This document shows, one piece after another, positions 1 through 64,000 of a DNA stretch of 64,000 nt (its first letter is position 1; the number at the start of each line of letters is the position of its first letter). The position numbers and the translations under genes were made by a program. This DNA is from a candidate division WOR-3 bacterium (GTDB taxonomy: Bacteria; Hydrothermota; UBA3072). The stretch is taken from NCBI GenBank assembly GCA_016930175.1, contig JAFGHJ010000023.1, forward strand, positions 17,053-81,052. Direction: 5' to 3'. The notes under the pieces were generated by a model. The model was not told the DNA's origin. It saw only the letters and a program-made list of their open reading frames with translations, and ran no database searches.

Positions 1-363
1 TTCCGGTTTCAGTTTATTTAATTCGTCCATTACATGAAAATATAGAGCCCGCCCCTCATTTAGACTCTGAACAAGAGTTACCCACTCTTTTAGTTCTGCC
101 TGTTGTCTTTCTATATCTTCTACCATTTTTCTTTCTTTCTCAAGCTCTTTAAGCTGTTGTTGGGCATCTGCAATATCGCTATCAAGCTTTTTAAGCTTTA
201 GGTCTTTCTGAAAGTTCAGAAAAAACACCCCTGCTATAGCAGCTCCCAACAATAAAATCGAAAAAATCATATCGAATTTAGGAATGCGCAAAGATGGTTT
301 TTTAAATTTGACTTCTCTTACTTTTTTCCTTTGTTCTTCAGGCACTAGATTGATTTTTATCAT
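1..363 (-). CDS. pilN: Type IV pilus assembly protein PilN (runs off the window edge)
   Basis: Not in the ORF track. Manual translation from ATG at 363: MIKINLVPEEQRKK..., one TM segment, then a coiled coil. It has the typical PilN INL motif and lies directly downstream of pilM. Confidence 0.85.
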   Translation of the reverse strand, partial: MIKINLVPEEQRKKVREVKFKKPSLRIPKFDMIFSILLLGAAIAGVFFLNFQKDLKLKKLDSDIADAQQQLKELEKERKMVEDIERQQAELKEWVTLVQSLNEGRALYFHVMDELNKLKPE

Positions 364-365
364 GA

Positions 366-1409
366 TTATAACCCCCTAAGAGCTAAGCCTAAAGCAAGGG
401 CAAGGACCGGAGCTTCTTTTTCTATTGGTACTTTGATAAAGGGAGATTCACTGTCATATTCAAATTTAATGAAAGGATTTATGACCTCTGTGTGACCTCC
501 GAATCGCTCTTCCAAGAATTGCGGTAATCCTGATATAAGACTTCCGCCGCCGCTTATAACAATTTCGTTGAAGTTCTCAAAACCTTCTGGAAGATAAGGT
601 AATATTCTTTCTATGGCAACCCCGAGATCATCCTGGAAACTCTCCATGGCATTCTGATACGCGTATTGGTCTATATCTTCTTTTTTGCCCGACTTGATAA
701 TGTCTATAGCTCTCTCTCCGTCTATTCCAGCTTCTCTTTGTAAAGCCTGTATTAAATTATTAACCGAAGTAGAGACCGAACGCGTAAAATGGTTTACCGA
801 ACCCGAAATAAAACTCATTGTGGTAGACTGAGCGCCTACATCAAAGAGACCTACTAATTTATTTGGATTAACTGTGTAATTGAACTCAAATATATTCTGT
901 AAAGAGAAAGCTGCGATGTCTAGTATGATGGGTTCGAGACCAAGTTCTCGGAAAAGATTCATCCTTGCTTCTACAGTATCTCGCTTTGCACCTACGAGAA
1001 GAACTTCCATTGAATCTTCGCCAGCATCAGGGTTAACTATCTCAAAGTCGAGGGTAATATCCTCAATATCATAGGGTATATACTGTTCCGCTTCCCATTT
1101 GATCTGTTCTCTGGCCTCAGTCTCGTTCATTTTCGGCATCTTGATCTTCTTAACAATGATATCTCTTCCGGAGATGCAACTGACAACTTGCTTGTTGTCA
1201 ACTTCTAGAGTCTGGAGATTTTCTCTTATTGCTTCCAGAACGGTCTCTCGGTCCATCATTTCTCCGTCAACAATAGCGTGTGAGGGTAAAGCAGTAATGT
1301 TACATTTAGTCATTACCGGCTTTTTGGCACTCCCTTCAACCACTACCGTTTTAACCGAATGGCTACCTATATCCATAGATAGTATCGAACTCTTCCTGAA
1401 CATAAGCAC
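366..1409 (-). CDS. pilM: Type IV pilus assembly actin-like protein PilM
   Basis: DIGSHSVK actin-fold motif, WEAEQYIPY..LDF, DVGA and SGGGS motifs; adjacent to pilN. The start may be the second Met (1403), which follows GAGGT. Confidence 0.92.
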   Translation of the reverse strand: MLMFRKSSILSMDIGSHSVKTVVVEGSAKKPVMTKCNITALPSHAIVDGEMMDRETVLEAIRENLQTLEVDNKQVVSCISGRDIIVKKIKMPKMNETEAREQIKWEAEQYIPYDIEDITLDFEIVNPDAGEDSMEVLLVGAKRDTVEARMNLFRELGLEPIILDIAAFSLQNIFEFNYTVNPNKLVGLFDVGAQSTTMSFISGSVNHFTRSVSTSVNNLIQALQREAGIDGERAIDIIKSGKKEDIDQYAYQNAMESFQDDLGVAIERILPYLPEGFENFNEIVISGGGSLISGLPQFLEERFGGHTEVINPFIKFEYDSESPFIKVPIEKEAPVLALALGLALRGL

Positions 1410-1432
1410 CTCTCTTATTTGATCTTAAGGTA

Positions 1433-1461
1433 ATTATAAGTTCTCTTTAGTGGTTTGTCAA
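1433..1461 (-). promoter_or_regulatory. Sigma70-type promoter of pilMN
   Basis: Minus strand TTGACA-17 nt-TATAAT. Confidence 0.7.
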
Positions 1462-1513
1462 GCCCATTAAGGAATATCTTAGCTTTGCAAGTTTGCAAAA
1501 TTCTGAGTGGTTA

Positions 1514-2254
1514 TCAAAACGTTCCTTTAAAATTCCACTCGGCAGACGAATATTTCAGCAGGGATTTTGGATTTAAAGGATTTTTGTTGAAGTTTTCAAA
1601 AGAAATATTGAAAGTGCTTTCGAAAGATTGAATTATAAGGCTTTTTAGCTCTTTCAATTCGATTTCTTTACCCGTTGCCATCTTAATTGTAGCCATACCT
1701 GAATCTATGGAAAAGCCCTCGGGCGTTTTCAGCATAATTGTCCCTTGTTGAAGAACTATATCTTTATCTCTATATTGTGCACTTCCTATGACTTTTTTTC
1801 TTCCCCAGCACAAATCGGCGAGCGAAATTGAGGAAAAACACATGGTTGGATTTCTTTGTTTTTTACTCGTAGAATCTCCTCTTTTGATTGTGGTTTCGAT
1901 ACCCAGGAGTTCAAAGGCTTTTTTGAAAGCAAATGAGATTTTTCCGTAAGACTCAATTACATTCCCTCCGATAATCGGATTACCTCGGTGAAAAACCATA
2001 GAATAAGTGCAATCGGATGAGTGAATGACCGCTCTTCCTCCTGTCCTGCGTCTGACCCACTTAAAACCTCTATTTTCTAATTCTTTGAGCCAATTTCCTG
2101 CTTCCTGGTGATACCCCAGAGAAACAGAAACCGGCGAAAAGTTAAAAAATCTTAAAAAAACTGTGTTTTTGTCGTCTACACAACCCATTAAAGATTCGTC
2201 GTACGCCATATTGAAATAAGGATCTTTAAAACCAGTATCTATTAAATACCACAT
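1514..2254 (-). CDS. Lipoate-protein ligase / octanoyltransferase family (LplA/LipM-like)
   Basis: NMAYDESL, VRRRTGGRAVIH, KVIGSAQ and QQGTI motifs. Start trimmed to MWYLIDTG (ATG at 2254); the ORF track gives 2305. Confidence 0.85.
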   Translation of the reverse strand: MWYLIDTGFKDPYFNMAYDESLMGCVDDKNTVFLRFFNFSPVSVSLGYHQEAGNWLKELENRGFKWVRRRTGGRAVIHSSDCTYSMVFHRGNPIIGGNVIESYGKISFAFKKAFELLGIETTIKRGDSTSKKQRNPTMCFSSISLADLCWGRKKVIGSAQYRDKDIVLQQGTIMLKTPEGFSIDSGMATIKMATGKEIELKELKSLIIQSFESTFNISFENFNKNPLNPKSLLKYSSAEWNFKGTF

Positions 2255-2330
2255 AATTATGAATAATAATAATGGTTGTAATGTTTTTTGCAACAGTATA
2301 ATCAATCAGGATTTTAAAATCCTGGACGTA

Positions 2331-2458
2331 GCTATTAGCTTTTGGCTATTTGCTTTTAGCTTTTTAATAAAATAAATATCAAAACCATAGGCGGGAAAGC
2401 CAATGGCTAAAAGCTTAAAATATTGTAATTTTACATTTTGATATTTGATTTTTGATAT
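2331..2458. repeat. Heptamer tandem-repeat module (intergenic repeat family)
   Basis: GCTATTA-GCTTTTG-GCTATTT-GCTTTTA-GC, an inverted partner AGCCAATGGCTAAAAGCT, and TTTTGAT-ATTTGAT-TTTTGAT. Confidence 0.7.
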
Positions 2459-2594
2459 TCCGAAGAAAGTAAAACACAAGAACAGTTGACTACTCAAAGA
2501 AAAAAGAAAATTAATAGAATTCCTACAAAAATTACGGAACCTTTCGGATTTTTTTTCGTCTTTATTTATGAAGAACATAACAACCTCCTTATTA

Positions 2595-2630
2595 AAGAAT
2601 GCCCTCTCCCCTCTGAGGGCATTCTTTTAT
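2595..2630 (+). terminator. Intrinsic terminator-like hairpin
   Basis: AAGAATGCCCTC-loop-GAGGGCATTCTT followed by T residues. Confidence 0.7.
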
Positions 2631-2640
2631 AAAAACAGGG

Positions 2641-2668
2641 TTGACAAATTAAAAATTATATATATAAT
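2641..2668 (+). promoter_or_regulatory. Sigma70 promoter of the hsp20 operon
   Basis: TTGACA-16 nt-TATAAT consensus. Confidence 0.75.
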
Positions 2669-2713
2669 ATTTACTGATAATCGTGTAAAAAATCTTAAAA
2701 ACGGGGTTGTATT

Positions 2714-3163
2714 ATGGCTAAGAAAGATTTAGCGCGGGATGATCCAGTTGGGAGGATTTTTAATCTGAGAGAAGATTTTGATGATATAATTAAAGATTTC
2801 TTCGCGGGTTTTTCAAAAGTTGGCGCAGGTATAGGGGTTTACCCTCTTCTGGATATAAAAGAAAACAAAGACAAATATATTATATTTATGGAGATACCTG
2901 GTGTGGAAAAGAAGGATTTAAAAATTTCGATAAAAAAAGATAAACTTATTATTCAAGGAGAAAAGAAGGAAGAAAAGAAAAGGCAAGAAGAATCTTACCT
3001 CCGGGTTGAGCGTTCCTACGGAAATTTTATGAGATCGGTAAGCTTGCCAATGGAGGTAGATAAATCAAAAATAAACGCTAAGTACACGAAAGGTGTTTTG
3101 AGGATTACTCTACCAAAGACAGAAAAAAGAAAAACTAAAGAAGTAGAAGTTAAAATAACCTAA
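2714..3163 (+). CDS. Small heat shock protein Hsp20/alpha-crystallin
   Basis: ERSYGNFMRSVSLP and AKYTKGVLRITLPK alpha-crystallin motifs. Confidence 0.95.
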   Translation: MAKKDLARDDPVGRIFNLREDFDDIIKDFFAGFSKVGAGIGVYPLLDIKENKDKYIIFMEIPGVEKKDLKISIKKDKLIIQGEKKEEKKRQEESYLRVERSYGNFMRSVSLPMEVDKSKINAKYTKGVLRITLPKTEKRKTKEVEVKIT

Positions 3164-3246
3164 CCGGAAAAAAAAGTTAAAATTATTTAGACTCTGCTTC
3201 GAATTAAGATATAAAACACGAGTGGGGAAAGTGAAAAGGAGAGCTT

Positions 3247-4728
3247 TTGAATAAAAAACTAATTGTATATGGAGCTTCTTTTGTTGCTGTCGTTGCTATT
3301 GTAGGATTTTTTGTAGGTGTGATAACGGCTGCCAGTTTTTCACTGAATGCAAAACCGGAAAGCGAGAAAGTGGAAACATATGCTGCGGCTGGCAAGATTT
3401 CTTTTGCGCCCATAGTTGATAAAACTTCTACTGCAGTAGTTTCAATAGAAGGGGAAAGAACAGTTGTTTACAGATCGCCTTATTATGATTTTTTTGACGA
3501 TCCTTTTTTTAGGAGATTTTTTGGAGAAGTGCCAAGGAAAAATTTGGAACAGGAACAGAAATGGTTGGGTTCGGGTTTTATCGTCGAATATAAAGGGAAA
3601 GATTACATACTAACAAACAATCATGTGGTAAAAGACGCTCAACAACTAACGGTATCTTTGTCCGATGAAAGAAAGTTTAGCGGAAACGATTTGGAAGTAA
3701 TCGGAAGAGACCCTGAGACGGAAGTTGCAGTAATAAGGATAAAAAAAGGTGGAGATTTACCTGATATTACACCCGGAAGTGTTGAAGACTTAAAAGTTGG
3801 CGATTGGGTAATAGCTATTGGTAATCCATTCGGTCTCTTCGGTACGGTAACCGCCGGGGTTGTTTCCGCAAAGGGAAGATCTGAAGTATCTCTAAGCAGG
3901 AACATTTATGCGGATTTCATCCAGACAGATGCGGCTATAAATCAGGGAAACTCAGGTGGTCCTTTGATTAACTCTGAAGGAAAGGTTGTGGGGGTAAACA
4001 CTATGATTGTATCGCAGACAGGGGGGAACATAGGTATTGGTTTTGCTGTACCCATAGATATCGCGATGGATGTATTACAATCTCTTGTAGAAACAGGGAC
4101 TGTGGAGAGAGGGTATTTGGGTATTGTTCCTGAAAATTTAAGTCAAGAAATCAAAAAAGCTTTAAACTATCCTTATGAGAAAGGCGTTTACGTTATGCGG
4201 GTTGAGGAAGAAACGCCGGCAGCTGAAGCGGGTCTTGCTGAAGGTGATATAATTTTAACGATAGATAATAAAAAAATAGAGGATGTAAACATTTTAAGAA
4301 AGCTGATAGCTTCCAAAAGTCCGAATGCTAAAGTAGAAGTGACAGTTTGGAGGAACGGAGGGGAGAAAACCCTAACAGTTAAAATGGGGAAGAGGCCGGC
4401 CGGGGAGGTTTCCAGTAGGCCGATGGGTGGAGAAGAGTGGTTGGGTATGCTGATGTTGCCTGCTACTTCAAAAGAAGCGGAAAGCATCTGGGGAGATAAA
4501 GCTGAGAATGGAGTGTTTGTAAGTGAGGTAAAGGAAGGTAGTCTGGCAGATAAAGCTGGGGTTATAGAGAAATCCTTAATAACTTTGGTTCAAGCTAAAA
4601 ATAGATCTATGAAAATAAATGATATAGAAGATATAAAAATAGCTAAAAAAGATTTCAATCCACCATTGGTGTTGCTTTTGAACTTGCCAGACGGCTCAAT
4701 AAGAGTTATAAGCATAGGGGAGAGTTAA
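3247..4728 (+). CDS. htrA: Do/DegQ/HtrA periplasmic serine protease with PDZ domains
   Basis: GSGFI, LTNNHVV and TDAAINQGNSGGPL trypsin-like motifs; two PDZ-like C-terminal domains; N-terminal TM/signal. Confidence 0.95.
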   Translation: MNKKLIVYGASFVAVVAIVGFFVGVITAASFSLNAKPESEKVETYAAAGKISFAPIVDKTSTAVVSIEGERTVVYRSPYYDFFDDPFFRRFFGEVPRKNLEQEQKWLGSGFIVEYKGKDYILTNNHVVKDAQQLTVSLSDERKFSGNDLEVIGRDPETEVAVIRIKKGGDLPDITPGSVEDLKVGDWVIAIGNPFGLFGTVTAGVVSAKGRSEVSLSRNIYADFIQTDAAINQGNSGGPLINSEGKVVGVNTMIVSQTGGNIGIGFAVPIDIAMDVLQSLVETGTVERGYLGIVPENLSQEIKKALNYPYEKGVYVMRVEEETPAAEAGLAEGDIILTIDNKKIEDVNILRKLIASKSPNAKVEVTVWRNGGEKTLTVKMGKRPAGEVSSRPMGGEEWLGMLMLPATSKEAESIWGDKAENGVFVSEVKEGSLADKAGVIEKSLITLVQAKNRSMKINDIEDIKIAKKDFNPPLVLLLNLPDGSIRVISIGES

Positions 4729-4731
4729 AAA

Positions 4732-5556
4732 ATAAAAAAGGTTAGAGGTTCTCTACCTGTTTATTTACAGGAGATTCAAAAATATGATCTCCTTACCCCA
4801 GAAGAGGAAAAGGAATTGGGGAGAAGGGCTCGTTTGGGAGATCAAAATGCGAAAAGGAAATTAGTGGAATCTAATCTCCGCTTTGTGGTTTCTGTAGCGA
4901 AGGCCTACAGGAATATGGGAACACCTTTTACAGATCTCATTAACGAAGGTAATGTAGGTTTGATTAAAGCTGCAGAGCGTTTTGATGAACGCAGAGGGGT
5001 CAGATTCCTGTCTTATGCCGTTTGGTGGGTTAAACAGGCTATAATGAAAGCTGTAACTGAACATATAAAATCTTACCGTCTTCCCATGAGCAGGGCGGGG
5101 AAAATGCTGAAAGTCAAGAAAACAAAAGAAAGGGTGACCAGAGAAATAGGCAGGGAGCCTTCTATAGAAGAAATTGCAGAGGAGTTGGATACAGATGTTG
5201 AAAAGATAGAAGAGTCAATCAAAGTAGCAAAACACGATATCTCCCTCGATGATACAATAAAAAATACAGATGACTTAGAATACCTCGATGTAATCTCTGA
5301 AGATGTTGTAACACCAGAAGAAGAGTACTATAGAAATAAATTTATAGAAGACATAAGATACAGTCTTGATAGACTCAAGCCAAGGGATCGAAAAATTATA
5401 ATTTACTACTTTGGGATGGAAGGGAAAAGGCCTCACACTTTAGAAGAAATTGGAAGAATTCTTGGTGTTTCCAGGGAAAGAGTAAGACAACTTAGAAATC
5501 GTGCATTAAAACAACTAAGGGAAAACACTCCTATAGATGAAGCATTCATTCCTTAA
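4732..5556 (+). CDS. RNA polymerase sigma-70 family factor (RpoD/RpoS-like, no region 1.1)
   Basis: LVESNLRFVVSVAK, DLINEGNVGL and TLEEIGRILGVSRERVRQ motifs. Region 1.2 (YLQEIQKYDLLTPEEEKEL) lies upstream of the TTG at 4816, so the start is placed tentatively at ATA 4732. Confidence 0.88.
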   Translation: MKKVRGSLPVYLQEIQKYDLLTPEEEKELGRRARLGDQNAKRKLVESNLRFVVSVAKAYRNMGTPFTDLINEGNVGLIKAAERFDERRGVRFLSYAVWWVKQAIMKAVTEHIKSYRLPMSRAGKMLKVKKTKERVTREIGREPSIEEIAEELDTDVEKIEESIKVAKHDISLDDTIKNTDDLEYLDVISEDVVTPEEEYYRNKFIEDIRYSLDRLKPRDRKIIIYYFGMEGKRPHTLEEIGRILGVSRERVRQLRNRALKQLRENTPIDEAFIP

Positions 5557-6346
5557 GATTGTATTAATTCCGCATGATAAGGGTCAAAACAAATGGTTAA
5601 AAATACCTTTTTTTGTTATAATACTTATTGTTTTAATACTTATTCTCAGCGGATTTTATTTCTTTAACAATCTCCAAAATTTCGTTAACGTGTCTTCTCT
5701 TGCTTTCCTGGAAACAGACAATCAAAAGCTCAAAGAAAAAGTTTCCGAGCTCAGGAAAAGAGCAGCTGAATTTGAAGGGAAAATTGATTCTTTACTTCAA
5801 GAGCAGTATATAGCCTTTAGGGAACACAATATTTTGGAAGACGTTCCTCAAAGTACTTTTGATTTTTCTCCGGAGAGCCTCATGGTGATGTCCATGTGGG
5901 TCGATTCGGTTTTTGAAGCCACTTCTAAACTTGATTATTCTACTTTAAGCTCTATGCCTTCTATAATGCCAGTAAAAGGGCATATAATAAGGAGGTTCGG
6001 AAATCAAATAGATCCTTATACGGGCAAGAAAAAGCCCCATAAAGGAATTAGCATTTTATCATCCTTAAATACTCCGGTAGTTTCAACCGGAGATGGTATT
6101 GTAAGACAGGTAGGTAACGACAAAGGTAAGGGACTTTTTGTTGAAATTGCACATTCATGCGGGCTTGTGAGCTCCTATTCTCATTTGCTAAACGCTGCTG
6201 TTAGAGAAGGAGAGAAAGTGAAAAGAGGTTCTGTAATAGGCTATGTCGGTCAGTCCGGAAGAGCTCCTTATCCATATCTTTATTATGAAATAAAGAAAGA
6301 TAATATCAATTTGGACCCGGAGAATTTAATTTTTGGAGGATTTTAA
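5537..6346 (+). CDS. M23/LytM-domain protein with degenerate active site
   Basis: N-terminal TM, coiled coil and LytM fold. HKGISI replaces HxxxD and PYLYYEI replaces PHLHxE. Confidence 0.85.
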   Translation: MKHSFLKIVLIPHDKGQNKWLKIPFFVIILIVLILILSGFYFFNNLQNFVNVSSLAFLETDNQKLKEKVSELRKRAAEFEGKIDSLLQEQYIAFREHNILEDVPQSTFDFSPESLMVMSMWVDSVFEATSKLDYSTLSSMPSIMPVKGHIIRRFGNQIDPYTGKKKPHKGISILSSLNTPVVSTGDGIVRQVGNDKGKGLFVEIAHSCGLVSSYSHLLNAAVREGEKVKRGSVIGYVGQSGRAPYPYLYYEIKKDNINLDPENLIFGGF

Positions 6347-7636
6347 TTGGGAATTATTACTGAACTAAAAAAGGGTAGAATTCCTTCTTTGGTTCAGAAA
6401 ATCGCAAGAGCAGAAAAAATACAACTCGATGTTCTAATCAAAGGAATACTCGAGAGAAGGATTGTAATAACCAGGAACAAAAAAAGAAAAAAAGTAAAGC
6501 CGACTGGAATTGGTTACCCTCTTACAACAAAAATTAATGCAAATGTTGGTACTTCGACCGATAAATCAGATATAACGTTTGAGGTTAAAAAAGCTATTTT
6601 AGCTGAAAAAGCAGGCGCGGACACCATTATGGATCTTTCTACCGGCGGAGATATCAGAAAAATCAGACAAGAAATTCTAAAGAAAACAACTATTCCTCTT
6701 GGAACCGTACCCATATATCAGGCTGCGATAGAAGCTGTTCAAAAGAAAGGTGGTATAGTCCACATGACAGAGAAACAAATCTTCGAAGTGATAGAAGAAC
6801 AGGCGGAAGATGGAGTGGATTTTATGACCCTTCACTGCGGCGTAACGCTGGAAACTTTCAAATGTCTTCAAAGCGAAGGCAGAGTAATGGACGTGGTTTC
6901 TAGAGGAGGAACCTTACTCTTAACCTGGATGCTTTATAATAAGAAAGAGAATCCTTTATATACCAACTTCGATAAAATACTCGATATCGCTTCCGATTAT
7001 GATATAACTCTGTCGTTAGGAGATGGTTTTCGCCCGGGAGCGATTGAGGATTCATCTGATAGAGCTCAATTCCATGAGTTGAGTATTCTCGGAGAATTAA
7101 CAAAGAGAGCTTGGATGCGAGATGTTCAGGTAATAATAGAAGGTCCGGGTCACATTCCGTTAAACGAAATCGAGATGAATGTAAAAATGGAAAAGAAAAT
7201 CTGTCATGGAGCACCTTTTTATGTTTTGGGTCCTCTGGTAACGGATATTGCCCCGGGTTACGATCATATTGTATCGGCAATCGGCGGAGCTGTGGCAGCA
7301 TATTACGGGGCAGACTTTCTCTGTTACGTTACTCCCTCTGAGCATCTTGGAATACCTGACCTTGAAGATGTCGAGAAAGGAGTCATCGCATCTAGAATAG
7401 CTGCTCACGCAGGTGATATAGCAAAAGGTATTCCCGGTGCAAAAGAATGGGACAAAGAAATCTCAATTGCAAGGAAAAAGATGGACTGGGAAAGGCAGTT
7501 TGAACTTGTAATAGATGCCGAAAAAGCTAAAAGCACTAGGAATAAAATGACGCCCAAAATCAAAGAAGTCTGTTCGATGTGCGGAGAATTCTGCGCTATA
7601 AAGCTTCTAACTGATGCTCTGAAAAAAAACAAATAA
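6347..7636 (+). CDS. thiC: Phosphomethylpyrimidine synthase ThiC (ThiC/Bza family)
   Basis: TKINANVGTS, GADTIMDLSTGG, GTVPIYQA, EGPGHIP, PGYDHI and C-terminal CSMCGEFCA motifs. Confidence 0.88.
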   Translation: MGIITELKKGRIPSLVQKIARAEKIQLDVLIKGILERRIVITRNKKRKKVKPTGIGYPLTTKINANVGTSTDKSDITFEVKKAILAEKAGADTIMDLSTGGDIRKIRQEILKKTTIPLGTVPIYQAAIEAVQKKGGIVHMTEKQIFEVIEEQAEDGVDFMTLHCGVTLETFKCLQSEGRVMDVVSRGGTLLLTWMLYNKKENPLYTNFDKILDIASDYDITLSLGDGFRPGAIEDSSDRAQFHELSILGELTKRAWMRDVQVIIEGPGHIPLNEIEMNVKMEKKICHGAPFYVLGPLVTDIAPGYDHIVSAIGGAVAAYYGADFLCYVTPSEHLGIPDLEDVEKGVIASRIAAHAGDIAKGIPGAKEWDKEISIARKKMDWERQFELVIDAEKAKSTRNKMTPKIKEVCSMCGEFCAIKLLTDALKKNK

Positions 7637-7666
7637 AGTGAGAAGATTAGAAATAGAATAATTACG

Positions 7667-9469
7667 ATGTATAAACGCATCATACTTTTAATTCTCTTTT
7701 CGGTAACATCTATTTGGGCACAACAGAGCCAACTTTATATAATGGAGCCTTTAATAGTCACAGCAAGCAAAATACCCACAACTTTATTGGGAACAAATAG
7801 AGATGTTATTGTAATTGAGAAGGGAGAAATAGAAAGCAGCCCCGCAAGTGGAATTGCGGACCTGTTAAAATATATTTCGGGAGTCGAAATAAGCGAGAGA
7901 GGCCCCCAAGGTATCCAATCTGATGTTTCCGTCGGAGGAGGAACGTTCGAACAAAGTCTTATTTTAATAGACGGGATAAAAATGAACGATCCTCAAACGG
8001 CACACCATAATCTGAATATTCCAGTTCAATTAGAAGATATAGAGCGAATAGAAATATTAAAGGGTCCGGGAGTAAGGCTATACGGAGCGGGAGCCTTCAC
8101 CGGGGTTATAAATATAATAACGAAAAAAGGAGAAACAAAGAATCTGGAAATAAAAGCAATGGGAGGAGACTATAAACTGCTTGAAGGAAATCTTTCTCTT
8201 TCCCAACCTTTAGGTGTCTTCAACAATTATTTTTCGGTTTCAGGAAAAAGATCAGATGGATACCGTTACAATACTGATTTCAATCTATGGAATGTATTCT
8301 TTAAATCAAGCATTGATTACGGAAAACTCAACGGAGATATTTCTCTCGGCTATAACGATAAAGAGTTTGGGGCTAACTGCTTCTATTCAGATAACAATCC
8401 TAATGAGCGGGAACATACGAAAACTGCTTTTGCAAAAGGTTCTATAGATTTTGAAAAAAACAATATAAGCGTTTACTGGAGACGTCATAAGGATAATGAT
8501 ATTTTAGATTTTGAAGATCCGAGTTATTATACAGGTGATCATACGACACATACATACGGGTTGGCACTGAAATCGACAATTTATTCCAGAGCAGGTATTA
8601 CAACCGCAGGTTTAGAAGGGGAAGGAGAAAAAATAAGGAGTACAAGTATCGGTAGCTATTCCCGCACGAAATCACTATTCTTTTTCGAGCATAAACTTCC
8701 GACAATGAAAAACATCACAATTATTTTTGGTTCATCGCTCTTTTATTATTCCGACTGGGATTGGTATTTTTATCCGGGAGTAGATATCGGTTTCAGATTT
8801 AACTCCCAAACCCATTTATACGCATCTATAGAGAGAGCTTTTCGCGTTCCCTCATACACGGAATTATACCTGGATAGTCCTGCAAATATAGGGAATCCGG
8901 ATCTTACACCCGAGAGGGCATCGTCTTTCGAAACAGGTATTAAGATGATAAGAGGCAGTATATTAACAAATATCAATGCATTTTTAAGGAAAGAAAAAAA
9001 TATAATCGATTGGGTCAGGGAAACTTCATCCGAACCATGGAGAGCAGAAAATGCAGGAGATGTTACCGTAAAAGGGTTAGATGTAAATATTAATTACAAA
9101 CCCATTGTTCGCATGTACAAAAAATTTCCAGTACCATCTGTTGACCTTGGATATACTTTTCTAAACTTGCAGAGAGAAGAAAGCTCTCTTCAATCTAAAT
9201 ATCTTCTTAAGCAACCGGAGCATAAATTCACATTAAGCGCAGATTATGAGTTAAGCAGCAGTTTGAAACAAATCTGGAAAGCCCGCTATGAAATATTGCC
9301 CGATTCCGAGAGGCGTCTCATCCTGGATACGAAAATCTCCCTGGAAATCAAAAATTCCGAATTTTTTATAGATATAACCAATCTTTTAAATACGGAATAT
9401 ACTCAGGCACAATGGATTCCGATGCCCGGCAGATGGGCGAAAGCAGGCATCCGGGTTGAGATTTATTAA
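7667..9469 (+). CDS. TonB-dependent outer membrane receptor (BtuB-like size)
   Basis: Signal peptide, TonB-box-like LIVTAS, plug LILIDG..IERIEILKGP..YGAGAFTGVINIITK, terminal aromatic residue. Confidence 0.9.
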   Translation: MYKRIILLILFSVTSIWAQQSQLYIMEPLIVTASKIPTTLLGTNRDVIVIEKGEIESSPASGIADLLKYISGVEISERGPQGIQSDVSVGGGTFEQSLILIDGIKMNDPQTAHHNLNIPVQLEDIERIEILKGPGVRLYGAGAFTGVINIITKKGETKNLEIKAMGGDYKLLEGNLSLSQPLGVFNNYFSVSGKRSDGYRYNTDFNLWNVFFKSSIDYGKLNGDISLGYNDKEFGANCFYSDNNPNEREHTKTAFAKGSIDFEKNNISVYWRRHKDNDILDFEDPSYYTGDHTTHTYGLALKSTIYSRAGITTAGLEGEGEKIRSTSIGSYSRTKSLFFFEHKLPTMKNITIIFGSSLFYYSDWDWYFYPGVDIGFRFNSQTHLYASIERAFRVPSYTELYLDSPANIGNPDLTPERASSFETGIKMIRGSILTNINAFLRKEKNIIDWVRETSSEPWRAENAGDVTVKGLDVNINYKPIVRMYKKFPVPSVDLGYTFLNLQREESSLQSKYLLKQPEHKFTLSADYELSSSLKQIWKARYEILPDSERRLILDTKISLEIKNSEFFIDITNLLNTEYTQAQWIPMPGRWAKAGIRVEIY

Positions 9470-9478
9470 AAAATATTT

Positions 9479-9762
9479 TCACACGGAGACACGGAGAACG
9501 CGGAGATTTTTTTGTTGTTTTCCCCACCCAACCCCAAAAAATACTATCTCACACAAAGCCACTTTGCAGGATTATTTTTAGGTATTAAAAACATTCATCT
9601 ATTTGTGTTATTTGTTGTTTCTCTCGTGGGGGTGTGGGAGGGAAAAACAAATTTAATTTTCTTTCTTTGTGTTCTTTGTGGCTTTGTGTGAGATAAATGG
9701 GGTGGAGTGGGGTTTTTAAGCAACATATTTTTTCTTTGTGTCTTTGTGCTCTTTGCGTGAGA
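9479..9762. repeat. Nested inverted-repeat element made of nonamer modules and C/G tracts
   Basis: Perfect 18-bp IR at 9545-9562/9678-9695; CCCCACCCAACCCC versus GGGGTGGAGTGGGG; outer CACGGAGA repeats versus CTTTGTG repeats. Confidence 0.85.
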
Positions 9763-9812
9763 ACATCTTTTCCCTTCTTGACTTTAAATTCATCCTTCGT
9801 ATTCTTAAAAAA

Positions 9813-10835
9813 ATGAAAATTATCGAATGTATTCCTAATATTTCCGAAGGAAAAGATATAGAAAAAATCAAAGCTATAACTAACGAAGCCAAGAGTACTG
9901 CGGGTGCTTACCTTCTGGATGTTTATACAGGAGCCTCAACAAATAGAACTGTGCTTACTTTAGCCGGAAACCCGAAAGCCATTAAAGAAGCTATCTATAA
10001 AACATTTAAAAAAACTTCGGAACTGATTGATATGAGAAAGCACAAAGGAGTTCATCCACGCATAGGATCAGTCGATGTTTGCCCTTTTATTCCTGTTCGG
10101 GATATGACAATAGAGGAGTGTATCGATATTACAAGAGAAGTTGGTCAAAAAGTGGCGGAAGAATTGGATATTCCAGTCTACCTCTATGGTGAGTCGGCTG
10201 CCAGAGAAGAAAGAAAAGATTTATCAAATATTCGCGAAGGGGGATATGAAAAACTAAAAGAAAAATTAAAAAATCCCGAATGGAAACCGGATTTCGGAGA
10301 AGCAAAATTCAACGAGAAATCAGGAGCAAGCATAATAGGCGCGCGGGATTTTTTAATTGCTTTCAATATAAATCTTAAGACAAAAGAAACAAAATTAGCT
10401 AATGTGATAGCAGAAAAAATTCGGGAATCAGGCACAGTAAAGGTTGACAATAATGGCAATAAAGTGAGAGTGCCGGGTACCCTGAAAGAAGTGAAAGCGA
10501 TTGGGTGGTATATCGAGGAATTCGGATGCGCCCAGGTTTCGACAAATTTGATCGACTTTCGAGTAACTCCGCTTCACCGCCTTTTTGAAGAAGTCGAAAA
10601 GGAAGCAAAAAAATTGGGTGTCGAAGTTGCCGGAAGTGAATTGGTAGGACTTGTTCCCGAAGAGGCTCTACTCAACTCCGGGAAATTTTATCTTGCCAGA
10701 GAGTCTTCAGAGGATAGAAGTTCTAAAAACAAAATAATTAATACAGCGATTAATTATCTTGGGCTTTCCAGCAGATATGAATTTTTTCCGGAAGAAAAAA
10801 TTATGGAATACAAAATGAAAAAGGAGATGTTATGA
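9813..10835 (+). CDS. Glutamate formimidoyltransferase (FTCD N-terminal domain)
   Basis: MKIIECIPNISEG, NRTVLT, IDMRKHKGVHPRIGSVDVCPFIP and GSELVGLVP motifs. Start trimmed from 9738 to ATG 9813. Confidence 0.93.
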   Translation: MKIIECIPNISEGKDIEKIKAITNEAKSTAGAYLLDVYTGASTNRTVLTLAGNPKAIKEAIYKTFKKTSELIDMRKHKGVHPRIGSVDVCPFIPVRDMTIEECIDITREVGQKVAEELDIPVYLYGESAAREERKDLSNIREGGYEKLKEKLKNPEWKPDFGEAKFNEKSGASIIGARDFLIAFNINLKTKETKLANVIAEKIRESGTVKVDNNGNKVRVPGTLKEVKAIGWYIEEFGCAQVSTNLIDFRVTPLHRLFEEVEKEAKKLGVEVAGSELVGLVPEEALLNSGKFYLARESSEDRSSKNKIINTAINYLGLSSRYEFFPEEKIMEYKMKKEML

Positions 10836-11455
10836 ATATTTCAATATCTGATTTTTTAGAAAGACTTTCTTCCGATGCACCTACGCCGGGTGGTGGTTCT
10901 GTGGCTGCACTTGTAGGAGCGCTTTCTTGTTCTCTTACTTCAATGGTCGGGAACTTGACTGAGCGTAAGAAAAAGTATGAAGAATATTGGGAAGAATCTA
11001 AAAAAATTATTGAGGAAGCGAAAAAATTAAGCGACGACTTCCTATCTCTTTTTTACGAAGATATGGAAGTTTTTACAAAATTGATGGCTACTTTCGGTCT
11101 TCCCAGAGGAACAGAAGAGGAGAAACAAAAAAGGGATGATGAGATTCAGAACGCGATAAAAAGAGCAATTGAAGTTCCTCTTGAGGTCATGGAAAAAAGC
11201 CGGAGCGCAGCCGAACTGGCTCTCACCATGGCAAAAATAGGGAATTTGAACGCCATTAGCGATACTGGAATAGCCGGTGAAATGGCGCTGGCAGCCTGTA
11301 GAAGTGCATCTTACAACGTACTTATTAACTTCAATTTCTTAAAAGATACAGATTATTTAAGAACAATAGATAAAAAACATAAAGAGGTTTTAAAAGAGGT
11401 CAAATCTATTCATAAAGAAGTTGCATTGCTGGTAAGAAAAAAAATAAAAAAGTAG
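10832..11455 (+). CDS. Formiminotetrahydrofolate cyclodeaminase / methenyl-THF cyclohydrolase (FTCD_C)
   Basis: LSSDAPTPGGGSVAA, GNLNAISD and YNVLIN motifs; ATGA overlap with the upstream gene. Confidence 0.92.
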   Translation: MNISISDFLERLSSDAPTPGGGSVAALVGALSCSLTSMVGNLTERKKKYEEYWEESKKIIEEAKKLSDDFLSLFYEDMEVFTKLMATFGLPRGTEEEKQKRDDEIQNAIKRAIEVPLEVMEKSRSAAELALTMAKIGNLNAISDTGIAGEMALAACRSASYNVLINFNFLKDTDYLRTIDKKHKEVLKEVKSIHKEVALLVRKKIKK

Positions 11456-11466
11456 GTAATAAAGGG

Positions 11467-11494
11467 TTGATAATTTCTAAAATTCTCATATAAT
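11467..11494 (+). promoter_or_regulatory. Promoter of tRNA-Lys
   Basis: TTGATA-16 nt-TATAAT, 14 nt upstream of the tRNA. Confidence 0.65.
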
Positions 11495-11508
11495 TATAAA
11501 TTATAGCA

Positions 11509-11581
11509 GGGTCGTTAGCTCAATCGGCAGAGCACCGGCCTTTTAAGCCGGGGGTCGAAGGTTCGATTCCTTCACGACCCA
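11509..11581 (+). tRNA. tRNA-Lys (anticodon TTT); CCA not encoded
   Basis: Acceptor stem GGGTCGT/ACGACCC, D-arm GCTC..GAGC, anticodon arm CCGGC-CTTTTAA-GCCGG, T-loop GTTCGAT. Confidence 0.97.
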
Positions 11582-11625
11582 GAATATAAAATAGTAAAAA
11601 AATATTTTCAGGAGGGCATATAAAT

Positions 11626-12105
11626 TTGCTGGATTATGTTCATGATAAAGAAGACTTTAAGAAAGAACTGTCCTTAATTGGGAAGAACAAGGGAGACTTC
11701 ATAGTTAAAGAAGGAGATCCCGGCGATTATATGTTTATCATAGTTGAAGGCAAAGTGAAAGTACTGCTCAGAAGAGGAAAGAAAGAAATTATTCTTGCCA
11801 CTTTAGAAAAGGGTAATTTTTTCGGAGAGATGAGTCTATTCGGAGGGAATCCTCGTAGCGCATCAGTACAAGCATTAACGGATTTAAAGCTTTTAAAAAT
11901 AACACGAAAAGATATTAAGAGGTTAAGTAAAACCAATCCTAAATTATTAAGCGAATTTACTATGGGCTTATGTACGGAATTATGTCAGAGAGTATCAAAT
12001 ACAAGTACTTCTTTAGAGTCTTATTTCCATATTAACAGAGCGATACTTAAAAACCCTAAATTCAGAAATTTTTTACAAAAAATCTGGAATGAAAAGGAGG
12101 AATAA
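11626..12105 (+). CDS. Cyclic nucleotide-binding domain protein (Crp-like cNMP domain, no clear HTH)
   Basis: EGDPGDYMFIIVEGKV and FFGEMSL..PRSASVQA phosphate-binding cassette. Confidence 0.88.
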   Translation: MLDYVHDKEDFKKELSLIGKNKGDFIVKEGDPGDYMFIIVEGKVKVLLRRGKKEIILATLEKGNFFGEMSLFGGNPRSASVQALTDLKLLKITRKDIKRLSKTNPKLLSEFTMGLCTELCQRVSNTSTSLESYFHINRAILKNPKFRNFLQKIWNEKEE

Positions 12106-13854
12106 ATGAATGTGTTATTAGTAGTGTTGTTTGGTTTTTCGTCTTTCAACTCGGGCAGCGGAACTTTTAATCTTTACTCGGCAAGAACCCTTCCTTATGC
12201 GACTCTCAATTTTAATGCAAGTGCCGGCGGGGCAACGCATGAGTTCGGTTCGTACAAACACATAGCCGCTAATTCGAAATTCGGTTTTACTTACGGCGTT
12301 ATAGATCTTTTTGAGATTTATCTGGGAACCACAGTATACGATAAATACTCATACAGCGACAACTTATTCGGTGATGACGTCTATAACGAATACGGTTGGA
12401 AGAACCTGTACGGTGGTTTGAAATTTTATGTACCTGCCGTAGGAACTTCCGCAATAGGAGATCAATCTTTTAAATGGTTAGTAGGAGGACACCTGGGAAC
12501 GTCGTTCAATCCATTTTCACCGGCAAATCATGCTTCCATAGTAGGCGCGCCGAACTTTTTCTATCCCACATATAAATATAATCCGAGTCTTGCAGTAGAT
12601 CTCTTAAATGATTTTGAGATTTACCCTCTTCTTGCGCATATAAATTTAGGGTACGTTAAGAGAGGAAGTTTGCAGGATGTCCTGCCCGGAGTTGAGATGC
12701 CGGATTTGTTACGCGTCGGCGGGGGTTTCGAAATAGCAGCCGGACCATTTACACGTTTTGTTTTCGAAGCGGCAAATATAAGACCCGGAGAGGATTTGCA
12801 GGATACATTGATTGGTACTTTCGGTATCAGGTTCATGGTTCCTGAAAAATTCTCATTCGATGTGGCGGTCGACCACGTTTTTAACGATTCGACTGATTTT
12901 GTTCCTGATTTAGCGTTTGATGAAATTGGTCAGTGGAGATTCAAAATCGGTTTCACCTTGCAAAGCACTATAATTAAAAAAGAAAAGAAAGAGGAGCCGC
13001 AAAAGGGTACTATCGCTTTAACTGTAAACGATATGTCGACAAACGAACCCCTGGTTGCTACGGTAAATATAAAAGATTCACCTCTTAGTTACCAAACCGC
13101 AGAAGACGGTAAAGTAACCATAGAGATACTTCCCGGTGTTTATGATTTAGAGCTTTCTAAAGAAGGCTATCTCCCGAGAACAGCCACTATTACAGTAAAA
13201 CCTTCCGCAACTGTCAACATTAATACTGTTCTAAGAAAAACAGAAAAGGAGACAGGCGTTTTTACTGGCACGGTAAGTTCTTTCAGAGATGAGGTACCGC
13301 TTGCGGCATATATCGAATTTCTCGGTACGGAACTCACAAAAATCGCCTCGGATGCGGTTAAAGGTGTTTTCCAGACAGAAGTTGAAGCAGGCACTTATAA
13401 TGTCCGCGTTTCAGCCGATGGTTATCTGCCCGAGACTTTCCCGGTAGAAATTATAAAAGGTGAAACTACAATAAAGAATGTAAAGCTTGTTAAAAAGTTA
13501 GAAAAGGAAGAAGTAATTGTTTTAAGAGGTATTAATTTCGCATCAGGTCAGGCAGTCATTCCACCAGCGGAATATCCTATTTTGGACCAGGTTGTACAGG
13601 TACTCAAGGCGAATGAAAAGGTGAGAGTTGAGATAGGCGGGCATACTGATTCGGTCGGCTCGGAAACTTACAATCAGGGGCTATCCGAAAGAAGAGCTCA
13701 ATCGGTAATGAACTACCTCATACAAAGGGGAATAGCTGCCAGCAGATTGGAAGCAAGAGGGTACGGAGAGTACCAGCCCGTAGCTTCAAATACAACTCGC
13801 GATGGCAGAAGCCAGAACAGAAGAATTGAATTTAAAGTGCTCTCGGTAGAGTAA
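12106..13854 (+). CDS. OmpA-family outer membrane protein with PEGA/carboxypeptidase-regulatory-like domains
   Basis: C-terminal IGGHTDSVG..YNQGLSERRAQSV..NRRIEF; two PGxYxxxxSxxGY beta-sandwich repeats; beta-rich N-terminus. Confidence 0.88.
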   Translation: MNVLLVVLFGFSSFNSGSGTFNLYSARTLPYATLNFNASAGGATHEFGSYKHIAANSKFGFTYGVIDLFEIYLGTTVYDKYSYSDNLFGDDVYNEYGWKNLYGGLKFYVPAVGTSAIGDQSFKWLVGGHLGTSFNPFSPANHASIVGAPNFFYPTYKYNPSLAVDLLNDFEIYPLLAHINLGYVKRGSLQDVLPGVEMPDLLRVGGGFEIAAGPFTRFVFEAANIRPGEDLQDTLIGTFGIRFMVPEKFSFDVAVDHVFNDSTDFVPDLAFDEIGQWRFKIGFTLQSTIIKKEKKEEPQKGTIALTVNDMSTNEPLVATVNIKDSPLSYQTAEDGKVTIEILPGVYDLELSKEGYLPRTATITVKPSATVNINTVLRKTEKETGVFTGTVSSFRDEVPLAAYIEFLGTELTKIASDAVKGVFQTEVEAGTYNVRVSADGYLPETFPVEIIKGETTIKNVKLVKKLEKEEVIVLRGINFASGQAVIPPAEYPILDQVVQVLKANEKVRVEIGGHTDSVGSETYNQGLSERRAQSVMNYLIQRGIAASRLEARGYGEYQPVASNTTRDGRSQNRRIEFKVLSVE

Positions 13855-13894
13855 CGGGACAGCTGCATAGATTTGGCTTCGTGATTTTTTATAA

Positions 13895-15964
13895 TTGAGC
13901 TTAAAGAAAAATCTTAACGAAGAACAGGAAAAAGCAGTTACACACACTTCCGGCCCCGCGCTTGTATTAGCAGGGGCCGGAAGTGGCAAAACAAGAGTTA
14001 TAACTTACAGGATCGTTTACCTTTTAGAGCAAAAAGACGTAAAACCCTATAATATCCTTGCTGTGACTTTTACAAATAAGGCAGCCGACGAAATGAAAGA
14101 GCGTCTATATTCATTGGTAAGGAGGTCGACAAAAGGAATATGGATGGGAACATTCCACTCAATTTGTGCACGATTATTACGTGAATTCGCTTCCTGCACG
14201 ACATATTCGAGGAATTTTATTATTTACGATACTCAGGATCAACATAATCTGATCAAAAATATTATAAGAGATTCCGATATAGGAGAAAAAACCCTTGATT
14301 TTTATTATGTTCACCGCACTATATCAAATCTAAAGAACAGACTTATTGATGAATACGAATTCAAACCATACAATTATAAAACAGAACTGATTAAGAATAT
14401 CTATCAGGAATATCAAACAAGACTTAAAGAAAATGACGCGATGGATTTTGACGATCTTTTATTCAATTTCTACACACTTCTCGACTCCAACACGGAAATA
14501 AGAAAGAATTTAAATGATAGGTTCAAATACAAATTGGTTGACGAATATCAGGATACCAATCCTTCGCAGTATCAGATATTAAAAAAATTGTCGGAGAGAT
14601 ATAAAGATGTCTTTGTTGTGGGTGACGACGACCAGTCAATATACGGGTTCAGAGGTGCGGATATAAACAATATTCTTGACTTTGAGGATGATTTTCCAAA
14701 TTCAAAAGTTTACAAACTTGAAAGAAATTATAGATCTACAAAGAGAATTCTTGAAGTAGCCTCAACTGTCGTTAAAAATAACCGCTTAAGAAAAGGGAAA
14801 ACCCTCTGGACCAAAGAGGAAGAGGGAGAAAAAATCACGCTTTTTTCGGCTTTTTCGGAGAAAGAAGAAGCCGCCAAACTAATAAAACTTTTAAAAAAAG
14901 AACTGGGCAAATACAATAAGAAGGATATACTTATTGCTTACAGAACAAACGCTCAATCAAGAGCAATAGAAGATGCTTTATTAAAAGAAGAAATTCCGTA
15001 CGTGATCGTAGGAGGAGTGAAATTTTATCAGAGAAAGGAAATAAAGGATATCCTATCCTATGTTAAGTTCATAGTCAACAAGAAGGATACGGTTTCCTTT
15101 TTCCGGATTTTAAACACTCCGAGAAGAGGTATCGGCAAAATAACAAGAGAAAAAACAGAAATGAAAGCAAAGGAAGAAAATATTTCTCTCTGGGAGGCTT
15201 CATGTAAGCTAGCCGGACAGGAACAGCCAATCGCGGATTTTGTAAATCTCATAAAATCTCTGGAAGAAATAAAGCGTATAGATGAACTTATAGTGGCGAT
15301 TGTAGAGAAAACCGGATATGTGGATATTCTTAAAGAGACGGATACGATTGAATCGGAAAGCAGAATCGAGAATATACAGGAATTGCTATCGGCAGCATAT
15401 GAGTTTACTGAGAACTCGGAGAAGTATTCGCCGGAAGAATACCTGACCGAAGTGGGATTAAAAACCGACATCGATAGCTGGAGTCGAACTGATTCCGTCA
15501 ATTTAATGACTCTGCATAACACAAAAGGACTTGAATTCGACGTAGTTTTTATAGTCGGAATCGGGGAAGGGCTTCTGCCTCATTACAGAAGTATTAAGGA
15601 AGGCAACACGGAAGAAGAGCGTCGTCTTTTTTATGTCGGAATAACAAGAGCACGGAAGAAATTATTTTTGTCTTATTTCTTAACACACGGAGCAGGATGG
15701 GGAAGCACAAGAAGTATTCTTCCATCATCTTTCTTAAAGGAATTACCCCCCGGAGCTATCGAAAACCTGGAAGATTATACACCTGGCGGAAACGAAAAGA
15801 AGCAATATATTTTAAGAGATAATAAAAATGATAGTAAGTGGGTAAATCATCCTATATTCGGCAGGGGAGAGATATTGGATGTGGTGGACGGAGACAAATT
15901 ATTGATATCATTTAACGGCACGACAAAAAAAATCAAACGGAGGTTCTTCGATGAAAGAAGTTGA
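13895..15964 (+). CDS. pcrA: ATP-dependent DNA helicase PcrA/UvrD
   Basis: AGAGSGKT, VTFTNKAA, VDEYQDTN, VGDDDQSIYGFRGA, NYRST and EERRLFYVGITRA motifs. Confidence 0.95.
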   Translation: MSLKKNLNEEQEKAVTHTSGPALVLAGAGSGKTRVITYRIVYLLEQKDVKPYNILAVTFTNKAADEMKERLYSLVRRSTKGIWMGTFHSICARLLREFASCTTYSRNFIIYDTQDQHNLIKNIIRDSDIGEKTLDFYYVHRTISNLKNRLIDEYEFKPYNYKTELIKNIYQEYQTRLKENDAMDFDDLLFNFYTLLDSNTEIRKNLNDRFKYKLVDEYQDTNPSQYQILKKLSERYKDVFVVGDDDQSIYGFRGADINNILDFEDDFPNSKVYKLERNYRSTKRILEVASTVVKNNRLRKGKTLWTKEEEGEKITLFSAFSEKEEAAKLIKLLKKELGKYNKKDILIAYRTNAQSRAIEDALLKEEIPYVIVGGVKFYQRKEIKDILSYVKFIVNKKDTVSFFRILNTPRRGIGKITREKTEMKAKEENISLWEASCKLAGQEQPIADFVNLIKSLEEIKRIDELIVAIVEKTGYVDILKETDTIESESRIENIQELLSAAYEFTENSEKYSPEEYLTEVGLKTDIDSWSRTDSVNLMTLHNTKGLEFDVVFIVGIGEGLLPHYRSIKEGNTEEERRLFYVGITRARKKLFLSYFLTHGAGWGSTRSILPSSFLKELPPGAIENLEDYTPGGNEKKQYILRDNKNDSKWVNHPIFGRGEILDVVDGDKLLISFNGTTKKIKRRFFDERS

Positions 15965-16244
15965 TATAAAACATCTTTCTAAACTCGCGAATATCGAACT
16001 GGAGAGAGAAGAAGAAAAGAAACTTCAGGAAGATCTTAATAAAATAATCAAACACATTAGACAAATCCAGGAGGTTGAGGTACGCCAGACCCCGAATACT
16101 ACGCACCTTAGCGTGGAAGCCTTGCCTTTTAGAGATGATAAAAAAGAAAAACCTCTGTCGGTAAAGGAAGTTCTGTCAAACACTAAAGAACAGTACAAAA
16201 ATCATTTTACCATAAACAGGATGATAAATGAAGACAATACCTGA
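15951..16244 (+). CDS. gatC: Asp/Glu-tRNA amidotransferase subunit C
   Basis: HLSKLANIEL and FRDD motifs; precedes gatA and gatB. Confidence 0.9.
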   Translation: MKEVDIKHLSKLANIELEREEEKKLQEDLNKIIKHIRQIQEVEVRQTPNTTHLSVEALPFRDDKKEKPLSVKEVLSNTKEQYKNHFTINRMINEDNT

Positions 16245-17640
16245 ATATCAGGAACTATTCAAAAAAGGAGAAATCACTCCGACTGGTCTCCTTACTAACT
16301 GCCTTAAAAAAATAAATCCGTCTCTTAACGCTTATATAACGGTTACTGAAGAACTCGCAAGAAAAGGATTGAAGAAAGATTCGAAGGGCAAATTAAGGGG
16401 TATACCAATAGCAGTTAAGGATAACATAAATATAAAAGGAGTCCCTACAACCTGTGCTTCCAATGTTTTAAAGGGATTTATTCCGCCGTTTTCAGCCACC
16501 GTGATTGAGAGAATAGAGAAAAACGGAGGAATTTTTATAGGGAAAACCAATCTTGATGAATTCGGAATGGGTTCTTCAACCGAGAGATCTTACTATGGAC
16601 CGACTAAAAACCCTTTTGATGAGACAAAAGTTCCGGGCGGCTCGAGCGGCGGTTCTGCCGCGGCTGTATCTTCTGGGAGTGCCGTTATTTCACTCGGTTC
16701 CGACACAGGCGGTTCGGTGCGCCAGCCCGCCTCTTACTGCGGACTGGTTGGACTTAAACCGACCTACGGAAGAGTCTCAAGGTATGGGCTCGTTGCTTTT
16801 GGGTCTTCTCTTGACCAGATTGGAATTATCGGAAGAAATTCTGTGGATGTCGGAATTATGCTCGAAGTTATAGCCGGGTATGACCCGAAGGATTCGACTT
16901 CTTCAAAAAAGGAAATCGATGATTACAGCGATTTAAACGAAGTTTCCAAAAACATAAAGATAGGTATACCCGAGGAGTATTTTAAACATATAGACCCGGG
17001 AGTTCACTCGTCTGTTATGGAAATTAAGAGAAGAATCGAAAAAGAAGGTATATCATTCAAGTCAGTATCCCTGCCGACTACTGGCTATATAATACCAACT
17101 TACCAGGTAATTTCATACGCCGAAGCCTCTTCTAACCTCGCGAGATACGACGGCGTCAGATACGGCCTTCGAAAAAACGGGGAAAGCTTTCACGATACTA
17201 TAAGAAAATCCAGGGATGCAGGTTTCCTTCCTGAAGTAAAAAGGAGAATCCTTGTGGGTACATTCGTTCTTTCCTCGGAAGCTATTGCCGAATATTATGA
17301 AAGAGCCGACCTCATAAGGAGATTAATAACGCAGGAATTCAATGAGGTTTTTAGAGAAGTAGATTATCTTTTAACTCCCGCAACGCCCACGCCCGCATTC
17401 CCTATAGGAGAGCGAACCGATGACCCGATCAGAATGCACGTACCGGACCGAATGACTGCCGGAGCCAATTTAGCAGGTCTTCCCGCGGTAGTCGCACCGG
17501 CGGGAATGATAGGGAATCTTCCCATAGGTTACCAGATAATCGGAAAACCTTTTGATGAGAAAGGAATTCTTTCCATTGTCAGACTCGTAGAAAAAATGGC
17601 ACCGTTTGAAGGATTTTTAAAGGAAGTCAGAGATGAGTGA
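16228..17640 (+). CDS. gatA: Asp/Glu-tRNA amidotransferase subunit A
   Basis: Amidase signature GGSSGGSAAAV, LGSDTGGSVRQPA and SSNLARYDG. Confidence 0.97.
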   Translation: MKTIPEYQELFKKGEITPTGLLTNCLKKINPSLNAYITVTEELARKGLKKDSKGKLRGIPIAVKDNINIKGVPTTCASNVLKGFIPPFSATVIERIEKNGGIFIGKTNLDEFGMGSSTERSYYGPTKNPFDETKVPGGSSGGSAAAVSSGSAVISLGSDTGGSVRQPASYCGLVGLKPTYGRVSRYGLVAFGSSLDQIGIIGRNSVDVGIMLEVIAGYDPKDSTSSKKEIDDYSDLNEVSKNIKIGIPEEYFKHIDPGVHSSVMEIKRRIEKEGISFKSVSLPTTGYIIPTYQVISYAEASSNLARYDGVRYGLRKNGESFHDTIRKSRDAGFLPEVKRRILVGTFVLSSEAIAEYYERADLIRRLITQEFNEVFREVDYLLTPATPTPAFPIGERTDDPIRMHVPDRMTAGANLAGLPAVVAPAGMIGNLPIGYQIIGKPFDEKGILSIVRLVEKMAPFEGFLKEVRDE

Positions 17641-19021
17641 ATACAGACCAACAATCGGCGTCGAGGTTCACGCTCAGCTCAAAACAGAGACAAAATTATT
17701 CTGCGGCTGTCCGGTAGCTTTCGGAGAAGAAGCAAACACTAATGTCTGCGCTATTTGCCTGGGGCTTCCCGGAGTTCTTCCGTCCCTTAATAAAAAGGCC
17801 GTGGAACTCGCTATAAAAGCCGGTCTTGCTTTGAATTGCGAAATACATACGAAATCAATTTTTGCAAGAAAAAATTACTTCTATCCCGATTTACCAAAAG
17901 GTTACCAGATTACACAATATAGATTTCCAATCGCAACGGATGGAAAAATTTTAGTAGAAGGCAAAGAGATAAGAATTAAAAGGGTGCATCTTGAAGAAGA
18001 ATCAGCAAAATCGATACACGAAACGGATAAATCCCTTATCGACTACAACAGATCCGGTGTGCCTTTAATAGAAATTGTGACGGAACCGGATATAGACTCG
18101 CCGGATATGGCGGTCGCTTATCTTAAAACTTTACAGAAAATATTACAATTCGAGAGCATTTCTGATGCTGTAATGGCAAGGGCTGAATTCAGGTGCGAAC
18201 CTAATATTTCGGTAAGTAAAGAAGAAGGAAAACTCGGGACAAGAACAGAAGTAAAAAACCTAAATTCTTTTAAAGCGGTTAAAAACTCGCTTTCATCTGA
18301 AATTAAACGACAAATAGGTATTCTCGAGGCGGGCGAAGTGGTTGAACAGGCTACGATACATTATTCCGAGGAAACCGGTAAAACGTGGGTGGCTCGTTCA
18401 AAAGAGAAATCTTCCGATTACAGATATTTTCCCGAGCCGGACCTGCCGCCTCTCAATGTGGATAAAAAATGGATAGAGGAAATTAAAGCGACTCTCGGGG
18501 AATTACCCGGGAGGAAAAAAGAAAAATATATCTCCCTTGGACTCAGCAAGGAAGACGCAAAAATAATATCGAGTTCCTCTGCTGCTTCGAGTTTATTTGA
18601 AGAAATCTTAAAGTTAGTTAATGAACCCCTGGAAGTAAGCAAATGGATTCTTAGAGATTACAGAAGTCTGGGGGGACCTGACATATCCGCAGCCTCTTTT
18701 GCCGAGATGATAGAAATGGTTCTAAGTGGTGAAATTTCAAGGAATGCTGGAGCGGAAGTGCTCGCGGAAATGACTAGGACAAAAAAAGCGCCGAAGCAAA
18801 TAGTAAAAGAAAAGAATCTTGCCCAAATATCAGATTCAAATGCCTTGGAGAAAATTGTACGGGAAGTTTTAGATGAGAATCCGGATGAATCAACTCGTTT
18901 GAAGAAAGGAGAGAAAAAACTTATCGGATTCTTCGTCGGTCAGGTAATGAAGAAAACTAAAGGTAAAGCTGATCCTAAAGAGGTTTCACGGATAATATCC
19001 GAGTATGAAAAAAAATATTGA
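17633..19021 (+). CDS. gatB: Asp/Glu-tRNA amidotransferase subunit B
   Basis: IGVEVHAQL, RKNYFYPDLPKGYQITQ, DYRYFPEPDL and GFFVGQVMK motifs. Confidence 0.97.
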   Translation: MSEYRPTIGVEVHAQLKTETKLFCGCPVAFGEEANTNVCAICLGLPGVLPSLNKKAVELAIKAGLALNCEIHTKSIFARKNYFYPDLPKGYQITQYRFPIATDGKILVEGKEIRIKRVHLEEESAKSIHETDKSLIDYNRSGVPLIEIVTEPDIDSPDMAVAYLKTLQKILQFESISDAVMARAEFRCEPNISVSKEEGKLGTRTEVKNLNSFKAVKNSLSSEIKRQIGILEAGEVVEQATIHYSEETGKTWVARSKEKSSDYRYFPEPDLPPLNVDKKWIEEIKATLGELPGRKKEKYISLGLSKEDAKIISSSSAASSLFEEILKLVNEPLEVSKWILRDYRSLGGPDISAASFAEMIEMVLSGEISRNAGAEVLAEMTRTKKAPKQIVKEKNLAQISDSNALEKIVREVLDENPDESTRLKKGEKKLIGFFVGQVMKKTKGKADPKEVSRIISEYEKKY

Positions 19022-21770
19022 GATCAAGAAAGCGTCTGTTCACAACTTAAAAGGAATAGACGTCGATATACCGCGTGACGAGTTGGTGATTATAACCGGC
19101 ATTTCCGGGTCGGGCAAATCTTCTCTGGCGTTTGATACAATATACGCGGAAGGACAGAGAAGATATGTCGAATCGCTGTCGGCTTACGCCAGACAGTTCT
19201 TAGGTGTTATGGATAAGCCGGAGGTTCAATCTATAACAAACCTGTCCCCCACAATTTCAATAGAACAGAGAAAACTTTCTCGTAACCCTCGTTCAACCGT
19301 GGGTACGGTAACCGAAATATACGATTATCTTCGTGTTCTTTTCGCGAGAACCGGAACCGCAGAGTGTTACAATTGCGGAAAGGAAATATCTTCTCAGACC
19401 GTGGATGAAATTGTTGCTCAAATTTTATCATACCCTAAAGATTCGCATCTATACATACTTGCTCCTATTGCCAGAGGGAAAAAGGGTACATTTTCGGCAG
19501 AGTTGCGTAGAATTGAGGAAAAAGGATATGTAAGAGTGATAATAGACGGCGAAATTTTTGATATTGAGAGCGTTCCCGAACTCGATAAAAACAAACCGCA
19601 TAATATCGAAATAGTCGTAGATAGAATAATGCCAAAAAAAGAAATAAGAAGCAGAATTGCAGATTCCGTTGAAACCGCTCTTTCAGAAACCGAAGGTATA
19701 TTAATATTGAGGGATATCGATAAAGACGAGAACAGAATATTCTCCACGCAATTTGCATGTCCCGACTGCGGAATAAGTTATCCTGAAATTTCTCCGAGGC
19801 TATTTTCTTTTAATTCTCCCTACGGAGCCTGTCCGAAGTGTCAGGGCATAGGAACCGAGATGGAAATAGACCCGGAGAATATAATCCTTAACGAATCTTT
19901 ATCGATTCTTGAAGGGGCAATAGCGCCAGTAGGAGAACCCGGAGGGAGATTCCTGCGCGAATTAAATGATGTTGCATTTAAATATAATTTGGACTTAAAC
20001 AACCCCTGGGAAGATATAAATGAAAAAGATAGAAATATAATTTTATACGGTGCTGATTACTGGGAGGGAGTGATACCCTATCTGAACAGAAGACACCGCA
20101 GTACCGAATCCGATTGGATAAGAAGCGAGATAGAAAAATATATGATCTTTGCACCCTGCACCGAATGTGGCGGCTCTCGCCTGCGAAAGGAAGCTCTGTC
20201 CATAAAAATAAATAATAAAAACATACATGATGTCGCTAAGATGAACATTACTCAAGCAAGAAAATTCACGGAAAATATAAAATTCAATGATGAAAGGCAG
20301 AAAATTGCTAATGAATTAATAAGAGAGATCCTTCACCGTCTTCGTTTCTTGGAAGACGTAGGCGTAGATTACCTGACTCTGGAAAGGTCGACTCAAACAC
20401 TTGCCGGAGGAGAAGCGCAGAGAGTACATCTCGCGACTCAAATCGGCTCCGGTCTGGTTGGAATTATTTATATCCTCGACGAGCCGACTATTGGTCTGCA
20501 TGAAAGAGACATACTGAGGCTGATCAAAACTTTGAAATCTCTTAGAGATATCGGAAATACTGTAATATTGGTAGAACATGATTTCAAAAGTATCTTATCC
20601 GCGGATTGGGTAATAGACCTTGGTCCAGGCGCAGGTGCGAAAGGAGGAAAAGTCGTATTTACAGGTACCCCGGGGGATTTGAAGAAAAACGGTAAAACTA
20701 TAACAGGCAAATATCTCTCCGGAAAAGAAAAAATTCCTGTACCTGATAAGCGAAATAAAAAGAAAAAAGATAAAACCATCAAAATTCTGGGTGCTGAAGG
20801 CAACAATCTTAAAAAGCTGGACGTCGAAATACCTCTGAACTGCTTTGTTTGTATAACGGGTGTTTCGGGTTCAGGGAAAAGTACCCTGCTTATCGATATT
20901 TTATACCGGGCGCTCGCGAGAACCTTCCACGGTTCAAGATATCTTCCTCTTCCTCACGAAAAAATAGAAGGAGTGGAAAATATCGATAAAGTAATAAACA
21001 TCGACCAGAGTCCCATAGGCAGAACCCCCCGTTCAAATCCTGCGACGTATACAGGGGCATTTGATCCGATAAGAGACTTTTACGCCGAACTCCCCGCGTC
21101 GAGGGTCAGGGGCTACGACAAGGGAAGATTCTCATTCAATGTAGAGGGAGGAAGATGTGAAGAATGCAGCGGTCAGGGGCAGAAGAAAATAGAAATGCAT
21201 TTCCTGTCCGATGTTTACGTTACCTGTAAAGCCTGCAAGGGAAAAAGGTATAAAAAAGAAACTCTGGAAGTAGAATATAAAGAGAAAAATATAGCGGATG
21301 TTCTCGATTTAACGGTATCGGAAGCTCTTTCCTTTTTTTTCGATATTCCAAATGCGAGGCAAAAGTTAAAACTCCTGCAGGATGTGGGTTTAGGATATAT
21401 AAAACTCGGTCAGCCCGCGACCACTCTTTCGGGTGGGGAAGCCCAGAGAATAAAACTGGCAAAAGAACTTTCCAAAGTCGCAACAGGTGATACTCTTTAT
21501 CTTCTCGACGAACCGACAACCGGTTTGCACGCTCATGATATTCGTTTGTTGTTAAAAATACTGAGGCGGCTCGTTGATATGGGCAACACGGTCGTTGTTA
21601 TCGAACATAATCTTGACGTAATAAAATGCGCGGACTGGATTATAGACCTCGGACCCGAAGGAGGAGCAGAAGGCGGAGAACTTATCGGCGAGGGTACTCC
21701 TGAAGAAATCGCGGAAATAAAAAAATCCTATACGGGGAAATTTCTGAAAGAAATCCTGGAGAAAAATTAA
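19005..21770 (+). CDS. uvrA: Excinuclease ABC subunit A
   Basis: Two ABC ATPase modules (GISGSGKSS, GVSGSGKST), EGQRRYVESLS and zinc fingers. Confidence 0.98.
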   Translation: MKKNIEIKKASVHNLKGIDVDIPRDELVIITGISGSGKSSLAFDTIYAEGQRRYVESLSAYARQFLGVMDKPEVQSITNLSPTISIEQRKLSRNPRSTVGTVTEIYDYLRVLFARTGTAECYNCGKEISSQTVDEIVAQILSYPKDSHLYILAPIARGKKGTFSAELRRIEEKGYVRVIIDGEIFDIESVPELDKNKPHNIEIVVDRIMPKKEIRSRIADSVETALSETEGILILRDIDKDENRIFSTQFACPDCGISYPEISPRLFSFNSPYGACPKCQGIGTEMEIDPENIILNESLSILEGAIAPVGEPGGRFLRELNDVAFKYNLDLNNPWEDINEKDRNIILYGADYWEGVIPYLNRRHRSTESDWIRSEIEKYMIFAPCTECGGSRLRKEALSIKINNKNIHDVAKMNITQARKFTENIKFNDERQKIANELIREILHRLRFLEDVGVDYLTLERSTQTLAGGEAQRVHLATQIGSGLVGIIYILDEPTIGLHERDILRLIKTLKSLRDIGNTVILVEHDFKSILSADWVIDLGPGAGAKGGKVVFTGTPGDLKKNGKTITGKYLSGKEKIPVPDKRNKKKKDKTIKILGAEGNNLKKLDVEIPLNCFVCITGVSGSGKSTLLIDILYRALARTFHGSRYLPLPHEKIEGVENIDKVINIDQSPIGRTPRSNPATYTGAFDPIRDFYAELPASRVRGYDKGRFSFNVEGGRCEECSGQGQKKIEMHFLSDVYVTCKACKGKRYKKETLEVEYKEKNIADVLDLTVSEALSFFFDIPNARQKLKLLQDVGLGYIKLGQPATTLSGGEAQRIKLAKELSKVATGDTLYLLDEPTTGLHAHDIRLLLKILRRLVDMGNTVVVIEHNLDVIKCADWIIDLGPEGGAEGGELIGEGTPEEIAEIKKSYTGKFLKEILEKN

Positions 21771-21963
21771 CCACAAAGGCACAAAGAACACAAAGCCCCA
21801 CTCCCAACTAAATTTTGTATTTATTTAACCACAGAGTGCACAGAGAAAACAACTGTTTGTTTAAAACCCAACCCTTCCCAAAAACAAGTAACAACAAATT
21901 ACACAAATGACACGAATGGTTTAATTTTTCTACTAAATCCCAATCCCTAAATCCTGAATCCCA
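21769..21963. repeat. Intergenic repeat-module array (all arms in one orientation)
   Basis: AACCACAAAGGCACAAAGAACACAAAG + CCCCACTCCC; AACCACAGAGTGCACAGAG; AACAACAAATTACACAAATGACACGAAT; AATCCCAATCCCTAAATCCTGAATCCCAA. Confidence 0.8.
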
Positions 21964-22020
21964 ATTTTACCCTTGAATATTTACCTGAAAATGCGCATAA
22001 TTGTAATAACGGAATAAAAA

Positions 22021-24018
22021 ATGAAGTGTCCGAACTGTAAAGAAAGCGAACTCGCTCCGGTAATGACTAAAAACGGAGTGCTGGTGGATTATTGTCCGAG
22101 ATGCGAAGGTATATGGCTGGATAGGGGAGAAATTTATTATTTTACAAAAACTCCTAAGTATCTGCGCTGGAAAATTAAAGACGGACTAAAGAATTCCAGG
22201 CTCTCTAAAATTCTAAATCCTCATTCTCATACTCCTCTCGTCGGACTACCCTTACGGGGAAACAAAATGGTGATTTACTATTGTCTTAAAACGGGAGGTG
22301 TCTGGATAGATAAAGAAGTACTGGATGAATTTCTTAGCGAAAAAAATTTCTTTATAAAAATCGAAATCGATAAAAATACCTTTCCTTCCGAACTCAAAGC
22401 TCCTGTAGGAGCGCCGGTTCATTTGCCAAACCTGGCTCTGACTTCCGGAGTGACTCTTTTTATCCTTTACGGGCTGCTTTCGCTGATTCTTATTTCGCTG
22501 GTAAATCTGGGCTATCTTGACCCGATTATAGCTTTGATTATCGGGGTTGGCATAGCGTTTGTGCAATTTTTAATCTCTCCTTTCCTGATGGATTTCGTTT
22601 TGCGATTTTTATACAAGATGAGATGGAGACCACTGGAAAGGTTACCAGAAAAATTGCAGACCTTTTTAAAAGATATTTCTCCTAAGCACAATATCAGAGT
22701 GCCGAAATTCGGAATAATTTATGACGGTTCACCCAACGCTTTTACCTACGGGCATGTTCCCAATGACGCAAGAATAATTATCACTTCGGGGCTTATGGAT
22801 CTTCTTGGAGAGGATGAACTCGAAGCGGTGGTGGCGCATGAAATCGGTCACGCCGTACACTGGGATATGCTTGTTATGACTATTGCATACGTTGTACCTT
22901 TGATTTTATACTATATTTTTCGCACCTTGATTCGAATAAAAACAAGCGGAAAAGACAAATCTGCCCCGGTTCGTTACGCAATTGCAATAAGTTCCTATGT
23001 TCTTTATTTGATATCCGAGTACATGGTCCTTGGTTTTTCGCGTGTAAGAGAATATTTTGCCGATAGGTTCGCAGGTAAAAATTGTAATCCTAATAATTTA
23101 GCCTCCGCTCTGGTTAAGATAGGATACGGTCTTGCGGGGAAAGGTAAGAAGAAAGAGCGCAGAAAACCGCAGTTGGAATCGATAAAAGCAATGGGAATAT
23201 TCGACCCGACTTCAGCCGTCTCTTTGGCAATCTCCTCTTATCATCCCCGATTTATGGGAAGAGATGTAGATAAAGATACATTAAAAAGCGTCATGCGGTG
23301 GGATTTATGGAGTCCCTGGGCAAAGTATTATGAGCTTCACTCGACGCATCCTTTAATAGCCAAAAGACTGCTCGCTTTAAGCAGACAGGCGGAAACTAAA
23401 GGTGAGTCTCCTTACGTTGTTTTTAACGAGAGACGTCCTGAAAGTTACTGGGACGAATTTCTGCTCGATTTCTTAATAGTTTTATTGCCGGTTGTTGCGA
23501 TTGTCTTAAGTGCGGTGCTCTTTTTTGTAAAACGGGATATTATGTTCCTTGAATTGGGTGTTTTATTATTGGGTGGAACTTATTTACTTAGAACTTTTTT
23601 CTCGTACAATTTTTCCTTCTTCCCCGAGATGAAAATTTCATCGCTTTTAAAGAAGGTTAAAGTCTCCGGTGTACGTCCTGTACCCTGCAGGATAAAAGGC
23701 AAAATTATCGGTAGAGGTGTACCTGGATTAATATGGAGCGAAGATTTCGTCTTGCAGGATGATACGGGAATAATATTCTTAGATTACCGTCAACCTCTGG
23801 GTATCTGGAATTTCTTGTTCGGGCTTTTGAGGGCTAAAAGATACCAGGGTGAAGAGGTTAAGATAACAGGATGGTACCGCCGTGCCCCGGTTCCTTATAT
23901 AGAAATAAAAAGCATGGAAACATCAACAGGTAAAAGCACCTGTTATGTATTTAGGGTTAAAATTATAGTTGGAATAATACTTACACTTCTTGGCGCAGTT
24001 CTTCTTGTTTTAAAATAA
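22021..24018 (+). CDS. HtpX/M48 membrane metalloprotease with N-terminal zf-TFIIB-like zinc ribbon and C-terminal extension
   Basis: CPNC..CPRCEGIWLDRGE, PNAF, HEIGH, SRVREYFAD and STHP motifs; multiple TM segments. Confidence 0.88.
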   Translation: MKCPNCKESELAPVMTKNGVLVDYCPRCEGIWLDRGEIYYFTKTPKYLRWKIKDGLKNSRLSKILNPHSHTPLVGLPLRGNKMVIYYCLKTGGVWIDKEVLDEFLSEKNFFIKIEIDKNTFPSELKAPVGAPVHLPNLALTSGVTLFILYGLLSLILISLVNLGYLDPIIALIIGVGIAFVQFLISPFLMDFVLRFLYKMRWRPLERLPEKLQTFLKDISPKHNIRVPKFGIIYDGSPNAFTYGHVPNDARIIITSGLMDLLGEDELEAVVAHEIGHAVHWDMLVMTIAYVVPLILYYIFRTLIRIKTSGKDKSAPVRYAIAISSYVLYLISEYMVLGFSRVREYFADRFAGKNCNPNNLASALVKIGYGLAGKGKKKERRKPQLESIKAMGIFDPTSAVSLAISSYHPRFMGRDVDKDTLKSVMRWDLWSPWAKYYELHSTHPLIAKRLLALSRQAETKGESPYVVFNERRPESYWDEFLLDFLIVLLPVVAIVLSAVLFFVKRDIMFLELGVLLLGGTYLLRTFFSYNFSFFPEMKISSLLKKVKVSGVRPVPCRIKGKIIGRGVPGLIWSEDFVLQDDTGIIFLDYRQPLGIWNFLFGLLRAKRYQGEEVKITGWYRRAPVPYIEIKSMETSTGKSTCYVFRVKIIVGIILTLLGAVLLVLK

Positions 24019-24040
24019 ACAGAACTAAAAAGGAGGTCTT

Positions 24041-25180
24041 ATGAAAAGACTTGTATTGGTGTTATTGTTTGCTCTTCCTGCTTTTTTATCGGCTCTTATA
24101 ATTGATCATACCTGTGTTGATATAACACAAATTCCTGAATCCGCGATACTGGCAGCAAAAGATTCTCTTCATATAGCTTACGGCCATACTTCTCACGGAA
24201 GGCAAATAGTAACTGAAGGTATGGCGGGACTCGTCGAATTTGCCAATAACGGGGGGAAGGGGCTTTCCTTGCCGACGGATATTTTTGCATGGAATAACGG
24301 GGGAACAGATGGGGTTCTCGATTTGCACGATTATGCTATGTCCGGAGATGTCGGATATTATCCGCAATGGGTTAACGAAACCAGAACCTATCTCGACAAT
24401 CCGGCAAATTCGGACGTTAATGTTATTATGTGGTCCTGGTGTGGGCAGGTCGATGGACATTATGCGAGCGGGCATCTCTGGGATTGGTATCTTGAGCCTA
24501 TGACAGAGTTAGAGGAAGATTATCCGGAGGTGGTATTTATTTATATGACAGGGCATGTGGATATATACGACGATGCTAACAATAAAGCAGCAAATGACTC
24601 GATAAGGTCATACTGCCAGAATCACGATAAAGTCCTTTTCGATTTTGCGGATTTTGATCGTCATGATCCGGACGGTACTTATTATGAATTTGTAAACGAT
24701 AATTGTGACTACTATGATGCGGTAGGCGGTACTTTACTCGGTAACTGGGCAACAGAATGGCAGAATACTCATACTGAAGGAGTGGACTGGTACGATTGCG
24801 GAGCCGCTCATTCTGTATCTTTAAACGCGAATCAGAAAGCATACGGGGCCTGGTGGATGTGGGCACGCCTTGCTGGGTGGGGACCCGCCGGAATATCCGA
24901 GAATCCGGATTCCGATAGCGATTTAAAACTATCTGTTGTTAATGATATAAATGTTATATCAGACAATACGATTGAACTCTCCTTTTATATTCCCGAAGAT
25001 GGTCCAGCGACAATAGAAGCTTATAACATAAGTGGGGCAAAAATCGATTTAATCTTAAGAGATAATCTTCCGGCAGGGTCTCATAGTTGCTCTTGGGATA
25101 GAAACGGAAAATCAGGAGTTATAATTATAAAGTTAAAACACAGTTCGGGTATAACTTCGGTTAAATTGAACTGTATTTAA
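24041..25180 (+). CDS. Secreted protein, putative SGNH-like domain plus T9SS-type C-terminal domain
   Basis: Signal peptide, AYGHTSHG, and a C-terminal YNISG..G..SW..SGVIIIKL sorting-like domain; AGGAGG RBS. Confidence 0.6.
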   Translation: MKRLVLVLLFALPAFLSALIIDHTCVDITQIPESAILAAKDSLHIAYGHTSHGRQIVTEGMAGLVEFANNGGKGLSLPTDIFAWNNGGTDGVLDLHDYAMSGDVGYYPQWVNETRTYLDNPANSDVNVIMWSWCGQVDGHYASGHLWDWYLEPMTELEEDYPEVVFIYMTGHVDIYDDANNKAANDSIRSYCQNHDKVLFDFADFDRHDPDGTYYEFVNDNCDYYDAVGGTLLGNWATEWQNTHTEGVDWYDCGAAHSVSLNANQKAYGAWWMWARLAGWGPAGISENPDSDSDLKLSVVNDINVISDNTIELSFYIPEDGPATIEAYNISGAKIDLILRDNLPAGSHSCSWDRNGKSGVIIIKLKHSSGITSVKLNCI

Positions 25181-25185
25181 AAAAA

Positions 25186-26661
25186 CTAAACCGCTCCTTT
25201 TCTTTTAGCAAGAATTATAGCGGTGAGAGCTAAAAAAATGATAAGCCCCATTCCCGTATAGGTTGTCCAGATAGGATAACCTCCGTAGCCTTTTTTTATC
25301 AGATTTACAAACTGAAAAACAAGAGAGGTTCCGAGAAAAGCGGGGGTAAGGAATTTTATAAATATATCCCACCATATGCCTATCTTCATTTCTGAAACTT
25401 GATTGATATAGCTTCTGGCTTTTTTTGCACCAAGTACGTAGCCTATAATTATGCACTCAAGAAGACCAACCACAGTAATTCCGTAATTGGTGATAAAATG
25501 GTCTGCTATATCAATCCAGTAAAGCCCTGCTCTTGTGGTGAAAGGCAATCCCACGAGAAATCCAAGTACACAGATAACAGGTAGTACGTACTTTTTCTTT
25601 GCCCCCCATTTATCAACGATACTTTCGACTACAGGTTCGGTCATAGAAAATGCCGAGTCAATTCCCAGGGTAAGAAGTAGTAAGAAGAAAAGAGCCGCAA
25701 AAAACCGTGCCGCTACAGGAAGCAAACTGATTGCCATAGGGTAAGTCACAAAGGCGAGCCCGATACCGGAAGTCGTAACATCTTTAACAGAAACGCCGAG
25801 TGTTTGTGCAAGATATCCTAACGTTGAGAAAACCGCGAATCCTGCAACAAAAGAAGTCAGACAGTTGGCTATACTTGTCAGGAAAGCATTTACTGTAATA
25901 TCCGATTCTTCATGCAAGTAACTCGCATAAACAATTAAAGTACCCATTGCAAGAGAAAGCGTGAAAAATATCTGACCGTAAGCCGCGAGCCAGACTTTAG
26001 GTTTCAGTAAAACCGAAAAATCTGGGGTTAGATAAAATTTAATGCCTTCGATGGCTCCTGGAAGAGTTAGCCCTCTTATTACCATAATGACAATTATCAA
26101 CCAGGGAATTATAACGGTGAAGTATACAATTTTTCCGAGTGTTTCCACACCCTTAAAAAGACTCAAATAAATCCACAACCATACTAAAGCAAGTCCGAAT
26201 ACTATAGGAAGTCTTATCCCGCCGAGAACAGAAGGAGAGCTTGACAGTTGAAGTATATCGTTGTTGAAGAATGCTTTTACGGATTCGGCTGTGTTGCCCC
26301 ATCCCAGATCAAAAGAATAATAAAGATAATTCACACACCACCCCATAATTGTACAGTAGTAAGTCGATAGAATAAATATCAGCAGTATAGCAAACCAACC
26401 TGCCCATTCGGCTCTGTGCCATATTTTCCTGAAAGCTATTGGAGGGGCGCTCTGTGTAAAGTGTCCAACGTAGTATTCAAGTATCATTAGAGGAATTCCT
26501 GCCGTAATCAGAGCAATCAGATAGGGTATCAGGAATGCTCCTCCTCCGTTTTCATAAGTAATGTAGGGAAATCTCCATACGTTACCGAGACCTATCGCCG
26601 AACCGATAACCGCAAAAAGAAAAGCTGATCTCGAGCTCCACCTTTCTCTTGTAGATTCCAT
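25186..26661 (-). CDS. Sodium-dependent transporter, NSS/SNF family
   Basis: RERWSSR..GSAIGLGNVWRFPY..NGGGAFLIPY and WLAAYGQIFFTLS motifs. Probable start MESTRER (26661); the ORF track gives 26670. Confidence 0.93.
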   Translation of the reverse strand: MESTRERWSSRSAFLFAVIGSAIGLGNVWRFPYITYENGGGAFLIPYLIALITAGIPLMILEYYVGHFTQSAPPIAFRKIWHRAEWAGWFAILLIFILSTYYCTIMGWCVNYLYYSFDLGWGNTAESVKAFFNNDILQLSSSPSVLGGIRLPIVFGLALVWLWIYLSLFKGVETLGKIVYFTVIIPWLIIVIMVIRGLTLPGAIEGIKFYLTPDFSVLLKPKVWLAAYGQIFFTLSLAMGTLIVYASYLHEESDITVNAFLTSIANCLTSFVAGFAVFSTLGYLAQTLGVSVKDVTTSGIGLAFVTYPMAISLLPVAARFFAALFFLLLLTLGIDSAFSMTEPVVESIVDKWGAKKKYVLPVICVLGFLVGLPFTTRAGLYWIDIADHFITNYGITVVGLLECIIIGYVLGAKKARSYINQVSEMKIGIWWDIFIKFLTPAFLGTSLVFQFVNLIKKGYGGYPIWTTYTGMGLIIFLALTAIILAKRKGAV

Positions 26662-27689
26662 TATATACACCTTGTTTTGTTTATATAAAGCAAATCGGAG
26701 AGAAGTGCGTAGCCGGTTTCTCTTTTTCCTGCGCCGGGACCGGAAACCATTATATTTCCGAGAGTATCCGTAGTGAAGTTTATTGCGTTTATTGAACCCG
26801 TTATCTTAGAGAGGGGATCCTGATCACTTAAAATCTCGGGAGCAACAGAAGCAATAATTCCACTTTCGGTCTTCTTGACCGAGGCTATAAGTTTCCAGTG
26901 TTTGTGATCCTTTAAAGCTTTGATTATATCCTTTTCCGTTACGGTATCAATACCCTTTACGGAGACATCCTTGATTTTTAGATCGCCTCCCATAAGAACA
27001 TTTGCAACAATAACTATTTTTGCGGCAGAATCCCATCCTTTTATATCGGCTTCAGGCTGTTCTTCGGCAATACCTTTTTTTCTTGCTTTTTTTAAGGCTT
27101 CTTCATAAGAGAGTCCGATTTCCATCTTGGTTAGAATGTAATTGGCAGTTCCGTTCATTATCCCCCTGACTTCTTTTATTTCAATACCTTTAAAGGTAGA
27201 TTCAGCAAGATTTATCACGGGAGTTCCTGAAAGAACAGTTCCTTCAAAACGAAAGCCAACGTCGTTTTTACTTGCAATATCTTTCAGTTCCCTGTAAGCA
27301 AGAACGATCGGACCTTTATTTGTGGTTACTACATTCTTCTTATTATTTAGAGCGGTTCGAATTAGAGACAAGCCGGGTTCCCCGGTTTTAAGGTTGGTTG
27401 GGGTTGCCTCTACAATTGTATCTGCATTTGCTTCTTTTATAGTTTTTTCTGAATCCCAACCCTTTACTCCGTCAGGATAATCTTTAATATTATTATCTTT
27501 CTGTAATAGAGCCAATATTTCTTCGATGTTTAATCCTTTCTCGGAAAAAACGGAACCGACAACAGGGTCGGAGATAGCCGTAACCAAAGGATTAAAGTTA
27601 TATTCCTTTTGAAGGATATCTTTTTTCTCGAGGAGTAATTCTAATAAACCTCTATTTACAGTTCCTAAACCGATCAGAGCCAATTTCAT
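26661..27689 (-). CDS. hom: Homoserine dehydrogenase
   Basis: GLGTV Rossmann motif, VVTTNKGP, FEGTVLSGTP, GIMNGTANYIL and GPGAG motifs. Confidence 0.92.
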   Translation of the reverse strand: MKLALIGLGTVNRGLLELLLEKKDILQKEYNFNPLVTAISDPVVGSVFSEKGLNIEEILALLQKDNNIKDYPDGVKGWDSEKTIKEANADTIVEATPTNLKTGEPGLSLIRTALNNKKNVVTTNKGPIVLAYRELKDIASKNDVGFRFEGTVLSGTPVINLAESTFKGIEIKEVRGIMNGTANYILTKMEIGLSYEEALKKARKKGIAEEQPEADIKGWDSAAKIVIVANVLMGGDLKIKDVSVKGIDTVTEKDIIKALKDHKHWKLIASVKKTESGIIASVAPEILSDQDPLSKITGSINAINFTTDTLGNIMVSGPGAGKRETGYALLSDLLYINKTRCI

Positions 27690-27720
27690 TCAAATCTCCT
27701 TATTATTGTATTAACGAACA

Positions 27721-27748
27721 AATATAGAAAAACTTCTTTTGTTGTCAA
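27721..27748 (-). promoter_or_regulatory. Promoter of the hom-NSS operon
   Basis: Minus strand TTGACA-16 nt-TATATT. Confidence 0.6.
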
Positions 27749-27753
27749 GGGAA

Positions 27754-27950
27754 GTGCCACCCCAAGCCACCCTATTTTGAACCACAGAGAGCACAGAGAA
27801 AAAAGAACTCACAGAGAGCACAGAGAAAAATGTATATTTTGTTGTTTAAAAGCTCCCAACCCAAGCAAAAAGATTATTGAACCACAAAGATGACACAGTT
27901 TTATTTTTTTAAGTCAAAAGCAAAAGGCAAACAGCTAATAGCTTGGGAGT
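27754..27950. repeat. Intergenic repeat-module array between divergent promoters
   Basis: C-tract, AACCACAGAGAGCACAGAGAAAAAAGAACTCACAGAGAGCACAGAGAA, TTGTTGTTTAAAA, C-tract, AACCACAAAG, then heptamers CAAAAGG-CAAACAG-CTAATAG. Confidence 0.85.
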
Positions 27951-27970
27951 GTTGTAAGTGGTTTTATTCC

Positions 27971-27999
27971 TTGACATATAAAATCAAATTTATTATAAT
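27971..27999 (+). promoter_or_regulatory. Promoter of CBM9 gene 1 (near-identical to the lpoB operon promoter)
   Basis: TTGACA-17 nt-TATAAT. Confidence 0.75.
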
Positions 28000-28044
28000 A
28001 CTTATTATAATATCCAAAATTTTAAGTGTTAAGGAGGTTATCAA

Positions 28045-29703
28045 GTGAAAAGGTTTTCGATTTTTTCAAAAATTTTCTTGTTGTTTGTTTGCTTTAGTGT
28101 TGTACTTTCAGCCCGTTGGGGGGGTGCCGGCAGCATGATTGATGATGTTCTTAATATCCCATACGTAGAATACGCTCCTGTAATCGATGGAGAGCTGGAT
28201 GAAGATTGGGTTTTTGGTTTTCCCAATGTTCATATGTTCGCATATATCTTTGAGCAGCCAGATTCGTTTCATGGATACTCTGATTTTTCCTCATTCTATA
28301 AGGCCGCATGGAACGAGGATGGTTTTTATTTCTATGGACAGGTTGTAGACGACTCTCTCACAGGTACCGCGGATGCAGAAAACCCCCATAACAACGACTG
28401 CTGGGAAATTTATTTCGACGGAGATAACAGCAAAACTGCTCCATACGATGAAAATGACGTTCAGTGGAGATGGGTTTATGGTAAAACCGAAATCCAGTCA
28501 GGATGGGCTGACAAGGGTAACTGGGCATGGGCTCCAACCGCTAATGGTTATAGCTTCGAGCTGGAAATTCCTGTCGAAGAGCTCGTGAAGAACGGGGGCG
28601 CGGGAATCCCTTTTTTTACAAAAACAAGAGAACAGTTGTTCCCGCTTGAGGTAGGACAGGTAATCGGTTTTGAAACCCAGGTAGCCGACAACGACGGAGG
28701 AGTCCGCGAAGCGATGACAAAATGGTGGTCTGAGAGTAATAACTCCTGGCAGGATCCGGGGCTCTTTGGAACGGCAACTCTTGCCGATGATGATGTAATG
28801 TTGGAGATAAAAGACCTCGAATTTTCACCCACAATCGACGGAGAGCTGGGTGACGAGTGGGTCGATGTTATGGATAACGAAGTTCCTGAAGTTAAGATGT
28901 CCGCATATATTAACGAAGCGGGTACGTTTAGTGGTGACTCGGATATTACCTCATACTATCGTGTCGCGTGGAATGTTGACGGTATTTACTTCTTCGTAAG
29001 AGTAATCGATGACTCTGTTACAGGCGAAGCGGACTCTAAAAACCCTCATAACAACGACTGCTTTGAGATCTATTTCGACGGAGATAACAGCAAAACCTCT
29101 CCATACGACTCCAATGATATTCAGTGGAGATGGGTTTATGGTATGCCGGTTGATTCAGTAGGAAAATCAGGATGGGCAGATGTTGGTAACTGGGCATGGC
29201 TTAAAACAGAGAATGGTTATAACTTTGAATTAGAAATTCCTGTCGCAGAGCTCTTGAAGGGTGATCCTCCGGCTCAGCTGTTTCCGCTTGAGTACGGCCA
29301 GGTAATCGGCTTTGAAGTTCAGGTTGCTGATAACGACGGCGGAGTTCGTGAATCAATGACAAAATGGTGGGCTGCCGACAATAATTCCTGGCAGGATCCG
29401 GGCCTCTTTGGAACGGCAGTGTTATACATTGCTCTCGGAATCTCGGAGCCGGCTGCCGCTAACGTTGCACTTTCAGTTCCTCCGGTAGTAACGACCGACA
29501 ACGTTGTTGTTACGTTAAGCGTTCCGGCTGGAATCGCAGCGAAAGTGAATCTCTTCAATGTAGCAGGACGGTTAGTCAAATCCGTAGATGCTATTGGAAG
29601 CACCGTGTCTCTGGACTTATCAGGTCTCGCAAATGGGATATATTTATGCAGACTTGAAGCGGGCAATAGCACAAAAACCAAAAAGATAACACTGATCAAA
29701 TAA
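28045..29703 (+). CDS. Secreted tandem CBM9-like sugar-binding protein with T9SS C-terminal domain (paralog 1)
   Basis: Signal peptide; two repeats of P.IDGEL..W / W..DG.YF...V.DD / D..E.YFDGDN / GY.FE..IP / IGFE.QV.DND; C-terminal FNVAG..L.NG.Y..K. Confidence 0.85.
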   Translation: MKRFSIFSKIFLLFVCFSVVLSARWGGAGSMIDDVLNIPYVEYAPVIDGELDEDWVFGFPNVHMFAYIFEQPDSFHGYSDFSSFYKAAWNEDGFYFYGQVVDDSLTGTADAENPHNNDCWEIYFDGDNSKTAPYDENDVQWRWVYGKTEIQSGWADKGNWAWAPTANGYSFELEIPVEELVKNGGAGIPFFTKTREQLFPLEVGQVIGFETQVADNDGGVREAMTKWWSESNNSWQDPGLFGTATLADDDVMLEIKDLEFSPTIDGELGDEWVDVMDNEVPEVKMSAYINEAGTFSGDSDITSYYRVAWNVDGIYFFVRVIDDSVTGEADSKNPHNNDCFEIYFDGDNSKTSPYDSNDIQWRWVYGMPVDSVGKSGWADVGNWAWLKTENGYNFELEIPVAELLKGDPPAQLFPLEYGQVIGFEVQVADNDGGVRESMTKWWAADNNSWQDPGLFGTAVLYIALGISEPAAANVALSVPPVVTTDNVVVTLSVPAGIAAKVNLFNVAGRLVKSVDAIGSTVSLDLSGLANGIYLCRLEAGNSTKTKKITLIK

Positions 29704-29727
29704 ATAGTTTCGTTTCAATTGATGCTT

Positions 29728-29760
29728 ATGCCTGCGGCAAAGGACGCCACAGGCATTTTT
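29728..29760 (+). terminator. Intrinsic terminator
   Basis: ATGCCTGCGGC-loop-GCCACAGGCAT followed by TTTT, between convergent genes. Confidence 0.7.
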
Positions 29761-29786
29761 CTAAGCCAACAGCTAAAGGCCAAGCG

Positions 29787-30245
29787 CTATGTTTGTTTAT
29801 TAGAAAAGAACTCGTCCACTTTTTCAATCGCCTCTTCAGGGGTTTCTACTTTTTCAAAAGGAAGTGGTGTGGTGCATTTAATTCCTATTATTTTTTTCTT
29901 GTATATATGCCCGAAGGCAATTTCACTTTGCGTTCCTACTGCACCATCAATTGCTATCAGAATATCCGCACTTTGTGCTATAATTACATTTCTGGCATGA
30001 CTCATTCCGGTTGCGATCGGAACGTCAACCCATCTGTTGGCGGTTGCTCTTGCATTTCCGGGCAGTATTCCGATAACCAGCCCCCCTTCCTCTTTTGCTC
30101 CTTTCGAGGCTGCTTCCATAACTCCACCCAATCCGCCGGTTAGAAGGACATAACGTCTTTTTCCTATCAGCTTTCCCATTCTGAAGGCTAATTCATAAAT
30201 GTCTTTTGAGGTTTTAGATCCTCCGATAACGCCGACTATCTTCAT
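29787..30245 (-). CDS. TIGR00725-like Rossmann-fold (LOG/SLOG family) protein
   Basis: TGGLGGVMEAASKGA, IGILPG, ATGMSHARNVII and GAVGTQSEI motifs. Confidence 0.9.
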   Translation of the reverse strand: MKIVGVIGGSKTSKDIYELAFRMGKLIGKRRYVLLTGGLGGVMEAASKGAKEEGGLVIGILPGNARATANRWVDVPIATGMSHARNVIIAQSADILIAIDGAVGTQSEIAFGHIYKKKIIGIKCTTPLPFEKVETPEEAIEKVDEFFSNKQT

Positions 30246-33200
30246 CTTATTACTGCTATTTTACCATAATAAGGTTCGCTGTCACCTGCTTTTATTGCGT
30301 AGTAGTAAATCCCGTTAGAGACTTTTCTGCCCTTACTGTCCCTGCCGTCCCATTCTACATAATTTGCCCCATACCTGGAGATTCCCGGAGACAGCTCTTT
30401 AACCAATCTTCCCGCGATCGTGAATATTTTAATAGTTACGGGGACTTCTTCAGAAATGTGATAAATTATTACTGTTTTGTCCTTCATTGGATTCGGGTAG
30501 TTTCTGACATTCCAGAGTAATTCTTCTTCTCCTATTTTGAAGGATGTCTCCACAGTGGCTATATTCCCGGCGTTATCTTTTGCGTATACTCCAAAATTGA
30601 TAGAATCGGCAGGTCCGGGAGCCTCATAAGAAAAAGTAACATCTCCTGCTGTCGAATTACCTGTTATGTAGGAAAACCTATCAGCTAAAAAAACCGGATT
30701 TCCGCTGTTAATTATAATCTGAAGATTGGATTTCGCTCTTAAGTCAAGGCCACTGCTGTCTCTAACAGCAAGAGTTATCTCTCCTGAAGGAGGTATCAGA
30801 TCTCCGCGTTCTAAAATTCTGTCTTGTAGTTTAAATTCAACGCCAGGAGGAATTGTATCTTCGGGGAGAGCGCCCTCGACAAAATATATTTGAGAATAAA
30901 AATATGATTCACTTTCGCCCCGTGAATATAAAGAAATTTTACCCGAGTCTGATTGTATATTATAAGGAACGGTTGCTTTTAAAGTGAATGAATCATTAAC
31001 TACGGGCGCACTGCCTCTGAACAAAGATTTTCCTTCTTTTCTTATTGTGAAAGGTGTAAAAGTATCGGTGCCTTCCGACGCATCAAGAACAGTATCATAA
31101 CTTGCCTCAGTTACCAAGGCAAAAATCTTCTCGGACGAGTTGCGGACAGCCCCTTTTATTTCTAATATTCTGCCTCCCAAAGCCGTATCGGGGATTGTAA
31201 CATCAAGTGAAACCGAATCGATAAGTATAGAAGTCGCCGGGTCTCCAAAAAAAGTATAAGTATAATGTCCTTCATCCTCTTTTGCAAAAAGGAAAGCATC
31301 GCCTGCAGTAAACGCAGAATTGCCGAAAAGATGAATCGCTATCCTCTGTGCAAATATTCCGTTTGAATAATATCCGGTGGCTCTTCCTGCAGCGATTGAA
31401 ACGATATTACCTCCATCTTTGTATAGATTTGAATATCCACCGATGCAATTTTCATTCGGTCTTTCAAAGTAACCGACATCGCAGGATCCGAAGTAATAGA
31501 AAGGAGTTTTTCTCCAATTGGAAAAAAGGTTGATATCATTAAGTTCAAGTGCTTTTTCATCAGCTATCTGTGTCAGATTGCCGTGTCCCAGATAGAATCC
31601 CAAAAGAGCTCCCTCGGACATCGATTGGAGATGAGCTTGTTGAGCGGCGGGCTTTGTGCCGCTTTCGGACATGGGATACTCCATTAGATAAATTTTATCT
31701 CTGTAAATCCAGTCGGGCAAAAGGTTAGAGACCGACTCCATATACTCGGTGTGTTCACTTTCTCCGCTGATGGAGTGATTTCTCTTAATGGCATCGTCAG
31801 CCAAAAGAATTGTTTTCATCCGCCAGTTCCCTGTGCTTTTCTCGTATTCGATTAATTTGTCTGCCCATTCTTTTCCTTCCGAGACATCCGAAGCGGTTAC
31901 TCTTCCGATAGGTATATCCGGAACCTTATCTTCATTAAAGTCCGTAAACCAGCTATCCCAGGAGGGATTTGAAACGAGATATCCTGAAGACTGATAAATA
32001 GTTGTTCCTTCAGTATGTATGGGAATAAAGGAAGTTTTTCTTGTACTCGTCAAGTTTCTGTCGTCATAGCTTCCGTCGCCAAACAATAAAACATAACTAA
32101 CAGGAGGATTCCAGTTTTCCTGAGTCCAGTATAAAAACCTCTTTATCGCGGAAGGGTCTCTTACTCCGTAGGAAAAATTATCGTAGATATCATCTGTTTC
32201 TATAACTCGAGCTCGGGGTGAAGCAACGCCTCTAAGATGGTTTTCTCTCCAGCTTTTTAATCTCGAAGCCTGAGCCAGGAACCGGTTGTCTGTTATGGCA
32301 ATCCAGTCAGCCCCGCCCTGAAGTAGATTTGTAGGATCATCTAAAGATATACCCTCGATAGAATAAGGCAGAGACTGCAGTAATGTTTTCCTGGAATTTG
32401 TGGAGAAATCAGCATTACCGTTACTGAAAGTATGAGTTATCAGAGAAGGATTTCTTGAATTCTCAATTTTTATTACATAAGGATCGCCTGAAAATCCCGA
32501 TGCGGTATAATTCCTTACTAAAGATTGATCTTTTGTTATCAGTAATTTATTCTCATTTGCGACTAATCTTCTTTCGTATATTATCTCTACATAATCCATG
32601 ATTATCGATTTTTCGGTAGTCTCGAGTGCAACAACTAAATTGTTCGGACCTGAATTGAGTGTATTTATTGTATCTGAAAGCAGGGTTCTGTCTGTAGCTT
32701 CATTACCCTCGGAAGCAATTGTTTTTGAGACGCTCTGACCGTTTAAGGAAACCTCTATATCGTAATTGCCGGGAGTCTTGGGGTAGAAAGCTACTCGAAT
32801 GATTGCCTGGTTGTCGTGATTGTTGAAAACATTAAAAGTTGTTTGCAGTGTGTCGTTGCCGCTCTGTGAAGTAGCTGTTGTGCTTAATTCTTTCCATCCC
32901 CAAGCGAGGCCGCTCTTTAAAGGGCTGCTAACATCCTTTTCAAGATGAATCGTATCCGTGAAATGAGTAACGCTCTCACCCCCGGACCGGGATATTTCTT
33001 CCATCGTATGAGGGTTTTCGCCGTTAAAACGCAGCCAGTAAACATTGGTGTCTGTATAAGGGTGATAATAAAAAAATACATCATTGTTAAAATTGTTTCT
33101 TCCCCACCCTGAGAGAGAATGCGCGTAAAAAATAATTCTTTCTCCTTCCCGGAAAATACCATCCCCATCAACTTCATATATTGTTGGTAATACACCCGGG

Positions 33201-33943
33201 AGTGTATCCATGTCTAGTATACTTTCCATCTCCCAGGTCATTATCCTGTCATACCCGCCGAGAACTTCTATTTTTTCCGGATCGATCGAAGAAGGTTCTA
33301 TTCCGGCTTCCTCGAGGTCTGCCGGGGTAATCTCGTATAAACCTTCCCTTGTTGTCTTTATCTTCGCATATAAAAAAGCTTCCTGACGTAATTTTTGAAT
33401 GGCTGAGGTTCTTATTCTTTCTCCTCTGATTTGATTCAGAAAAAGATGGGAGTTCTTTCTCTGGTACCCCTGCGGGCTTATCCATTTGCCGCCGCGGAAG
33501 TAAATCTTGATTAAAATATCCTTTCTTACCTTTACATTTCTTCCGTCAAAAGAAAAAGGATTTATCATTATTGTGGCGTTACCATGCGGAGAAGGCTTGT
33601 TTTCTATTATTGTTACAGGAAGGGGAGTATACCTTTCGGGAACTTCTCTCGTCTCGTTTTCTCCGTAATGCCGGATAATCGTCGGCGTTCCGGTCTCGTT
33701 ATGGGTACTCAGAACCGCATATCTCAACTCGATTCTGCCTTTTACCGGTGTTAATATTCTCTTCTTAACCGAAGCTAATGCAGGTAAACCGCTTTCTTCC
33801 GGGAGCGCTCCGCCGTCTTTTAAATCATACTGAACTTTATCCCCAACCATGTTCTTCTGATATTCCGCGGAATACTTTAGAATCAGAGAATCCGGCGTAT
33901 CCGAAAGTACCGTGATTAAAGAAAATAAACAAAATATTATCAT
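30242..33943 (-). CDS. porU: Type IX secretion sortase PorU (peptidase C25) with FlgD/CTD tail
   Basis: IYDNFSYG..DPSAIKRFL, YVLLFGDGSYD, IPIGRV, YLGHG (His), FGSCDVG (Cys), FGDP and NYPNP..WDGRD motifs. Confidence 0.85.
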   Translation of the reverse strand: MIIFCLFSLITVLSDTPDSLILKYSAEYQKNMVGDKVQYDLKDGGALPEESGLPALASVKKRILTPVKGRIELRYAVLSTHNETGTPTIIRHYGENETREVPERYTPLPVTIIENKPSPHGNATIMINPFSFDGRNVKVRKDILIKIYFRGGKWISPQGYQRKNSHLFLNQIRGERIRTSAIQKLRQEAFLYAKIKTTREGLYEITPADLEEAGIEPSSIDPEKIEVLGGYDRIMTWEMESILDMDTLPGVLPTIYEVDGDGIFREGERIIFYAHSLSGWGRNNFNNDVFFYYHPYTDTNVYWLRFNGENPHTMEEISRSGGESVTHFTDTIHLEKDVSSPLKSGLAWGWKELSTTATSQSGNDTLQTTFNVFNNHDNQAIIRVAFYPKTPGNYDIEVSLNGQSVSKTIASEGNEATDRTLLSDTINTLNSGPNNLVVALETTEKSIIMDYVEIIYERRLVANENKLLITKDQSLVRNYTASGFSGDPYVIKIENSRNPSLITHTFSNGNADFSTNSRKTLLQSLPYSIEGISLDDPTNLLQGGADWIAITDNRFLAQASRLKSWRENHLRGVASPRARVIETDDIYDNFSYGVRDPSAIKRFLYWTQENWNPPVSYVLLFGDGSYDDRNLTSTRKTSFIPIHTEGTTIYQSSGYLVSNPSWDSWFTDFNEDKVPDIPIGRVTASDVSEGKEWADKLIEYEKSTGNWRMKTILLADDAIKRNHSISGESEHTEYMESVSNLLPDWIYRDKIYLMEYPMSESGTKPAAQQAHLQSMSEGALLGFYLGHGNLTQIADEKALELNDINLFSNWRKTPFYYFGSCDVGYFERPNENCIGGYSNLYKDGGNIVSIAAGRATGYYSNGIFAQRIAIHLFGNSAFTAGDAFLFAKEDEGHYTYTFFGDPATSILIDSVSLDVTIPDTALGGRILEIKGAVRNSSEKIFALVTEASYDTVLDASEGTDTFTPFTIRKEGKSLFRGSAPVVNDSFTLKATVPYNIQSDSGKISLYSRGESESYFYSQIYFVEGALPEDTIPPGVEFKLQDRILERGDLIPPSGEITLAVRDSSGLDLRAKSNLQIIINSGNPVFLADRFSYITGNSTAGDVTFSYEAPGPADSINFGVYAKDNAGNIATVETSFKIGEEELLWNVRNYPNPMKDKTVIIYHISEEVPVTIKIFTIAGRLVKELSPGISRYGANYVEWDGRDSKGRKVSNGIYYYAIKAGDSEPYYGKIAVIR

Positions 33944-34104
33944 ATCTTTTCGGCTTCCTCTATCAACATTACCGGTATATCATCTTTAATTGGATAGGCG
34001 AGTTTACACTCGTTGCATATTAGTCTTTCTTTTTCTTTGTCGAGCCTCAAGGAGCCTTTACACTTTGGGCAAACAAGTATATCTAACAAATCTTTGCTAA
34101 TCAT
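33940..34104 (-). CDS. Trm112/YcaR family protein (54 aa)
   Basis: Below the ORF-track cutoff. MISKDLLDILVCPKCKGSL..LICNECKLAYPIKDDIPVMLIEEAEKI, with an AGGAGG RBS and an ATGA overlap with porU. Confidence 0.92.
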   Translation of the reverse strand: MISKDLLDILVCPKCKGSLRLDKEKERLICNECKLAYPIKDDIPVMLIEEAEKI

Positions 34105-34189
34105 TTAATATTCCTCCTATCTTGATATATTTAATAACAAATATCGTAAAAAGAAACTAACTTTTCCTTTTGAAAAGTCAAGAGCGATA

Positions 34190-34404
34190 TCCACCCCCGA
34201 CCCCTATAATAGGACACAGATGAACGCAGATTTAAAAGATTTCTTTTTCTGTTTTCCAATTCAACCATTTAACGATTCAACTATTCAACTCAGATTCGGA
34301 GAATTTACATTTTGCTTTTTAATTTTTTATATTTTATTACAAGGAAAACTAAAGTCCAAAAGGTGTTTGATTTTAAGTCGTTGCTGAGCGGTTGATAGGT
34401 TGAA
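34190..34404. repeat. Intergenic repeat-module array
   Basis: C-tract, GGACACAGATGAACGCAGATTTAAAAGATT, octamers ATTCAACC-ATTTAACG-ATTCAACT-ATTCAACT and a partial inverse GGTTGATAGGTTGAA. Confidence 0.75.
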
Positions 34405-34485
34405 ATACGATATCTTGTGAAATCCTCACATTTTGTTATAATTTACGAAATTTTTGAATAAAATACGAATAAAGGATTAATATTT

Positions 34486-35016
34486 ATGGAAGATGCGATT
34501 TTGATTAAAAAATGTAAGAATGGCGATATGGGAGCCTATGAGGAGCTTGTTAAAAAATATATGAAGAAAGCTTACAACGTGGCGCTGTATTACACAAAGA
34601 ATCCGGCTGACGCATGGGACATTTCTCAACAGGGATTTGTAAACGCCTGGAAAGGAATAAAGAGATTCGATACAGGCAGTCCTTTCTTTCCGTGGCTTTA
34701 TGCTATAATTAAAAACGAAGCGTTAACGAAATTCAAGAAAGAAAAGAAGGAAGAAGAGAAAAGAGAAAGCCGTTTGCCCCTTAGAAGTATTGTTTCTCCG
34801 GAAGAAAGTTTGGAAAAAGAAGAAAAAGTTGTAAAATTACAGAAAGCTCTTTCAAAATTGGATAAAGAAAAAAAGGAAATTATATATCTCAGGCATTACG
34901 CAGATATGAGCTATAAAGAAATATCGGAAGCTCTGGGGCTTCCTCCCGGAACGATAATGTCCAGGCTTTACTATGCGAGAAAAGCTTTGCAGAGGGAGTA
35001 TATGAAGAATGAATAG
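34486..35016 (+). CDS. ECF sigma factor
   Basis: DAWDISQQGF..AW, FFPWLY and MSYKEISEALGLPPGTIMSRLYYARKAL motifs. Confidence 0.93.
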   Translation: MEDAILIKKCKNGDMGAYEELVKKYMKKAYNVALYYTKNPADAWDISQQGFVNAWKGIKRFDTGSPFFPWLYAIIKNEALTKFKKEKKEEEKRESRLPLRSIVSPEESLEKEEKVVKLQKALSKLDKEKKEIIYLRHYADMSYKEISEALGLPPGTIMSRLYYARKALQREYMKNE

Positions 35017-35449
35017 AGAAGAGGAACTTAAAAATAAGTATTTCGACGGAGTTTTATCCGAAAAAGAAAAAAAAGAACTTAAAAAAATAATTTCTAAGGA
35101 TAAAAAAACAGCAAAAGAACTGAAAGAAATGGATAAATTAAAGGAGGTGATAGATATGTTGGAACCGGTTGACCCTGAAAAGGAATGGGAAAAATATTGG
35201 AGTTCTCTTTACAATAAACTGGAAAGAGGAATAGGATGGATTATATTTTCGATCGGAGCTATCTTAACCATCACCTTTTTCGGTTTTCAGTTTATAAAAG
35301 AATTGATCCGCGACCCACATATTGCACTCTTCGCAAAAATAGGACTTATTGCGTTAATATCAGGTCTTGCAATCCTTTTCGTTTCGGTTGTAAGAGAAAG
35401 GCTAACTCTGTCAAAAACTGATAAATATTCAAAGGAGGTTGAAAGATGA
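35009..35449 (+). CDS. Putative membrane-bound anti-sigma factor
   Basis: Overlaps the ECF gene; N-terminal YFDGVLS anti-sigma-like helix without Zn ligands; two C-terminal TM helices. Confidence 0.75.
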   Translation: MNREEELKNKYFDGVLSEKEKKELKKIISKDKKTAKELKEMDKLKEVIDMLEPVDPEKEWEKYWSSLYNKLERGIGWIIFSIGAILTITFFGFQFIKELIRDPHIALFAKIGLIALISGLAILFVSVVRERLTLSKTDKYSKEVER

Positions 35450-35766
35450 TACTCTCCACCACTGACGAAATTGCGGGTAAGGAGATAACCGAGGTTTTAG
35501 GATTGGTTAGAGGAAATACGATTCGTTGCAGACATATTGGAAAAGACATTATGGCAGGATTTAAAAACCTGGTTGGGGGAGAAATTACTGATTACACAAA
35601 GATGCTCGCCGAGTCGAGGGAGCAGTCTCTTGACAGAATGGTGGAAAATGCTAAAGAGTTGGGAGCCGACGCTATAGTAGGAATACGCTTTACAACCTCC
35701 TCCGTTATGCAGGCTGCGGCAGAACTTCTTGTCTATGGTACTGCAGTAAGGATTAGAGACAAATAA
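35446..35766 (+). CDS. ybjQ: YbjQ/UPF0145 family protein
   Basis: GLVRGNT..HIGKDIMAGFKNLVGGEI..Y..ML.ESRE and GADAIVGIRF..YGTAV motifs. Confidence 0.93.
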   Translation: MILSTTDEIAGKEITEVLGLVRGNTIRCRHIGKDIMAGFKNLVGGEITDYTKMLAESREQSLDRMVENAKELGADAIVGIRFTTSSVMQAAAELLVYGTAVRIRDK

Positions 35767-35778
35767 TTGGTTGTTAAT

Positions 35779-35887
35779 AATTATGAATTATAAATTTTGA
35801 ATTTTGAATTAAGACGATAAATTCTCTGTGCTCTCTGTGAGTTCTTTTCTCTGTTCTCTGTGGTTAATTGGGGAGGAGGGGTGGGGT
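35779..35887. repeat. Intergenic repeat-module array upstream of the GGDEF promoter
   Basis: Heptamers AATTATG-AATTATA-AATTTTG-AATTTTG; a reverse-complement near-copy of the module at 27780-27827; G-tract GGGGAGGAGGGGTGGGG. Confidence 0.85.
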
Positions 35888-35953
35888 TAAGTTTTTTCCC
35901 TTGACTATTTGCTCGAATATTCCTATTTTTCTTATTGAGGAAATCATAAATCC

Positions 35954-37234
35954 ATGCGTAAAGAAGCAGATAAAGAACTTTACGATGAATCTTCCATAAA
36001 TGGTCATAAATATGAAGGCAAATGGGGTATGGTGGTGTTTGTTCTTGGTGTTGTGCTGCTGTCGTGCGGCTTCTGGCTTTCCGGACTCCTACCGCAGAGA
36101 TTTAATCCTTCGGCGTTCACAAAGCTATTTTCGTTTATAGGTATTCTTACCGGTGCGGGAGCCATCTCGGTCGGGTATTTTTCTTATCCCAGAATACATA
36201 ATTTGAAAGTCTTTCTTTCGGGTCATGTTACGGGCATTTCTTCTCTTGCTTTTTGTTTTTTTAGTTCCGCAGGAATATTTTCACTTCCGGCATCAAAGAG
36301 TTTTATTCCGGGAATCTATCTTTTGATGATTGCCGGAATACTGACAAGTGCATTGTTGCCTACATTTTTGAAGTATAGGTGGACTAAGCGAATTACGATT
36401 TCGGTACTCCTTATCGACGTAATTTTTCTCTTTATTTTCTGGAAAACACCTTTTGAAATGGCTTCCATGGAAGCTTTTCGTAAATACAGTTATAGTTTAT
36501 GGCTAACCCTTCTCCCCGGCGTAATTGCATTAGCGACTCTGGTTCTTTCCGTATTCGTATTGAAGCGCCAATTTTTTCTGGGAGGAGTGATGGGAGGAAT
36601 GGCAGTATTTTTCGGAGGAGGCTGGTACTTTGGTAACATAAGAACAGAGATTTTGCTTTTTGATTCTTACGTATTTGCTGTAGCTCCCTTTTTCTTCGTA
36701 ATAGGAGTTTTTATACACTGGCTGGCAAGAATGGAACACAGAGCGTCCTACGATCCTCTGCTTCGAGTTTATAACCGCAGTTACTGCGAGCGTATTCTTG
36801 ACGAACAAACAAAAGTCGATACGAACCCTCCTTTTGGAATAGCCATAGTAGATATAGATCGTTTCAAAAATGTAAACGATAAATACGGTCACAGAGCCGG
36901 AGACGAAGTTTTGCTCCAGCTGGCCCGGATATTGACAAATGAGGTGGTTCCCGACGGTATAGTCTGCCGCTACGGCGGAGAAGAGTTTGTCATTTTCTTT
37001 CCTCGTCAGAGCAGCACAAAAATAAAGATGATGATGGAATTAATCAGAAAGAAAGTAAAGAGAACTTCCGTAAAAGCGGGGAAGAAAAGAATAAGGATTT
37101 CAATTTCTGCAGGAATTTCACATCGCCAGGACTGCAGTCTGACTTTACACAAAGTCTTTAGAATGGCAGATAAAGCCCTTTACAGAGCAAAAAGAGAGGG
37201 CAGAAACCAGGTCAGGTTTAGTAAAACGGAATAG
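35954..37234 (+). CDS. Membrane-bound diguanylate cyclase (GGEEF)
   Basis: About 8 TM helices, then DPLL..YNR, DIDRFKNVNDKYGHRAGD, RYGGEEF and ADKALYRAK; no RxxD I-site. Confidence 0.93.
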   Translation: MRKEADKELYDESSINGHKYEGKWGMVVFVLGVVLLSCGFWLSGLLPQRFNPSAFTKLFSFIGILTGAGAISVGYFSYPRIHNLKVFLSGHVTGISSLAFCFFSSAGIFSLPASKSFIPGIYLLMIAGILTSALLPTFLKYRWTKRITISVLLIDVIFLFIFWKTPFEMASMEAFRKYSYSLWLTLLPGVIALATLVLSVFVLKRQFFLGGVMGGMAVFFGGGWYFGNIRTEILLFDSYVFAVAPFFFVIGVFIHWLARMEHRASYDPLLRVYNRSYCERILDEQTKVDTNPPFGIAIVDIDRFKNVNDKYGHRAGDEVLLQLARILTNEVVPDGIVCRYGGEEFVIFFPRQSSTKIKMMMELIRKKVKRTSVKAGKKRIRISISAGISHRQDCSLTLHKVFRMADKALYRAKREGRNQVRFSKTE

Positions 37235-37248
37235 ATACCAAAAAATTA

Positions 37249-37475
37249 ATCTCAAACAAAGCCACAAAGAACGCAAAGAAAGGATTTAGAAGTTGGAAGT
37301 TATGAGTTAGGATAAAACAGCAAATAAAAGATCCTATTAAATCTGCGTTTATCTGTATCTTAACTTTGGGGTTTGGGATTTTGGATTTAGTTAAAATAAC
37401 AAAAAATTTCTGTGCTCTCTATGAGTCTGTATTTCTCTGTGTTCTCTGTGGTAAAAATATGGTGAGGTAGTGGGG
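37249..37475. repeat. Intergenic repeat-module array upstream of tRNA-Leu
   Basis: ATCTCAAACAAAGCCACAAAGAACGCAAAG, ATCTGCGTTTATCTGT, GGGGTTTGGGATTTTGGA, TTCTGTGCTCTCTATGAG..TCTCTGTGTTCTCTGTGGT, then a G-tract. Confidence 0.8.
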
Positions 37476-37478
37476 CTC

Positions 37479-37506
37479 TTGACACTTACAAATGATTAAC
37501 TATATT
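37479..37506 (+). promoter_or_regulatory. Promoter of tRNA-Leu
   Basis: TTGACA-16 nt-TATATT. Confidence 0.7.
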
Positions 37507-38741
37507 TTGACAAAATCAGCGGAAGTGGCGGAACTGGTAGACGCGCTGGGTTCAGGGTCCAGTGGTGAATAGCCGTGGGGGTTCGAATCCCCCCTTCCGC
37601 AGGTATTTTGAATGTTTTTATCGTAAAAAAGATTAAAATCGGATAGGCAACACTTTAGTAGCTTTCCATTTCTTATAACCGCTACCGGACAGTATTTGCA
37701 ATTTACAAGATGCCCATCTTCGCCGATAAAAGGTCCGTTGTCGTAGACAATCATTTTGTGTAACAATTTCCTTTTTGGTTTCAAGGCAGGCAGTATAAAC
37801 TGAACGAATTTATGAAGGCGGAAAGTTGAAATGCTATTGAGAAAAATCCTTAGTAAAGTTATCGCAGTATTCTGTTTTGTTTTTTGTATATAATGACCTG
37901 ATATAATACGTGCAATTTTCATCAGCAATAAATCCGTGTAATTTGATTTTATTTTAAATAAAGAATATTTATTATCATGATAAACAACAGGTATGAAATA
38001 ATTTATAGCTACAAAATCTTTTCCGTTGGTTGCAGGAAAAAAGGCATATGGTTCGATATTATAGTTTTTCTTGTAAAAATCTATAATTTCGTATATTTTA
38101 TCTTTTTCGCTATCATAATATGGTTTATTTCTTTCGTTTTTTTGTATTCTAATGACTTTTGAAGATAGCTGTTTTAGATCCTGGCCTTTAGATAGAAAAA
38201 GGAATGTTATCTCCGGAGATTCGAAAAAGAATTGATTGTATTTTGCTAGGGTTTCTTTATCTTCATTGTTTAGAGTCATGGAAACAGATACATCGATACC
38301 GTATGAGTAGGCCATTATCGTTAATTCTTTAAGTCGCATCTTAACGTCTTCGAATTTTGGTTTTTCCGGTAGATCGGGTCTTTTCTGCCAAGGGTCAACG
38401 TGAAACATAATGTAATCCAGATTGGACTTTTTTAATTTTCTTAAATAGGTATTGTTTATAAGAACCCCGTTTGTAAGTAAAAAAGCATTTAAACCATATT
38501 CCTTAATGATTTCTACGATTTTGCATAGTTCCGGATGTAGAGTTGGTTCTCCGCCTGAGATAGATACAGTATGTAAATTACGTTTTTTCATTGCTGTTTC
38601 GATATCTTTCCGTATCTGAGCCAGGCTCTTCATATTTTTAGCTTTTTTCTTATAACAAACCCTGCATTCGATATTGCAGGCGTCCGTAACTTCCAGCATA
38701 ACTCCTGGGGAAGTTATGTTATCCCATGGCATTTTTATCAT
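37500..38741 (-). CDS. Radical SAM protein (C-terminal tail runs antisense through tRNA-Leu)
   Basis: CNIECRVC motif, SGGEPTLHP and LTNG; additional CKYC..CC near the C-terminus. Confidence 0.85.
   Translation of the reverse strand: MIKMPWDNITSPGVMLEVTDACNIECRVCYKKKAKNMKSLAQIRKDIETAMKKRNLHTVSISGGEPTLHPELCKIVEIIKEYGLNAFLLTNGVLINNTYLRKLKKSNLDYIMFHVDPWQKRPDLPEKPKFEDVKMRLKELTIMAYSYGIDVSVSMTLNNEDKETLAKYNQFFFESPEITFLFLSKGQDLKQLSSKVIRIQKNERNKPYYDSEKDKIYEIIDFYKKNYNIEPYAFFPATNGKDFVAINYFIPVVYHDNKYSLFKIKSNYTDLLLMKIARIISGHYIQKTKQNTAITLLRIFLNSISTFRLHKFVQFILPALKPKRKLLHKMIVYDNGPFIGEDGHLVNCKYCPVAVIRNGKLLKCCLSDFNLFYDKNIQNTCGRGDSNPHGYSPLDPEPSASTSSATSADFVKI
37519..37601 (+). tRNA. tRNA-Leu (anticodon CAG); CCA not encoded
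   Basis: Acceptor stem GCGGAAG/CTTCCGC, D-loop GGAACTGGTAGAC, anticodon loop TTCAGGG, long variable arm, GGGGG-TTCGAAT-CCCCC T-arm. Confidence 0.96.
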
Positions 38742-40339
38742 TTGTTTAAACCCCTGGTTAAAGCATCATTTATTCCTATTTTATTGTAAAATATAAATGG
38801 TTTTATTACACCGAGTTTTCTCCCCTCGTTTATTAAAAAATTCATGTAAATCTCTCGCGGGTTTTCTATATGATTTATTAAAACCACTTTTGGTTTGCTC
38901 AGTTGCCCTAAGTTCCGAGCGTAGTTATAATGAAAATTTTTTCTCAGATTATTTTCGAGAATTTCTTCAAGTCCTTTAATTTTCTCAGATTTAATTTTAC
39001 CCTTGATATATAGGATATAATTAAAATTCTTGTTATCGCAGGGTGCGAAGAGTAGAAATTCCGGTCTTATTTTGAGTTTATTTAGAGCGTTTTTGACTGT
39101 CTTTCTTACGAAAAATTCGTTCAACTTTTCTCCAAAATAATCTGAAATCAGGTCTTGTTTTCCGCAGAATTTAATTAATGGAGTGTTTTTGATTTTTCCT
39201 ATGGCTTCAACCACGTCGTTAAGTCTATATCGGTATAGCCCTCCTGAAGTTGTCATTACTACTGAATAATGCTTACCCCTTTTTATATTTCCCAGCGTCA
39301 AAATCTCTCCATTGGCTAAATCTATAAATTCATAGAAATGCGACCTGACAGCCAGTACGGAGCCGGGAAAACCTGTAAAAGGAATAGATACTATACCTTC
39401 TGTTGCAAGCAATCCTTTACCCTGTATTTCTACTCCGGGAAAATTTTCCCTTATCTCAGTTATAAACATTTCCGAGGGACCATCTGCCCAGCAACTTATA
39501 AGGTTCAGTTTTTCCCATATTTTGGAAAAATCTATTTTGTTTTTATCTTTTGCTTCTTTGAGTTCCTTAACGCGTGAAGGGGATGGAGTTAGGATTAAAG
39601 GAAAATCGGTGCCTTCTTCGATTTCTTTTAAAATTTTATCCCAAAAAAGTTTTACTTTTTCTATAAGTATTAATAAAAACGTTGGACTCCAGACTGAAAT
39701 CAGTGTTAAATTTTTCTCTCGTAAGAGATATAGGGCAGTTAAATACAGAAATTCTTCTATGTTATCTATCTTACCAAGTTTTGAAGGTACAGCCATAGTT
39801 TTTTCCAATAGTCTTCCAATTATTCCAAAATATTCGGTATCTTCTTTAAACCCAATAGGAATTTTGCTTCCGTCTTTTTCGGGAATATTTCCGGGAGGCG
39901 TAATCGCCCAATAAGCTTTTCCATTCAGAAGGTTAGGTCTGTTAAGGTAAAGATTAGCCAGCCATGGATAAATACCTTTTTTATATTCTTTTTCCAGTCC
40001 TTTTGTATATGGTATTAATTTGGAACCTGAAGAGGAACCGCCTGTCGGTTCGAGAAGATTTATTTTTTCTTCTGTGAGTACTTTCTGCTCCCCGTTCATT
40101 GCTTTTCTTATATACTTAGTATAATCTTCATAATCGCTGAGAGGTACTTCTTTCCGAAAATTTTTAATAGACTTGATGCTTCTGAAATTATATTTTTTTC
40201 CGAATTCAGTATCTTCGTTTTTGGTTATAATATTGGAAAGAATTTTTTTCTGATGATTTTCAGGACAATTAAGCGCTCTAAGAAATCTCGAATATTCAGG
40301 TAAAAGATAAATTAACGAAAGAGAATTTATTGCTAACAT
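38738..40339 (-). CDS. GH3-family acyl-adenylate/amido synthetase
   Basis: NEDTEFGKKYNF, VPLSDYEDY, EPTGGSSSGSKLIPYT P-loop, GLLATEG, HFYEF, TSGGLYRYRLND and GEKL motifs. Confidence 0.88.
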   Translation of the reverse strand: MLAINSLSLIYLLPEYSRFLRALNCPENHQKKILSNIITKNEDTEFGKKYNFRSIKSIKNFRKEVPLSDYEDYTKYIRKAMNGEQKVLTEEKINLLEPTGGSSSGSKLIPYTKGLEKEYKKGIYPWLANLYLNRPNLLNGKAYWAITPPGNIPEKDGSKIPIGFKEDTEYFGIIGRLLEKTMAVPSKLGKIDNIEEFLYLTALYLLREKNLTLISVWSPTFLLILIEKVKLFWDKILKEIEEGTDFPLILTPSPSRVKELKEAKDKNKIDFSKIWEKLNLISCWADGPSEMFITEIRENFPGVEIQGKGLLATEGIVSIPFTGFPGSVLAVRSHFYEFIDLANGEILTLGNIKRGKHYSVVMTTSGGLYRYRLNDVVEAIGKIKNTPLIKFCGKQDLISDYFGEKLNEFFVRKTVKNALNKLKIRPEFLLFAPCDNKNFNYILYIKGKIKSEKIKGLEEILENNLRKNFHYNYARNLGQLSKPKVVLINHIENPREIYMNFLINEGRKLGVIKPFIFYNKIGINDALTRGLNK

Positions 40340-41040
40340 CCTGTTATTCGGTAAAAAATAGGTTTGAAATTCTCTTTTTTAATTTCAGTTATGCAAGCGA
40401 GTTCATCGCCTTTCGTATATCCTGGATTGCTTCTTAGAAAATATTTAATGTGAGGATTGGTAAGTCTGTTCAAAGGAATAGTTGCATGTTTTACTTTTAA
40501 AAAATTTTTGTTCCGAGGGATAATTACACCTTTTTCCTTATTATAAGCTTTCCCGAACTTTTCATACGCTAATACATCTATTATTTTTTTCTCAAAAACG
40601 GGCGTTTCTCTATCATACCTTGGATAATAATCTTCAAATATCAATGGAAGAAATCTGTATGTTCTAAAACCCATTGATATAAGAAACCAGTAGAATTTTA
40701 CCCCTTTTTCCATATTATTGTATATATATCTCCCAAAATGCTTCATTAAATCTAATTCATTTCTGTAAGAACTGTCTACTATTGTATCACCGGAAAAAAC
40801 AGCTTTAATTTTTGTACCATCGACTGTAACTCTCATCGTTTTTAAAGTAGAAAATCCTTTTATTTTTTTTGTACCATTCGCAAAAAGAAGGATAATTTTT
40901 TCTTTTTCGTTAAGATCACTGAAGAAGGTTTTTTCTTCTACAACAAAGTATCTGGTAAATAGAGAGTACATCTGTTTTTTGTAATCTCCGGAAAGCTCTT
41001 TTATATCTATAATCCTGCCGGTTATTTTTTTATCTTTCAT
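40333..41040 (-). CDS. Hypothetical protein, probable GNAT/acyltransferase-like fold
   Basis: IKGFST..AVFSGDTIVDSSYR, YWFLISMGFRTYRFLP and NPGY..GDEL. The fold assignment is an inference. Confidence 0.55.
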   Translation of the reverse strand: MKDKKITGRIIDIKELSGDYKKQMYSLFTRYFVVEEKTFFSDLNEKEKIILLFANGTKKIKGFSTLKTMRVTVDGTKIKAVFSGDTIVDSSYRNELDLMKHFGRYIYNNMEKGVKFYWFLISMGFRTYRFLPLIFEDYYPRYDRETPVFEKKIIDVLAYEKFGKAYNKEKGVIIPRNKNFLKVKHATIPLNRLTNPHIKYFLRSNPGYTKGDELACITEIKKENFKPIFYRITGC

Positions 41041-42185
41041 AAGGTTGCGACCTCCATATAAGGAGTTCTATTGTCCAGGTTGTTATAAAATTCTTCCCCG
41101 TCTTCCCAGTGTACTAAGAATATTCTGCTTCTCAGTTTAAAAGCCGGATATTTAAGCATAATCGAATTTAAGGAATCTTCGGAGTGGAGTCCGACAATCA
41201 TATATTTATATCCTCTTTTTTTACCTTCTTCTCTCAATTTTTCGAGTAAAGCTCCGAAAACATGAGGATTGTTGTTTTTAGCGGCAATCGATGAAGCAAA
41301 GAAATAGTTCAAAGTTGTTTCTTCCGGAGGTAAAAGGGGCATATCCTTCAAGAAGGCATTCAGGTTCCATAAAGGTCTCATGATTTTCATTGATGTGCTG
41401 TATCCCGAAACAACATCCTGCTTGAAAGAAGTCTGATCCCACATCCCTATGGTTCCTATTATTTCGTCTCCTTTTAATGCTACAAAAATATCCTCTACAT
41501 TTAAATTTCTTAGAATTCCTCGATCATTCAAGAAATCTTCTGCTTTATATACGGGGTAGAACTGTTTTTTCCTGGCTTCTTTATCAATAAAGGATATGAT
41601 CTTTTCGAGTATGTCTTTATCGGCTTTTTTTATCTTTATATCCGGATAATTTACTCTTCTTTTTTTGAGCCCTATCGCGTAGGATGTATAAGCGCCGTAG
41701 TCTTTATAGGGAGGTAGGGGTCCTCTGCCGGAGGTCAGAATTTTAATAGCGAGATGATTGTCTTCGAGAATACTGGTGAGATAGAGTTTTGCTTTACTAT
41801 CACTGTGAAGTTCCTTGAAAAATTTGTAGGCTCTTCCGATAAGTATTCCGCCTCTGTAATTCTTATCGAGTCGTAAGTTACTCAAGTATCCAACATTAGT
41901 TTTTGAACCGTTGACGAACATCTCTCTTATTGACCTGATACCAAAACCTATGATTTTATTTTTCTTAAGATCCCGACCTAAAGCGACCTGGACTTTTTTC
42001 CCTTCTATATCGAGGCTTTCAAAGAAATCGGGTTCTCTCTGGAAGGAAATTTTGAGTTTACCTTCCATATAATTGTCTCTAAGGAGTCTTCTTAAAGATT
42101 CCTCATCGTTCCTGTTCGCCATTTCTATAATAAATCTCTTTGGCGTTTGTAGCTTCTTACTTTTATTTAGCGTTTTCATAATCAT
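41037..42185 (-). CDS. GNAT-like acyltransferase (probably tandem fold)
   Basis: IIGFG..VGYLSNLRLDKNYRGG resembles acetyl-CoA-binding motif A; a second IIGTIGMWDQ strand follows. Confidence 0.6.
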   Translation of the reverse strand: MIMKTLNKSKKLQTPKRFIIEMANRNDEESLRRLLRDNYMEGKLKISFQREPDFFESLDIEGKKVQVALGRDLKKNKIIGFGIRSIREMFVNGSKTNVGYLSNLRLDKNYRGGILIGRAYKFFKELHSDSKAKLYLTSILEDNHLAIKILTSGRGPLPPYKDYGAYTSYAIGLKKRRVNYPDIKIKKADKDILEKIISFIDKEARKKQFYPVYKAEDFLNDRGILRNLNVEDIFVALKGDEIIGTIGMWDQTSFKQDVVSGYSTSMKIMRPLWNLNAFLKDMPLLPPEETTLNYFFASSIAAKNNNPHVFGALLEKLREEGKKRGYKYMIVGLHSEDSLNSIMLKYPAFKLRSRIFLVHWEDGEEFYNNLDNRTPYMEVATL

Positions 42186-43506
42186 CTAAACCTTCTCCTA
42201 ATGGTATTCTCATTTTTTTGTTGACTTCTTTTTCGGCTAAGAGATTTTGTATTAGATATATGAGAGCGATAACAGGAGATTGAAGGTTTCCTCTGAAGTT
42301 AGAAGCTCTTTTAAGAATGGAGGGCAGAGAATAGAATCGTTTTCTAGATTGTTCGCAAATTTTCGCCAACTCTTCAGGTTCATGGTGGTAAGGTTTAAAC
42401 GCGTAATCACCGTATCTGTAGTTGTCAGAAAGCCACCATTTTTTCTTTAGTAATCTACCTTCTTCTTCTAATCTTTTGTAAGCGCTGGTTCCGGGGAAGG
42501 GAAGTAAGTGATTGAAAGCGGCAAGTAGGAATTTGCTTTTTTCCGCAAATTTAAAGGTTCTTTCTATCGTTTCTGTGGTATCGTTTTCGTACCCGACTAA
42601 AAAGGTCGCGTAGATACCAATTCCGTGTTTATATATCTTTTTTATTAAATCTTCATATTTTCCAATATTCTGGTTCCAGGATTTATTCATTTTTTCAAGG
42701 TTTTGCTTATTGATCGATTCGAAACCGATTAACACTCCTACGCAGCCGCTTTTTTTCATAATCGTAAGCAATTTTTCGTCGAGAGCGATTTGAAGAGATG
42801 CCTGTCCGACCCATTTAATTTTAAGGGGAGTGATTGCTTTAAATAGTTGTTTAGCTCTTTTAGTATCAGCTACTAAATTGTCGTCGATAAAAAAGAACCT
42901 CTTTCCCTTAATGTTCTGTATCTCTTTTGTTATATCTTCAATGGGTCTAGTTTTATATGTGCTTGAATAAAACTCGGAAATCGAACAAAATTCACAAGAA
43001 AAAGGACATCCTCTCGCCGATTCGATAAGGTTGAGTTTTACGTAATTTTTCCCTGCGAAAACACTTCTGTCAGGGAAAAAACCCGCAAAAGAAGTAAGTG
43101 GCTCTTTATAATACTTCTTGAGTTTTTTTGATTTTGTGTCTTCAAGTATCTGGTTCCATACATTTTCAGCTTCACCTATAACCACTGCGTCAGCATATTC
43201 ACCTGCCTCCTCCGGGAGAAGAGTCGGATGGTATCCTCCCACTACCACAGGTATTCCTCTCTTTCTGAATTGTGAGGATATGTAGTATGCTCTCCGGGCT
43301 GTATATGTTTCTACCGTAATACCTACAAGATCACAATCTTCATCATAGGGTATTTGTTCGAGCCTGTCATCATAAAAAGCTATTTCGACATCATCGGGTG
43401 TTAAAGACGCGAGTTGAGCAATTATCAGGGGTTCCATTTGCCAGGTTCGCACGTAAGAGGTGTTTTTCTTTTTACCCATTCCGGGCATAATTAATATTAT
43501 TTTCAT
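42163..43506 (-). CDS. B12-binding domain radical SAM protein
   Basis: DLVGIT, VVVGGYHPT, VIGEAE, ARGCPFSCEFC, FFIDDN and GFES motifs. Start MKIILIMPG at 43506 (ATGA overlap); the ORF track gives 43563. Confidence 0.92.
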   Translation of the reverse strand: MKIILIMPGMGKKKNTSYVRTWQMEPLIIAQLASLTPDDVEIAFYDDRLEQIPYDEDCDLVGITVETYTARRAYYISSQFRKRGIPVVVGGYHPTLLPEEAGEYADAVVIGEAENVWNQILEDTKSKKLKKYYKEPLTSFAGFFPDRSVFAGKNYVKLNLIESARGCPFSCEFCSISEFYSSTYKTRPIEDITKEIQNIKGKRFFFIDDNLVADTKRAKQLFKAITPLKIKWVGQASLQIALDEKLLTIMKKSGCVGVLIGFESINKQNLEKMNKSWNQNIGKYEDLIKKIYKHGIGIYATFLVGYENDTTETIERTFKFAEKSKFLLAAFNHLLPFPGTSAYKRLEEEGRLLKKKWWLSDNYRYGDYAFKPYHHEPEELAKICEQSRKRFYSLPSILKRASNFRGNLQSPVIALIYLIQNLLAEKEVNKKMRIPLGEGLDDYENAK

Positions 43507-44900
43507 TTTGACTCCAGGTTTATCTCGGAGATTATTTCCTTGGTGCATTTTGGCAGTTTCCAAGCGTAGTACTTATATCCCAAATTTAGTAATAAACCCA
43601 GCCAGTAAAGAGATCTTGTCCCGTTTAACCTGCCTAATACCGATTTGAGCTTGTATGTTTCTCTCCATGCCCAGTGCAGTCCTTCTTCGAGTTCTTCCGG
43701 TTTCATATTTTTCGGTTTATATACCACGTGCTCGACATCGTACATAGACCAGTCGTATTCTATTATCCTTTTTTCTTCTTCAAGTTTTTTGAATATAGGT
43801 GTGCCCGGATAGGGAGTAAAAACAGAATATCTCGGCAGGTCGATTTTTATCTTATCTATAAATTCTACAGTTCTTTCAAAAACGCCTTTGTCTTCGTGGT
43901 CTGTTCCGAAAAGGAAAGTTCCGTTAACCCGTATCCCATTGTCGTGGAGATTCCTTAAAAGATCCGAATACTTAGTTACTATTTTTGGATTCTTATGAAT
44001 TTCTTTTAGACTGTCGGGAGAAATCGTTTCAAATCCAATTAAAAGTCCTTTGCAGCCGCTTTCTGCAACTGCGTCAAGGATTTCTTTGTCGAACAGCGCG
44101 TTTGCGGTCGAAAGACCGAACCAGCTTTTTTTAAGCGGTTTTAAACCTTCCAAGAGTTCTTTCGAATATTCTTTATCTCCGAGTAGATGAACGTCAATGA
44201 ATACTACTTCGTTGCCGTCGAGGGTTTTTATTTCTTCGAGTATTTTTGATACGGGACGTTTAAAGTAATTCTTTCTCCACACATTAGGGACAGCGCAAAA
44301 ACTACAATTGCAGGGACATCCTCTTGTAGCCATCATTGAATTCAGAGTTATATAAGAATTCTTTTTTAATAAATCTCTTTTTGGTATAGGAATATTTTCG
44401 GTCGGGAAATTTCCCGGGTCTTCATAGATTCTTTTCATTTTATTTTGAGAAAAATCTCGAAGCAGTTCCGGAAAAACTCTTTCAGCAAAGCCGACAACGA
44501 CGCTGTCGGCATGGCTGAGAGCTTCCTCGGGCATAAGCGTCGGATGTACACCTCCGAGAACTACGGGAATCCCTTTTTGTCTATAATTATCGGCAATCGC
44601 GTAGGCTCTCGTAGAAGTTGCGGTCATAGCGCTGATCCCAACCAGGTCGGGATCAAAATTTAGTGAGCTTAAATTATCGGTTCCTTCGTCCAATATCTTA
44701 AGGTTAATATTAAGGTCTTTGGGTATTAGAGAAGCAAGATAGGTCAGAGTTAACGGGGCATACCTCAAGGACTTTTTAAATATGCCGGTCTTGGCTCTGT
44801 GTATTGCGCCCGCGGGCAGAATCAAAAGGAGGTTAAAACAATTGTTAGTAATTCGGGATTTTCGTTTTAACGAATCAATTTTATTCCTATACATTTTCAC
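43503..44900 (-). CDS. B12-binding domain radical SAM protein
   Basis: DLVGIS, VVLGGVHPT, TRGCPCNCSFC, GFET and TPYPGT motifs; AGGAGG RBS before GTG. Confidence 0.92.
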   Translation of the reverse strand: MKMYRNKIDSLKRKSRITNNCFNLLLILPAGAIHRAKTGIFKKSLRYAPLTLTYLASLIPKDLNINLKILDEGTDNLSSLNFDPDLVGISAMTATSTRAYAIADNYRQKGIPVVLGGVHPTLMPEEALSHADSVVVGFAERVFPELLRDFSQNKMKRIYEDPGNFPTENIPIPKRDLLKKNSYITLNSMMATRGCPCNCSFCAVPNVWRKNYFKRPVSKILEEIKTLDGNEVVFIDVHLLGDKEYSKELLEGLKPLKKSWFGLSTANALFDKEILDAVAESGCKGLLIGFETISPDSLKEIHKNPKIVTKYSDLLRNLHDNGIRVNGTFLFGTDHEDKGVFERTVEFIDKIKIDLPRYSVFTPYPGTPIFKKLEEEKRIIEYDWSMYDVEHVVYKPKNMKPEELEEGLHWAWRETYKLKSVLGRLNGTRSLYWLGLLLNLGYKYYAWKLPKCTKEIISEINLESK

Positions 44901-44976
44901 CGCCTCCTTAATACTTTAATTTTGTCAATCCACGGTTGTCTTTTAATATTATTCAGAGTACTTTGCTATACAAAGT

Positions 44977-45004
44977 ATTATAATCATTTTTTTTATTTTG
45001 TCAA
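44977..45004 (-). promoter_or_regulatory. Promoter of the radical SAM/GH3 operon
   Basis: Minus strand TTGACA-16 nt-TATAAT. Confidence 0.7.
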
Positions 45005-45121
45005 GGGGTTTTTTGAAATTCAGGTGTGAGGGTTCGTGTATGAACTTGAAATTAAAGGATTTTGATTGTTGGTGATTGGGTCGTAAAATATGAGAGTATA
45101 CGCCCGCGACGTTTAAGGAAA

Positions 45122-45148
45122 AAAGTGGGGCTATCATAGCCCCACTTT
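45122..45148 (-). terminator. Intrinsic terminator downstream of the cyclophilin gene
   Basis: AAAGTGGGGCTAT-C-ATAGCCCCACTTT palindrome; the upstream A-run gives a U-tail on the minus strand. Confidence 0.75.
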
Positions 45149-45180
45149 GAATTTTGCAAAAGTTTTTATTTCTTTGTTTT

Positions 45181-45867
45181 TTATTTTCCGCAGCCGCAGC
45201 CGCCTGCACCGCCGCTCGGGTTCTTTTCTCTTTCCGGTTTTTCTGTTTCCTCTGCATCGTCTGTCTTAGTTGTATCTGAGATTTCAGTTTTCTCTTCTTC
45301 TTTCTCTTTCATATATACTTTTTTCATCGTTACGTTTTCGATAGGACGGTCGTTTTTGTCTGTTTTAACCTGAGCAATCTTTTCTACCACGTCCATCCCA
45401 TTTATTACCTGTCCGACGATCGTGTATTTCCCGTCGAGGAAGTCTAATGTTTTCAGACATATATAAAACTGGGAACCGTTCCTGTCGTCCGCGGCTTTCG
45501 CGAGCGCGACTGTACCTTTTAGATGTTTTAGCTCTTTTGAATATTCGTCATTAAGGTAGTAACCCGGACCTCCGGTTCCGTCATTTGCCGGGTTGTTATC
45601 CTTTGTAAGAGGATCTCCTCCCTGAATGACGAAGTCGGGAACGACTCTATGAAAAGTGGTGCCGTTATAGAACTCTTGATTAACTAATTTTACTATATTA
45701 TCTACGTTTAGCGAAGCCGCGTCGGGGAAGAGTCCAAATTCAATCGTTCCGAAATCTGTTTCAATTACAACTATATAATCTGACTTTTCCGCTTTTTCTA
45801 CCTGATCTACGGCGTAGAGCGGGTAGCTTGCTAAGATTAAAAACGCAATAACAAGAAATTTTTTCAT
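45181..45867 (-). CDS. Exported cyclophilin-type peptidyl-prolyl cis-trans isomerase
   Basis: Signal peptide, FYNGTTFHRVVPDFVIQGGDP, GSQFYI and LDGKYT motifs; acidic linker and GGAGGCGCGK tail. Confidence 0.93.
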   Translation of the reverse strand: MKKFLVIAFLILASYPLYAVDQVEKAEKSDYIVVIETDFGTIEFGLFPDAASLNVDNIVKLVNQEFYNGTTFHRVVPDFVIQGGDPLTKDNNPANDGTGGPGYYLNDEYSKELKHLKGTVALAKAADDRNGSQFYICLKTLDFLDGKYTIVGQVINGMDVVEKIAQVKTDKNDRPIENVTMKKVYMKEKEEEKTEISDTTKTDDAEETEKPEREKNPSGGAGGCGCGK

Positions 45868-45925
45868 TTACTCCTCCTTTACTGTGTTTTTGTTTATGAG
45901 TATATAATGCATGGAAAATTTGTCA

Positions 45926-46153
45926 ACACCCCCACACCCCACCAAAACTGAAATTGGACGCAGATTAACGCAGATCAAGAAGATTTATTTTAAAAAAAAC
46001 AACCCACTTACCAAAAACTACTTGAAACAGAAAGGGTAGAAAGATACATTTGTGTTATTAGTTCTAAAAAAGTGGGGTGTTGGGTAGTTAATAAAATCCT
46101 AAGAATCTGCGTTTATCTGCGTACTAATATAGGGGTGGGTAGGGTTTTAGGGG
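45926..46153. repeat. Inverted-repeat element of the intergenic family
   Basis: ACGCAGATTAACGCAGAT (45958-45975) versus ATCTGCGTTTATCTGCGT (46105-46122), 17/18 complementary; flanked by a C-tract and a G-tract. Confidence 0.85.
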
Positions 46154-46567
46154 TTATTCTTGATGTGCCTGGTATCCGGCTTTGGAGAAAGTGCCCGGGT
46201 AGGCGTGGTCGCCCATGGTAAAACTAAAATCGACGTAGTTGATTCCGTCGATTTCTAAAAGCGAAACACCCGATTTTACGATGTAATCTTCCGCTCCCGT
46301 GGTTCCCATAGATTGGGTCAAGTAAAAGTCGTTTATTACCGTGAGGTATACTGTGTCGGCGGATATCTTTACTAATTTTAGTTTCGGAGGATATAGATAC
46401 GGAGGTTCATCTTCAGGCGCCGCAAAAGTTTCCGGATCCTTATCCGAACCGTTTAATTCATGTATTTTTTCGATTACTTTAGCTTCTAATGTTTTGGGTG
46501 TTTTTTTCGTGCAGCTTAACGTTAAAATCAAAAGTAATAAAAATAAATATTTAAACAGTCCAGGAAT
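46154..46567 (-). CDS. Small lipoprotein of unknown function
   Basis: Lipobox LTLSC. A complete signal peptide requires a start upstream of TTG 46531 (ATT at 46567 after AGGAGG, or CTG at 46558). Confidence 0.7.
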   Translation of the reverse strand: MPGLFKYLFLLLLILTLSCTKKTPKTLEAKVIEKIHELNGSDKDPETFAAPEDEPPYLYPPKLKLVKISADTVYLTVINDFYLTQSMGTTGAEDYIVKSGVSLLEIDGINYVDFSFTMGDHAYPGTFSKAGYQAHQE

Positions 46568-46620
46568 ACGCTCTGCCTCCTTCTATATTTTTTATAAGAT
46601 ATGGTTTCATTTTTATTGGT

Positions 46621-47658
46621 TTACTTTTCGTAGGATTCACTTAAGAAAGCAGTAAAGTTTTCGTAGAAGTTGTTGTTAATCTCTTCTTTAACTTTGTCCA
46701 GAGCCCTTCCTTTGACAGATGCGGCAGATACATGTCCTTCTCTTGCGCTTGCTGTATAGGTATTCATGGTGTTACCTGTCATTGCGTTTGTCACGTCGAT
46801 GGTTAGCTCCCAGCGGACAAAATCTCCTTCTCGAGGAAATTCGAGAGGAGTTATATCAAGGGCACCTTTGATTATAATGTCCGGATTCTGTTCGCCCGCG
46901 CTCATTCCTATTTGGTTTACCACCTCTCTTAAATAAGAAGAAAGTTTTTCTTTTTCGCTGCCCGTTGTTTCTATTTTTGCCACTATCGTATTTTTTAATC
47001 CCTGTAATTCTACCAGGATATCTTCCTTCGGAACCGGCAGGGTTGGGGTGTCGCCCATCAGGGATAGAATTTGATGGATTGAACGGAGGGCTTCCCCAAT
47101 TTTTATTATCTCCAGGCATTTTTTAAGATAGATAAGTTTTGTGATTTTGTTTCCAGCGTCTTCTGCCTCCTGGTAAAAACGCACGAGTGATCTATCGTTT
47201 TTTTGTATTTCTTCAAGATAAATCATTTCCGTTTCTGCCTTGCTGATTACAGAAAGAACGTAAAAGGTCGCGGTTTTCTCATCGAAATAGGTTTTTCCCG
47301 TTCTTACGTTGATAAGTTCGTTGTCGCTTGTGAGAGCGCTTCTGTTTACGAGATTTACTGAGTGCTCCCAATCCATTTCCTGGTCTTTCTTTTTCTCCTC
47401 CGAGTATGCCTCCAGAATTCTTCTGTCGAGTTTTACGTTTACGGAGAAAATATTGGAAAGAGAACCAATCGAACGTTGTTTTGCTTCATCAAGGGTACTC
47501 CCGCTCGCCACTTCAGCCAGGTATAGCCTTTTTGGATATAGGGCGTCGGGATTTTCTACCCATTCAGGGAGATTGTTTGTTTTAGTACTCGAAGCGCTTG
47601 AAGCGCATCCGAAAAGTATGAATATAAGGAACATTACAAAATAAGTATTTTTAATCAT
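46621..47658 (-). CDS. LPP20-family lipoprotein
   Basis: Lipobox LFGC and PEWV..P...Y....L...G...A...A pattern; co-located with COG3014 and LpoB-like genes. Confidence 0.7.
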   Translation of the reverse strand: MIKNTYFVMFLIFILFGCASSASSTKTNNLPEWVENPDALYPKRLYLAEVASGSTLDEAKQRSIGSLSNIFSVNVKLDRRILEAYSEEKKKDQEMDWEHSVNLVNRSALTSDNELINVRTGKTYFDEKTATFYVLSVISKAETEMIYLEEIQKNDRSLVRFYQEAEDAGNKITKLIYLKKCLEIIKIGEALRSIHQILSLMGDTPTLPVPKEDILVELQGLKNTIVAKIETTGSEKEKLSSYLREVVNQIGMSAGEQNPDIIIKGALDITPLEFPREGDFVRWELTIDVTNAMTGNTMNTYTASAREGHVSAASVKGRALDKVKEEINNNFYENFTAFLSESYEK

Positions 47659-49097
47659 CTGTACGACACCCCCTCTAGTAGGTTCATATCGTTTTTGTCT
47701 ATAAAAACTATTTTTTTCTCCAAATCTACAACTTTGCCGCGTTCGTCTAAATATTCGAAGGCAACCTCATATTCGCCCGGCGGAAGGTCGATTTTTCCGG
47801 CGTAAACTCTTCCGGGCATAGTTCTCCAGCATCGAAGGTCAGCATTCTCGGTTATATCCGTTACGGCATCCACGGCAAACTTAAGTAGACCTGCCATAAA
47901 TTTGTCTTTACCTCGTTTCTTGACCTCTTCTTCTTTGTCTTCCTCCTCCCCTTCTTTTTCCTCGTATTTCTTATCTATATTTTCTTTTGTTTTAGCATCT
48001 ATTGTAGCTTTGATTAACGTTCTTAACGCAGCCCGGAGGTAAATAAGGGGTTTTTTTACATTAAAGGTTTCTTCCGCGATACCTCCGAAATCTTCAATCA
48101 GGTATAGCTCTCCCATAGCTTGACCGTTTACGAGAGTTCTGATATGCCTGATTCTGGACTTTCTTCTAACTATTTCAGGAACTGCGAATTTCAAATGTAA
48201 TTCGCTATCACCTTTGTATTTGAAAGAGCTGATTTCGGTGTTTTTTTTGCCCGGCATCATAATTCTTGCCATATCCAGGTCCGGGTCATAGTCGAGCAGC
48301 AGAGTGGCTTGTATTTTAACCGGGCTCCTTCCCGCGAAGCATAAGGTGTAAACGGGAACCGTGTTTTCTGCTCCGGGTGATAAAACTTCTTTCGAAAAAT
48401 TTTCCAACCTGCCGGAAGAAGCTTCCAGGAGCTTCATTCTGTCAATTTTAACATCGTCCCATTTACCTGTACTTTTGTATCCGAGCATTGATAAGTAACT
48501 ACCGGTAATGGAATATCTGAGGTTGGTCTTGCCGGGAATAAAACTAAACTCGGCTTCGCTTTCCTTTAATTTTTCGCTTGTACCTAGTTTTTCAGCCATA
48601 TTGCTATATTTGTCCTGCAGCCGGTTTAATTTTAAGTTAGTTCTGCGTATCTCGACCATTGCTTCATCTTTCTTGTTTAAATGAATATAATTAAGGTTTT
48701 TTATTACGTTGATAAAGATGTCTTCGTAATCCTCACCTGCGTAATCGAGAACATTATCATTAAGCAGGAATGAAATCATCATCTTTGAGATAGACCTGGT
48801 GAAATTTTCTTCAATTGCAACTTCAGCCTTGTCGAGAAACTGGTTGCTCTCCTCGTATCTTCCCGCGAAGTGCAGTGCTATACCCATATCCAGGTAATAA
48901 AGGACTTTGTCTTTGCCTTCATACTTACCTTCTTTCCCGGCTTTCTCTATCTTCTCTGCCGCTCCGCTATAAAAACGTGAGGTAAAGTCTTCTTCAATGC
49001 CTTTATAATGCTGTACCTGCGTTTGTATGTAAGCGCAGCCGACGTAAGACAGGATAAAAATCGCTATAAAAGCAGCGAGAAAACGCTTAAAGTACAT
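47655..49097 (-). CDS. COG3014-like TPR lipoprotein
   Basis: Lipobox VGC, LYYLDMG..HFAGRYEESN, YAGEDYE, A.VEIRR and ADLRCWRTMP motifs. Confidence 0.8.
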   Translation of the reverse strand: MYFKRFLAAFIAIFILSYVGCAYIQTQVQHYKGIEEDFTSRFYSGAAEKIEKAGKEGKYEGKDKVLYYLDMGIALHFAGRYEESNQFLDKAEVAIEENFTRSISKMMISFLLNDNVLDYAGEDYEDIFINVIKNLNYIHLNKKDEAMVEIRRTNLKLNRLQDKYSNMAEKLGTSEKLKESEAEFSFIPGKTNLRYSITGSYLSMLGYKSTGKWDDVKIDRMKLLEASSGRLENFSKEVLSPGAENTVPVYTLCFAGRSPVKIQATLLLDYDPDLDMARIMMPGKKNTEISSFKYKGDSELHLKFAVPEIVRRKSRIRHIRTLVNGQAMGELYLIEDFGGIAEETFNVKKPLIYLRAALRTLIKATIDAKTKENIDKKYEEKEGEEEDKEEEVKKRGKDKFMAGLLKFAVDAVTDITENADLRCWRTMPGRVYAGKIDLPPGEYEVAFEYLDERGKVVDLEKKIVFIDKNDMNLLEGVSYR

Positions 49098-49100
49098 TCA

Positions 49101-49703
49101 CTACCATTTATATCCGCGTTGTTCAATAAATTTCTTTATCTTTTTGTTTCCTATCCAGGCTTTGGTATTCTTTTCCACATCGATTAACTCGAGGTTTATC
49201 GTGTAAAAAACAGCTTTCTTACCTTCGAACCAGTCTTCAACCGAGGCGACCGAACCTATTAAAAAGTAATCTGCACCTACCTCCTGCGCAAGTTTCTTTG
49301 CTGTTTCTATGGAGGCATACATTTGCTGGTCCATCCTTTCTTCCCTTATTTCTTCTCTCTCGCCTTTTGAGGCAACAAAATCGACTTTACCCGAATTAAT
49401 CAGTTCTCGTTCTATATCTTTTATGAAGACGCCGACGTTTATGTGTTCCGTGCTTTCGTTCCTGATTGTTCCCACAATAACCACAGGCTTCTCGAATTTT
49501 TCCTGCTCGAAGTCTATAAGCCATGGACGGGATAACATGTCCGAAATCATGCTTTCCGCCACGAGTCTCGAGTCGGTATCGTTCCACCTTCCCGAGAGGT
49601 CCGTAACTTCATCCGGGGATATTCTTTTGACTGTTCTTCCGCCTCCGCAGCCGGAAATAAGCAAAAGACAAAAAATCAATAAAAATAGTTTACGCATATA
49701 CAT
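49101..49703 (-). CDS. lpoB: Penicillin-binding protein activator LpoB-like lipoprotein
   Basis: Lipobox ISGC, DLSGRWNDTDS, I.N.STEHI, GADY.L.G and W...KKIKK motifs. Confidence 0.8.
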   Translation of the reverse strand: MYMRKLFLLIFCLLLISGCGGGRTVKRISPDEVTDLSGRWNDTDSRLVAESMISDMLSRPWLIDFEQEKFEKPVVIVGTIRNESTEHINVGVFIKDIERELINSGKVDFVASKGEREEIREERMDQQMYASIETAKKLAQEVGADYFLIGSVASVEDWFEGKKAVFYTINLELIDVEKNTKAWIGNKKIKKFIEQRGYKW

Positions 49704-49717
49704 CCTCCTTTTTGAGT

Positions 49718-49746
49718 ATTATAAACAATTTGATTTTATATGTCAA
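49718..49746 (-). promoter_or_regulatory. Promoter of the lpoB operon (near-identical to the CBM9 gene 1 promoter)
   Basis: Minus strand TTGACA-17 nt-TATAAT. Confidence 0.75.
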
Positions 49747-49768
49747 GGAACAAAAAACCATACACAGT

Positions 49769-50021
49769 ACTCCCAAGCTATTAGCTGTTTGCCTTTAGCT
49801 GTTGGTTTAAAAAATATACAAATAAAAACTTTGTTTTCTCTGTGTGAAATTTAGCGAGTAGGTATAAGAGAGCAGTTAGCAGTAAAAAAACTTTGTGGGC
49901 TTTGTGTCTTTGTGTGAGACCAATTTGGGGTTGTGGGATGGTTTTTAAACAACAATATATTTTTTTCTCTGTGTATTTCTGTGTGCTCTGTGGTTTAATT
50001 GGTTCTTGGGGAAGGGGGTGG
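49769..50021. repeat. Intergenic repeat-module array (reverse-orientation relative of 27754-27950)
   Basis: 28-nt identity with 27923-27950 (reverse complement); CTTTGTG and CTCTGTG repeats, TTTTAAACAACAA and G-tracts. Confidence 0.85.
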
Positions 50022-50055
50022 TTGCCTTTTGCCGGGGTTTTCGTATAATTCCGGA

Positions 50056-50700
50056 ATGGACAATAAAACTATAGAAAAGGTTTTGAATATACTTAAAGAA
50101 AAATACGCCGAATGGAAGCCTCCCATTGTAACGGAGATAGCGAGTAAAACAGGTGACCCTTTCCGCGTGCTTATTTCGACTGTGCTCAGTTCCCGCACCA
50201 AAGACGCGGTTACAAGAGAAGCTTCCAGGAGGCTGCTTGAAAAGGCTTCAACGCCCCGGGAGGTAGCGAAGCTATCTCCGAGAGAAATAGAGAAATTAAT
50301 CTACCCCGTCGGGTTTTTCCGTACAAAAGCTAAGAGAATTCCTGAGCTGGTTCGTATTTTGATCGATGAATACGAAGGAAAGGTTCCTGATGAGCTGGAA
50401 GAATTGCTTAAACTTCCGGGCGTGGGAAGAAAAACCGCAAATCTGGTTTTGACTGTAGGTTTTGGTAAACCGGGTATATGCGTCGATACACATGTCCACC
50501 GTATATCCAACAGATTCGGGTATGTAAGGACGAAGAATCCCGCGGAAACAGAGTTCGCCCTGAGGGAGAAATTACCGGAAAAGTGGTGGATATCTTATAA
50601 TGATTTTCTGGTAACTCTGGGTCAAAACATCTGTTTTCCCAGGAATCCTCATTGCGGAGAATGTCCGCTGAATAAGCTTTGTGAAAAAGTAAATATTTAA
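50056..50700 (+). CDS. nth: Endonuclease III
   Basis: [11 protein letters not shown], Hh[18 protein letters not shown] and C-x6-C-x2-C-x5-C Fe-S motif. Start trimmed to ATG 50056. Confidence 0.95.
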
Positions 50701-50719
50701 GAGAAACGCATTCACGAAT

Positions 50720-50755
50720 AAAAAAACCCGCGGTAAATTTACCGCGGGTTTTTTT
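50720..50755. terminator. Bidirectional intrinsic terminator
   Basis: Perfect palindrome AAAAAAACCCGCGGTAAATTTACCGCGGGTTTTTTT between convergent genes. Confidence 0.9.
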
Positions 50756-50776
50756 AACAACTTAATCAAAAACTGC

Positions 50777-52393
50777 TTACTTCAGCAGCATTACCTTCTT
50801 AGTGGCTGATTCGTTGCCTGCTTTAAGATTGCAGAGGTAAACACCATTTGCGAGACCTGATACGTCCAGAGATACGGTGCTTCCATTAGCATCCGCAGCT
50901 TTAACCAGCTGTCCTGCTACATTGAAGAGACTCACTTTCGCTGCGATTCCAGCCGGAACGCTTACCGAAACAACTACGTTGCCGGTTGTTACTACCGGAG
51001 CAACTGAAAGTGCGATGTTAGCAGCAGCTGGCTCCGAAATTCCGCTGGTCACTGATAAAATTGCCGTTCCAAAGAGGCCCGGATCCTGCCAAGAGTTATT
51101 ATCGGCAGCCCACCATTTTGTCATGGCTTCACGAGTTGAGCCGTCGTTGTCTGCGATCTGGACTTCCCAGCCGATTACCTGACCTACCTCAAGCGGGAAC
51201 AACTGAGCCGGAGGATCACCCTTCACGAGCTCTGCAACAGGGATAGCCAATTCAAAGTTATAACCATCATCTGTTTTAAGCCATGCCCATTCACCCTTGT
51301 CAGCCCATCCTGACTGGATTTCGGTTTTACCCCAAACCCATCTCCACTGAATATCATTGGCGTCGTATGGGCTGGCTTTGCTGTTATCACCGTCGAAATA
51401 GAGCTCAAAGCAGTCATTGTTATGCGAATTCGCTGCGTCCCCTTCGCCCGTGACGGAGTCGTCCATCACTCTTCCGAAGAAGTAAATACCATCCGCATTC
51501 CAAGCGACACGATAGTATGAGCAAATATCCGAGTCGCCATTAAACATACCCGACTCGTTGATATAGCCGGACATCTTAACTTCAGGAACTTCGACATCCT
51601 CAACATCGACCCACTCGTCACCCAAATCTCCGTCGATTGTAGGAGCGAATTCGATTTGTGGTATCGGTAATACATTATCCTCGTTGGCAAGTTGAGCCGT
51701 TCCGAAGAGGCCCGGATCCTGCCAGGAGTTATTGTCGGCAGCCCACCATTTTGTCATGGCTTCACGAGGTCCGCCGTCGTTGTCGGCAACCTGGGTTTCC
51801 CATCCGATTGTAGTGCCTGCCGTAAGGTCAAACAACTGAACCGGAGGATCACCCTTCACGAGCTCTGCGACAGGAATTTCCAGCTCGAAGCTATAACCAT
51901 TAGTGGTTGTAGCCCATGCCCAGTTACCTTTGTCAGCCCATCCTGATGTTATCTCGGTTACGCCATAAACCCATCTCCACTGGATATCATTGGCATCGTA
52001 TGGAGCGGTTTTGCTGTTATCGCCGTCGAAATAGATTTCCCAGCAGTCGTTGTTGTGTGAATTGGCAGCGTCCGCTTCACCTGTTACGGAGTCGTCTGCA
52101 ACCTCTCCGTAGAAATAAATGCCGTCTTCGTTCCACGCGACCTTGTAGAATGAAGCGCAGTCAGCGTAACCATGGAATGAATCCGGCTGCTCTAAAATAT
52201 ATCCGTACATTTGAATATTGGGACAAGACAAAACCCAATCTTCGTCTATTTCGCCGTCGATTACAGGAGCAAATTCTACGTATGGGATGTTAAGAACATC
52301 ATTAACCGTGCTACCAGCATTCTGAGCTGAAAGTATAATACTAAAGCAAAAAAGCAACAAGAACATTTTTGATAAAATTGGAAGTCTATTCAC
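50777..52393 (-). CDS. Secreted tandem CBM9-like protein with T9SS C-terminal domain (paralog 2)
   Basis: Same architecture as 28045-29703, with long identical peptide stretches. Confidence 0.85.
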   Translation of the reverse strand: MNRLPILSKMFLLLFCFSIILSAQNAGSTVNDVLNIPYVEFAPVIDGEIDEDWVLSCPNIQMYGYILEQPDSFHGYADCASFYKVAWNEDGIYFYGEVADDSVTGEADAANSHNNDCWEIYFDGDNSKTAPYDANDIQWRWVYGVTEITSGWADKGNWAWATTTNGYSFELEIPVAELVKGDPPVQLFDLTAGTTIGWETQVADNDGGPREAMTKWWAADNNSWQDPGLFGTAQLANEDNVLPIPQIEFAPTIDGDLGDEWVDVEDVEVPEVKMSGYINESGMFNGDSDICSYYRVAWNADGIYFFGRVMDDSVTGEGDAANSHNNDCFELYFDGDNSKASPYDANDIQWRWVWGKTEIQSGWADKGEWAWLKTDDGYNFELAIPVAELVKGDPPAQLFPLEVGQVIGWEVQIADNDGSTREAMTKWWAADNNSWQDPGLFGTAILSVTSGISEPAAANIALSVAPVVTTGNVVVSVSVPAGIAAKVSLFNVAGQLVKAADANGSTVSLDVSGLANGVYLCNLKAGNESATKKVMLLK

Positions 52394-52633
52394 TTATTAA
52401 CCTCCTTACATTCTGATATTTTAATTTGCATTTAATTAAAAATTTTTATTAATCTATTATTATAAGATGGGTGATTTTCAGTGAAACGAACATAATAAAA
52501 TGTTCCGGCCTTCCCTCCTATCTTCCGAAAAAGAAGAAAAGGCCTTACCTGCAAATTTTTAATCGAACAGTTAAATGCATTATAGCACCCCCATTTTTTT
52601 GTTTGACTAAAAACTTCTTATGCTTAGGATAAC

Positions 52634-52813
52634 AATATAATGAAATAAAACACAATGTCAAGGGGTTTTTTTCTGAAACCAGGACGCATCTTTTGAGATC
52701 TAAAGGGCAGGAGAAGTTGTTGAATTGTTGCAATGAATTGGTTTTTTTGCTCCGGTGTTTCTTAAATATTTAAGAAATTTTACCCTTGACAAAAACACCT
52801 CTTTTGTTATACT
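52634..52813. promoter_or_regulatory. Divergent promoters with a 20-bp palindromic candidate operator
   Basis: Minus strand TTGACA(52661)-16-TATATT; plus strand TTGACA(52786)-16-TATACT; perfect palindrome TTTCTTAAATATTTAAGAAA at 52758-52777. Confidence 0.65.
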
Positions 52814-53047
52814 AATAACTGAAATTTGGTAGACTTCATGTAAGGCTAAAGATTATAATCCGGTAAGGTTAAGGAGTGGGTATATTTTAAGCTGTTTAGC
52901 CTGATATCTCAGGGGGGTTGTAATAAAATTGAGCTTTTCTAAAATAGAGTTAATATTTCAAAATTTGATAAGAGACGTTGTCAGGTGTTCCGTATTTCGG
53001 TCTTCAGTTTTAATCCAATTTGTAAACCCTAACGAAAGGAGGCTTTA

Positions 53048-56000
53048 ATGAAAAGTACGAGAAGGGGAAGAGAATTGTTGCCCAGGTGGATTATAGGAGG
53101 GGTGTTTGTTATTTTGTCTTTGCTTGCCTTTAATCCAAGCGTGAAAGCGGCAGTTACAGGAAAAATTGCGGGTGTTGTAGTTGATGCGGAAACAGGTGAG
53201 CCTTTACCCGGAGCTAATGTTTTGATAGAGGGTACTACTTTGGGAGCTGCAGCCAATCCGGACGGATATTTTTTCATTATAAGAGTATCCCCCGGTATCT
53301 ATGATGTCCAGGCGAGGATGATGGGATTTGAGAGTGTGACTATGACCGGTGTTGAGGTGACTACCGATCACACGACTCAGGTTAGATTTGAACTGAAATC
53401 CACGGTTGTCCCGGGCGAAGGTGTTACCGTAAAAGCGGAGGCGGAGGTTATAAAAATGGACCTTTCATCTTCCGCTATTTCTGCTAAAAGCGATGATATA
53501 GAAGCTGTTCCGTTTGTTGACGAGGTCGGGGATTATATTAACAGACAGGCTGGGGTTCAGGGTTGGCAAATAAGGGGAGGAGGTTTAGATCAGGTAAGTT
53601 TTATGACAGATGGTTTAAACCTTGTGGATGGCAGAACGAATAATCCAGCTCTTATGCCCCCCTTGAGTATGATAAAAGAGCTCAACGTAATCAAGGGCGG
53701 TTTTGCTCCCGAGTATGGCAATCTAAGGTCGGGCTTGGTAAACATTGTGACCAGAGAACCTTCTAATGTCTATAATGGTTCGATTAATTTTCGTTACAGT
53801 CCCGCTTATTTGAAACACCGTGGACCTACTGTTTATGATACGTCGCATTATTGGGTAGGAGCTTTCGTTTTAGAAAAAGACAGCCTTTGCTGGATAGGAG
53901 CAAGAGGTCTTACGACAAAAGCGAGGGATGCTTATCGCGCAGGAGATTCCGTTTTAGGCGATTACTATACCGACCTTAAAACCAGCTATTTTCCATTTGA
54001 TAACGGTTGGCTTGGAGCAGCCGGCGGAGATCCCGATAGCGCGGCGAAATTGCGCGATAAATTTATCTGGTCGCACCGTCTCCAGGGGGCGGATGAGTTG
54101 TTGCCGGATGGTTCCCCTTATGATGGTGAGCCGAGAGTCGCGACGTATGGCGATAAACCTGACTTTAACGTAGATGCTGGTTTTGGAGGACCTGTTCCCG
54201 TAATCGGTGGTTTTTTAGGAGATTTAGGTTTTTATGCAGCTTACAGACAGAATAAAGAAGCTTTTGCTCTTCCGACAAGCAGAGATTATTATGGAGAACA
54301 GAATGCAATGGTGAAGCTGGTCTCCCATCTTACGCAGTCGATAAAAGTTAGCTTTGATCTGATGTACGGGGAGCAGAACACTGTTTCTGCGAGTTCGAAC
54401 GGAGAGCTGGGTGCGGAGGACAATCCGTATGGTCTTTATTTAAACCCGGGTGACCTCGGTCCTCAGTTTGTCGATTTTGTCCAGGGTACGGGTTATGTCA
54501 GCGGAGCGGGTGGAATTTATGTGTCAGGTGGGAGCGATGTATTCAGGAGTCAGCTGACATCGAAACACGCGGTATATTATCCTGCTTTTATTCCAGTATA
54601 TGATATTTCTCACAATATGCAGGGTTTTACCTTTGACCACGCGTTAAGTGAGAAAACTTTCTATACCGTCAGGATTTCTCATTTGGGAAACGAGAGACTT
54701 TGCAGCGCTTATGAAACATTCGATGAGAGAGATACTACAATATATACGTTGACGAGCGGCGCAGAGGTTACTGAAATTCCTTATGGATATTATTTAGAAG
54801 CTGCTGATGTACAGATAAATGGTGTCTACATGGGAGCGCATTGTGCGGGTGCTGTCGATTCCTCGGTATCTCATACCTGGGATTTTAAAGTTGATTTAAC
54901 GAGTCAAATTAACGCATACAATGAAGTAAAGATAGGAATTGAATATAATTATGCTGATATGAATACGTACTATGAGAAAAACAGATGGGAGTCTCCGCAC
55001 GAAAATTGGGTTGTCGATTGGGAAGCCAGTCCCATTAGAGGAGGCGCCTATATACAGGATAAAATCGAATTTGAAGGTATTATAGCGACAGTAGGATTAA
55101 GAGCTGATTGGAATGACCCTAATTTAGAATGGTTCGAGCTGGAAGATGATCCTTATGATTATTACTTTACAAGGGTGGGTAAGAGTTTGTTGCTCACCGA
55201 AGCTGAAACTCATCCGGCGCAGGGTCATTTGAAAATAGCTCCTCGTTTCGGAATATCTCATCCTATATCAGAGAATGCCAAATTATATTTCAATTACGGG
55301 GATTTTTATTCCCTTCCGGCTTCTTATAATTTGTATCAGATATTCTGGGGTCCGGCACGATATGGTGTAAGGTATTTTGGTAATCCGGAGCTCGACTGGC
55401 CTCTTACAAGAGCTTACGAGTTAGGTACCGACTGGGGTATTGCGGATATGTTCCGTATTCACCTTGCCGGTTACTATAAAGATATTACCAATCAGCCTGT
55501 GGCTGTGGAGTATATAGGTTACGATGATTCTCCGCACTACAAGGTGCCTGAAAGCTCAAACTACGAGGATATTCGTGGTATAGATTTCAGAATCAGTAAA
55601 GACTATGGGAACTGGATAAGAGGCTGGCTGAATTACGACTACAGGGTAAGGAGTTATGGCCAGACGGGTAAGAGTATACGCTACCAGAGCTTACTTCAGG
55701 ACGCGACGCTCGGTGCGTGGGACACTTTAGAGTATACTCCCCGCGCTCAGCCGATATTAGAAGCCAATATTCAATTTTTGACTCCTGAGGATTTAGGTCT
55801 ATTACTTGGTAACATTTCACTTAGTCTTAACTACTCCTGGGAAGCAGGTAGCTATTTGACCTTTGACCCATTGAAAAGAGAAATAGGGGATCCCACAAGA
55901 CCATATTTAAATATGCAGTGGAAACCCTGGAGGAATATCCAGGCAAGAATCCAGAAGGGAATAAATGTTGCCGGAATAAATCTCAGCATATTTGCAGAGG

Positions 56001-56260
56001 TAGATAATCTTTTCGATTGGAAATATTTAGATACGGGATCCGGCAGCTTTGTTAATCAAGACGACGAAGATAAATATTATGCCTCGTTGAGGTTACCCAT
56101 CTATGAGGATCCGGAGTATGAAAACTATGGAGAGCCCGGAGATGATCAGTTTGGTGATTTCAATAGTGAAGATAAGCCACATATTGACGATCCGGCGTTA
56201 ACGCATCTTGCCTTCCATCACCCTCGATTTTTCGTTTTTGGAGTGAAAGTTGATTTTTAG
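53048..56260 (+). CDS. Large TonB-dependent receptor with N-terminal carboxypeptidase-regulatory-like domain
   Basis: TGKIAGVVVDAETGEPLPGANV, IRGG..DG plug, GGFAPEYGN..SGLVNIVT, PRFGISHPI and terminal VDF. Confidence 0.9.
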   Translation: MKSTRRGRELLPRWIIGGVFVILSLLAFNPSVKAAVTGKIAGVVVDAETGEPLPGANVLIEGTTLGAAANPDGYFFIIRVSPGIYDVQARMMGFESVTMTGVEVTTDHTTQVRFELKSTVVPGEGVTVKAEAEVIKMDLSSSAISAKSDDIEAVPFVDEVGDYINRQAGVQGWQIRGGGLDQVSFMTDGLNLVDGRTNNPALMPPLSMIKELNVIKGGFAPEYGNLRSGLVNIVTREPSNVYNGSINFRYSPAYLKHRGPTVYDTSHYWVGAFVLEKDSLCWIGARGLTTKARDAYRAGDSVLGDYYTDLKTSYFPFDNGWLGAAGGDPDSAAKLRDKFIWSHRLQGADELLPDGSPYDGEPRVATYGDKPDFNVDAGFGGPVPVIGGFLGDLGFYAAYRQNKEAFALPTSRDYYGEQNAMVKLVSHLTQSIKVSFDLMYGEQNTVSASSNGELGAEDNPYGLYLNPGDLGPQFVDFVQGTGYVSGAGGIYVSGGSDVFRSQLTSKHAVYYPAFIPVYDISHNMQGFTFDHALSEKTFYTVRISHLGNERLCSAYETFDERDTTIYTLTSGAEVTEIPYGYYLEAADVQINGVYMGAHCAGAVDSSVSHTWDFKVDLTSQINAYNEVKIGIEYNYADMNTYYEKNRWESPHENWVVDWEASPIRGGAYIQDKIEFEGIIATVGLRADWNDPNLEWFELEDDPYDYYFTRVGKSLLLTEAETHPAQGHLKIAPRFGISHPISENAKLYFNYGDFYSLPASYNLYQIFWGPARYGVRYFGNPELDWPLTRAYELGTDWGIADMFRIHLAGYYKDITNQPVAVEYIGYDDSPHYKVPESSNYEDIRGIDFRISKDYGNWIRGWLNYDYRVRSYGQTGKSIRYQSLLQDATLGAWDTLEYTPRAQPILEANIQFLTPEDLGLLLGNISLSLNYSWEAGSYLTFDPLKREIGDPTRPYLNMQWKPWRNIQARIQKGINVAGINLSIFAEVDNLFDWKYLDTGSGSFVNQDDEDKYYASLRLPIYEDPEYENYGEPGDDQFGDFNSEDKPHIDDPALTHLAFHHPRFFVFGVKVDF

Positions 56261-56290
56261 TATCAACCAAGAGGTAAGGAGGAAATAATA

Positions 56291-58741
56291 ATGAAGAAGT
56301 TTACTTGTTTAATTCTAATATTTGTCTTTGCCACTTTACTTATCTCGTTCCCTGTTTTGGGTGATGAGAAGTGGATTCGTGAATCAGAAATTCAGCCGAG
56401 AATTACTGATGCTGCCGATCAAAGCGAGATAAGCTTTGGTAATTTTGAAGCGACCTGGTATTTTGATGGCGCTGCCCCTGAGGGTGGGTCGCCGGCTGAC
56501 GGCTGGATACGCAGTTGGATTAGAAATTCGGGTTCCAGATGGGGCTGCAGAAATTGGTATGATCCTGTGGGCGACTCTATCATGCCCATCAGATTGGGAG
56601 GCGCTCCTTACGGTACACCAGATTTGAGTACTGTTCAGTTTGCAGTTCCGGATTCGGTTGGTATAACAATTAAAATGTATTACAGATACGACCCGCCGTC
56701 TGTTATTGTCGACGGGCTTCATCTTGAAAGAGATTTCCCGCGAATAGGCGATTATTACGCTCCTGATAAGGTGTGGGGAACTGCCGATGTTATGGTGGAA
56801 TCCCACGCGAGGAACTGGCTGGGGCTGGATATTTATCAGAAAGTGCTGAGCTGGGTTTCCAAAAACCATAGCCAGTATGTCATATATGACTGGACAGTTG
56901 TAAATACGGGGAATGTTGATTTGGACGATTCAATCGAACGAGAAGGTTACGAGCTGGACAGTTTATACTTTATGAGACAGCTTGAAATGACGGTAAACAA
57001 TCAAACAGAGACGAAATCAGAATGGTATTCGTGGTGTGGAGTTTATCCTGATTGGGACGAACCGAGGGATTCTGTGCGTTGTTTAATCTCTTATTCGGCT
57101 CTTGAATTCGATAGGGCTGGATATTCTCCATGGGGAGATGCTCTCGGTTGTTACGTTCAGGACCGTGATTATTTAGATGATGCGGCGTCAGGTTGTGAGG
57201 CTATGCTCTATGTTCCTCAAGTCGATGCCGAAGAGAAGCCGCTGAAGCCTATGGGTCCCGGCGCTGATGCCGTTAATGGGAATCCCTCAAATTATCCGGA
57301 AACCGATGACCCGGTTCAGCCAAAAGCTCATGGTATCAGGGGTCCAGACGATGGCGAATTTAAAACGCATTCGGGAAATCACCCCCCGACAGGCGAAAAT
57401 AGTTGGGAGACAGTGTATAATTCCATGATATACGGAGAAAAAGGAGATCCCGAGTATGATCCTTATGTGGAGTATATGACCGGAACTTACCCGGGAACCT
57501 ATCATCCTGTGCCCTCTGATATGAGAGGTTATGAGAAATGGAACGACCTGAACAAAAATGGAAGAATCTTCTGGCATGCTGTGGGCAACGCGAGCATGGG
57601 TCCCTTCCATCTGGACTATGGAGATTCTCTCAGAATAGTGTGGGCGGATTGCGGAGGTCGTCTCGATGTAAGCAGTATGTTGGAACTTGGCAGGGCGTGG
57701 AAGGACAGCTCAATAACATTCGTCACACAGAGCGGCGACACGCTCGATATAGATGATATAAGTCTGACAGCTCCGCACCTGCCAAACCAGGCAGATACGA
57801 TTCATATACCTCCTGTGTACAGAAATAATCCCTGGCGCTGGCAGGATGATGGCAATTGGTCCGATCGTGCCAATCTGATTAAGGATATGTGGGTTTATTC
57901 CACTGTGGATTCTGCCATAAGACATGCGATTAACGCTCAGTGGAACTTCGATCACAATTATGATATACCTGTTCCCCCGCCGCCGCCATCGATCGAGATT
58001 ACTTCCGGAGCCGATCAAATAGTAATTCGCTGGTTCTATGAGCAGGCGGCTGATGAATCATCTGCACCTGACCTTGCAGGATACAAGGTGTATCGTTCTA
58101 CAGGAACTGCGGGCGTAGGTCCTCTGGCTGAAAATACCGGAGTGATAGGTAATTGGGAGTTAATCTTCCAGTGCGGCGGTTCCGATCCGGGAGGCGGTGT
58201 TGATTATAGCGCTTCCGTAGTTGATACGTATAATGATACCGATGCGGTTCGCGGCGAAGATTACTATTACTATGTGGCAGCGTTTGATGACGGGTCCCAT
58301 CCGGAAGCGGAGGATCCGAACGGAGTTACTGGTACGCCTGAGGTGCTAGAGAGCGGAAGGTGGCAGAACTATACTTACGGTGTAGTAGGAGCCGCTTCTT
58401 TAAAAAGACCAACCGGGACTTCATTATCTCAAATTAGAGTAGTTCCAAATCCCTATAATGCTGCTTCAAAGTATATGCAGTACGAAGGGGGATCGGAGAA
58501 GATAAACTTCTTTAATTTACCCGGCAGCTGTACAATCAGAATTTACACCTTTACAGGCGATTTGGTAAAGACCATTGTTCATGACGATGGTTCGGGAGAT
58601 GAAGCCTGGGATGATCCTACAGGAAAACAATATCAGGTGACAGATGATATTCGACATGTTGTAAGCGGTCTCTATATTGCAAATATCGTTGATGATGAAA
58701 CTGGCGAGAGTATAAACATTAAGTTCGTCATAATAAGGTAG
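56291..58741 (+). CDS. Large secreted protein of unknown function with FN3-like and T9SS C-terminal domains
   Basis: Signal peptide; PPPPPS..I.W..GYKVYRS..YYYYVAAFD (FN3-like); IRVVPNPY..F.NLP..CTIRIYT..GDLVKTI..W..SGLY..K..IIR. Confidence 0.75.
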   Translation: MKKFTCLILIFVFATLLISFPVLGDEKWIRESEIQPRITDAADQSEISFGNFEATWYFDGAAPEGGSPADGWIRSWIRNSGSRWGCRNWYDPVGDSIMPIRLGGAPYGTPDLSTVQFAVPDSVGITIKMYYRYDPPSVIVDGLHLERDFPRIGDYYAPDKVWGTADVMVESHARNWLGLDIYQKVLSWVSKNHSQYVIYDWTVVNTGNVDLDDSIEREGYELDSLYFMRQLEMTVNNQTETKSEWYSWCGVYPDWDEPRDSVRCLISYSALEFDRAGYSPWGDALGCYVQDRDYLDDAASGCEAMLYVPQVDAEEKPLKPMGPGADAVNGNPSNYPETDDPVQPKAHGIRGPDDGEFKTHSGNHPPTGENSWETVYNSMIYGEKGDPEYDPYVEYMTGTYPGTYHPVPSDMRGYEKWNDLNKNGRIFWHAVGNASMGPFHLDYGDSLRIVWADCGGRLDVSSMLELGRAWKDSSITFVTQSGDTLDIDDISLTAPHLPNQADTIHIPPVYRNNPWRWQDDGNWSDRANLIKDMWVYSTVDSAIRHAINAQWNFDHNYDIPVPPPPPSIEITSGADQIVIRWFYEQAADESSAPDLAGYKVYRSTGTAGVGPLAENTGVIGNWELIFQCGGSDPGGGVDYSASVVDTYNDTDAVRGEDYYYYVAAFDDGSHPEAEDPNGVTGTPEVLESGRWQNYTYGVVGAASLKRPTGTSLSQIRVVPNPYNAASKYMQYEGGSEKINFFNLPGSCTIRIYTFTGDLVKTIVHDDGSGDEAWDDPTGKQYQVTDDIRHVVSGLYIANIVDDETGESINIKFVIIR

Positions 58742-58749
58742 GAGGGAAG

Positions 58750-59778
58750 ATGAGAAAGCTTATTATAATATTACTTCATTTAATGCTTTTAATCCCCGGT
58801 TACTCTTTATATGGACAAGAAGAAATAATTGAAGGGGGAAAGAAAATAGGTGCGGCAGGGTTCAAATTTATGGATATTGCAATCGGTGCCAGAGCCGCTG
58901 GGATGGGGGAAGCGTTTGCGTTTATCGGAGATGATGCCGAAGCTATTTTCTATAACCCCGCGGGTATAGCTCAGATGGATGATAAGAATTTTGATTTGAC
59001 TGTCTGTAAAGTTGACTGGATTGTCGAAACCTCCATAAATGCTGTTGGCCTGGTTGCTAATCTTGGTACTTTTGGTAACGTAGGTTTTAGTTTGCTTTAC
59101 ACGGATTATGGGGATGTCATAGGTACAGTCGTTGAGCCCGACTCGGCGAGCGGATATAGAGAGACAGGACTGCTGGAGCTTGGTTCTTACGCGACAGGCG
59201 TTTCATACGCCCGGAAGTTGACCGATAAGTTTATGATCGGCGCCAACTTCAGATACTCATACGAGCACTTGGGGGACAACTTGTTTGCAAACAATGCCGC
59301 GAGGGATTCTATCTGGACTGAAAAAAATGAGACTCAAACGATTGCCTATGATATAGGGACTATTTTTTATCCGGGTTTTGAAAGCTTTAGACTCGGAATG
59401 TCCATTGTTAATTTCTCTACTGCTGTGCAGTATGAGTATGAAGAAGGCAGGACCAATTCGTTCAATTTGCCTTTGACCTTTAAGATGGGAGCGGCTATGG
59501 ATATTCTTGACCTTCTTGGAGAACATCCTCATCATTCTCTCTTGGTAGATTTCGAACTCGTTCATCCGCGTGATTATTCCCAGAGGTATCATCTTGGAGG
59601 AGAGTTAAGTATATTGGAAGTAATTAAACTGAGAGCGGGTTATAAGTTTGGATACGACGAGGAAGGATTGGCTTTTGGCGCCGGTATTAATACTGCTAAT
59701 GTTAAACTGGATTACGCGTATAGCGAATTCGGAATTTTTGATTTTGTGAACAGGGTTTCACTCGGTCTTTCGTTCTGA
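58750..59778 (+). CDS. PorV/PorQ-family outer membrane beta-barrel
   Basis: F..I.IGARAAGMGEAF..DDAEAIFYNPAG, LRAGY and DYAY motifs, terminal F. Confidence 0.87.
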   Translation: MRKLIIILLHLMLLIPGYSLYGQEEIIEGGKKIGAAGFKFMDIAIGARAAGMGEAFAFIGDDAEAIFYNPAGIAQMDDKNFDLTVCKVDWIVETSINAVGLVANLGTFGNVGFSLLYTDYGDVIGTVVEPDSASGYRETGLLELGSYATGVSYARKLTDKFMIGANFRYSYEHLGDNLFANNAARDSIWTEKNETQTIAYDIGTIFYPGFESFRLGMSIVNFSTAVQYEYEEGRTNSFNLPLTFKMGAAMDILDLLGEHPHHSLLVDFELVHPRDYSQRYHLGGELSILEVIKLRAGYKFGYDEEGLAFGAGINTANVKLDYAYSEFGIFDFVNRVSLGLSF

Positions 59779-59993
59779 GGAGTTAAGAGAAAGCAGAAAA
59801 TACCGAAAACAGAGGAAGCAATCAGTGGAATTCAAGTTTTGCTGATCGCTTTCTCTGTTTTTATACGGGGCTTGCCTTTTTTCTTTCATTAAATATACTT
59901 TAAAGGTATTTTTCTTATCTTCTGAAGAAGGGGAATTGATTTGATAAGAAGGAAGAGGATAAAACAAAAGTAATGGAAAATAGGGGAGGTGAA

Positions 59994-61154
59994 ATGAAGT
60001 CGTTCTTATCGGGATTTTTGTTCATTTTAACTGCAATTTTATTGATAGACGGATGTGCCGGGAAAAGTGCAAATTATAAATACTTCCGTAAAGTTGATAT
60101 CGATGGGAGGTATTCTATTATAGGAAAGTATCCGCTGAGTCCTGAAATGGGAAATAAGGGAGAAGCGTATCGCTTTTTGTATAATAAGAAGGGAGAACTT
60201 ATAAGAGTAGATTACCTTATGGGAGGAAAACTCAGAGACGGGTCTTTTTTTGGAAATAATGTTGCACAGGTTTTAATCGAACATTTTGAAACATATGAGA
60301 AAAGGGCGTATTTTGACGTGAATGGTTTGTCTGTTAGAGATAGATATGGTGTTTATTCCATACGATTGGAATTGAACGATAATAATCTCCCAACTTCCAA
60401 GTTGAATTGCGGCGTGTTTGGTGAATTTACGGAAGATATTTATGGTGTAGTGCAGTACTTGTGGACCCTTGACGGCGAAGGACGGATAAAAAAAGCCATT
60501 TTCTATGATTTTTTGGGGAAAAGATTAACAATCGAAGAAGGTGGATTTGAAACAGCTTTTAAATATGACGAAGACGGCAATATGATTGAAAGAAGTTATT
60601 TCGATTCTAAGGGAAATCTAAAAGAAAACAAGGATGGCGTTGCTGTATTGCGTCAGAAATTTGATGATAAAGGAAATATAATCGAAATAAGACAATTCGA
60701 TGCTGCGAATAAATTAATAGAGTTAGGGAACGGAGTTGCCGTTACAAATCAGAAGTTTGATGAAGATGGGAATATTGTTGAAACCAGATATTTGGGGAAA
60801 GATGAGAAGCTGAAAGAGAACAATATGGGTGTTGCCATTATGCGGTGCAGGTTCGATGCTTACGGAAATATAGTGGAACAGAAATATTATGATATGTCAG
60901 ATAAGCTTACAGAGGGCAAATTTTATGGATTCGCGACAAGGCAATGGGAATATGATGAAGACGGAAAATTGTTAGAAACCAGGTTTTTAGATGTTAACGG
61001 GAATTTGAAAAACACTATAAACGAAGAAGCTGCAATTTTGCGTATGAAATACGATAAAGATGGTAATCTTGAACAAATTTTACATCTTGATAAAGAGGGT
61101 AACCCGGTGGAGGATTCTTTGTTAAGCGTTCCCTTAAAAACCACCACCAAATAG
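59994..61154 (+). CDS. Lipoprotein with YD-like beta-hairpin repeats
   Basis: Lipobox IDGC; about six 32-33-aa repeats (Y/F)D..GN..E..Y.D..G.L. Start MKSF follows GGAGGT; the ORF track gives 59973. Confidence 0.7.
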   Translation: MKSFLSGFLFILTAILLIDGCAGKSANYKYFRKVDIDGRYSIIGKYPLSPEMGNKGEAYRFLYNKKGELIRVDYLMGGKLRDGSFFGNNVAQVLIEHFETYEKRAYFDVNGLSVRDRYGVYSIRLELNDNNLPTSKLNCGVFGEFTEDIYGVVQYLWTLDGEGRIKKAIFYDFLGKRLTIEEGGFETAFKYDEDGNMIERSYFDSKGNLKENKDGVAVLRQKFDDKGNIIEIRQFDAANKLIELGNGVAVTNQKFDEDGNIVETRYLGKDEKLKENNMGVAIMRCRFDAYGNIVEQKYYDMSDKLTEGKFYGFATRQWEYDEDGKLLETRFLDVNGNLKNTINEEAAILRMKYDKDGNLEQILHLDKEGNPVEDSLLSVPLKTTTK

Positions 61155-61250
61155 TAACCACAAGATTAACACAGAATTTTCATTGTATTTTTTAAATAAA
61201 ACTTAAAAGAGTGATGGGTTTTAGTATGTTTTGTGTGTTTCGTGGTTTAA
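61155..61250. repeat. Short inverted copy of the intergenic family between convergent genes
   Basis: AACCACAAGATTAACACAGAA ... GTTTTGTGTGTTTCGTGGTT. Confidence 0.65.
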
Positions 61251-62459
61251 TAAACTTCCCAGCCTTTTCATTATTTCAAGACAGGCTCTTGTGTTGTGAT
61301 ATGGAGCTTTCCATGGACCCAATTTATCTTCTTCGGATAGATAAGGTTCGCCTTTTCTATTTACCCTGAAGAACCATTCTCCGTTTTCCCTGTCGATAAT
61401 GTGGTTTTTTACAAAATTCCAGCAGTTGTAAGAAGCATCAAGGAATTTTTCGTCGTTCGATATTTGAAAGGCGTTCAGGAATCCGACCATCGCTTCTGCC
61501 TGGGGCCACCAGTGTTTATCCGTATCTGTTACTGCATCTCTTTTCCCCTCGTTCATCAAAGCTCCGTCGGAATCTATCCCTTCCTTTAGCACAATATTTA
61601 CTGTTTGCAGAGAAGACTTCTTAACTTTTTCGAGCAGGTCTTCGCGATTTAGAATCTCGGCAGCTTCGCACAACAGCCAGCTCCCTTCTATATCGTGTCC
61701 ATATGAAAAAAGATTGGATTTTAAATTCCAGAACTCATCGAAGAATAAATTAAAATGTCCGGTTTTAGGTTCGATTATTTTATCGAGAAATATGTTAATC
61801 AATAGTTCTAATTGTTTTTCTAATTTCTTATTCTTCCATATATTGAGGAGATTTGCATATCCTTCGAGTACGTGTAAATGTGTATTCATAGTTTTCTTTT
61901 CGTTCTGGTCTTTATCACTCAATCGGACATCTCCGGTAGGTTCCCATTCCCTATCGCATGCTTCAAAATAGCCGGTATATTCAGGGTCGAAACTGTATTT
62001 TTCAATTAATTCGAAAAGCTCGATTGCCCATTTAAGAGTGTCTTGATTACCGGAAATTTTGTAGTATTCAACCAGAGCGTAGATGCAGAAAGCCTGCGCA
62101 TAAATTTGTTTTTTATCGTTGATCGGATTACCTTTACAATCGAGCATCCAGTAAATACCGCCTTTTTCGCGGTCGCGGAAATGTTCTTTTATGTATTCAT
62201 AGGCACGTTTGGCTAAGTTTAGATATTTTTCTTCTTTAAATTTACTGTATATGATTGAGTATGTCCAGAGTATTCGTGTGTTCAGTACAGCCGATTTGGG
62301 GGAATCTTTAATTTTTTTTCCGTCATTTAAAATTCTTCCTAAAAATCCCCCGTTCTCTTCGTCGACTGTTTTATCCCAGAATGGAAGGATGTTATTTTTT
62401 AGTTCGTTTTCTATTTCTTTATAATAGTTATCTGCATTCATGAAATGCCTATTTAACAT
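61221..62459 (-). CDS. Cellobiose 2-epimerase / N-acylglucosamine 2-epimerase (AGE) family
   Basis: NILPFW, N.RILWTYS, KQIYAQAF, KTMNTHLHVLE, SYGHDIEGSWLL, WWPQAE and WKAPYHN.R motifs. The start may be 62441. Confidence 0.92.
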   Translation of the reverse strand: MLNRHFMNADNYYKEIENELKNNILPFWDKTVDEENGGFLGRILNDGKKIKDSPKSAVLNTRILWTYSIIYSKFKEEKYLNLAKRAYEYIKEHFRDREKGGIYWMLDCKGNPINDKKQIYAQAFCIYALVEYYKISGNQDTLKWAIELFELIEKYSFDPEYTGYFEACDREWEPTGDVRLSDKDQNEKKTMNTHLHVLEGYANLLNIWKNKKLEKQLELLINIFLDKIIEPKTGHFNLFFDEFWNLKSNLFSYGHDIEGSWLLCEAAEILNREDLLEKVKKSSLQTVNIVLKEGIDSDGALMNEGKRDAVTDTDKHWWPQAEAMVGFLNAFQISNDEKFLDASYNCWNFVKNHIIDRENGEWFFRVNRKGEPYLSEEDKLGPWKAPYHNTRACLEIMKRLGSLLNHETHKTY

Positions 62460-62549
62460 AATTTAATTAAGGCTTTTTTTGGAATTTGTCAAGCTTATTT
62501 TTATTGACAAAAGAGGGTTTTATTTTAATATTCAATCAGGGGGTGAATT

Positions 62550-63422
62550 ATGGCATCTGATAAAAAAACGAAGGGAAGTACGAAAGGTATACCCGTTTTG
62601 CACGTGGAAGGCGACTGTATAGCTCGTGCCTGGGAGAATTCTCTTATCTCGCTTTACGAGAATGGATGCGATATCAAGACTCAATATGATAAACCAAACG
62701 ATCCTCCAAGTAAAGATGCAACGATGATTATTACGGTCGCAGATCCTCTAAAAGAGCCGATGCTTCATAAGGATTTTCCCGCAGGTATTGAATTTCTGCA
62801 GGAGTATGTGATGGAGGTTTGCGAAGGGATTAAGGATCATCTTGTACGCGATACTGGTGACCCGGAGGATACACGCTGGGAATATACATATCATCAGAGG
62901 CTGTTTGCATATGAGGCGCCGGGTGTAAAACCTTTGAACCAGATTGAAATTATGTGCCAGAAGCTAAACGACAAGCCTTATACGAGGAGAGCCCAGGCTA
63001 TTACCTGGAAAGTGTGGGAAGATAACGACTGTTACGACCCCGCGTGCCTTCAAAGTCTCTGGTGCCGTATTACAGAGGAAGACGGTGAATCTTTCCTGAA
63101 TATGAACGTCCGTTTCCGCTCGAATGACGCCTACAAGGCTGCATTTATGAACATATTTGCGCTTGTCCAGTTGCAAGCTAAAATCGCGAAAAGAATTTCG
63201 GAGATTTCAAATAAGGATATTAAAATTGGGCGATACTGTCATTTTGCTGACAGCTATCACCTTTACGGTTCTTATTTTGAAGAATTCAAGGGGCGTTTCT
63301 TGGGGGCTCTCGAGAAGCGTACTTTCGAAGGACGTACGATGCGTTATGAAGATTTTCGCGAGATGATGGAAGCCGCCCGCCCGTCGATTCTTGAACGGGT
63401 AAAGAATATGGAGAGAGAGTGA
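62550..63422 (+). CDS. thyA: Thymidylate synthase (divergent, archaeal-like ThyA)
   Basis: YTY..RL, TRRAQAITW, catalytic PACLQ, RSND..N and H..DSYHLY motifs. Confidence 0.8.
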   Translation: MASDKKTKGSTKGIPVLHVEGDCIARAWENSLISLYENGCDIKTQYDKPNDPPSKDATMIITVADPLKEPMLHKDFPAGIEFLQEYVMEVCEGIKDHLVRDTGDPEDTRWEYTYHQRLFAYEAPGVKPLNQIEIMCQKLNDKPYTRRAQAITWKVWEDNDCYDPACLQSLWCRITEEDGESFLNMNVRFRSNDAYKAAFMNIFALVQLQAKIAKRISEISNKDIKIGRYCHFADSYHLYGSYFEEFKGRFLGALEKRTFEGRTMRYEDFREMMEAARPSILERVKNMERE

Positions 63423-63465
63423 GTTGAGTCGGGAATTAAAGGTTGATCGTGGAAAGAAGTTAAAA

Positions 63466-63568
63466 CATTAGTGTTATTTGTGTAATTTGTTGTTTCTGAT
63501 TTTGGGGTGATGGGTTGAGTTTTAAATAAACGAAATAATTTAGTGTATTTAGCGTGTTTCGTGGTTAA
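63466..63568. repeat. Intergenic repeat-module array
   Basis: TTAGTGTTATTTGTGTAATTTGTTGTT (inverse of the module at 21890-21917), a G-tract, and TTAGTGTATTTAGCGTGTTTCGTGGTT. Confidence 0.75.
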
Positions 63569-63618
63569 TAATGGAACCGATACGTATTTAACAGGGTCTT
63601 ATTTGAAAAGGAGGATAA

Positions 63619-64000
63619 ATGACAAAGAAGTGTATTTTTATTATATTATTACTTTTGGTTTTTGCCGTTTTTTCAGGATGTAGCCGAAAACCCGCCCGCG
63701 AGTATATTTCTAGAGCACCATTCAAACATCCGCATATAGGAGATAGCGCTTCCAGATTTGACCATTGCAGAATAGATAGAATGGCTGATGATTTAGGATT
63801 ATCCGCGGAGCAGCTTGAGGAGTTGAGAAATTTGGAGATGGAGATAACAAAAAAGCGTCTTGAGATGAGGCGGGACAGAAAACGCAGAGAGGACGTTAAA
63901 GTAAAAATTATCGAGATGGTGAAAGAAGACTCATTATCGAAAGAAGAAATTTTGAGCTTTATGGATGAGTTACATTCTTTGGGAGAAGAGAATAGGAAGG
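63619..64000 (+). CDS. Lipoprotein with Spy/CpxP-like helical domain (partial, runs off the window)
   Basis: Not in the ORF track. AGGAGG RBS; MTKKCIFIILLLLVFAVFSGC lipobox; LGLSAEQLEELRNL resembles the LTxxQ motif. Confidence 0.7.
   Translation, partial: MTKKCIFIILLLLVFAVFSGCSRKPAREYISRAPFKHPHIGDSASRFDHCRIDRMADDLGLSAEQLEELRNLEMEITKKRLEMRRDRKRREDVKVKIIEMVKEDSLSKEEILSFMDELHSLGEENRK

Follow-up and report, generated by a model that had tools for sequence, protein, structure and literature searches.

The window analysed here, 64,000 nucleotides of a candidate division WOR-3 bacterium, raises the question of what the repeat mosaics in its intergenic spacers are. They had been described as at least 11 spacers assembled from one small kit of short tandem repeats and C/G tracts, and interpreted as a non-autonomous, REP/BIME-like mobile system. 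The observation itself is confirmed and the interpretation partly supported. On balance, the spacers probably hold gene-less, nested and partly decayed copies of widespread palindromic insertion cassettes. Relatives carrying a gene for either a tiny nuclease or a helix bundle span many bacterial phyla, so the cassettes appear to be selfish mobile DNA of a little-studied kind. The searchable literature yielded no description of them.

TRF or a regular expression flags arrays in 10 of the 11 spacers; the eleventh, at 61155–61180 on the plus strand, holds two decamer units (TAACCACAAGATTAACACAGAAT) spaced by 10 nt and starting at the upstream gene's stop codon, which were recognized by eye and are not flagged by the expression. 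Two of the spacers are nested palindromes. At 9476–9732, as defined by the token map and DNA folding, CACGGAG ×3 (9482–9505), the linker TTTGTTGTT, a C tract and TCTCACACAAAGCCAC lead to the centre, followed by ATTTGTG units, a linker, a G tract, CTTTGTG ×3 (9665–9690), TGTGAGA and a second G tract. At 45922–46148, a C tract, GGACGCAGATTAACGCAGAT, an inner C/G pair, ATCTGCGTTTATCTGCG and a G tract follow one another, and the CGCAGAT arms are the same as those flanking a GxxExxY gene on contig C1. As DNA, the former folds into one nested hairpin (z −4.46) and the latter likewise into a nested hairpin (z −6.29), and in each case 0 of 200 shuffles were as stable. A heptamer hairpin read from the sequence at 2329–2420 has a T-rich arm (GCTATTA/GCTTTTN; TRF period 7/14 at 2329–2364), a loop and an A-rich arm (GGCTAAAAGCTTAAAA), and TRF finds a plus-strand TTTGATA heptamer array at 2437–2459.

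The remaining spacers show how closely the modules adjoin genes and promoters. The stop codon of uvrA is the TAA of an element end, TTAACCAC, which is followed by CACAAAG ×3 and a C tract (21768–21811, plus strand) and in place of which genome G004 has a different block. Further along the plus strand lie AACCACAGAGTGCACAGAG, a linker, a C tract, AACAACAAA and CACAAAT/CACGAAT units (21826–21917, from reading and the token map), and then an AATCCCA-type heptamer array (21925–21960) that adjoins the promoter of an M48 peptidase and is the portion of the spacer shared with G004. At 27754–27897 (plus), a C tract borders the −35 box of the divergent hom promoter and is followed by AACCACAGAG arrays (27779–27830), a linker with C tract, and AACCACAAAGATGACACAG; the adjacent module AAAGGCAAACAGCTAATAGCTTGG (27917–27962, plus) lies upstream of a 12/12 promoter match and is duplicated on the minus strand at 49715–49814 (86% self-hit). 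TRF and reading place a C tract, CACAGAT/CGCAGAT units (34215–34231), a T-rich linker and four ATTCAACN octamers at 34187–34290 (plus). An AATTATG/AATTTTG heptamer array (35779–35811, plus, TRF) is followed on the minus strand by an inverted copy of the 27780 block, with CTCTGTG arrays ending in GTGGTTAA and a G tract (35822–35891), directly upstream of a conserved CCCTTGACT promoter. The spacer at 37258–37475 contains a CACAAAG ×3 arm, G-type heptamers, ATCTGCG, TTTGGGA ×3, a CTCTGTG arm (37409–37453) and a G tract upstream of a tRNA promoter; orthologous spacers were compared at this site and at the preceding one. The inverted recurrence reported for 27780–27827 was reproduced, with 44 of 48 columns identical to the reverse complement of 35822–35865 and, more loosely, 40 of 49 to that of 37409–37453. 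On the minus strand, finally, 49769–49998 comprises GCTATTA-type heptamers, CTTTGTG ×3 with TGTGAGA, a G tract, AAACAACAA and CTCTGTG ×3 ending in GTGGTTTAA, and 63467–63572 (TRF and reading) comprises ATTTGTG-type units, a linker, a G tract and TTTAGTG/TTTCGTG units ending in GTGGTTAA.

Genome-wide, the modules form a strongly enriched family relative to shuffled intergenic DNA. Intergenic and coding DNA were separated by a rough ORF call that greedily picked reading frames of 80 aa or more, rather than by a gene finder, CAC-type units were defined as C[AG]CNNA[AGT], and 20 dinucleotide shuffles served as controls. The 243,605 bp of intergenic DNA contain 705 arrays of at least two CAC-type units, compared with 19.1±4.5 (maximum 29) after shuffling, and 256 of at least three units, compared with 0.2; coding DNA, with 8.6 times more sequence, has 215 and 19, respectively. 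Near-perfect three-copy tandems are likewise in excess over shuffled sequence at periods of 7 (81 versus 0.9), 8 (34 versus 0.2) and 9 (8 versus 0), and the 8-mer CACAGAGA has 303 intergenic and 64 coding occurrences. For the C/G tract, the looser form CCCACCCC is enriched (36 intergenic versus 19 coding occurrences), but the exact 9-mer GGGGTGGGG shows no excess across the genome (23 versus 17.9 expected under uniform composition). About half of all spacers (477/928) carry a CAC-type or 7/8-mer array, and the proposed module spacing of 60–80 bp agrees with a start-to-start peak at 70–89 nt between successive same-strand arrays (82/250).

The modules are palindrome arms of fixed chirality. Among the 71 spacers with both CAC orientations, 69 have CAC…GTG facing, none the reverse and two are interleaved; of 151 arrays from across phyla, 105 are paired with a facing array and 21 with a diverging one. 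Non-CAC 7/8-mer arrays have the opposite chirality, with G-type before C-type in 25 spacers against 6. The varied order and orientation noted in the original prediction is not free combination: the modules keep strictly to a palindromic chirality, around a single centre in each spacer. Arms within a spacer match better than arms of different spacers (0.72 versus 0.63, p about 1e-6), and the outer array end is conserved, 130 of 149 arrays from many phyla having C at position −1. Among the points against the cassette reading are these: the complementarity of partner arms is modest, with 0.8 reached by 35–45% of pairs, and 310 of 381 CAC-array spacers are single-orientation, without a recognisable partner arm.

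Full cassettes elsewhere enclose a single small gene between their arms. Type N carries GxxExxY, a protein of the PD-(D/E)XK nuclease family, between arms of CAC-type 8–10-mers (consensus C-R-C-N-R-A-N, outer end TTARC|CAC), with the CAC strand always forming the 5′ arm and, in this genus, an additional TTGTTGTTT linker and C/G tract. Type H carries a four-helix-bundle protein of the 23S-IVS protein family between arms of 7/8-mers of diverse sequence, of which the 5′ arm is the G-rich one. The suggestion that similar runs flank both genes was borne out: 14 of 22 GxxExxY loci have a CAC-type array upstream and its inverse downstream, with units spaced by 9 nt (35 cases), 8 nt (16) or 10 nt (6), and four-helix-bundle loci have inverted 7/8-mer arrays, with CAC-type arrays at 0 of 32. 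Flank complementarity of at least 14/16 was found at 15 of 21 GxxExxY and 22 of 32 four-helix-bundle loci, against 4–5% in cross-locus controls, and arm variants co-vary across the two sides of the cassette. An alignment of 15 sequences shows conservation of the nuclease motif D…ExK. On the negative side, the PDB contains neither a GxxExxY structure nor a detectable relative. Within the window, none of 48 scanned ORFs matched Pfam transposase or integrase families, as had been claimed (10 had no family at all at the thresholds used); an enzyme encoded elsewhere was also proposed, and two GxxExxY and three four-helix-bundle genes of this genome, all outside the window, are candidates.

The two cargo genes also tend to co-occur with the arrays across genomes. 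In the same phylum, GxxExxY (E≤1e-30, hand tally) is found in 35 of 38 array-rich and 19 of 113 array-poor genomes, and the four-helix-bundle gene in 38 of 38 and 43 of 113, although these genomes are phylogenetically non-independent; the three array-rich genomes from which GxxExxY is absent are 86–90% complete. Farther afield, GxxExxY is present in four of five array-holding genomes, with fragments only in the fifth, and in 0 of 14 control genomes. The triple CACAGAG array itself recurs in many phyla, as identical 25-nt triple arrays.

Comparison of relatives shows that modules are replaced rapidly while neighbouring promoters stay conserved, with blocks swapped even in a relative of 91–93% nucleotide identity, and that insertion-type polymorphisms with intact empty sites exist. 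One site is empty in three genomes, holds a GxxExxY cassette in another and a different mosaic in one more; a second is empty in two and filled in three, with the same termini and different interiors. Insertion points are gene boundaries, either at the stop codon or between RBS and start codon, and some cassettes lie in operon junctions where stop and start codons overlap in relatives. Two cassettes of genome G034 have identical interiors at different loci. Against the cassette reading, 82 cross-phylum hairpins have no general target-site duplication (longest flanking direct repeat 4.61 nt versus 4.35 nt in controls), and the stretch between RBS and ATG is duplicated at just two sites, both in the same genome. 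In G007, a 95% complete congener, the counts for three array types are 0, 2 and 0, the spacers are short and module-free, and GxxExxY is missing; that it retains two four-helix-bundle cassettes with its spacers uncolonised speaks against the cassette reading.

These polymorphisms support the predicted non-autonomous mobile system, of which the REP/BIME part is not supported; how the cassettes move and what the enzyme contributes we infer. We give the following scheme about half the probability of the cassette reading itself. The arms would extrude as a hairpin or cruciform, and the small GxxExxY nuclease, acting in trans on gene-less copies, would cut them. The break could then be repaired by copying another copy, with the shared arms as homology, so that the cassette interior would be inserted or replaced and each spacer would end up with one palindrome centre and a mosaic of modules. 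Action in trans must be assumed, since a GxxExxY gene lies within reach at only 1 of 118 cross-phylum and 0 of 120 viral-contig loci.

The palindromes might instead be host cis-elements kept to insulate neighbouring genes, with mobility secondary, an explanation that we regard as unlikely. A transcript leaving a gene in either direction would meet an A/C-rich, G-poor stretch, possibly a Rho loading site, and the completed long hairpin could terminate it, be cut by RNase III or stabilise its 3′ end. The placement of arrays fits this: they point inward from the nearest gene end in convergent (123 versus 30) and divergent spacers (117 versus 41), start at a median of 43–60 nt past stop codons and about 111–116 nt before start codons, which leaves room for a promoter, and begin in sense orientation at most 20 nt from the stop codon of 120 genes. 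Some module class, moreover, persists at a site when the sequence is swapped. At 20001–40000 of the window, all 25 terminator-like sites (18.4±4.2 expected) lie inside ORFs and the module spacers have no canonical intrinsic terminator, so the palindromes might serve the host as terminators or insulators. However, one congener manages without palindromes and with short spacers, cassettes sit in operon junctions, where termination would harm, and the same palindromes separate divergent promoters, a position in which transcription is not expected. Sense folds are no better than antisense ones (22 versus 20, p=0.70), and module spacers have no Rfam match at E≤0.1.

Explanations from the repeat units themselves fare less well. 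That oligomeric small proteins, for example a pentameric four-helix-bundle protein contacting one unit per subunit, bind the arrays and organise DNA or RNA, the mosaic reflecting co-evolving specificities, would suit arrays of 2–5 units, the five chains in the entry of 2gsc (the solved structure most closely related to the four-helix-bundle protein) and the retention of the same arm unit by orthologous four-helix-bundle genes. We hold it improbable: three four-helix-bundle and two GxxExxY genes face hundreds of arrays with more than 100 unit types, and the unit–protein correlation comes from orthologous loci and may be shared descent. Heptamer STRR repeats are known from cyanobacterial intergenic DNA, and the arrays could similarly be neutral, microsatellite-like slippage products, with no element and no enzyme. 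The 103 distinct heptamer units among 226 intergenic TRF rows, homogeneous inside one array and different between arrays, are what slippage would leave. This reading, to which we assign a very low probability, is already strained by the fixed chirality, the identical triple arrays and conserved outer ends in many phyla, the mutual match of arms around a cargo gene, and the occurrence of orthologous sites in empty and in filled states; an array-less congener has a similar tandem-repeat-free background, and the paired G034 interiors contradict a purely local origin. Mobilisation of a REP/BIME system by a RAYT would account for intergenic mosaics of small palindromes, and the genome does have one Y1_Tnp gene, but this is effectively refuted. 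No module flanks that gene, which has its own unrelated hairpins containing GGTCGCGGAAG, and the units form tandem 7–10-mer arrays rather than single, GTAG-headed REP palindromes. This 11-mer occurs three times in the genome, twice in hairpins flanking Y1_Tnp; a third flanking hairpin has a one-base variant, and a related hairpin lies on contig C12.

The cassettes can be set beside several known systems. REP/BIME elements of Enterobacteria and Pseudomonas comprise hundreds of small intergenic palindromes; they are non-autonomous, cluster in mosaics and rely on an enzyme whose gene lies elsewhere, in their case a RAYT, and the cassettes share this general plan. They differ in having tandem 7–10-mer arms of fixed chirality, in copies that nest instead of alternating, in GxxExxY and a four-helix-bundle protein in place of a Y1 transposase as cargo or candidate enzyme, and in a genome whose own RAYT has separate REPs. 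MITEs, the Correia/NEMIS elements and the modular pneumococcal BOX offer terminal inverted repeats, lengths of 55–250 nt, non-coding hairpins and insertion beside genes; unlike them, the cassettes have tandem-repeat arms, no DDE-transposase parent and no consistent target-site duplication. Intervening sequences of 23S rRNA carry a PF05635 ORF (family name confirmed) within complementary arms and leave the rRNA unit undestroyed. Type H cassettes similarly place their gene inside arms that would form a long transcript stem, and they enter a transcribed unit that survives the insertion, but they lie between protein-coding genes, and the assembly has no 23S rRNA. Intergenic TAACTGA heptamer direct repeats of Beggiatoaceae, Cyanobacteria and Bacteroidetes, described by MacGregor 2015 (PMC4679880) as one dominant heptamer with a proposed translational role, resemble the STRRs and our arrays in their 2–6 tandem copies, often near start codons, and in a patchy cross-phylum spread suggesting horizontal transfer by no known mechanism. 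The searched passages of that paper contain no four-helix-bundle link, no nonamers and only one inverted pair, and the present family differs, as far as those passages go, in its more than 100 units, inverted arms and an arm type tied to the cargo gene. The element family extends well past cyanobacteria, a point missing from the original prediction. Palindrome-associated elements derived from IS200/IS605 have hairpin-forming ends and no target-site duplication, as do the cassettes, which differ in their symmetric ends and in having no association with a Y1 HUH transposase; by this parallel, the short conserved TTARC at the boundary could denote where targeting or cleavage takes place.

The source genome is a draft of 2.34 Mb in 48 contigs (38% GC, 94% complete), and the genes of the window are ordinary housekeeping and envelope genes, several of them with type IX secretion sorting domains. 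All 11 spacers in which the original prediction had seen one kit of short tandem repeats were read: TRF or a regular expression for tandem C[AG]CNNA[AGT] picks out ten of them, and the eleventh, at 61155, holds two decamer units seen by eye. The stretch 27780-27827 does recur in inverted form, with 44 of 48 columns identical at 35822-35865 and 40 of 49 at 37409-37453, and the spacing proposed for the modules is found genome-wide, consecutive same-strand arrays lying mostly 70-89 nt apart (82 of 250). Intergenic DNA is defined here as what falls outside a crude ORF call (ORFs of at least 80 aa, greedy selection) and makes up 10.6% of the genome. It contains 705 arrays of at least two units against 19.1 ± 4.5 in 20 dinucleotide shuffles, so that the anticipated enrichment is clear, and 256 arrays of at least three units against 0.2; coding DNA, which is 8.6 times larger, has 215 and 19, respectively. 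Intergenic rows account for 226 of 350 TRF rows at period 7, 247 of 390 at period 8 and 217 of 470 at period 9, compared with 14 of 101 at period 6 and 16 of 169 at period 12, and strict three-copy tandems of period 7 number 81 versus 0.9 in shuffles. The repertoire of consensus units is large (103 heptamers, 114 octamers and 94 nonamers), and a CAC-type or 7/8-mer array is present in 477 of the 928 spacers of at least 60 nt. As for the C/G tract included in the kit, looser tracts are enriched, whereas the exact 9-mer GGGGTGGGG is not. None of the 48 window ORFs scanned matches a transposase or integrase family, in keeping with the first reading.

The modules had been noted to recur in different order and orientation; they do not combine freely and follow a fixed palindromic rule. 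With TCTCACAC as an anchor (120 hits, mostly inside elements), a recurrent composite is revealed, which runs from (NNCACRRAG)x3 through an A/T run with TTGTTGTTTAAAA, a C tract such as CCCAACCCACAACCCC, and AAATTAAT to CTCACACAAAG(NCACAAAG)x2, and ends in a C tract or a 7/8-mer array. C tracts share the orientation of CAC-strand arrays and G tracts that of GTG-strand arrays, adjacent pairs of tract and array being concordant in 93, 89, 112 and 103 cases and discordant in 14, 7, 6 and 1. Within spacers, CAC-strand arrays lie to the left and GTG-strand arrays to the right: only one orientation is present in 310 of the 381 spacers with CAC arrays, and where both occur (71 spacers) they face each other in 69, are interleaved in two and diverge in none. 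The nearest gene has the CAC strand as its sense strand in convergent spacers (123 versus 30) and as its antisense strand in divergent ones (117 versus 41), and the chirality rule is thus independent of gene orientation. The facing orientation, together with the left and right placement, implies that each spacer is one palindrome with the CAC arm 5' on both strands. Two window spacers, 45922-46148 (z -6.29) and 9476-9732 (z -4.46), each fold into a single nested hairpin that 0 of 200 shuffles match in stability, with linker pairing to its complement, C tract to G tract and array to array. The match between partner arms is moderate (mean 0.72 versus 0.63 for cross-spacer pairs, p~1e-6), reaching at least 0.8 in 35-45% of pairs. 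In the source genome, arrays of 7/8-mers outside the CAC type have the opposite chirality, with the G-type preceding the C-type in 25 spacers, the reverse order in six and interleaving in two, and this chirality is that of the four-helix-bundle cassettes described below. Arrays start at a median of 43-60 nt past a 3' end or about 111-116 nt ahead of a 5' end, and a TTGACA -35 box often adjoins the G tract.

Small genes are found between such arms. The genome encodes two GxxExxY proteins (TIGR04256), three four-helix-bundle proteins (TIGR02436) and one Y1_Tnp protein, and all five genes of the first two families lie between inverted arrays, a link that the first reading had put forward. The two GxxExxY genes score 132.7 and 106 bits against TIGR04256 (curated cut-off 35) and belong to PF13366 (1e-36 and 1e-31) in the PD-(D/E)XK superfamily; across 15 aligned sequences, the nuclease motif D…ExK is kept, with E84 and K86 invariant and D74 at least 90% conserved. 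Sequence and profile searches of the PDB with GxxExxY gave nothing significant. The three four-helix-bundle genes match PF05635, the family of 23S rRNA intervening-sequence proteins, at 1e-37 to 4e-31.

The type of arm goes with the type of cargo. Of 22 GxxExxY loci, drawn from the phylum and from five distant genomes, 14 have a CAC-type array before the gene and its inverse after it, three have the downstream arm alone and one has the arrangement reversed, while the regular expression detects neither in four. A strict lag-identity test mostly returns no period at these flanks, so unit spacing was counted instead, giving 9 nt in 35 cases, 8 nt in 16 and 10 nt in six. CAC-type arrays occur at 0 of 32 four-helix-bundle loci, whose flanks have period 7 (11 upstream, 15 downstream) or period 8 (one upstream, five downstream) and whose upstream arm is purine/G-rich; the window heptamers AATCCCA, ATTCAAC and TTTGGGA are unit types that stand beside four-helix-bundle genes elsewhere. 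The two flanks are complementary at 14 or more of 16 positions in 22 of 32 four-helix-bundle loci and 15 of 21 GxxExxY loci, against 3.9% and 5.1% in cross-locus controls. Arms vary between cassettes and match within them, as in CGCAAAG/CTTTGCG, CACAAAT/ATTTGTG, CGCAGAT/ATCTGCG and CACTGAA/TTCAGTG. In Bacteroides finegoldii (NZ_OY725952.1), a gene already annotated as 'GxxExxY protein' lies between the arms TTCACCACAGAGG… and …CCTCTGTGGTGAA, and this cassette sits between radA and the next gene, whose ATG comes 8 nt later. Labilibaculum euxinus, which like B. finegoldii can be cultured, is another carrier of a full cassette.

Comparison among relatives shows that these cassettes insert into existing gene junctions. 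The genome G034 has two near-identical GxxExxY cassettes, each at an operon junction of its own and separated by 3.7 kb. At site 1, G069, G064 and G087 have no insert and their stop and start codons overlap (…AGGAGGNTAAATG…), G034 has the 482-nt GxxExxY cassette, and G046 has a different, gene-less mosaic of 250 nt. Site 2 is empty in G064 and G087 and filled in G034, G069 and G046 by inserts with common termini (…TTAGCCACAGAG … CTCTGTGGCA…) and differing interiors, which contain GxxExxY in G034 and other modules in G069 and G046. At both G034 sites, the stretch from ribosome-binding site to ATG is present on either side of the insert, a duplication-like repeat confined to these two sites in this one genome; over 82 cross-phylum hairpins, we find no general target-site duplication, the longest flanking direct repeat being 4.61 nt versus 4.35 in controls. 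On the left of the insert, the start codon (ATG in the first site and TTG in the second; stretch L021 of G034:C165, 390-460 and 4080-4150) is in frame through the 9-mer array, which therefore encodes the N-terminus of GxxExxY in G034 (…SHRGTENTER…); the 9-nt period equals three codons.

Spacers in the same genus tell a similar story. In G004, whose genes are 91-93% identical in nucleotides to those of the source genome, and in other congeners, promoters are kept and the adjoining module blocks are swapped for other module sets, which is the turnover that the original prediction called for. Elements also supply stop codons: 13 genes of the source genome take theirs from the element end T-TAR-CCAC, as its TAA or TAG, and in 120 genes a sense-oriented array lies within 20 nt of the stop. 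One of the 13 is the window uvrA, which ends at 21768-21770 in the TAA supplied by the element end TTAACCAC; in G004, the closest relative, the C-terminal uvrA tail and the stop codon differ, which indicates that the insertion replaced the last uvrA codons. A block of about 100 nt, consisting of a AAAGGCAAACAGCTAATAGCTTGG… module and a near-consensus promoter (CCTTGACATATAAAATCAAATT…TATAAT), is present at 27906-28003 and, on the minus strand, at 49715-49814 as copies 86% identical, one of them before a CBM9/T9SS gene and the other before the LpoB-like gene, and promoters may thus move along with modules. At the spacer orthologous to window 35767-35953, the genome G002 has a stretch of 1.6 kb (L015, G002:C8, about 1292-2887, reverse complement) with a CGCAGAT array at its start and GTTAATTG-type arrays at its end, in which a putative HTH-type regulator ORF and, on the opposite strand, a putative membrane-protein ORF can be made out by eye. 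Several contigs from relatives with fragmented assemblies, for example G004:C91, C192 and C212, end in or beside module spacers, and the repeats probably break short-read assemblies.

One congener lacks most of this. G007, which is 95% complete, has no CACAGAGNNCACAGAG arrays, two CACAAAG arrays and no CGCAGAT arrays, against 57-114 CACAAAG and 6-42 CGCAGAT arrays in four congeners, and it has no GxxExxY gene. Its spacers orthologous to those compared are short and module-free; in a 200-kb sample, its median spacer is 69.5 nt (129 nt in the source genome), its CAC arrays number two (39-69 per 200 kb in the source genome) and strict 7/8/9-mer tandems are absent. It retains two four-helix-bundle cassettes with heptamer arms. 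Among 151 genomes sampled across the phylum, CACAGAGNNCACAGAG occurs in 53, with 136 copies in the source genome and only 0-1 hits per genome for the reversed control pattern, and the TCTCACAC-headed subtype is restricted to the genus (13 of 14 congeners, G007 being the exception, and 0 of 137 other genomes). GxxExxY genes (E<=1e-30) are found in 35 of the 38 genomes with at least five arrays and in 19 of the other 113, by a hand tally in which kinship inflates the contrast; in the five of these 19 that were inspected, the GxxExxY genes carry other CAC variants. Four-helix-bundle genes are found in all 38 array-rich genomes and in 43 of the 113 others, again with the contrast inflated by kinship.

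The family extends well beyond the phylum. The 25-nt pattern (CACAGAGNN)x2CACAGAG is present in at least 118 stretches, where we estimate a chance expectation of about 0.3 in 596 Gb, and record titles name Planctomycetota, Acidobacteriota, Chloroflexota, several proteobacterial classes, Bacteroidota, Cyanobacteria, Firmicutes, Verrucomicrobiota, Cloacimonadota and others, isolates included; one culturable carrier of the triple array is Iodobacter arcticus. Among the matches listed, 105 of 151 cross-phylum arrays face a partner no more than 400 nt away and for 21 the partner diverges, hairpin loops are mostly 0-150 nt, and the outer context is TT[A/C][A/G]C immediately before CAC, with C at -1 in 130 of 149 arrays; two of these stretches (L059 and L060) show nested hairpins. 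Only one of 118 loci among the matches listed has either cargo gene within reach, namely GxxExxY, whereas a GxxExxY gene scores above the cut-off elsewhere in four of five host genomes tested, against 0 of 14 control genomes. Predicted viral contigs in IMG/VR (L219-L338) carry the triple CACAGAG array on at least 120 stretches, with up to six copies each; among the matches listed, 48 of 153 arrays face a partner and six diverge from one, so that solo arrays are commoner than paired ones, and GxxExxY and four-helix-bundle genes are near 0 of 120 loci, the four-helix-bundle HMM used for the cross-phylum and viral loci being a weak one built from three sequences. GxxExxY is found in 0 of 50,697 phage records and in seven of 72,556 plasmid records, all seven non-mobilizable.

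We compare these elements with known systems. A REP unit is a single imperfect palindrome of 20-40 nt headed by a conserved GTAG-type tetranucleotide. The elements here resemble REP/BIME in having hundreds of intergenic copies in mosaics (705 arrays; 477 of 928 spacers), but their arms consist of 2-5 tandem units of 7-10 nt with the TT[A/C][A/G]C/CAC outer end, and the sole PF01797 (Y1_Tnp) gene, which should have been flanked by modules had they been of REP/BIME type with RAYT, has none and is flanked by its own hairpin. This RAYT-like ORF of 295 aa lies outside the window (contig C29 of the source genome, 64060-64917) with three copies of a private hairpin, AATTACACA…GGTCGCGGAAGAA…GTGTGTAGTTTGGGGGTGG, around it and one related hairpin at C12:19782-19804, and is a small separate REP/RAYT unit. 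With MITEs, the elements share terminal inverted repeats, small size and the lack of genes, as in the compact GCCAC…GTGGC hairpins of about 60-250 nt in the source genome, although no target-site duplication of fixed length accompanies the 82 cross-phylum hairpins. Like STRR and other heptamer direct repeats they place short tandem heptamers in intergenic DNA; those repeats, however, comprise a few defined heptamers in direct orientation, whereas there are 103 heptamer units here and the arms are inverted and complementary. A 23S rRNA intervening sequence sits in a helix of 23S rRNA and is removed by RNase III; the likeness lies in a PF05635 ORF between complementary arms (22 of 32 loci), and the assembly of the source genome contains no 23S rRNA. 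CRISPR arrays have identical repeats of 23-47 nt, unique spacers and cas genes nearby, and are rejected here, since the stretches between arrays are themselves repeated modules (linker, C tract) and the arrays are inverted rather than direct. Telomere-like polarity of addition is likewise ruled out, by reasoning from the strand orientation of the arrays.

The closest fit is a MITE/REP-like family of palindromic cassettes with tandem-array arms and GxxExxY or four-helix-bundle cargo, and the gene-less elements have their ends in common with the cassettes that carry either gene. The family is widespread and, as far as the literature is searchable, undescribed; we found no published account, and one may exist. 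The nearest account, MacGregor 2015 (PMC4679880), describes direct repeats of the heptamer TAACTGA in intergenic DNA of Beggiatoaceae, Cyanobacteria and Bacteroidetes and suspects horizontal spread, with no mechanism given; PMC3424549 lists PF13366 as of unknown function with multiple transfers, and PMC3090145 gives a Bacteroides fragilis primer that happens to include the motif.

The original prediction of a mobile, non-autonomous system with its enzyme encoded elsewhere is borne out in part, as regards insertion and turnover, while membership of REP/BIME is rejected and the mechanism of movement is one that we infer. The arms are palindromic and of fixed chirality, they nest, and their type is specific to the cargo; the cassettes insert at gene boundaries and are gained, lost and replaced among relatives. 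To our knowledge, neither GxxExxY nor the four-helix-bundle protein is a known transposase. Extruded arms could be cut by GxxExxY, a candidate nuclease, after which repair would copy from another cassette through the common arms, thereby moving the cassette interior or replacing it. Such cutting and copying would account for the single centre of each spacer, for conserved termini with swapped interiors, and for co-occurrence at the level of the genome without physical linkage; the many solo arms are not accounted for. Alternatively, the palindromes may serve the host as terminators or insulators, a reading with which the A/C-rich, G-poor polarity would fit, through Rho loading, as would the finding that 0 of 25 terminator-like sites in window 20001-40000 lie in module spacers; as the primary reason for the elements it is opposed by the module-free congener and by insertions inside operon junctions. 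We see no sign of a selected, strand-specific RNA structure backed by G·U pairs, the sense strand folding more stably in 22 spacers and the antisense strand in 20 (p=0.70), module regions have no Rfam match at gathering thresholds or at E<=0.1, and a search for RNA runs covering window 27650-37600 listed none.

Returning to the cut-and-copy proposal, its fullest form is that of an undescribed, pan-bacterial class of mobile DNA, 'array-armed palindromic cassettes', which would move without a transposase, their extruded arms being recognised by a PD-(D/E)XK GxxExxY protein of 115-130 aa or by a four-helix-bundle protein, with repair of the break copying the cassette or its interior between loci. 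We hold this joint reading only tentatively and think it somewhat unlikely in its entirety. If true, one class would cover the short tandem intergenic repeats of cyanobacterial type, the heptamer repeats found in Beggiatoaceae and Bacteroidetes, and those 23S rRNA intervening sequences that carry an ORF, giving a common origin to repeats reported piecemeal from Cyanobacteria, Bacteroidetes and sulfur bacteria. Two very common 'hypothetical' families, GxxExxY and four-helix-bundle/23S-IVS, would gain a testable role with defined DNA partners, and the cassettes would offer a system for studying how palindromes extrude, how insertions nest and how spacers are rapidly remodelled. Since the elements lie directly against promoters and ribosome-binding sites, annotation is affected, and expression probably is too.

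The window has some further features. Upstream of the HSP20 promoter, 2590-2625 holds a classical G+C-rich hairpin (AAAGAATGCCCTCTCCCCTCTGAGGGCATTCTTT), accompanied by runs of T and A, which resembles an intrinsic terminator acting in both directions and is unlike the module palindromes. On the minus strand, a radical-SAM ORF (37500-38741) shares its last ~34 codons with a plus-strand tRNA gene at 37519-37601. Finally, 15584-15683, inside a UvrD-like helicase gene, gives a sub-threshold Rfam match (50.6 bits versus a gathering score of 65.2, E=1.9e-5) to sRNA n00280 (RF03531), a family described as lying within a helicase gene.

Follow-up and report, generated by a model that had tools for sequence, protein, structure and literature searches.

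An operon of B12-binding radical SAM, GNAT-fold and GH3 enzymes in a candidate division WOR-3 bacterium, best explained as an acquired copy of a widespread cassette

The best explanation for a six-gene operon in a candidate division WOR-3 bacterium is lateral acquisition of a biosynthetic cassette that is widespread but still uncharacterised. The recurrent core of this cassette consists of a protein with a single GNAT domain (small GNAT) and a GH3-family adenylating enzyme, the two sometimes fused, together with a protein of two GNAT domains (tandem GNAT), and its commonest added module is a pair of cobalamin-type radical SAM enzymes. The operon lies in a stretch of 64,000 nucleotides that was analysed as a whole (the window), and all positions refer to it.

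The operon and its insertion site

The open reading frame list of the window places six translationally coupled genes on the minus strand between positions 37500 and 44900. In order of transcription they code for B12-binding radical SAM protein 1 (43503..44900; 465 aa, GTG start), B12-binding radical SAM protein 2 (42163..43563; up to 466 aa depending on the start codon), the tandem GNAT (41037..42122; 361 aa), the small GNAT, whose family has no name (40333..41040; 235 aa), a homologue of GH3 acyl-acid amido synthetases (38738..40339; 533 aa) and a third radical SAM protein (37500..38741; a 413-aa reading frame). The reading frame of the tandem GNAT reaches 42185, and the most likely start on sequence grounds is 42122, 21 codons downstream, because the database counterpart has 361 aa. 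The overlaps across the last four genes are 4, 7 and 4 nt. On the same strand, at 44977..45004, a motif scan found TTGACA-16 nt-TATAAT, a perfect sigma-70 match of which the window holds five against 0.06 expected from shuffles, and an AAGGAGG Shine-Dalgarno sequence stands ahead of the GTG start at 44900. Reading frames, Pfam domains and promoter thus bear out the first-pass annotation in its description of six co-oriented genes behind a consensus promoter. It had also seen no precursor peptide, and the coding strand has indeed no reading frame of 20 aa or more between promoter and gene 1, nor does one of precursor size lie between the overlapping operon genes. A Pfam scan of the operon showed neither a carrier protein nor a fatty-acid gene nor an exporter; a protease, leader-recognition domain and peptide exporter are likewise lacking, and none of the six proteins has predicted membrane helices. 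The early remark that no exporter is visible holds for the window operon but not for its relative in Acinetobacter baumannii, a variant embedded in an HlyD-MFS-OEP efflux-pump operon.

Operon and promoter are contained in an accessory insert of 7517 bp (37602..45118) that begins directly at the 3' end of a plus-strand tRNA-Leu(CAG) gene (37519..37601). Synteny with a same-genus genome stops at 37601, and core-genome synteny restarts at a terminator-like hairpin (45122..45148, minus strand) that belongs to the cyclophilin gene upstream. The GC content of the insert is 35.5% as against 40.4% in the remaining window, making it the most GC-poor 7.5 kb segment in the window and substantiating the earlier impression that the operon is more AT-rich than its flanks. 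The insert was not found in the 14 same-genus and 19 same-family genomes examined, and a sister genome carries a different cargo at the same tRNA-Leu site. Several traits of tRNA-linked islands are present, namely the adjoining tRNA 3' end, the deviant GC content and the absence from close relatives; by Pfam none of the six genes codes for an integrase, and the 3' end of the tRNA gene is not repeated at the far border.

A recurrent cassette

The tandem-GNAT gene was found in at least 149 species-level genomes, and the best 80 loci were surveyed for the genes around it. A small GNAT is present in 68 of the 80 loci, a GH3 gene in 65 and a B12 radical SAM gene in 50; among the 49 loci with at least 5 kb of flank on both sides the corresponding counts are 46, 46 and 32, with small GNAT and GH3 together in 45. 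Gene order is conserved: GH3 comes after the small GNAT in 34 out of 48 cases, and of the 65 loci for which the greedy gene map retained the tandem-GNAT gene, 35 have a B12 radical SAM gene as its immediate upstream neighbour. The family of the small GNAT numbers 2515 representatives at E≤0.001, and in 3 of the 150 listed representatives GH3 domains are fused after the GNAT domain. The third radical SAM gene, on the other hand, occurs in only 3 of 80 loci and, in a separate count, in 4 of 45 genomes, and accompanies the cassette only occasionally. Thus, the six-gene unit of the first-pass annotation stands as a real operon of biosynthetic-type enzymes, but the conserved unit comprises at most five genes. 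The genes recur together in many other genomes, so the linkage on which that annotation depended withstands the comparison.

Related loci carry 2 to 7 B12 radical SAM genes and a variety of accessory genes: among the 80 loci, 25 have a membrane fatty-acid-desaturase-family gene, 25 a PAP2 membrane phosphatase, 7 a P450 and 29 a Rieske oxygenase that scores best on the model for the sterol methyl oxidase SdmA, and AurF-like genes are also found. In the window itself such lipid-type accessory genes are absent. One version of the cassette resides on a Citrobacter IncF plasmid, and others lie in genomes of about 0.7 Mb (Kaiserbacteria, Tayloriibacteriota). Clustering of the reading frames of at least 70 aa from the best 80 loci yielded no conserved short family.

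No operon protein reached the cut-off of any curated family and no paper on the cassette was found, in keeping with the initial statement that no characterised pathway with this combination is known. The term orphan therefore remains apt in the sense of uncharacterised and fails in the sense of unique. PADLOC gave no specific anti-phage defence model; its only matches, pVip (70 bits, residues 15-118) and PDC-M51A (23–29 bits), fall on the generic radical SAM core.

The radical SAM proteins

All three radical SAM proteins have a single CxxxCxxC motif, which is intact in every case as first described. By sequence, proteins 1 and 2 have the class B architecture, with a B12-binding domain (PF02310, 53.4 and 41.7 bits) followed by a radical SAM core (PF04055, 67.2 and 60.5 bits) in which the motif stands at residues 195 and 186, respectively. 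This arrangement of an N-terminal B12-binding domain and a radical SAM core with CxxxCxxC is common to QCMT, AprD4, TsrM, PhpK, HpnJ and BchE, the families that are the best partial matches of the two proteins. The window proteins differ from these named enzymes in falling 3- to 10-fold under the curated cut-offs and in forming clades of their own: each belongs to a cassette-specific orthologue clade, that of protein 1 with 40 sequences from 38 loci (support 0.998) and that of protein 2 with 70 sequences from 45 loci. Neither reached the cut-off of a named equivalog (HpnJ, BchE, PhpK, HpnR, ladderane, QCMT, AprD4), the best being HpnJ with 102.9 bits against a cut-off of 577.6 and the others lower relative to theirs. 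Among solved structures, both proteins come closest to AprD4 and to 9ccb, the MCR glutamine C-methyltransferase, at E about 1e-11 in the case of protein 1. The genome has six reading frames with a B12-binding domain, and no cobQ was found in it above cut-off.

The third radical SAM protein (Pfam Radical_SAM and Fer4_12) matches over residues 1-372 a family of about 370 aa with 3+4 conserved Cys, and its final 41 codons (residues 373-413) are a read-through of the antisense strand of tRNA-Leu. Among solved structures it is nearest to 7tol, the tetraether lipid synthase (E 1e-10), and relatives further off in the database have the Tes-type PF23545 domain. The match to 7tol covers the radical SAM core (residues 15-129), whereas the window protein, of about 370 aa, has a C-terminal 4-Cys motif of its own, and it stays below the Tes/GDGT-MAS cut-off (52.5 bits vs 450).

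The GH3 enzyme

The GH3 homologue belongs to the GH3 superfamily by its N, M and C domains (PF03321 at 162 bits, PF23571 at 65.2 bits and PF23572 at 22.7 bits, slightly below the cut-off of 23.6) and by its nucleotide-binding motifs, which we take to be the Ser/Thr-rich P-loop and the YRxGD-type motif and which appear here as SSSGSK at residue 103 and YRYRLND. G101, R370, Y371 and D375 are invariant across 38 cassette GH3 sequences. Solved plant GH3 structures match it at E 4e-18, and with plant enzymes (JAR1, GH3.5/6/12/15) it has the three-domain architecture in common, the similarity being low and patchy. It differs from them in its place in a bacterial operon, coupled or fused to a GNAT-fold partner; to our knowledge, no plant GH3 has such a partner.

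A parallel exists with the OlsH/OlsI ornithine-lipid pathway of Singulisphaera acidiphila, where a GH3-family enzyme is likewise encoded in a bacterial operon (PMC12493201). OlsH, the only bacterial GH3 characterised so far, acts on fatty acids: it uses ATP to join a free fatty acid to ornithine, yielding N-acyl-ornithine (PMC12493201). The window GH3 may by analogy have ATP-dependent amide-bond chemistry in common with it, whereas its partners differ from those of the pathway, being B12 radical SAM enzymes and two proteins of GNAT fold. The window GH3 remains well under the cut-off of the OlsH model (lyso-ornithine lipid synthetase, NF052613; 58.1 bits vs 620), and no GH3 at that cut-off exists in five planctomycete genomes with the cassette. 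The six proteins and the flanking genes scanned have no alpha/beta-hydrolase domain of the kind found in the O-acyltransferase OlsI, and the Pfam scan of the window genes gave no OlsG methylase.

The GNAT-fold proteins

The Pfam signals on the two GNAT genes are weak (Acetyltransf_1 at 21.4 bits, Acetyltransf_9 at 22.9 bits), but predicted structures (pLDDT 93.4 and 96.2) and fold search confirm the GNAT fold, which the first-pass annotation had ventured as GNAT-like. The canonical acyl-CoA pyrophosphate-binding loop has the motif Q/R-x-x-G-x-G/A, of which no well-conserved copy was seen for either protein in alignments judged by eye.

The predicted model of the tandem GNAT matches MAB_4324 (Z 21.8) and yeast N-myristoyltransferase (Z 21.7), the latter level with other tandem GNATs, followed by glucosamine N-acetyltransferases (Z 20.2–21.6), MshD (17.7) and a histidine acetyltransferase (16.4); FemX (13.7) and FemA (12.7) score lower than the 20–22 of acyl-CoA-dependent tandem GNATs. 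The modelled two-GNAT-domain fold would thus be held in common with N-myristoyltransferase, MAB_4324, GlmA, Eis and MshD, at Z 20–22 for the group with MshD lower. Identity of the window protein to known tandem-GNAT acyltransferases is 11–15%, and the tight linkage of its gene to one for a B12 radical SAM protein also sets it apart from them; a profile search against solved structures gave no match below E 0.1. The modelled alignment with N-myristoyltransferase covers 299 residues, from 1-361 of the model onto 83-455 of the chain, and thereby runs through the last model residue. In N-myristoyltransferase the C-terminal carboxylate is the catalytic base. A possible point of likeness is the strictly fixed C-terminal residue of the tandem-GNAT family: all 25 of 25 database homologues, and 68 of 81 reading frames, terminate at a single column, E-x3-L.

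The fold matches of the small GNAT, obtained with its predicted model, are generic: NatD (Z 12.4), LasI (11.6), AAC(2') (11.5) and FeeM (10.9) lie within about 1.5 Z of one another. The GNAT-fold N-acyl amino acid synthases and AHL synthases (FeeM, LasI, RpaI and TofI) align with the model over nearly its whole length (Z 10.3–11.6), but the FeeM and AHL synthase scores are level with those of the generic acetyltransferases NatD and AAC(2'), and a sequence-level match is absent, the family profile giving none against solved structures at E≤1.

Proposed function and alternatives

The reading that we favour, tentatively and at somewhat less than even probability, is that the operon makes an N-acylated amino-acid conjugate at the expense of ATP and that radical SAM enzymes tailor it; the compound would probably be amphiphilic (lipoamino-acid-like), and we infer every step from family-level chemistry. 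The GH3 enzyme would activate a carboxylic acid with ATP and couple it to an amine, for which an amino acid is the likeliest candidate, as plant GH3 enzymes and bacterial OlsH do, with the small GNAT as its direct partner. An amino-acid substrate is hinted at because in three Chloroflexi loci (L060, L068, L077) the cassette is reduced to radical SAM 2 and the tandem GNAT beside a Trp/Tyr-permease-family gene. The tandem GNAT would transfer an acyl group from acyl-CoA onto an amino group, as proposed from its likeness to N-myristoyltransferase, as close as that to any other tandem GNAT and reaching the fixed C-terminus. The two B12 radical SAM enzymes, with the third radical SAM protein here, would modify unactivated carbons without O2, methylation being the default guess; class B radical SAM enzymes also catalyse non-methylation reactions. 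The C-modified product would then be destined for the membrane or for export.

A lipid or amphiphile is hinted at by the desaturase-family, PAP2, SdmA-like Rieske and P450 genes of related loci, and the 7tol match of the third radical SAM protein and the pump-operon setting in A. baumannii are further hints for this preferred reading. Against it stand the predicted solubility of the proteins, the lack of a carrier, fatty-acid gene or exporter in the operon, the absence of the lipid-type accessory genes from the window, the fact that no clear canonical CoA-binding loop was seen by eye in either GNAT, the generic fold matches of the small GNAT and the distance of the B12 radical SAM proteins from every curated cut-off, and the genomes of about 0.7 Mb are an awkward fit with de novo lipid synthesis.

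Several of these points would suit a small water-soluble metabolite made by the same enzyme logic with short acyl groups, an alternative that we regard as rather unlikely. One example would be an amino acid or dipeptide-like conjugate, N-acetylated and C-methylated, that acts as a signal, a compatible solute or an antimetabolite. The predicted solubility of all six proteins and the occurrence in 0.7 Mb genomes agree with this alternative, as do the minimal Chloroflexi loci, with their Trp/Tyr-permease-family transporter or, at L075, a PLP decarboxylase and an MFS transporter, and many of the top tandem-GNAT matches (glucosamine N-acetyltransferases, MshD, histidine acetyltransferase) use acetyl-CoA on small amines. 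However, membrane desaturase-family, PAP2 and sterol-oxidase-like Rieske genes are frequent in related loci, the N-myristoyltransferase-like fixed C-terminus of the tandem GNAT would indicate a long acyl chain, and the sole characterised bacterial GH3 works on fatty acids (PMC12493201).

It is improbable that the operon instead modifies a peptide or protein, RiPP-like or a host protein encoded elsewhere, by N-terminal acylation, C-methylation and amino-acid ligation. The N-myristoyltransferase match, the N-terminal acetyltransferase NatD as top match of the small GNAT and the position of 9ccb, beside AprD4, as nearest solved relative of both B12 radical SAM proteins could be read this way, but the fold matches are generic GNAT similarities, the accessory genes of relatives are small-molecule or lipid oxygenases, no reading frame of precursor size follows the promoter or lies between any of the overlapping genes, the 80 loci gave no short conserved family among reading frames of 70 aa or more, and the operon lacks a protease, leader-recognition domain and peptide exporter.

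Slightly less probable still is a conjugation or detoxification system in which GH3 and GNATs inactivate an incoming carboxylic acid or amine and the conjugate is pumped out, with precedents in hormone inactivation by plant GH3 enzymes and aminoglycoside inactivation by AAC-type GNATs: the A. baumannii efflux operon, the AAC(2') enzymes in the Foldseek list of the small GNAT and the variable tRNA hotspot speak for it, but a pump is lacking in the window operon, no specific match came from PADLOC, and the multiple B12 radical SAM genes per locus, with Rieske, P450, desaturase and AurF-like genes, have the look of tailoring steps in a biosynthetic pathway.

Architecture of the operon

The six minus-strand ORFs listed within 37500-44900 constitute a real and self-contained operon, and the six-gene unit described by the first-pass annotation was borne out by the ORF layout, the Pfam domains, the CxxxCxxC motifs and the consensus promoter. 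ORFs 1 and 2 combine the Pfam B12-binding and Radical_SAM domains; they are followed by a tandem GNAT (ORF 3) and a small GNAT (ORF 4), each with a weak GNAT match (Acetyltransf_1, 21.4 bits, and Acetyltransf_9, 22.9 bits, respectively), by a protein with the GH3 N, M and C domains (ORF 5), and by a third radical SAM protein with Radical_SAM and Fer4_12 domains (ORF 6). All three radical SAM proteins carry one copy of CxxxCxxC. The overlaps of the tandem GNAT with the small GNAT (4 nt), of the small GNAT with GH3 (7 nt) and of GH3 with the third radical SAM gene (4 nt) indicate translational coupling. This version is compact, own promoter included: a perfect TTGACA-16-TATAAT (45004..44977, minus strand) lies just past the terminator hairpin of the upstream cyclophilin gene, and an AAGGAGG site stands ahead of the GTG start at 44900. 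Five perfect consensus promoters were observed in the window against 0.06 expected from shuffles; those at 27971-27999 (+) and 49718-49746 (-) are near-identical across 29 nt (TTGACATATAAAATCAAATT..TTATAAT), which suggests a repeated promoter module. Rfam, which returned only two tRNAs, yielded no riboswitch, and PADLOC gave no defence-system match. Among sequencing runs, a single DNA run, probably from the source sample, and no RNA run were listed as containing this DNA. In two metatranscriptome contig sets, cover was confined to the tRNA and the cyclophilin flank and is thus uninformative on expression of the operon.

A widespread cassette

A word-indexed protein search with the tandem GNAT recovered just 25 relatives. 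The profile of all 25 was too divergent to serve as a genome scan pattern; a 10-sequence alignment worked and, applied to one genome per GTDB species, detected at least 149 loci with a tandem-GNAT relative, the best 80 of which were analysed. According to the record titles, these are distributed across Planctomycetota, Chloroflexota, Acidobacteriota, Verrucomicrobiota, Pseudomonadota, Myxococcota, Nitrospirota, Bacteroidota, Elusimicrobia, Kaiserbacteria, Tayloriibacteriota and further groups. All but a few are metagenome-assembled genomes; the cultured Massilia glaciei B448-2 is among the exceptions. Comparison of the six window proteins with the 5,279 ORFs of these loci, together with ORF clustering, places the small GNAT in 68 of the 80 loci and in 46 of the 49 that retain at least 5 kb on both sides of the anchoring tandem-GNAT gene (full-flank loci). 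GH3 is present in 65 and likewise in 46 of the full-flank loci, the two occurring together in 45 of the 49, and B12 radical SAM genes are found in 50 of the 80 and 32 of the 49. Gene order is also largely conserved: of the 65 loci in which the greedy gene map retained the tandem GNAT, 35 have a B12 radical SAM gene as its immediate upstream neighbour, and the gene immediately after the small GNAT is GH3 in 34 of 48 cases. The operon belongs to a widespread cassette whose core consists of the small GNAT, GH3 and the tandem GNAT and to which B12 radical SAM genes are dedicated; this cassette is genuine, well conserved and orphan.

Around this core one encounters a range of accessory genes. Rieske oxygenases occur in 29/80 loci (best NCBIfam model the 4beta-methylsterol monooxygenase SdmA, at 110.7 bits for a cut-off of 600), membrane proteins of the fatty-acid-desaturase family and PAP2 phosphatases in 25/80 each, SnoaL-like proteins in 20/80, a membrane protein of about 900 aa with RnfD-like/FG-GAP/ASPIC regions in 17/80, AurF-like diiron proteins in 8/80 and P450s in 7/80. 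Among the 49 full-flank loci, 32 have the B12 radical SAM gene exclusively and 12 the RnfD-like/FG-GAP gene exclusively, with both in none and neither in five; as partners of the core, the two exclude each other in this set. A plain exchange between aerobic and anaerobic tailoring was discarded as the explanation, seven of the same 49 loci holding B12 radical SAM genes together with O2-dependent oxygenases.

The literature searched holds no description of the cassette; most subscription journals lay outside its scope, so that one may exist elsewhere. Searches combining GH3 with radical SAM and GNAT gene clusters, or with B12-binding, Rieske, desaturase, lipid or planctomycetes, returned nothing about it, and no paper joined 'GH3 auxin-responsive promoter' to radical SAM. 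The one paper retrieved for GH3 in Acinetobacter deals, by its title and abstract, with drug-target and vaccine prediction. In the available portions of a review of lipid modification by radical SAM enzymes (PMC13459092), 'GNAT', 'N-acyl' and 'acetyltransferase' do not occur, nor do 'GNAT', 'radical SAM' and 'Rieske' in those of a review on acyloxyacyl amino lipids (PMC12971839). No known pathway matched among the libraries searched.

The GNAT/GH3 core

The tandem GNAT is modelled (pLDDT 93.4) as a two-GNAT fold, for which VIA structure comparison ranks MAB_4324 first (Z 21.8), closely followed by yeast N-myristoyltransferase (Z 21.7 over 299 residues, model residues 1-361 onto chain 83-455) and glucosamine N-acetyltransferases (Z 20.2-21.6), with FemX (13.7) and FemA (12.7) well behind; the Foldseek ranking is concordant. 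At the sequence level its profile found nothing below E 0.18 among solved structures, and the ESM Atlas offered only 'hypothetical' or GNAT clusters. The C-terminus is fixed at four residues past an invariant Glu, usually as Leu, in 25/25 database homologues and 68/81 ORFs. In N-myristoyltransferase the C-terminal carboxylate serves as the catalytic base, and since the fixed terminus of the tandem GNAT recalls this arrangement, N-acylation of an amine with acyl-CoA may be taken as a lead for its activity by analogy.

The small GNAT (pLDDT 96.2) is predicted to adopt a single GNAT fold with an insertion, and its structural matches are generic (Z 12.4 for NatD, 11.6 for LasI, 11.5 for AAC(2') and 10.9 for FeeM); its sequence profile has no match to solved structures at E<=1. 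It belongs to a populous family: a 50%-identity library yielded 2515 representatives at E<=0.001, of which 913 reach E<=1e-30. Three of the 150 representatives listed are natural fusions of 726-788 aa in which the GNAT is followed by the GH3 N and M domains, and from these fusions we infer that the small GNAT and GH3 act as a working unit. Prediction of their complex gave no answer (score 0.00) and weighs neither way on binding.

The window GH3 aligns with plant GH3 structures at E 4e-18, with the nucleotide motifs retained. It differs from OlsH, the bacterial GH3 that makes N-acyl-ornithine, scoring 58.1 bits on the OlsH model for a cut-off of 620. Bacterial GH3 relatives are abundant (2600 at E<=1e-10 in one search), yet OlsH is the only one with a known function. 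Its description (PMC12493201) was the sole functional study of a bacterial GH3 found; in the part of that paper available, its authors give the roles of the other bacterial homologues as unknown, and the GH3 passages in the accessible text of PMC12971839 are limited to OlsH.

The radical SAM proteins

In a phylogeny built from 120 of the 130 B12 radical SAM ORFs (the 10 below 380 aa were left out), protein 1 falls in a clade of 40 sequences from 38 loci (support 0.998) and protein 2 in one of 70 sequences from 45 loci (support 0.72). One ORF of the related locus L066, from 7209 onward, is strong against both proteins (432 and 589 bits) and may be a fusion of the two. The best solved relatives of both window proteins are AprD4 and 9ccb; the latter is labelled QCMT in the available part of a 2026 review (PMC12931638), and the NCBIfam name of the matching family is methyl-coenzyme M reductase glutamine C-methyltransferase. 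Neither protein approaches any curated equivalog cut-off. Six ORFs of the window's genome have a B12-binding domain, two of them in the operon. Because no cobQ reaches the cut-off in this 94%-complete genome, the organism may rely on scavenged cobalamin.

The third radical SAM protein is an occasional accessory of the cassette, being found in three of the 80 loci (complete in L066 and L072, fragmentary in L001) and by profile search in 4/45 cassette-bearing genomes. Its match to a family of about 370 aa stops at residue 372, where the window ORF has no stop codon and runs on for 41 further codons (37500-37625) that are antisense tRNA-Leu; this read-through tail is of the GDSNPH type typical of translated tRNA. 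Since its seven conserved Cys (3+4) all precede the tail, the protein may still work. Among solved structures the tetraether synthase 7tol matches best, for the core only. A metagenome scan with the family was set aside as uninformative: its hits were generic radical SAM motifs, and of the 80 loci kept only one had a full-length match (28% identity). A homologue with one in-frame TGA was seen at G075:C73:15662-16783.

Cultured carriers

A tblastn search of a plasmid collection matched three records, which extend the hosts from candidate-phyla-radiation bacteria to an enterobacterial plasmid and Acinetobacter baumannii. The mobilizable IncF plasmid NZ_CP134684 of Citrobacter portucalensis (51417-63512) bears an 11-gene version with the order small GNAT, GH3, two radical SAM, tandem GNAT, two radical SAM and PAP2, and on the opposite strand another radical SAM gene and a fatty acid desaturase, making five B12-type radical SAM genes overall. 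Megablast searches of 5,426 E. coli genomes and of the other PLSDB plasmids did not find this version. The other two matches are 4 Mb A. baumannii records, of which NZ_CP104448 was examined: at 1749-10317, HlyD, MFS, small GNAT, GH3, outer-membrane efflux protein, tandem GNAT and SurE genes run in one direction, the core trio being a distant version devoid of radical SAM genes. An IS-type DDE transposase is located immediately upstream. The interleaving of pump genes with the core points to export of the product of this variant. The cassette is thus experimentally accessible in Massilia glaciei, on the Citrobacter plasmid and in the pump-linked A. baumannii form.

The proposed product

In the proposed scheme, GH3 would activate a carboxylate and join it to an amine through an amide bond, the tandem GNAT would carry out N-acylation, and the radical SAM enzymes would tailor unactivated carbons. 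The product would be an acylated amino-acid conjugate. Accessory genes of lipid type, the linkage to a pump and the precedent of OlsH suggest that it is more probably amphiphilic than not. Against an amphiphile, and in keeping with a small soluble metabolite as the leading rival, stand the predicted solubility of the proteins (0/6 with predicted transmembrane helices), the presence of the cassette in 0.7 Mb genomes and an amino-acid-permease context: three Chloroflexi loci have radical SAM 2 and the tandem GNAT only, beside a gene of the Trp/Tyr-permease family. Modification of a peptide or protein is a second rival; against it, the gap between the promoter and gene 1 has no ORF of at least 20 aa on the coding strand. 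Conjugation for detoxification is a third.

Returning to the acylated conjugate, it is conceivable, if somewhat doubtful in its entirety, that the cassette makes undescribed acyl-amino-acid natural products or membrane lipids across phyla, the scaffold being built by a GNAT/GH3 ligase (two-protein or fused) and an N-myristoyltransferase-like acyltransferase, and tailored by cobalamin radical SAM enzymes or, alternatively, the RnfD-like/FG-GAP membrane protein. The cassette is best placed within GH3-dependent amide biosynthesis rather than as a demonstrably separate kind of system. It connects a large GH3 clade with two unnamed GNAT families and dedicated cobalamin radical SAM enzymes, and solving one product would therefore provide annotation for thousands of genes. 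Should the compound turn out to be a membrane lipid or an amphiphile for export, it would be relevant to envelope adaptation under O2-free conditions and to new radical SAM chemistry.

An accessory insert at a tRNA-Leu hotspot

In its host genome (2.34 Mb in 48 contigs, 94% complete) the operon occupies a tRNA hotspot as an accessory insert. The tandem-GNAT gene was not found in the 14 same-genus and 19 same-family genomes searched, and was found in only two of 21 more distant relatives. The flanks are kept in a same-genus genome (G014), with a GGDEF gene together with tRNA-Leu at one end and everything from the cyclophilin gene onward at the other; the limits of the insert are set at 37602-45118 because homology with that genome breaks there. 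The adjoining tRNA-Leu(CAG) was called at 37519-37601 (+) by ARAGORN and Rfam. In G014 the tRNA-Leu/cyclophilin gap (locus L090, 1753-7537) holds 5.8 kb of unrelated cargo, which includes genes for a MarR-like HTH protein, a WG-repeat protein of 366 aa and four products that Pfam does not recognise; this marks the site as a hotspot of variable gene content. At 35.5% GC against 40.4% for the rest, the insert is the lowest 7.5 kb stretch in the window. The Pfam scan detected no integrase in it, and no att-like direct repeat was found.

A candidate empty-site variant, a DNA contig from the probable source sample in which 37271 is followed directly by 45164 with the insert left out, was rejected as too weak: the shorter side of the joint is 22 letters at 90% likeness, and it may be a repeat artefact instead. 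The intergenic stretch before the tRNA-Leu (37235-37518) is made of short dispersed repeats, with partial copies at 9661-9698, 21762-21795, 27768-27824, 34210-34255 and 35794-35867 and dozens of 40-100 nt matches across the contigs of four of five same-genus genomes, the fifth having few.

Follow-up and report, generated by a model that had tools for sequence, protein, structure and literature searches.

Three adjacent genes, encoding a TonB-dependent transporter, a secreted partner protein and an outer-membrane barrel of the PorV/PorQ family, form a conserved triad. We read it, with a probability of roughly 0.55, as a SusD-free uptake unit, in which a glycan-binding partner exported by a type IX secretion system (T9SS) is tethered by the barrel beside the transporter. 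The triad appears to be a so far undescribed replacement for the SusC/SusD pair that captures nutrients in Bacteroides, and no description of such a module was found in the literature. An earlier note on this DNA had seen here a glycan-uptake locus without SusD, compared it with Bacteroidota PULs and pointed to beta-mannan. The conserved triad, a partner that is no recognisable hydrolase, its predicted docking and the absence of SusD withstood the analysis; a Bacteroidota PUL that lost SusD did not, and beta-mannan found no local support.

All genes described by the earlier note were found in the window, the 64-kb stretch of DNA that was analysed (Table 1). Within the triad the intergenic gaps are 30 and 8 bases. 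Divergent promoters had been proposed, and promoter-like sites, as consensus matches only, indeed face both directions in the spacer; the plus-strand site implies a 5' leader of ~230 bases ahead of the transporter gene. No Rfam family was found in this control region. The repeat lipoprotein reported after the triad is present. Its synteny is confined to orthologous loci, the genome contains no paralogue of it, and its connection with the triad is doubtful.

Table 1. Features of the triad locus, in positions of the window.
Feature	Position	Strand	Evidence or remark
Tandem-CBM9 secreted protein, 538 aa	50777-52393	-	2x CBM9 PF06452 164.8 bits; type A CTD TIGR04183 42.2 bits
Terminator-like site by CBM9 gene	50789-50772	-	consensus match only
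Divergent control region, AT-rich, GC 0.36, 654 bases	52394..53047		consensus matches only
Promoter-like site, 11/12 positions	52661-52634	-	consensus match only
Promoter-like site, 11/12 positions	52786-52813	+	consensus match only
TonB-dependent transporter, 1070 aa	53048-56260	+	CarboxypepD_reg, Plug, OMP_b-brl_3
Secreted partner, 816 aa	56291-58741	+	Sec signal peptide, no lipobox
Partner head, residues about 25-560	56363..57970	+	galactose-mutarotase-like supersandwich with insertions
Partner FN3-like domain, residues about 567-666	57989..58288	+	long helix 525-554 before domain
Partner specialised CTD, residues about 705-816	58403..58738	+	RVVPNP ... KFVIIR
PorV/PorQ-family outer-membrane barrel, 342 aa	58750-59778	+	PorV_fam NF033709 172.2 bits
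Terminator-like hairpin 3' of barrel gene	59853-59870	+	consensus match only
YD-repeat lipoprotein, 393 aa	59973-61154	+	lipobox and YD repeats
AGE-superfamily epimerase, 412 aa	61221-62459	-	GlcNAc_2-epim PF07221 145.2 bits

The trio was detected by tblastn five times in the same order in the host genome, on contigs C30, C21, C3 (twice) and C11. The transporter of the second C3 copy (C3b) lies on C39, across a contig break. In the complete copies C21, C3a and C11 the gaps range from a 23-base overlap (in the ORF calls) to 28 bases. Pairwise identities group all three proteins alike, as ((C3a,C3b),C11),(C30,C21), and between distant paralogues the identity is 26-36% for the partner head, 43-53% for its CTD and 46-57% for the barrel. 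Twelve related loci were compared. Eight hold the whole trio. So does a ninth, L004, in which the contig end truncates the transporter; two more, likewise truncated by contig ends, show two of the three genes, and L010 has the partner alone. The nine trio-bearing loci include L011 (35-45% identity) and L012, from an Ignavibacteriaceae MAG (25-36%). Across the phylum, 18 loci were sampled from profile hits, and in 17 of these the genes of transporter, partner and barrel share a strand (four with an extra ORF or a changed order); in the other one, L038, the partner stands alone. Thus, recurring five times in the genome and again in related loci, the triad is a conserved unit and more than chance. 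That three independent outer-membrane genes are syntenic by accident, their adjacency being meaningless, is hardly credible in view of the concordant divergence of the five paralogous copies and the recurrence of the triad in 17 of the 18 sampled phylum loci and in the Ignavibacteriaceae genome.

The transporter consists of a signal peptide, a CarboxypepD_reg extension (residues 40-128), the conserved motif GEGVTV.A, a plug and a large beta-barrel ending in F, the plug-then-barrel order of a TonB-dependent transporter. The motif, at about residues 122-130 between extension and plug, is a candidate TonB box. Plug PF07715 matched with 28.1 bits (cut-off 23.9), and OMP_b-brl_3 matched as well. 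In Foldseek searches the structure model (pLDDT 82.5) retrieved solved TonB-dependent transporters (8the_A, E 9.5e-23; also 5fr8_A and 4zgv_A), and relatives of the protein are named 'TonB-dependent receptor' by NCBI. It does not belong to the SusC/RagA subfamily: TIGR04056 gave 39.4 bits against a cut-off of 368.25, with the N-terminal extension alone aligning. Genes in the order TonB-ExbD-ExbD-ExbB (one TonB_C, two ExbD and one ExbB) are encoded on contig C10 of the host genome.

The 816-residue partner had no match in Pfam or NCBIfam at E<=0.01 and was analysed by its structure model (pLDDT 79.3, pTM 0.82). The best structural match of the head was 1lf6_A (Z 17.0, rmsd 3.2, 237 residues aligned), together with 1ulv_A (Z 16.9), 7fe3_A (Z 16.1) and 4zle_A (Z 15.9), all of them N-terminal domains of carbohydrate-active enzymes. 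The head resembles the N-terminal supersandwich of GH15, GH65, GH94 and GH116 (Z 15.5-17.0, rmsd 3.2-3.9, 236-278 residues aligned). In the model no (alpha/alpha)6 catalytic domain follows the supersandwich, and beyond residue ~560 there are only a helix, the FN3 domain and the CTD. A GH15/GH65/GH94/GH116-type enzyme, which was considered, was ruled out by this missing domain. The middle protein is thus no recognisable hydrolase, as the earlier note had required of it. The fold of the head is no proof of sugar binding, because the periplasmic domain of YidC (3blc_A, Z 11.0) stands in the same match list. We propose that the head binds sugar; its many invariant acidic and polar residues leave room for catalysis. 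We regard it as unlikely that the partner is instead an enzyme from some unrecognised family (a hydrolase, a lyase or an epimerase-like protein) that cuts polymer at the cell surface and whose products the transporter imports; it would then be SusG-like and not SusD-like, with the barrel tether still holding. The supersandwich itself is catalytic in aldose 1-epimerases, which the head also matches (3mwx_A, Z 11.7; 3os7_A, Z 11.2), its charged residues D166, R174, H193, D210, D212, E216, R263 and D283 are invariant, and insertions enlarge it to ~530 residues. Against this stand the lack of an (alpha/alpha)6 or TIM-barrel catalytic domain after the supersandwich and of any Pfam or NCBIfam enzyme family match; moreover, no part of the protein diverges as fast between paralogues as the head, which suits varied ligand recognition at least equally.

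A CTD had been proposed at the end of the partner, and the predicted structure bears this out where sequence models were silent: the type A CTD models PF18962 and TIGR04183 did not match the partner at E<=0.01. Residues 710-816 form a C-terminal beta-sandwich like that of solved CTDs and align to the PorZ CTD 5m11_A (Z 11.2, rmsd 2.5, 88 residues aligned, 24% identity). A CTD-only profile, searched against 9924 ORFs with 19 hits, scored 108-154 bits on the five triad partners, 42 bits on a lone paralogue on contig C29 and at most 18 bits on all remaining ORFs of the genome, which holds ~68 ordinary type A CTDs. The partner CTD is a distinct CTD subtype. In partners of about 950-1100 aa across the phylum, which bear other heads, the special CTD is the only part that matches. 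Heads, in turn, occur with other tails. The C29 paralogue, located outside any triad, has an ordinary Por_Secre_tail (29.2 bits), and compared with the C11 partner its head is 68% identical but its CTD only 20%. Similarly, the L010 protein shares 68% identity with the window's partner across residues 1-753 and ends in a FlgD_ig/CHU_C-type tail, with neither barrel nor transporter adjoining. Precomputed hits to CTD families (PF18962, PF13860 or PF13585) exist for six of the 78 partner homologues listed; on rescanning, a generic tail model matched all six (P0027, P0030, P0031, P0032, P0038 and P0081) at E<=0.01, in four cases above a curated cut-off. The lone partner of L038, which retains the special CTD with no barrel or transporter nearby, counts against our reading.

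The third gene had been assigned to the PorV/PorQ family, and its product matched PorV_fam NF033709 well above the cut-off of 90 bits (172.1 bits in the genome search). It lies below the equivalog cut-offs for PorV (NF033710, 64.4/250 bits), PorQ (NF033711, 59.9/220) and PorV2 (NF052325, 51.7/325), and it is not a PorP/SprF member (20.4 bits, cut-off 90.55). Complex prediction placed the partner CTD on the adjacent barrel, with a score of 0.93 against 0.01 for the best of three controls, a value that may mirror likeness to known PorV-type/CTD pairs and implies no preference over the housekeeping PorV on C10. The docking runs share at least 85% of contacts with a partner pLDDT of at least 79, and 116 of 157 solved complexes attained the mark used, as did 2 of 215 mismatched pairs. 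On this modelling the barrel probably holds the partner's tail, in agreement with the proposal that the CTD protein is held by its own PorV paralogue. Of the secretion machinery, the host genome encodes PorU (462.9 bits, cut-off 420), a SprA-like ORF (209.9 bits summed, cut-off 200) and a general PorV on C10 (196.9 bits to PorV_fam; PF19572 73.3 bits). GldK reached 72.9 bits, below its cut-off of 350, and GldM had no match in the host genome, nor in any control genome. A review describes that the PorZ CTD is kept for PorQ binding, that the PorU CTD remains on PorV and that type B CTD cargo needs cognate PorP/SprF barrels encoded adjacent (PMC10202324). The same review describes PorV as a shuttle (PMC10202324), and the triad barrel might likewise be a private secretion shuttle from SprA. 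PorU would then cleave the CTD and the partner be released or lipid-linked, leaving no lasting complex and no transporter unit. With PorU and a SprA-like protein encoded in the genome, and with docking predictions blind to transient versus stable binding, such a shuttle is conceivable; we nevertheless find it rather improbable, since the higher-scoring C10 PorV presumably serves the ~68 ordinary CTD proteins, head relatives outside triads have ordinary CTDs, and for a shuttle it would be costly to retain a barrel for each partner at every duplication, the CTD being better conserved than the head.

We then considered the neighbourhood and possible substrates. As the earlier note anticipated for neighbouring CAZymes, triads with the same head, paralogous and distant, lie amid glycoside hydrolase, sulfatase and sugar-transport genes. 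Two paralogous triads are embedded in clusters of glycoside hydrolases and sugar transporters: C21 (GH31+PA14, GH2 and GH13) and C11 (GH2, two MFS_2 sugar transporters, GH43, GH10 and PfkB). The L011 triad neighbours LacI, three sulfatases and WbsX, the L012 triad GH88, UxaC, LacI and KDPG aldolase, and the L039 triad an MGH1-like GH, an SSF symporter and GHL10. Two observations count against our reading: the 64-kb window contains no glycoside hydrolase, just CBM9 proteins and the epimerase, and no sugar genes were found near the two C3 triads. The 538-aa CBM9 protein lacks a catalytic domain and is a candidate for an accessory protein that binds glycans at the surface; in orthologous loci it is conserved but diverges fast, with 44-81% identity versus 71-95% for the triad proteins. 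The gene described as cellobiose/mannobiose 2-epimerase-like belongs to the AGE superfamily (PF07221 cut-off 23.4 bits), but its 370.9 bits to the cellobiose 2-epimerase equivalog NF041848 fall below the cut-off of 800. It is missing from the orthologous locus L002 and is a fragment in L004, so that synteny is not strict and its tie to the triad is doubtful. Uptake of beta-mannan was not supported locally: no GH26 was found in the host genome, whose three GH130 and four GH5 genes are placed either on different contigs or ~28 kb away from a triad.

Taken as a whole, the module is not specific for glycans, since loci with other heads (L022-L037) hold peptidases (C11, S8, S49), a PorU-like C25 protein and TonB genes, and no glycoside hydrolase in the annotated part of their ORFs. 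The window's own copy might import a non-glycan (peptides, a cofactor or a lipid-linked compound), with the CBM9 and epimerase genes as neighbours through synteny among close relatives only. This fits a window without glycoside hydrolase, the patchy epimerase in L002 and L004, the C3 triads without sugar genes and the peptidase and TonB genes beside other-head triads. It is set against the same-head triads in sugar-catabolic clusters (C21, C11, L011, L012 and L039), two CBM9 modules encoded by the divergent gene and a head fold typical of carbohydrate-active enzymes, and we give it a small chance.

The host, an uncultured bacterium from sediment, has a 2.3-Mb genome that is 94.3% complete. It is no member of the Bacteroidota; among named relatives, candidate division WOR-3 stands closest. 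The absence of SusD from the locus extends further than had been noted. SusD_RagB (PF07980) had no match anywhere in the host genome and none in 81 sampled genomes of the phylum, and a Bacteroides thetaiotaomicron genome, used as a control, gave a match. SusD genes accompanying such receptors elsewhere would have spoken against the proposal, and none was found in that sample. The partner profile matched 78 of the same 81 genomes (E<=1e-10). The protein beside the transporter is beta-rich and not a SusD_RagB protein, and the locus is no canonical PUL, that is, adjacent SusC-like and SusD-like genes plus CAZymes. A Bacteroidota PUL having lost SusD was rejected on the WOR-3 relatives and on the lack of SusD in the entire phylum sample.

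For the uptake unit that we favour, we propose the following mechanism. The three putatively co-transcribed genes would build one outer-membrane uptake unit in a WOR-3-like host without SusD, with the 1070-aa protein as the TonB-energised importer. The partner would be exported via Sec and then by type IX components (a SprA-like protein, PorU and PorV being present). Its specialised CTD would not be cleaved but remain docked on the extracellular face of the dedicated barrel, which would stably tether the supersandwich head and FN3 spacer at the surface beside the transporter. The head would bind an oligosaccharide, its type setting the substrate class, and pass it to the transporter, the role of SusD and surface glycan-binding lipoproteins in Bacteroidota; the divergently transcribed tandem-CBM9 CTD protein may act as an accessory polymer binder. 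More tentatively, and with less confidence than in the unit itself, a general scheme may apply to the SusD-less phyla around Bacteroidota. There, an uncleaved special CTD class would serve as a permanent anchor in a private barrel of the PorV family, whose gene shares an operon with that of a TonB-dependent transporter, and exchangeable heads would set the substrate class (supersandwich in glycan loci, others in peptidase loci). On this scheme the triad would amount to a general, modular 'utilisome' that does without surface lipoproteins, and a swap to an ordinary CTD would free the head from the transporter.

The standard way to recognise glycan uptake through outer-membrane transporters is by SusC/SusD pairs. 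Surveys that count such pairs are therefore blind in phyla common in sediments and the ocean: WOR-3, Ignavibacteriota, Calditrichota, the Marinimicrobia/Fidelibacterota group and their relatives. Should the triad fulfil the function of SusC/SusD, it would offer a marker for substrate-uptake loci in these phyla, and type IX secretion would gain a second role in building importers, beyond secreting enzymes and adhesins. The swap of heads and tails gives a testable rule for how a secreted protein becomes a permanent surface subunit.

Like SusC/SusD (RagA/RagB), the triad has a long TonB-dependent transporter whose plug is preceded by an N-terminal extension of the CarboxypepD_reg type, a surface-exposed partner encoded directly after it, and many paralogous copies per genome within CAZyme and sugar-transporter clusters. 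In contrast to the helical, TPR-like lipoprotein SusD, which is absent from the phylum sample of the host, the partner is beta-rich and built of supersandwich, FN3 domain and CTD; in place of a lipobox it bears a Sec signal peptide and a T9SS tail, and it requires a third gene, the PorV-family barrel. The transporter stays far below the SusC/RagA cut-off, and its fold is no nearer to SusC than to siderophore receptors. SusD-less sugar loci with a TonB-dependent transporter exist in Proteobacteria, in the CUT loci of Xanthomonas, where the transporter likewise clusters with glycoside hydrolases and inner-membrane sugar transporters; unlike the triad, to our knowledge, these lack both a dedicated surface partner and a barrel of the PorV family. 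Similar in construction are PorZ-PorQ, PorU-PorV and type B CTD cargo with PorP/SprF, in which, by the account of the review, a CTD is kept on a PorV-like barrel, as predicted for the triad, and in the type B case cargo and barrel are encoded side by side (PMC10202324). The partner CTD also superposes on that of PorZ. The triad barrel, however, is a member of neither PorV, PorQ nor PorP/SprF, and, in contrast to PorZ-PorQ and PorU-PorV, the triad pair stands outside the secretion machinery, in a nutrient-uptake operon behind a TonB-dependent transporter, five-fold in one genome.

We read the three-gene module of the window as a TonB-dependent importer (1070 aa) accompanied by a T9SS-exported partner protein (816 aa), which would be held at the surface by its own PorV/PorQ-family barrel (342 aa). 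Partners with a supersandwich head would probably capture oligosaccharides for the importer, and this reading is given a probability of roughly 0.55. The open reading frames (ORFs) found in the window agree exactly with the positions in the earlier note and are collected in the table. The spacer between the divergent genes carries two opposite-facing promoter-like sites (11 of 12 positions each), and a terminator-like hairpin lies 3' of the barrel gene; sites and hairpin were called from consensus matching only. Rfam gave no family in 50000-64000. Two metatranscriptome runs of the study that covered the likely source sample contained next to none of the sampled sequence words. Elsewhere in the window, a cluster possibly devoted to small-molecule biosynthesis encodes three radical-SAM proteins (a B12-binding domain is present in two), two proteins without family and a PF03321 protein, which is of the GH3-family acyl-adenylate type and not a glycoside hydrolase.

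Features of the window, of the partner model and of further loci discussed in the text
Feature	Position	Strand	Description
600-aa TonB-dependent receptor gene	6347-9469	+	directly 3' of thiC
Second tandem-CBM9 CTD protein	28045-29703	+	beside PorU
PorU (Peptidase_C25)	30242-33943	-	NF033707 462.9 bits, cut-off 420
Radical-SAM cluster	37500-44900	-	
Tandem-CBM9 secreted protein, 538 aa	50777-52393	-	two CBM9 modules, type A T9SS tail
Divergent spacer, 654 bases			GC 0.36, AT-rich; between CBM9 gene and triad
Triad genes		+	three in a row; intergenic gaps 30 and 8 bases
Transporter, 1070 aa		+	first triad gene; CarboxypepD_reg N-terminal extension, Plug domain, outer-membrane barrel
Transporter insertion	53858-54076 (residues 271-343)		helical, about 75 residues, between plug and first barrel strand
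Transporter loop	54413-54508 (residues 456-487)		32 residues, low confidence
Partner, 816 aa		+	second triad gene; no Pfam or NCBIfam family
Partner head	residues ~25-560		large, beta-rich (model)
Partner long helix	residues 525-554		model
Partner FN3-like domain	residues 567-666		model
Partner C-terminal beta-sandwich	residues 716-816		model
Barrel, 342 aa		+	third triad gene; PorV/PorQ family model 172.2 bits, cut-off 90
YD-repeat lipoprotein	59973-61154		after triad
AGE-superfamily epimerase	61221-62459	-	after YD-repeat lipoprotein
SprA-like ORF, 1812 aa (own ORF call)	L021 8674-14112		triad's contig, upstream of window; adjoins secretin gene
Lone partner paralogue	C29:46791-49127 (L018:6789-9095)	-	
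Cargo-barrel pair	C47:91960-97314 (L020:5961-11314)		
Epimerase fragment	L004 6687-6974		96 residues
Lone partner	L038:7052-9193	+	

The trio was found by tblastn five times in the same order in the genome, on contigs C30 (the window), C21 and C11 and twice in tandem on C3. For the second C3 copy, the transporter sits on C39, across a contig break. A distant transporter on C24 (30% identity) and a partner paralogue on C29 are solitary. By pairwise identity, all three proteins group as ((C3a,C3b),C11),(C30,C21), which means that the trio is duplicated as one block. Twelve related loci from public genomes were inspected as well. The whole trio was present in eight, and also in L004, where the transporter gene is truncated at the end of the contig. 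In two loci, contig ends leave two of the three genes visible; one (L010) has the partner alone. Locus L011 (35-45% identity) and L012 from an Ignavibacteriaceae MAG (25-36%) are among the nine trio-bearing loci.

At E<=1e-10, 78 of 81 phylum genomes had a match to a profile built from the partner family. Full-length matches were limited to the genus of the window, where 5 of 5 genomes had 2-6 each, and to one other genome. In the remaining phylum genomes, the match covered only the C-terminal module of helix, FN3 and CTD where the protein had about 600-800 aa, and the CTD alone where it had about 950-1100 aa. Based on the profile matches, 18 loci from different families were sampled. Transporter, partner and PorV-family barrel were encoded on one strand in 17, two of which have an extra ORF within the trio; in two others the barrel comes second and is separated from the partner by a small ORF. 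The eighteenth locus, L038, has the partner alone. With its five copies in the genome and 17 of 18 sampled loci, the triad is conserved, as the proposal in the earlier note requires. In a representative library of 1.84 billion proteins, the profile retrieved 665 proteins at E<=1e-30. In loci L033-L037 of phylum relatives, a gene pair recurs directly after the triad, encoding a large CTD protein of about 800-1260 aa and then a TPR protein of 306-341 aa; these proteins may add to the surface components of the loci.

The partner was modelled with a pLDDT of 79.3 and a pTM of 0.82. Apart from weak glycoside hydrolase-type matches with TM-scores below 0.2, Foldseek with the whole model found FN3 and CTD structures only. 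Thus the Foldseek search proposed in the earlier note recognized the FN3 and tail parts, and the fold of the head came from an exhaustive structural search instead. Here, the head aligned with supersandwich (galactose-mutarotase-like) domains that stand at the N-terminus of carbohydrate-active enzymes: a bacterial glucoamylase (1lf6_A, Z 17.0, rmsd 3.2, 237 aligned), glucodextranase (1ulv_A, Z 16.9, rmsd 3.2, 236 aligned), GH65 (7fe3_A, Z 16.1, rmsd 3.2, 247 aligned), GH94 (4zle_A, Z 15.9, rmsd 3.5, 257 aligned) and GH116 (7w2t_A, Z 15.5, rmsd 3.7, 278 aligned). A surface enzyme is a rival account of the partner; the model has no catalytic domain C-terminal to the head. A known hydrolase, which the earlier note had named as fatal to its proposal, was ruled out by the absence of any Pfam or NCBIfam family match and by the missing catalytic domain. 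As to a partner that captures oligosaccharides, the modelled supersandwich fold alone is no proof of sugar binding, and the YidC periplasmic domain is also among the structural matches of the head (Z 11.0). Structural look-alikes of the head in the atlas are unnamed proteins of Fidelibacterota, Zixiibacteriota, Gemmatimonadota, Bacteroidota, Calditrichota, Ignavibacteriota and WOR-3.

The tail of the partner superposes on the PorZ CTD (5m11_A) with Z 11.2, rmsd 2.5 and 24% identity over 88 aligned residues. CTD models did not match this tail at E<=0.01; ordinary type A CTDs number about 68 above the model cut-off in the genome. A tail-only profile was searched over 9924 six-frame ORFs of the genome. 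It scored the five triad partners with 108-154 bits, the C29 paralogue with 42 bits and the remaining 13 matches with at most 18 bits; the profile was built from the partner family, and the top scores are partly due to this construction. Partners of 950-1100 aa with other heads across the phylum were matched by the same tail. Between distant paralogues, identity is 26-36% for the head, 43-53% for the tail and 46-57% for the barrel; judged from these sequences, the anchor end is constant and the head diversifies.

Two lone proteins have exchanged this tail. For the C29 protein, identity to the C11 partner reaches 68% over the head and 57% over helix and FN3 but only 20% over the tail, which is an ordinary Por_Secre_tail (29.2 bits). 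The neighbours of this protein are a 1293-aa protein without annotation and a FecR/FN3 protein of 877 aa. The lone protein of L010 is 68% identical to the window partner over residues 1-753, and its tail is of the FlgD_ig/CHU_C type (41.9 bits); neither transporter nor barrel adjoins the protein. An exception to the tail rule is L038, where a lone partner flanked by restriction-modification genes keeps the special tail without transporter or barrel. This locus may be rearranged.

The 342-aa barrel scores below the equivalog cut-offs of PorV, PorQ and PorV2. Barrel residues 23-342 (16-row alignment) were co-folded with tail residues 700-816 (31-row alignment). Scores of 0.93, 0.93 and 0.92 resulted, compared with 0.01 for the best of three controls; at least 85% of contacts agreed between runs, and the partner pLDDT was at least 79. 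The docking mark is reached by 116 of 157 solved complexes versus 2 of 215 mismatched pairs. The models support binding of the CTD to the adjacent barrel, and they bear on binding, not on whether the tail prefers this barrel to the general PorV, which is encoded on C10 (196.9 bits to PorV_fam). Related structures have been solved. As complexes between PorV-type barrels and CTDs are already known, the docking result may reflect likeness to them. Docking of PorZ on PorQ and of PorU on PorV is described in passages of PMC10202324. A barrel that serves only as a private shuttle is a rival to one that tethers the partner; a modelled CTD-barrel contact would suit either. Core T9SS genes, namely PorU and the SprA-like ORF, share the contig of the triad, as does the second CBM9 protein. 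GldK gave matches below the cut-off only; GldM gave no match in the genome, and no control genome matched either. A separate cargo-barrel pair on C47 consists of a 213-aa CTD protein and a PorV-family protein of 454 aa, which contains a CHU_C-like stretch and scores 123.3 bits to PorV_fam; a 1109-aa TPR protein and ExbB follow.

The model of the transporter (pLDDT 82.5) had its best solved-structure matches among TonB-dependent transporters, namely PhuR (8the_A, E 9.5e-23), PirA and FusA. SusC/RagA chains ranked lower (5fq6_B, 9.9e-19; 6sml_B, 2.8e-18), and the transporter fails the SusC/RagA model with 39.4 bits versus 368.25. It has the N-terminal CarboxypepD_reg extension in common with SusC. 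By sequence, only a carboxypeptidase D domain was matched among solved structures (E 0.0099). After the extension follows a conserved GEGVTV.A stretch, a candidate TonB box, and a TonB-ExbD-ExbD-ExbB cluster lies on C10. The position of the other TonB-dependent receptor, next to thiC, suggests uptake of thiamine or a precursor.

SusD_RagB had no match in the window's genome (2.34 Mb, 48 contigs, 94.3% complete) and none in 81 sampled genomes of the phylum; the control Bacteroides thetaiotaomicron was matched. Therefore, the SusD-less state described in the earlier note is real and is a trait of the lineage rather than of the locus. Relatives are named from few matches only: candidate division WOR-3 MAGs for the partner (65% identity) and the transporter (62%, 44%), and, farther away, Calditrichota, KSB1 and Marinimicrobia (38-42%). 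The frame of a Bacteroidota polysaccharide utilization locus (PUL) is inapplicable here, and a Bacteroidota PUL that lost SusD was ruled out by the taxonomy and the 0 of 81 count.

The neighbouring genes point to sugars in part of the copies. The triad on C21 lies beside GH31 with PA14, GH2 and GH13; that on C11 beside GH2, two MFS_2 transporters, GH43, GH10 and a PfkB kinase. L011 has LacI, three sulfatases and WbsX; L012 has GH88, UxaC, LacI and KDPG aldolase; L039 has an MGH1-like glycoside hydrolase, an SSF symporter and GHL10. These five triads, all with the supersandwich head, sit in sugar loci; no sugar genes flank the two C3 triads, and no glycoside hydrolase was found in the 64-kb window. 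A substrate other than a glycan is accordingly a rival for the window copy, whose sugar-type neighbours are the CBM9 protein and the epimerase only. The epimerase scores 370.9 bits with the cellobiose 2-epimerase model, below the cut-off of 800; in the orthologous loci it is absent (L002) or a fragment (L004), and triad and lipoprotein remain. GH26 was not found in the genome, and its three GH130 and four GH5 genes are not near the window triad; therefore, the link to beta-mannan made in the earlier note is without local support. Around the other-head triads of L022-L037, 30 and a further 75 flanking ORFs were annotated, the latter taken from the remaining 136 of at least 150 aa. Among these were ordinary CTD proteins, peptidases C11, S8 and S49, a PorU-like C25 protein and TonB/ExbB genes, and no glycoside hydrolase. 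This pattern of neighbours fits a head type that would set the substrate class, on gene-context counts that are small and come from related genomes.

An operon of transporter, CTD protein and PorV-like barrel was not described in the CC-licensed PubMed Central and bioRxiv papers searched, and the passages on TonB-dependent proteins, PULs, SusD and Por secretion in the Caldithrix abyssi genome paper (PMC5317091) contain no such module. New here are the shorter, supersandwich-headed partner class, its association with sugar loci and the tail swaps of C29 and L010, natural experiments that bear on the role of the special tail. In its principles the triad combines what is known from other systems, namely the pairing of a transporter with a partner at the surface and the retention of a CTD by a PorV-like barrel.
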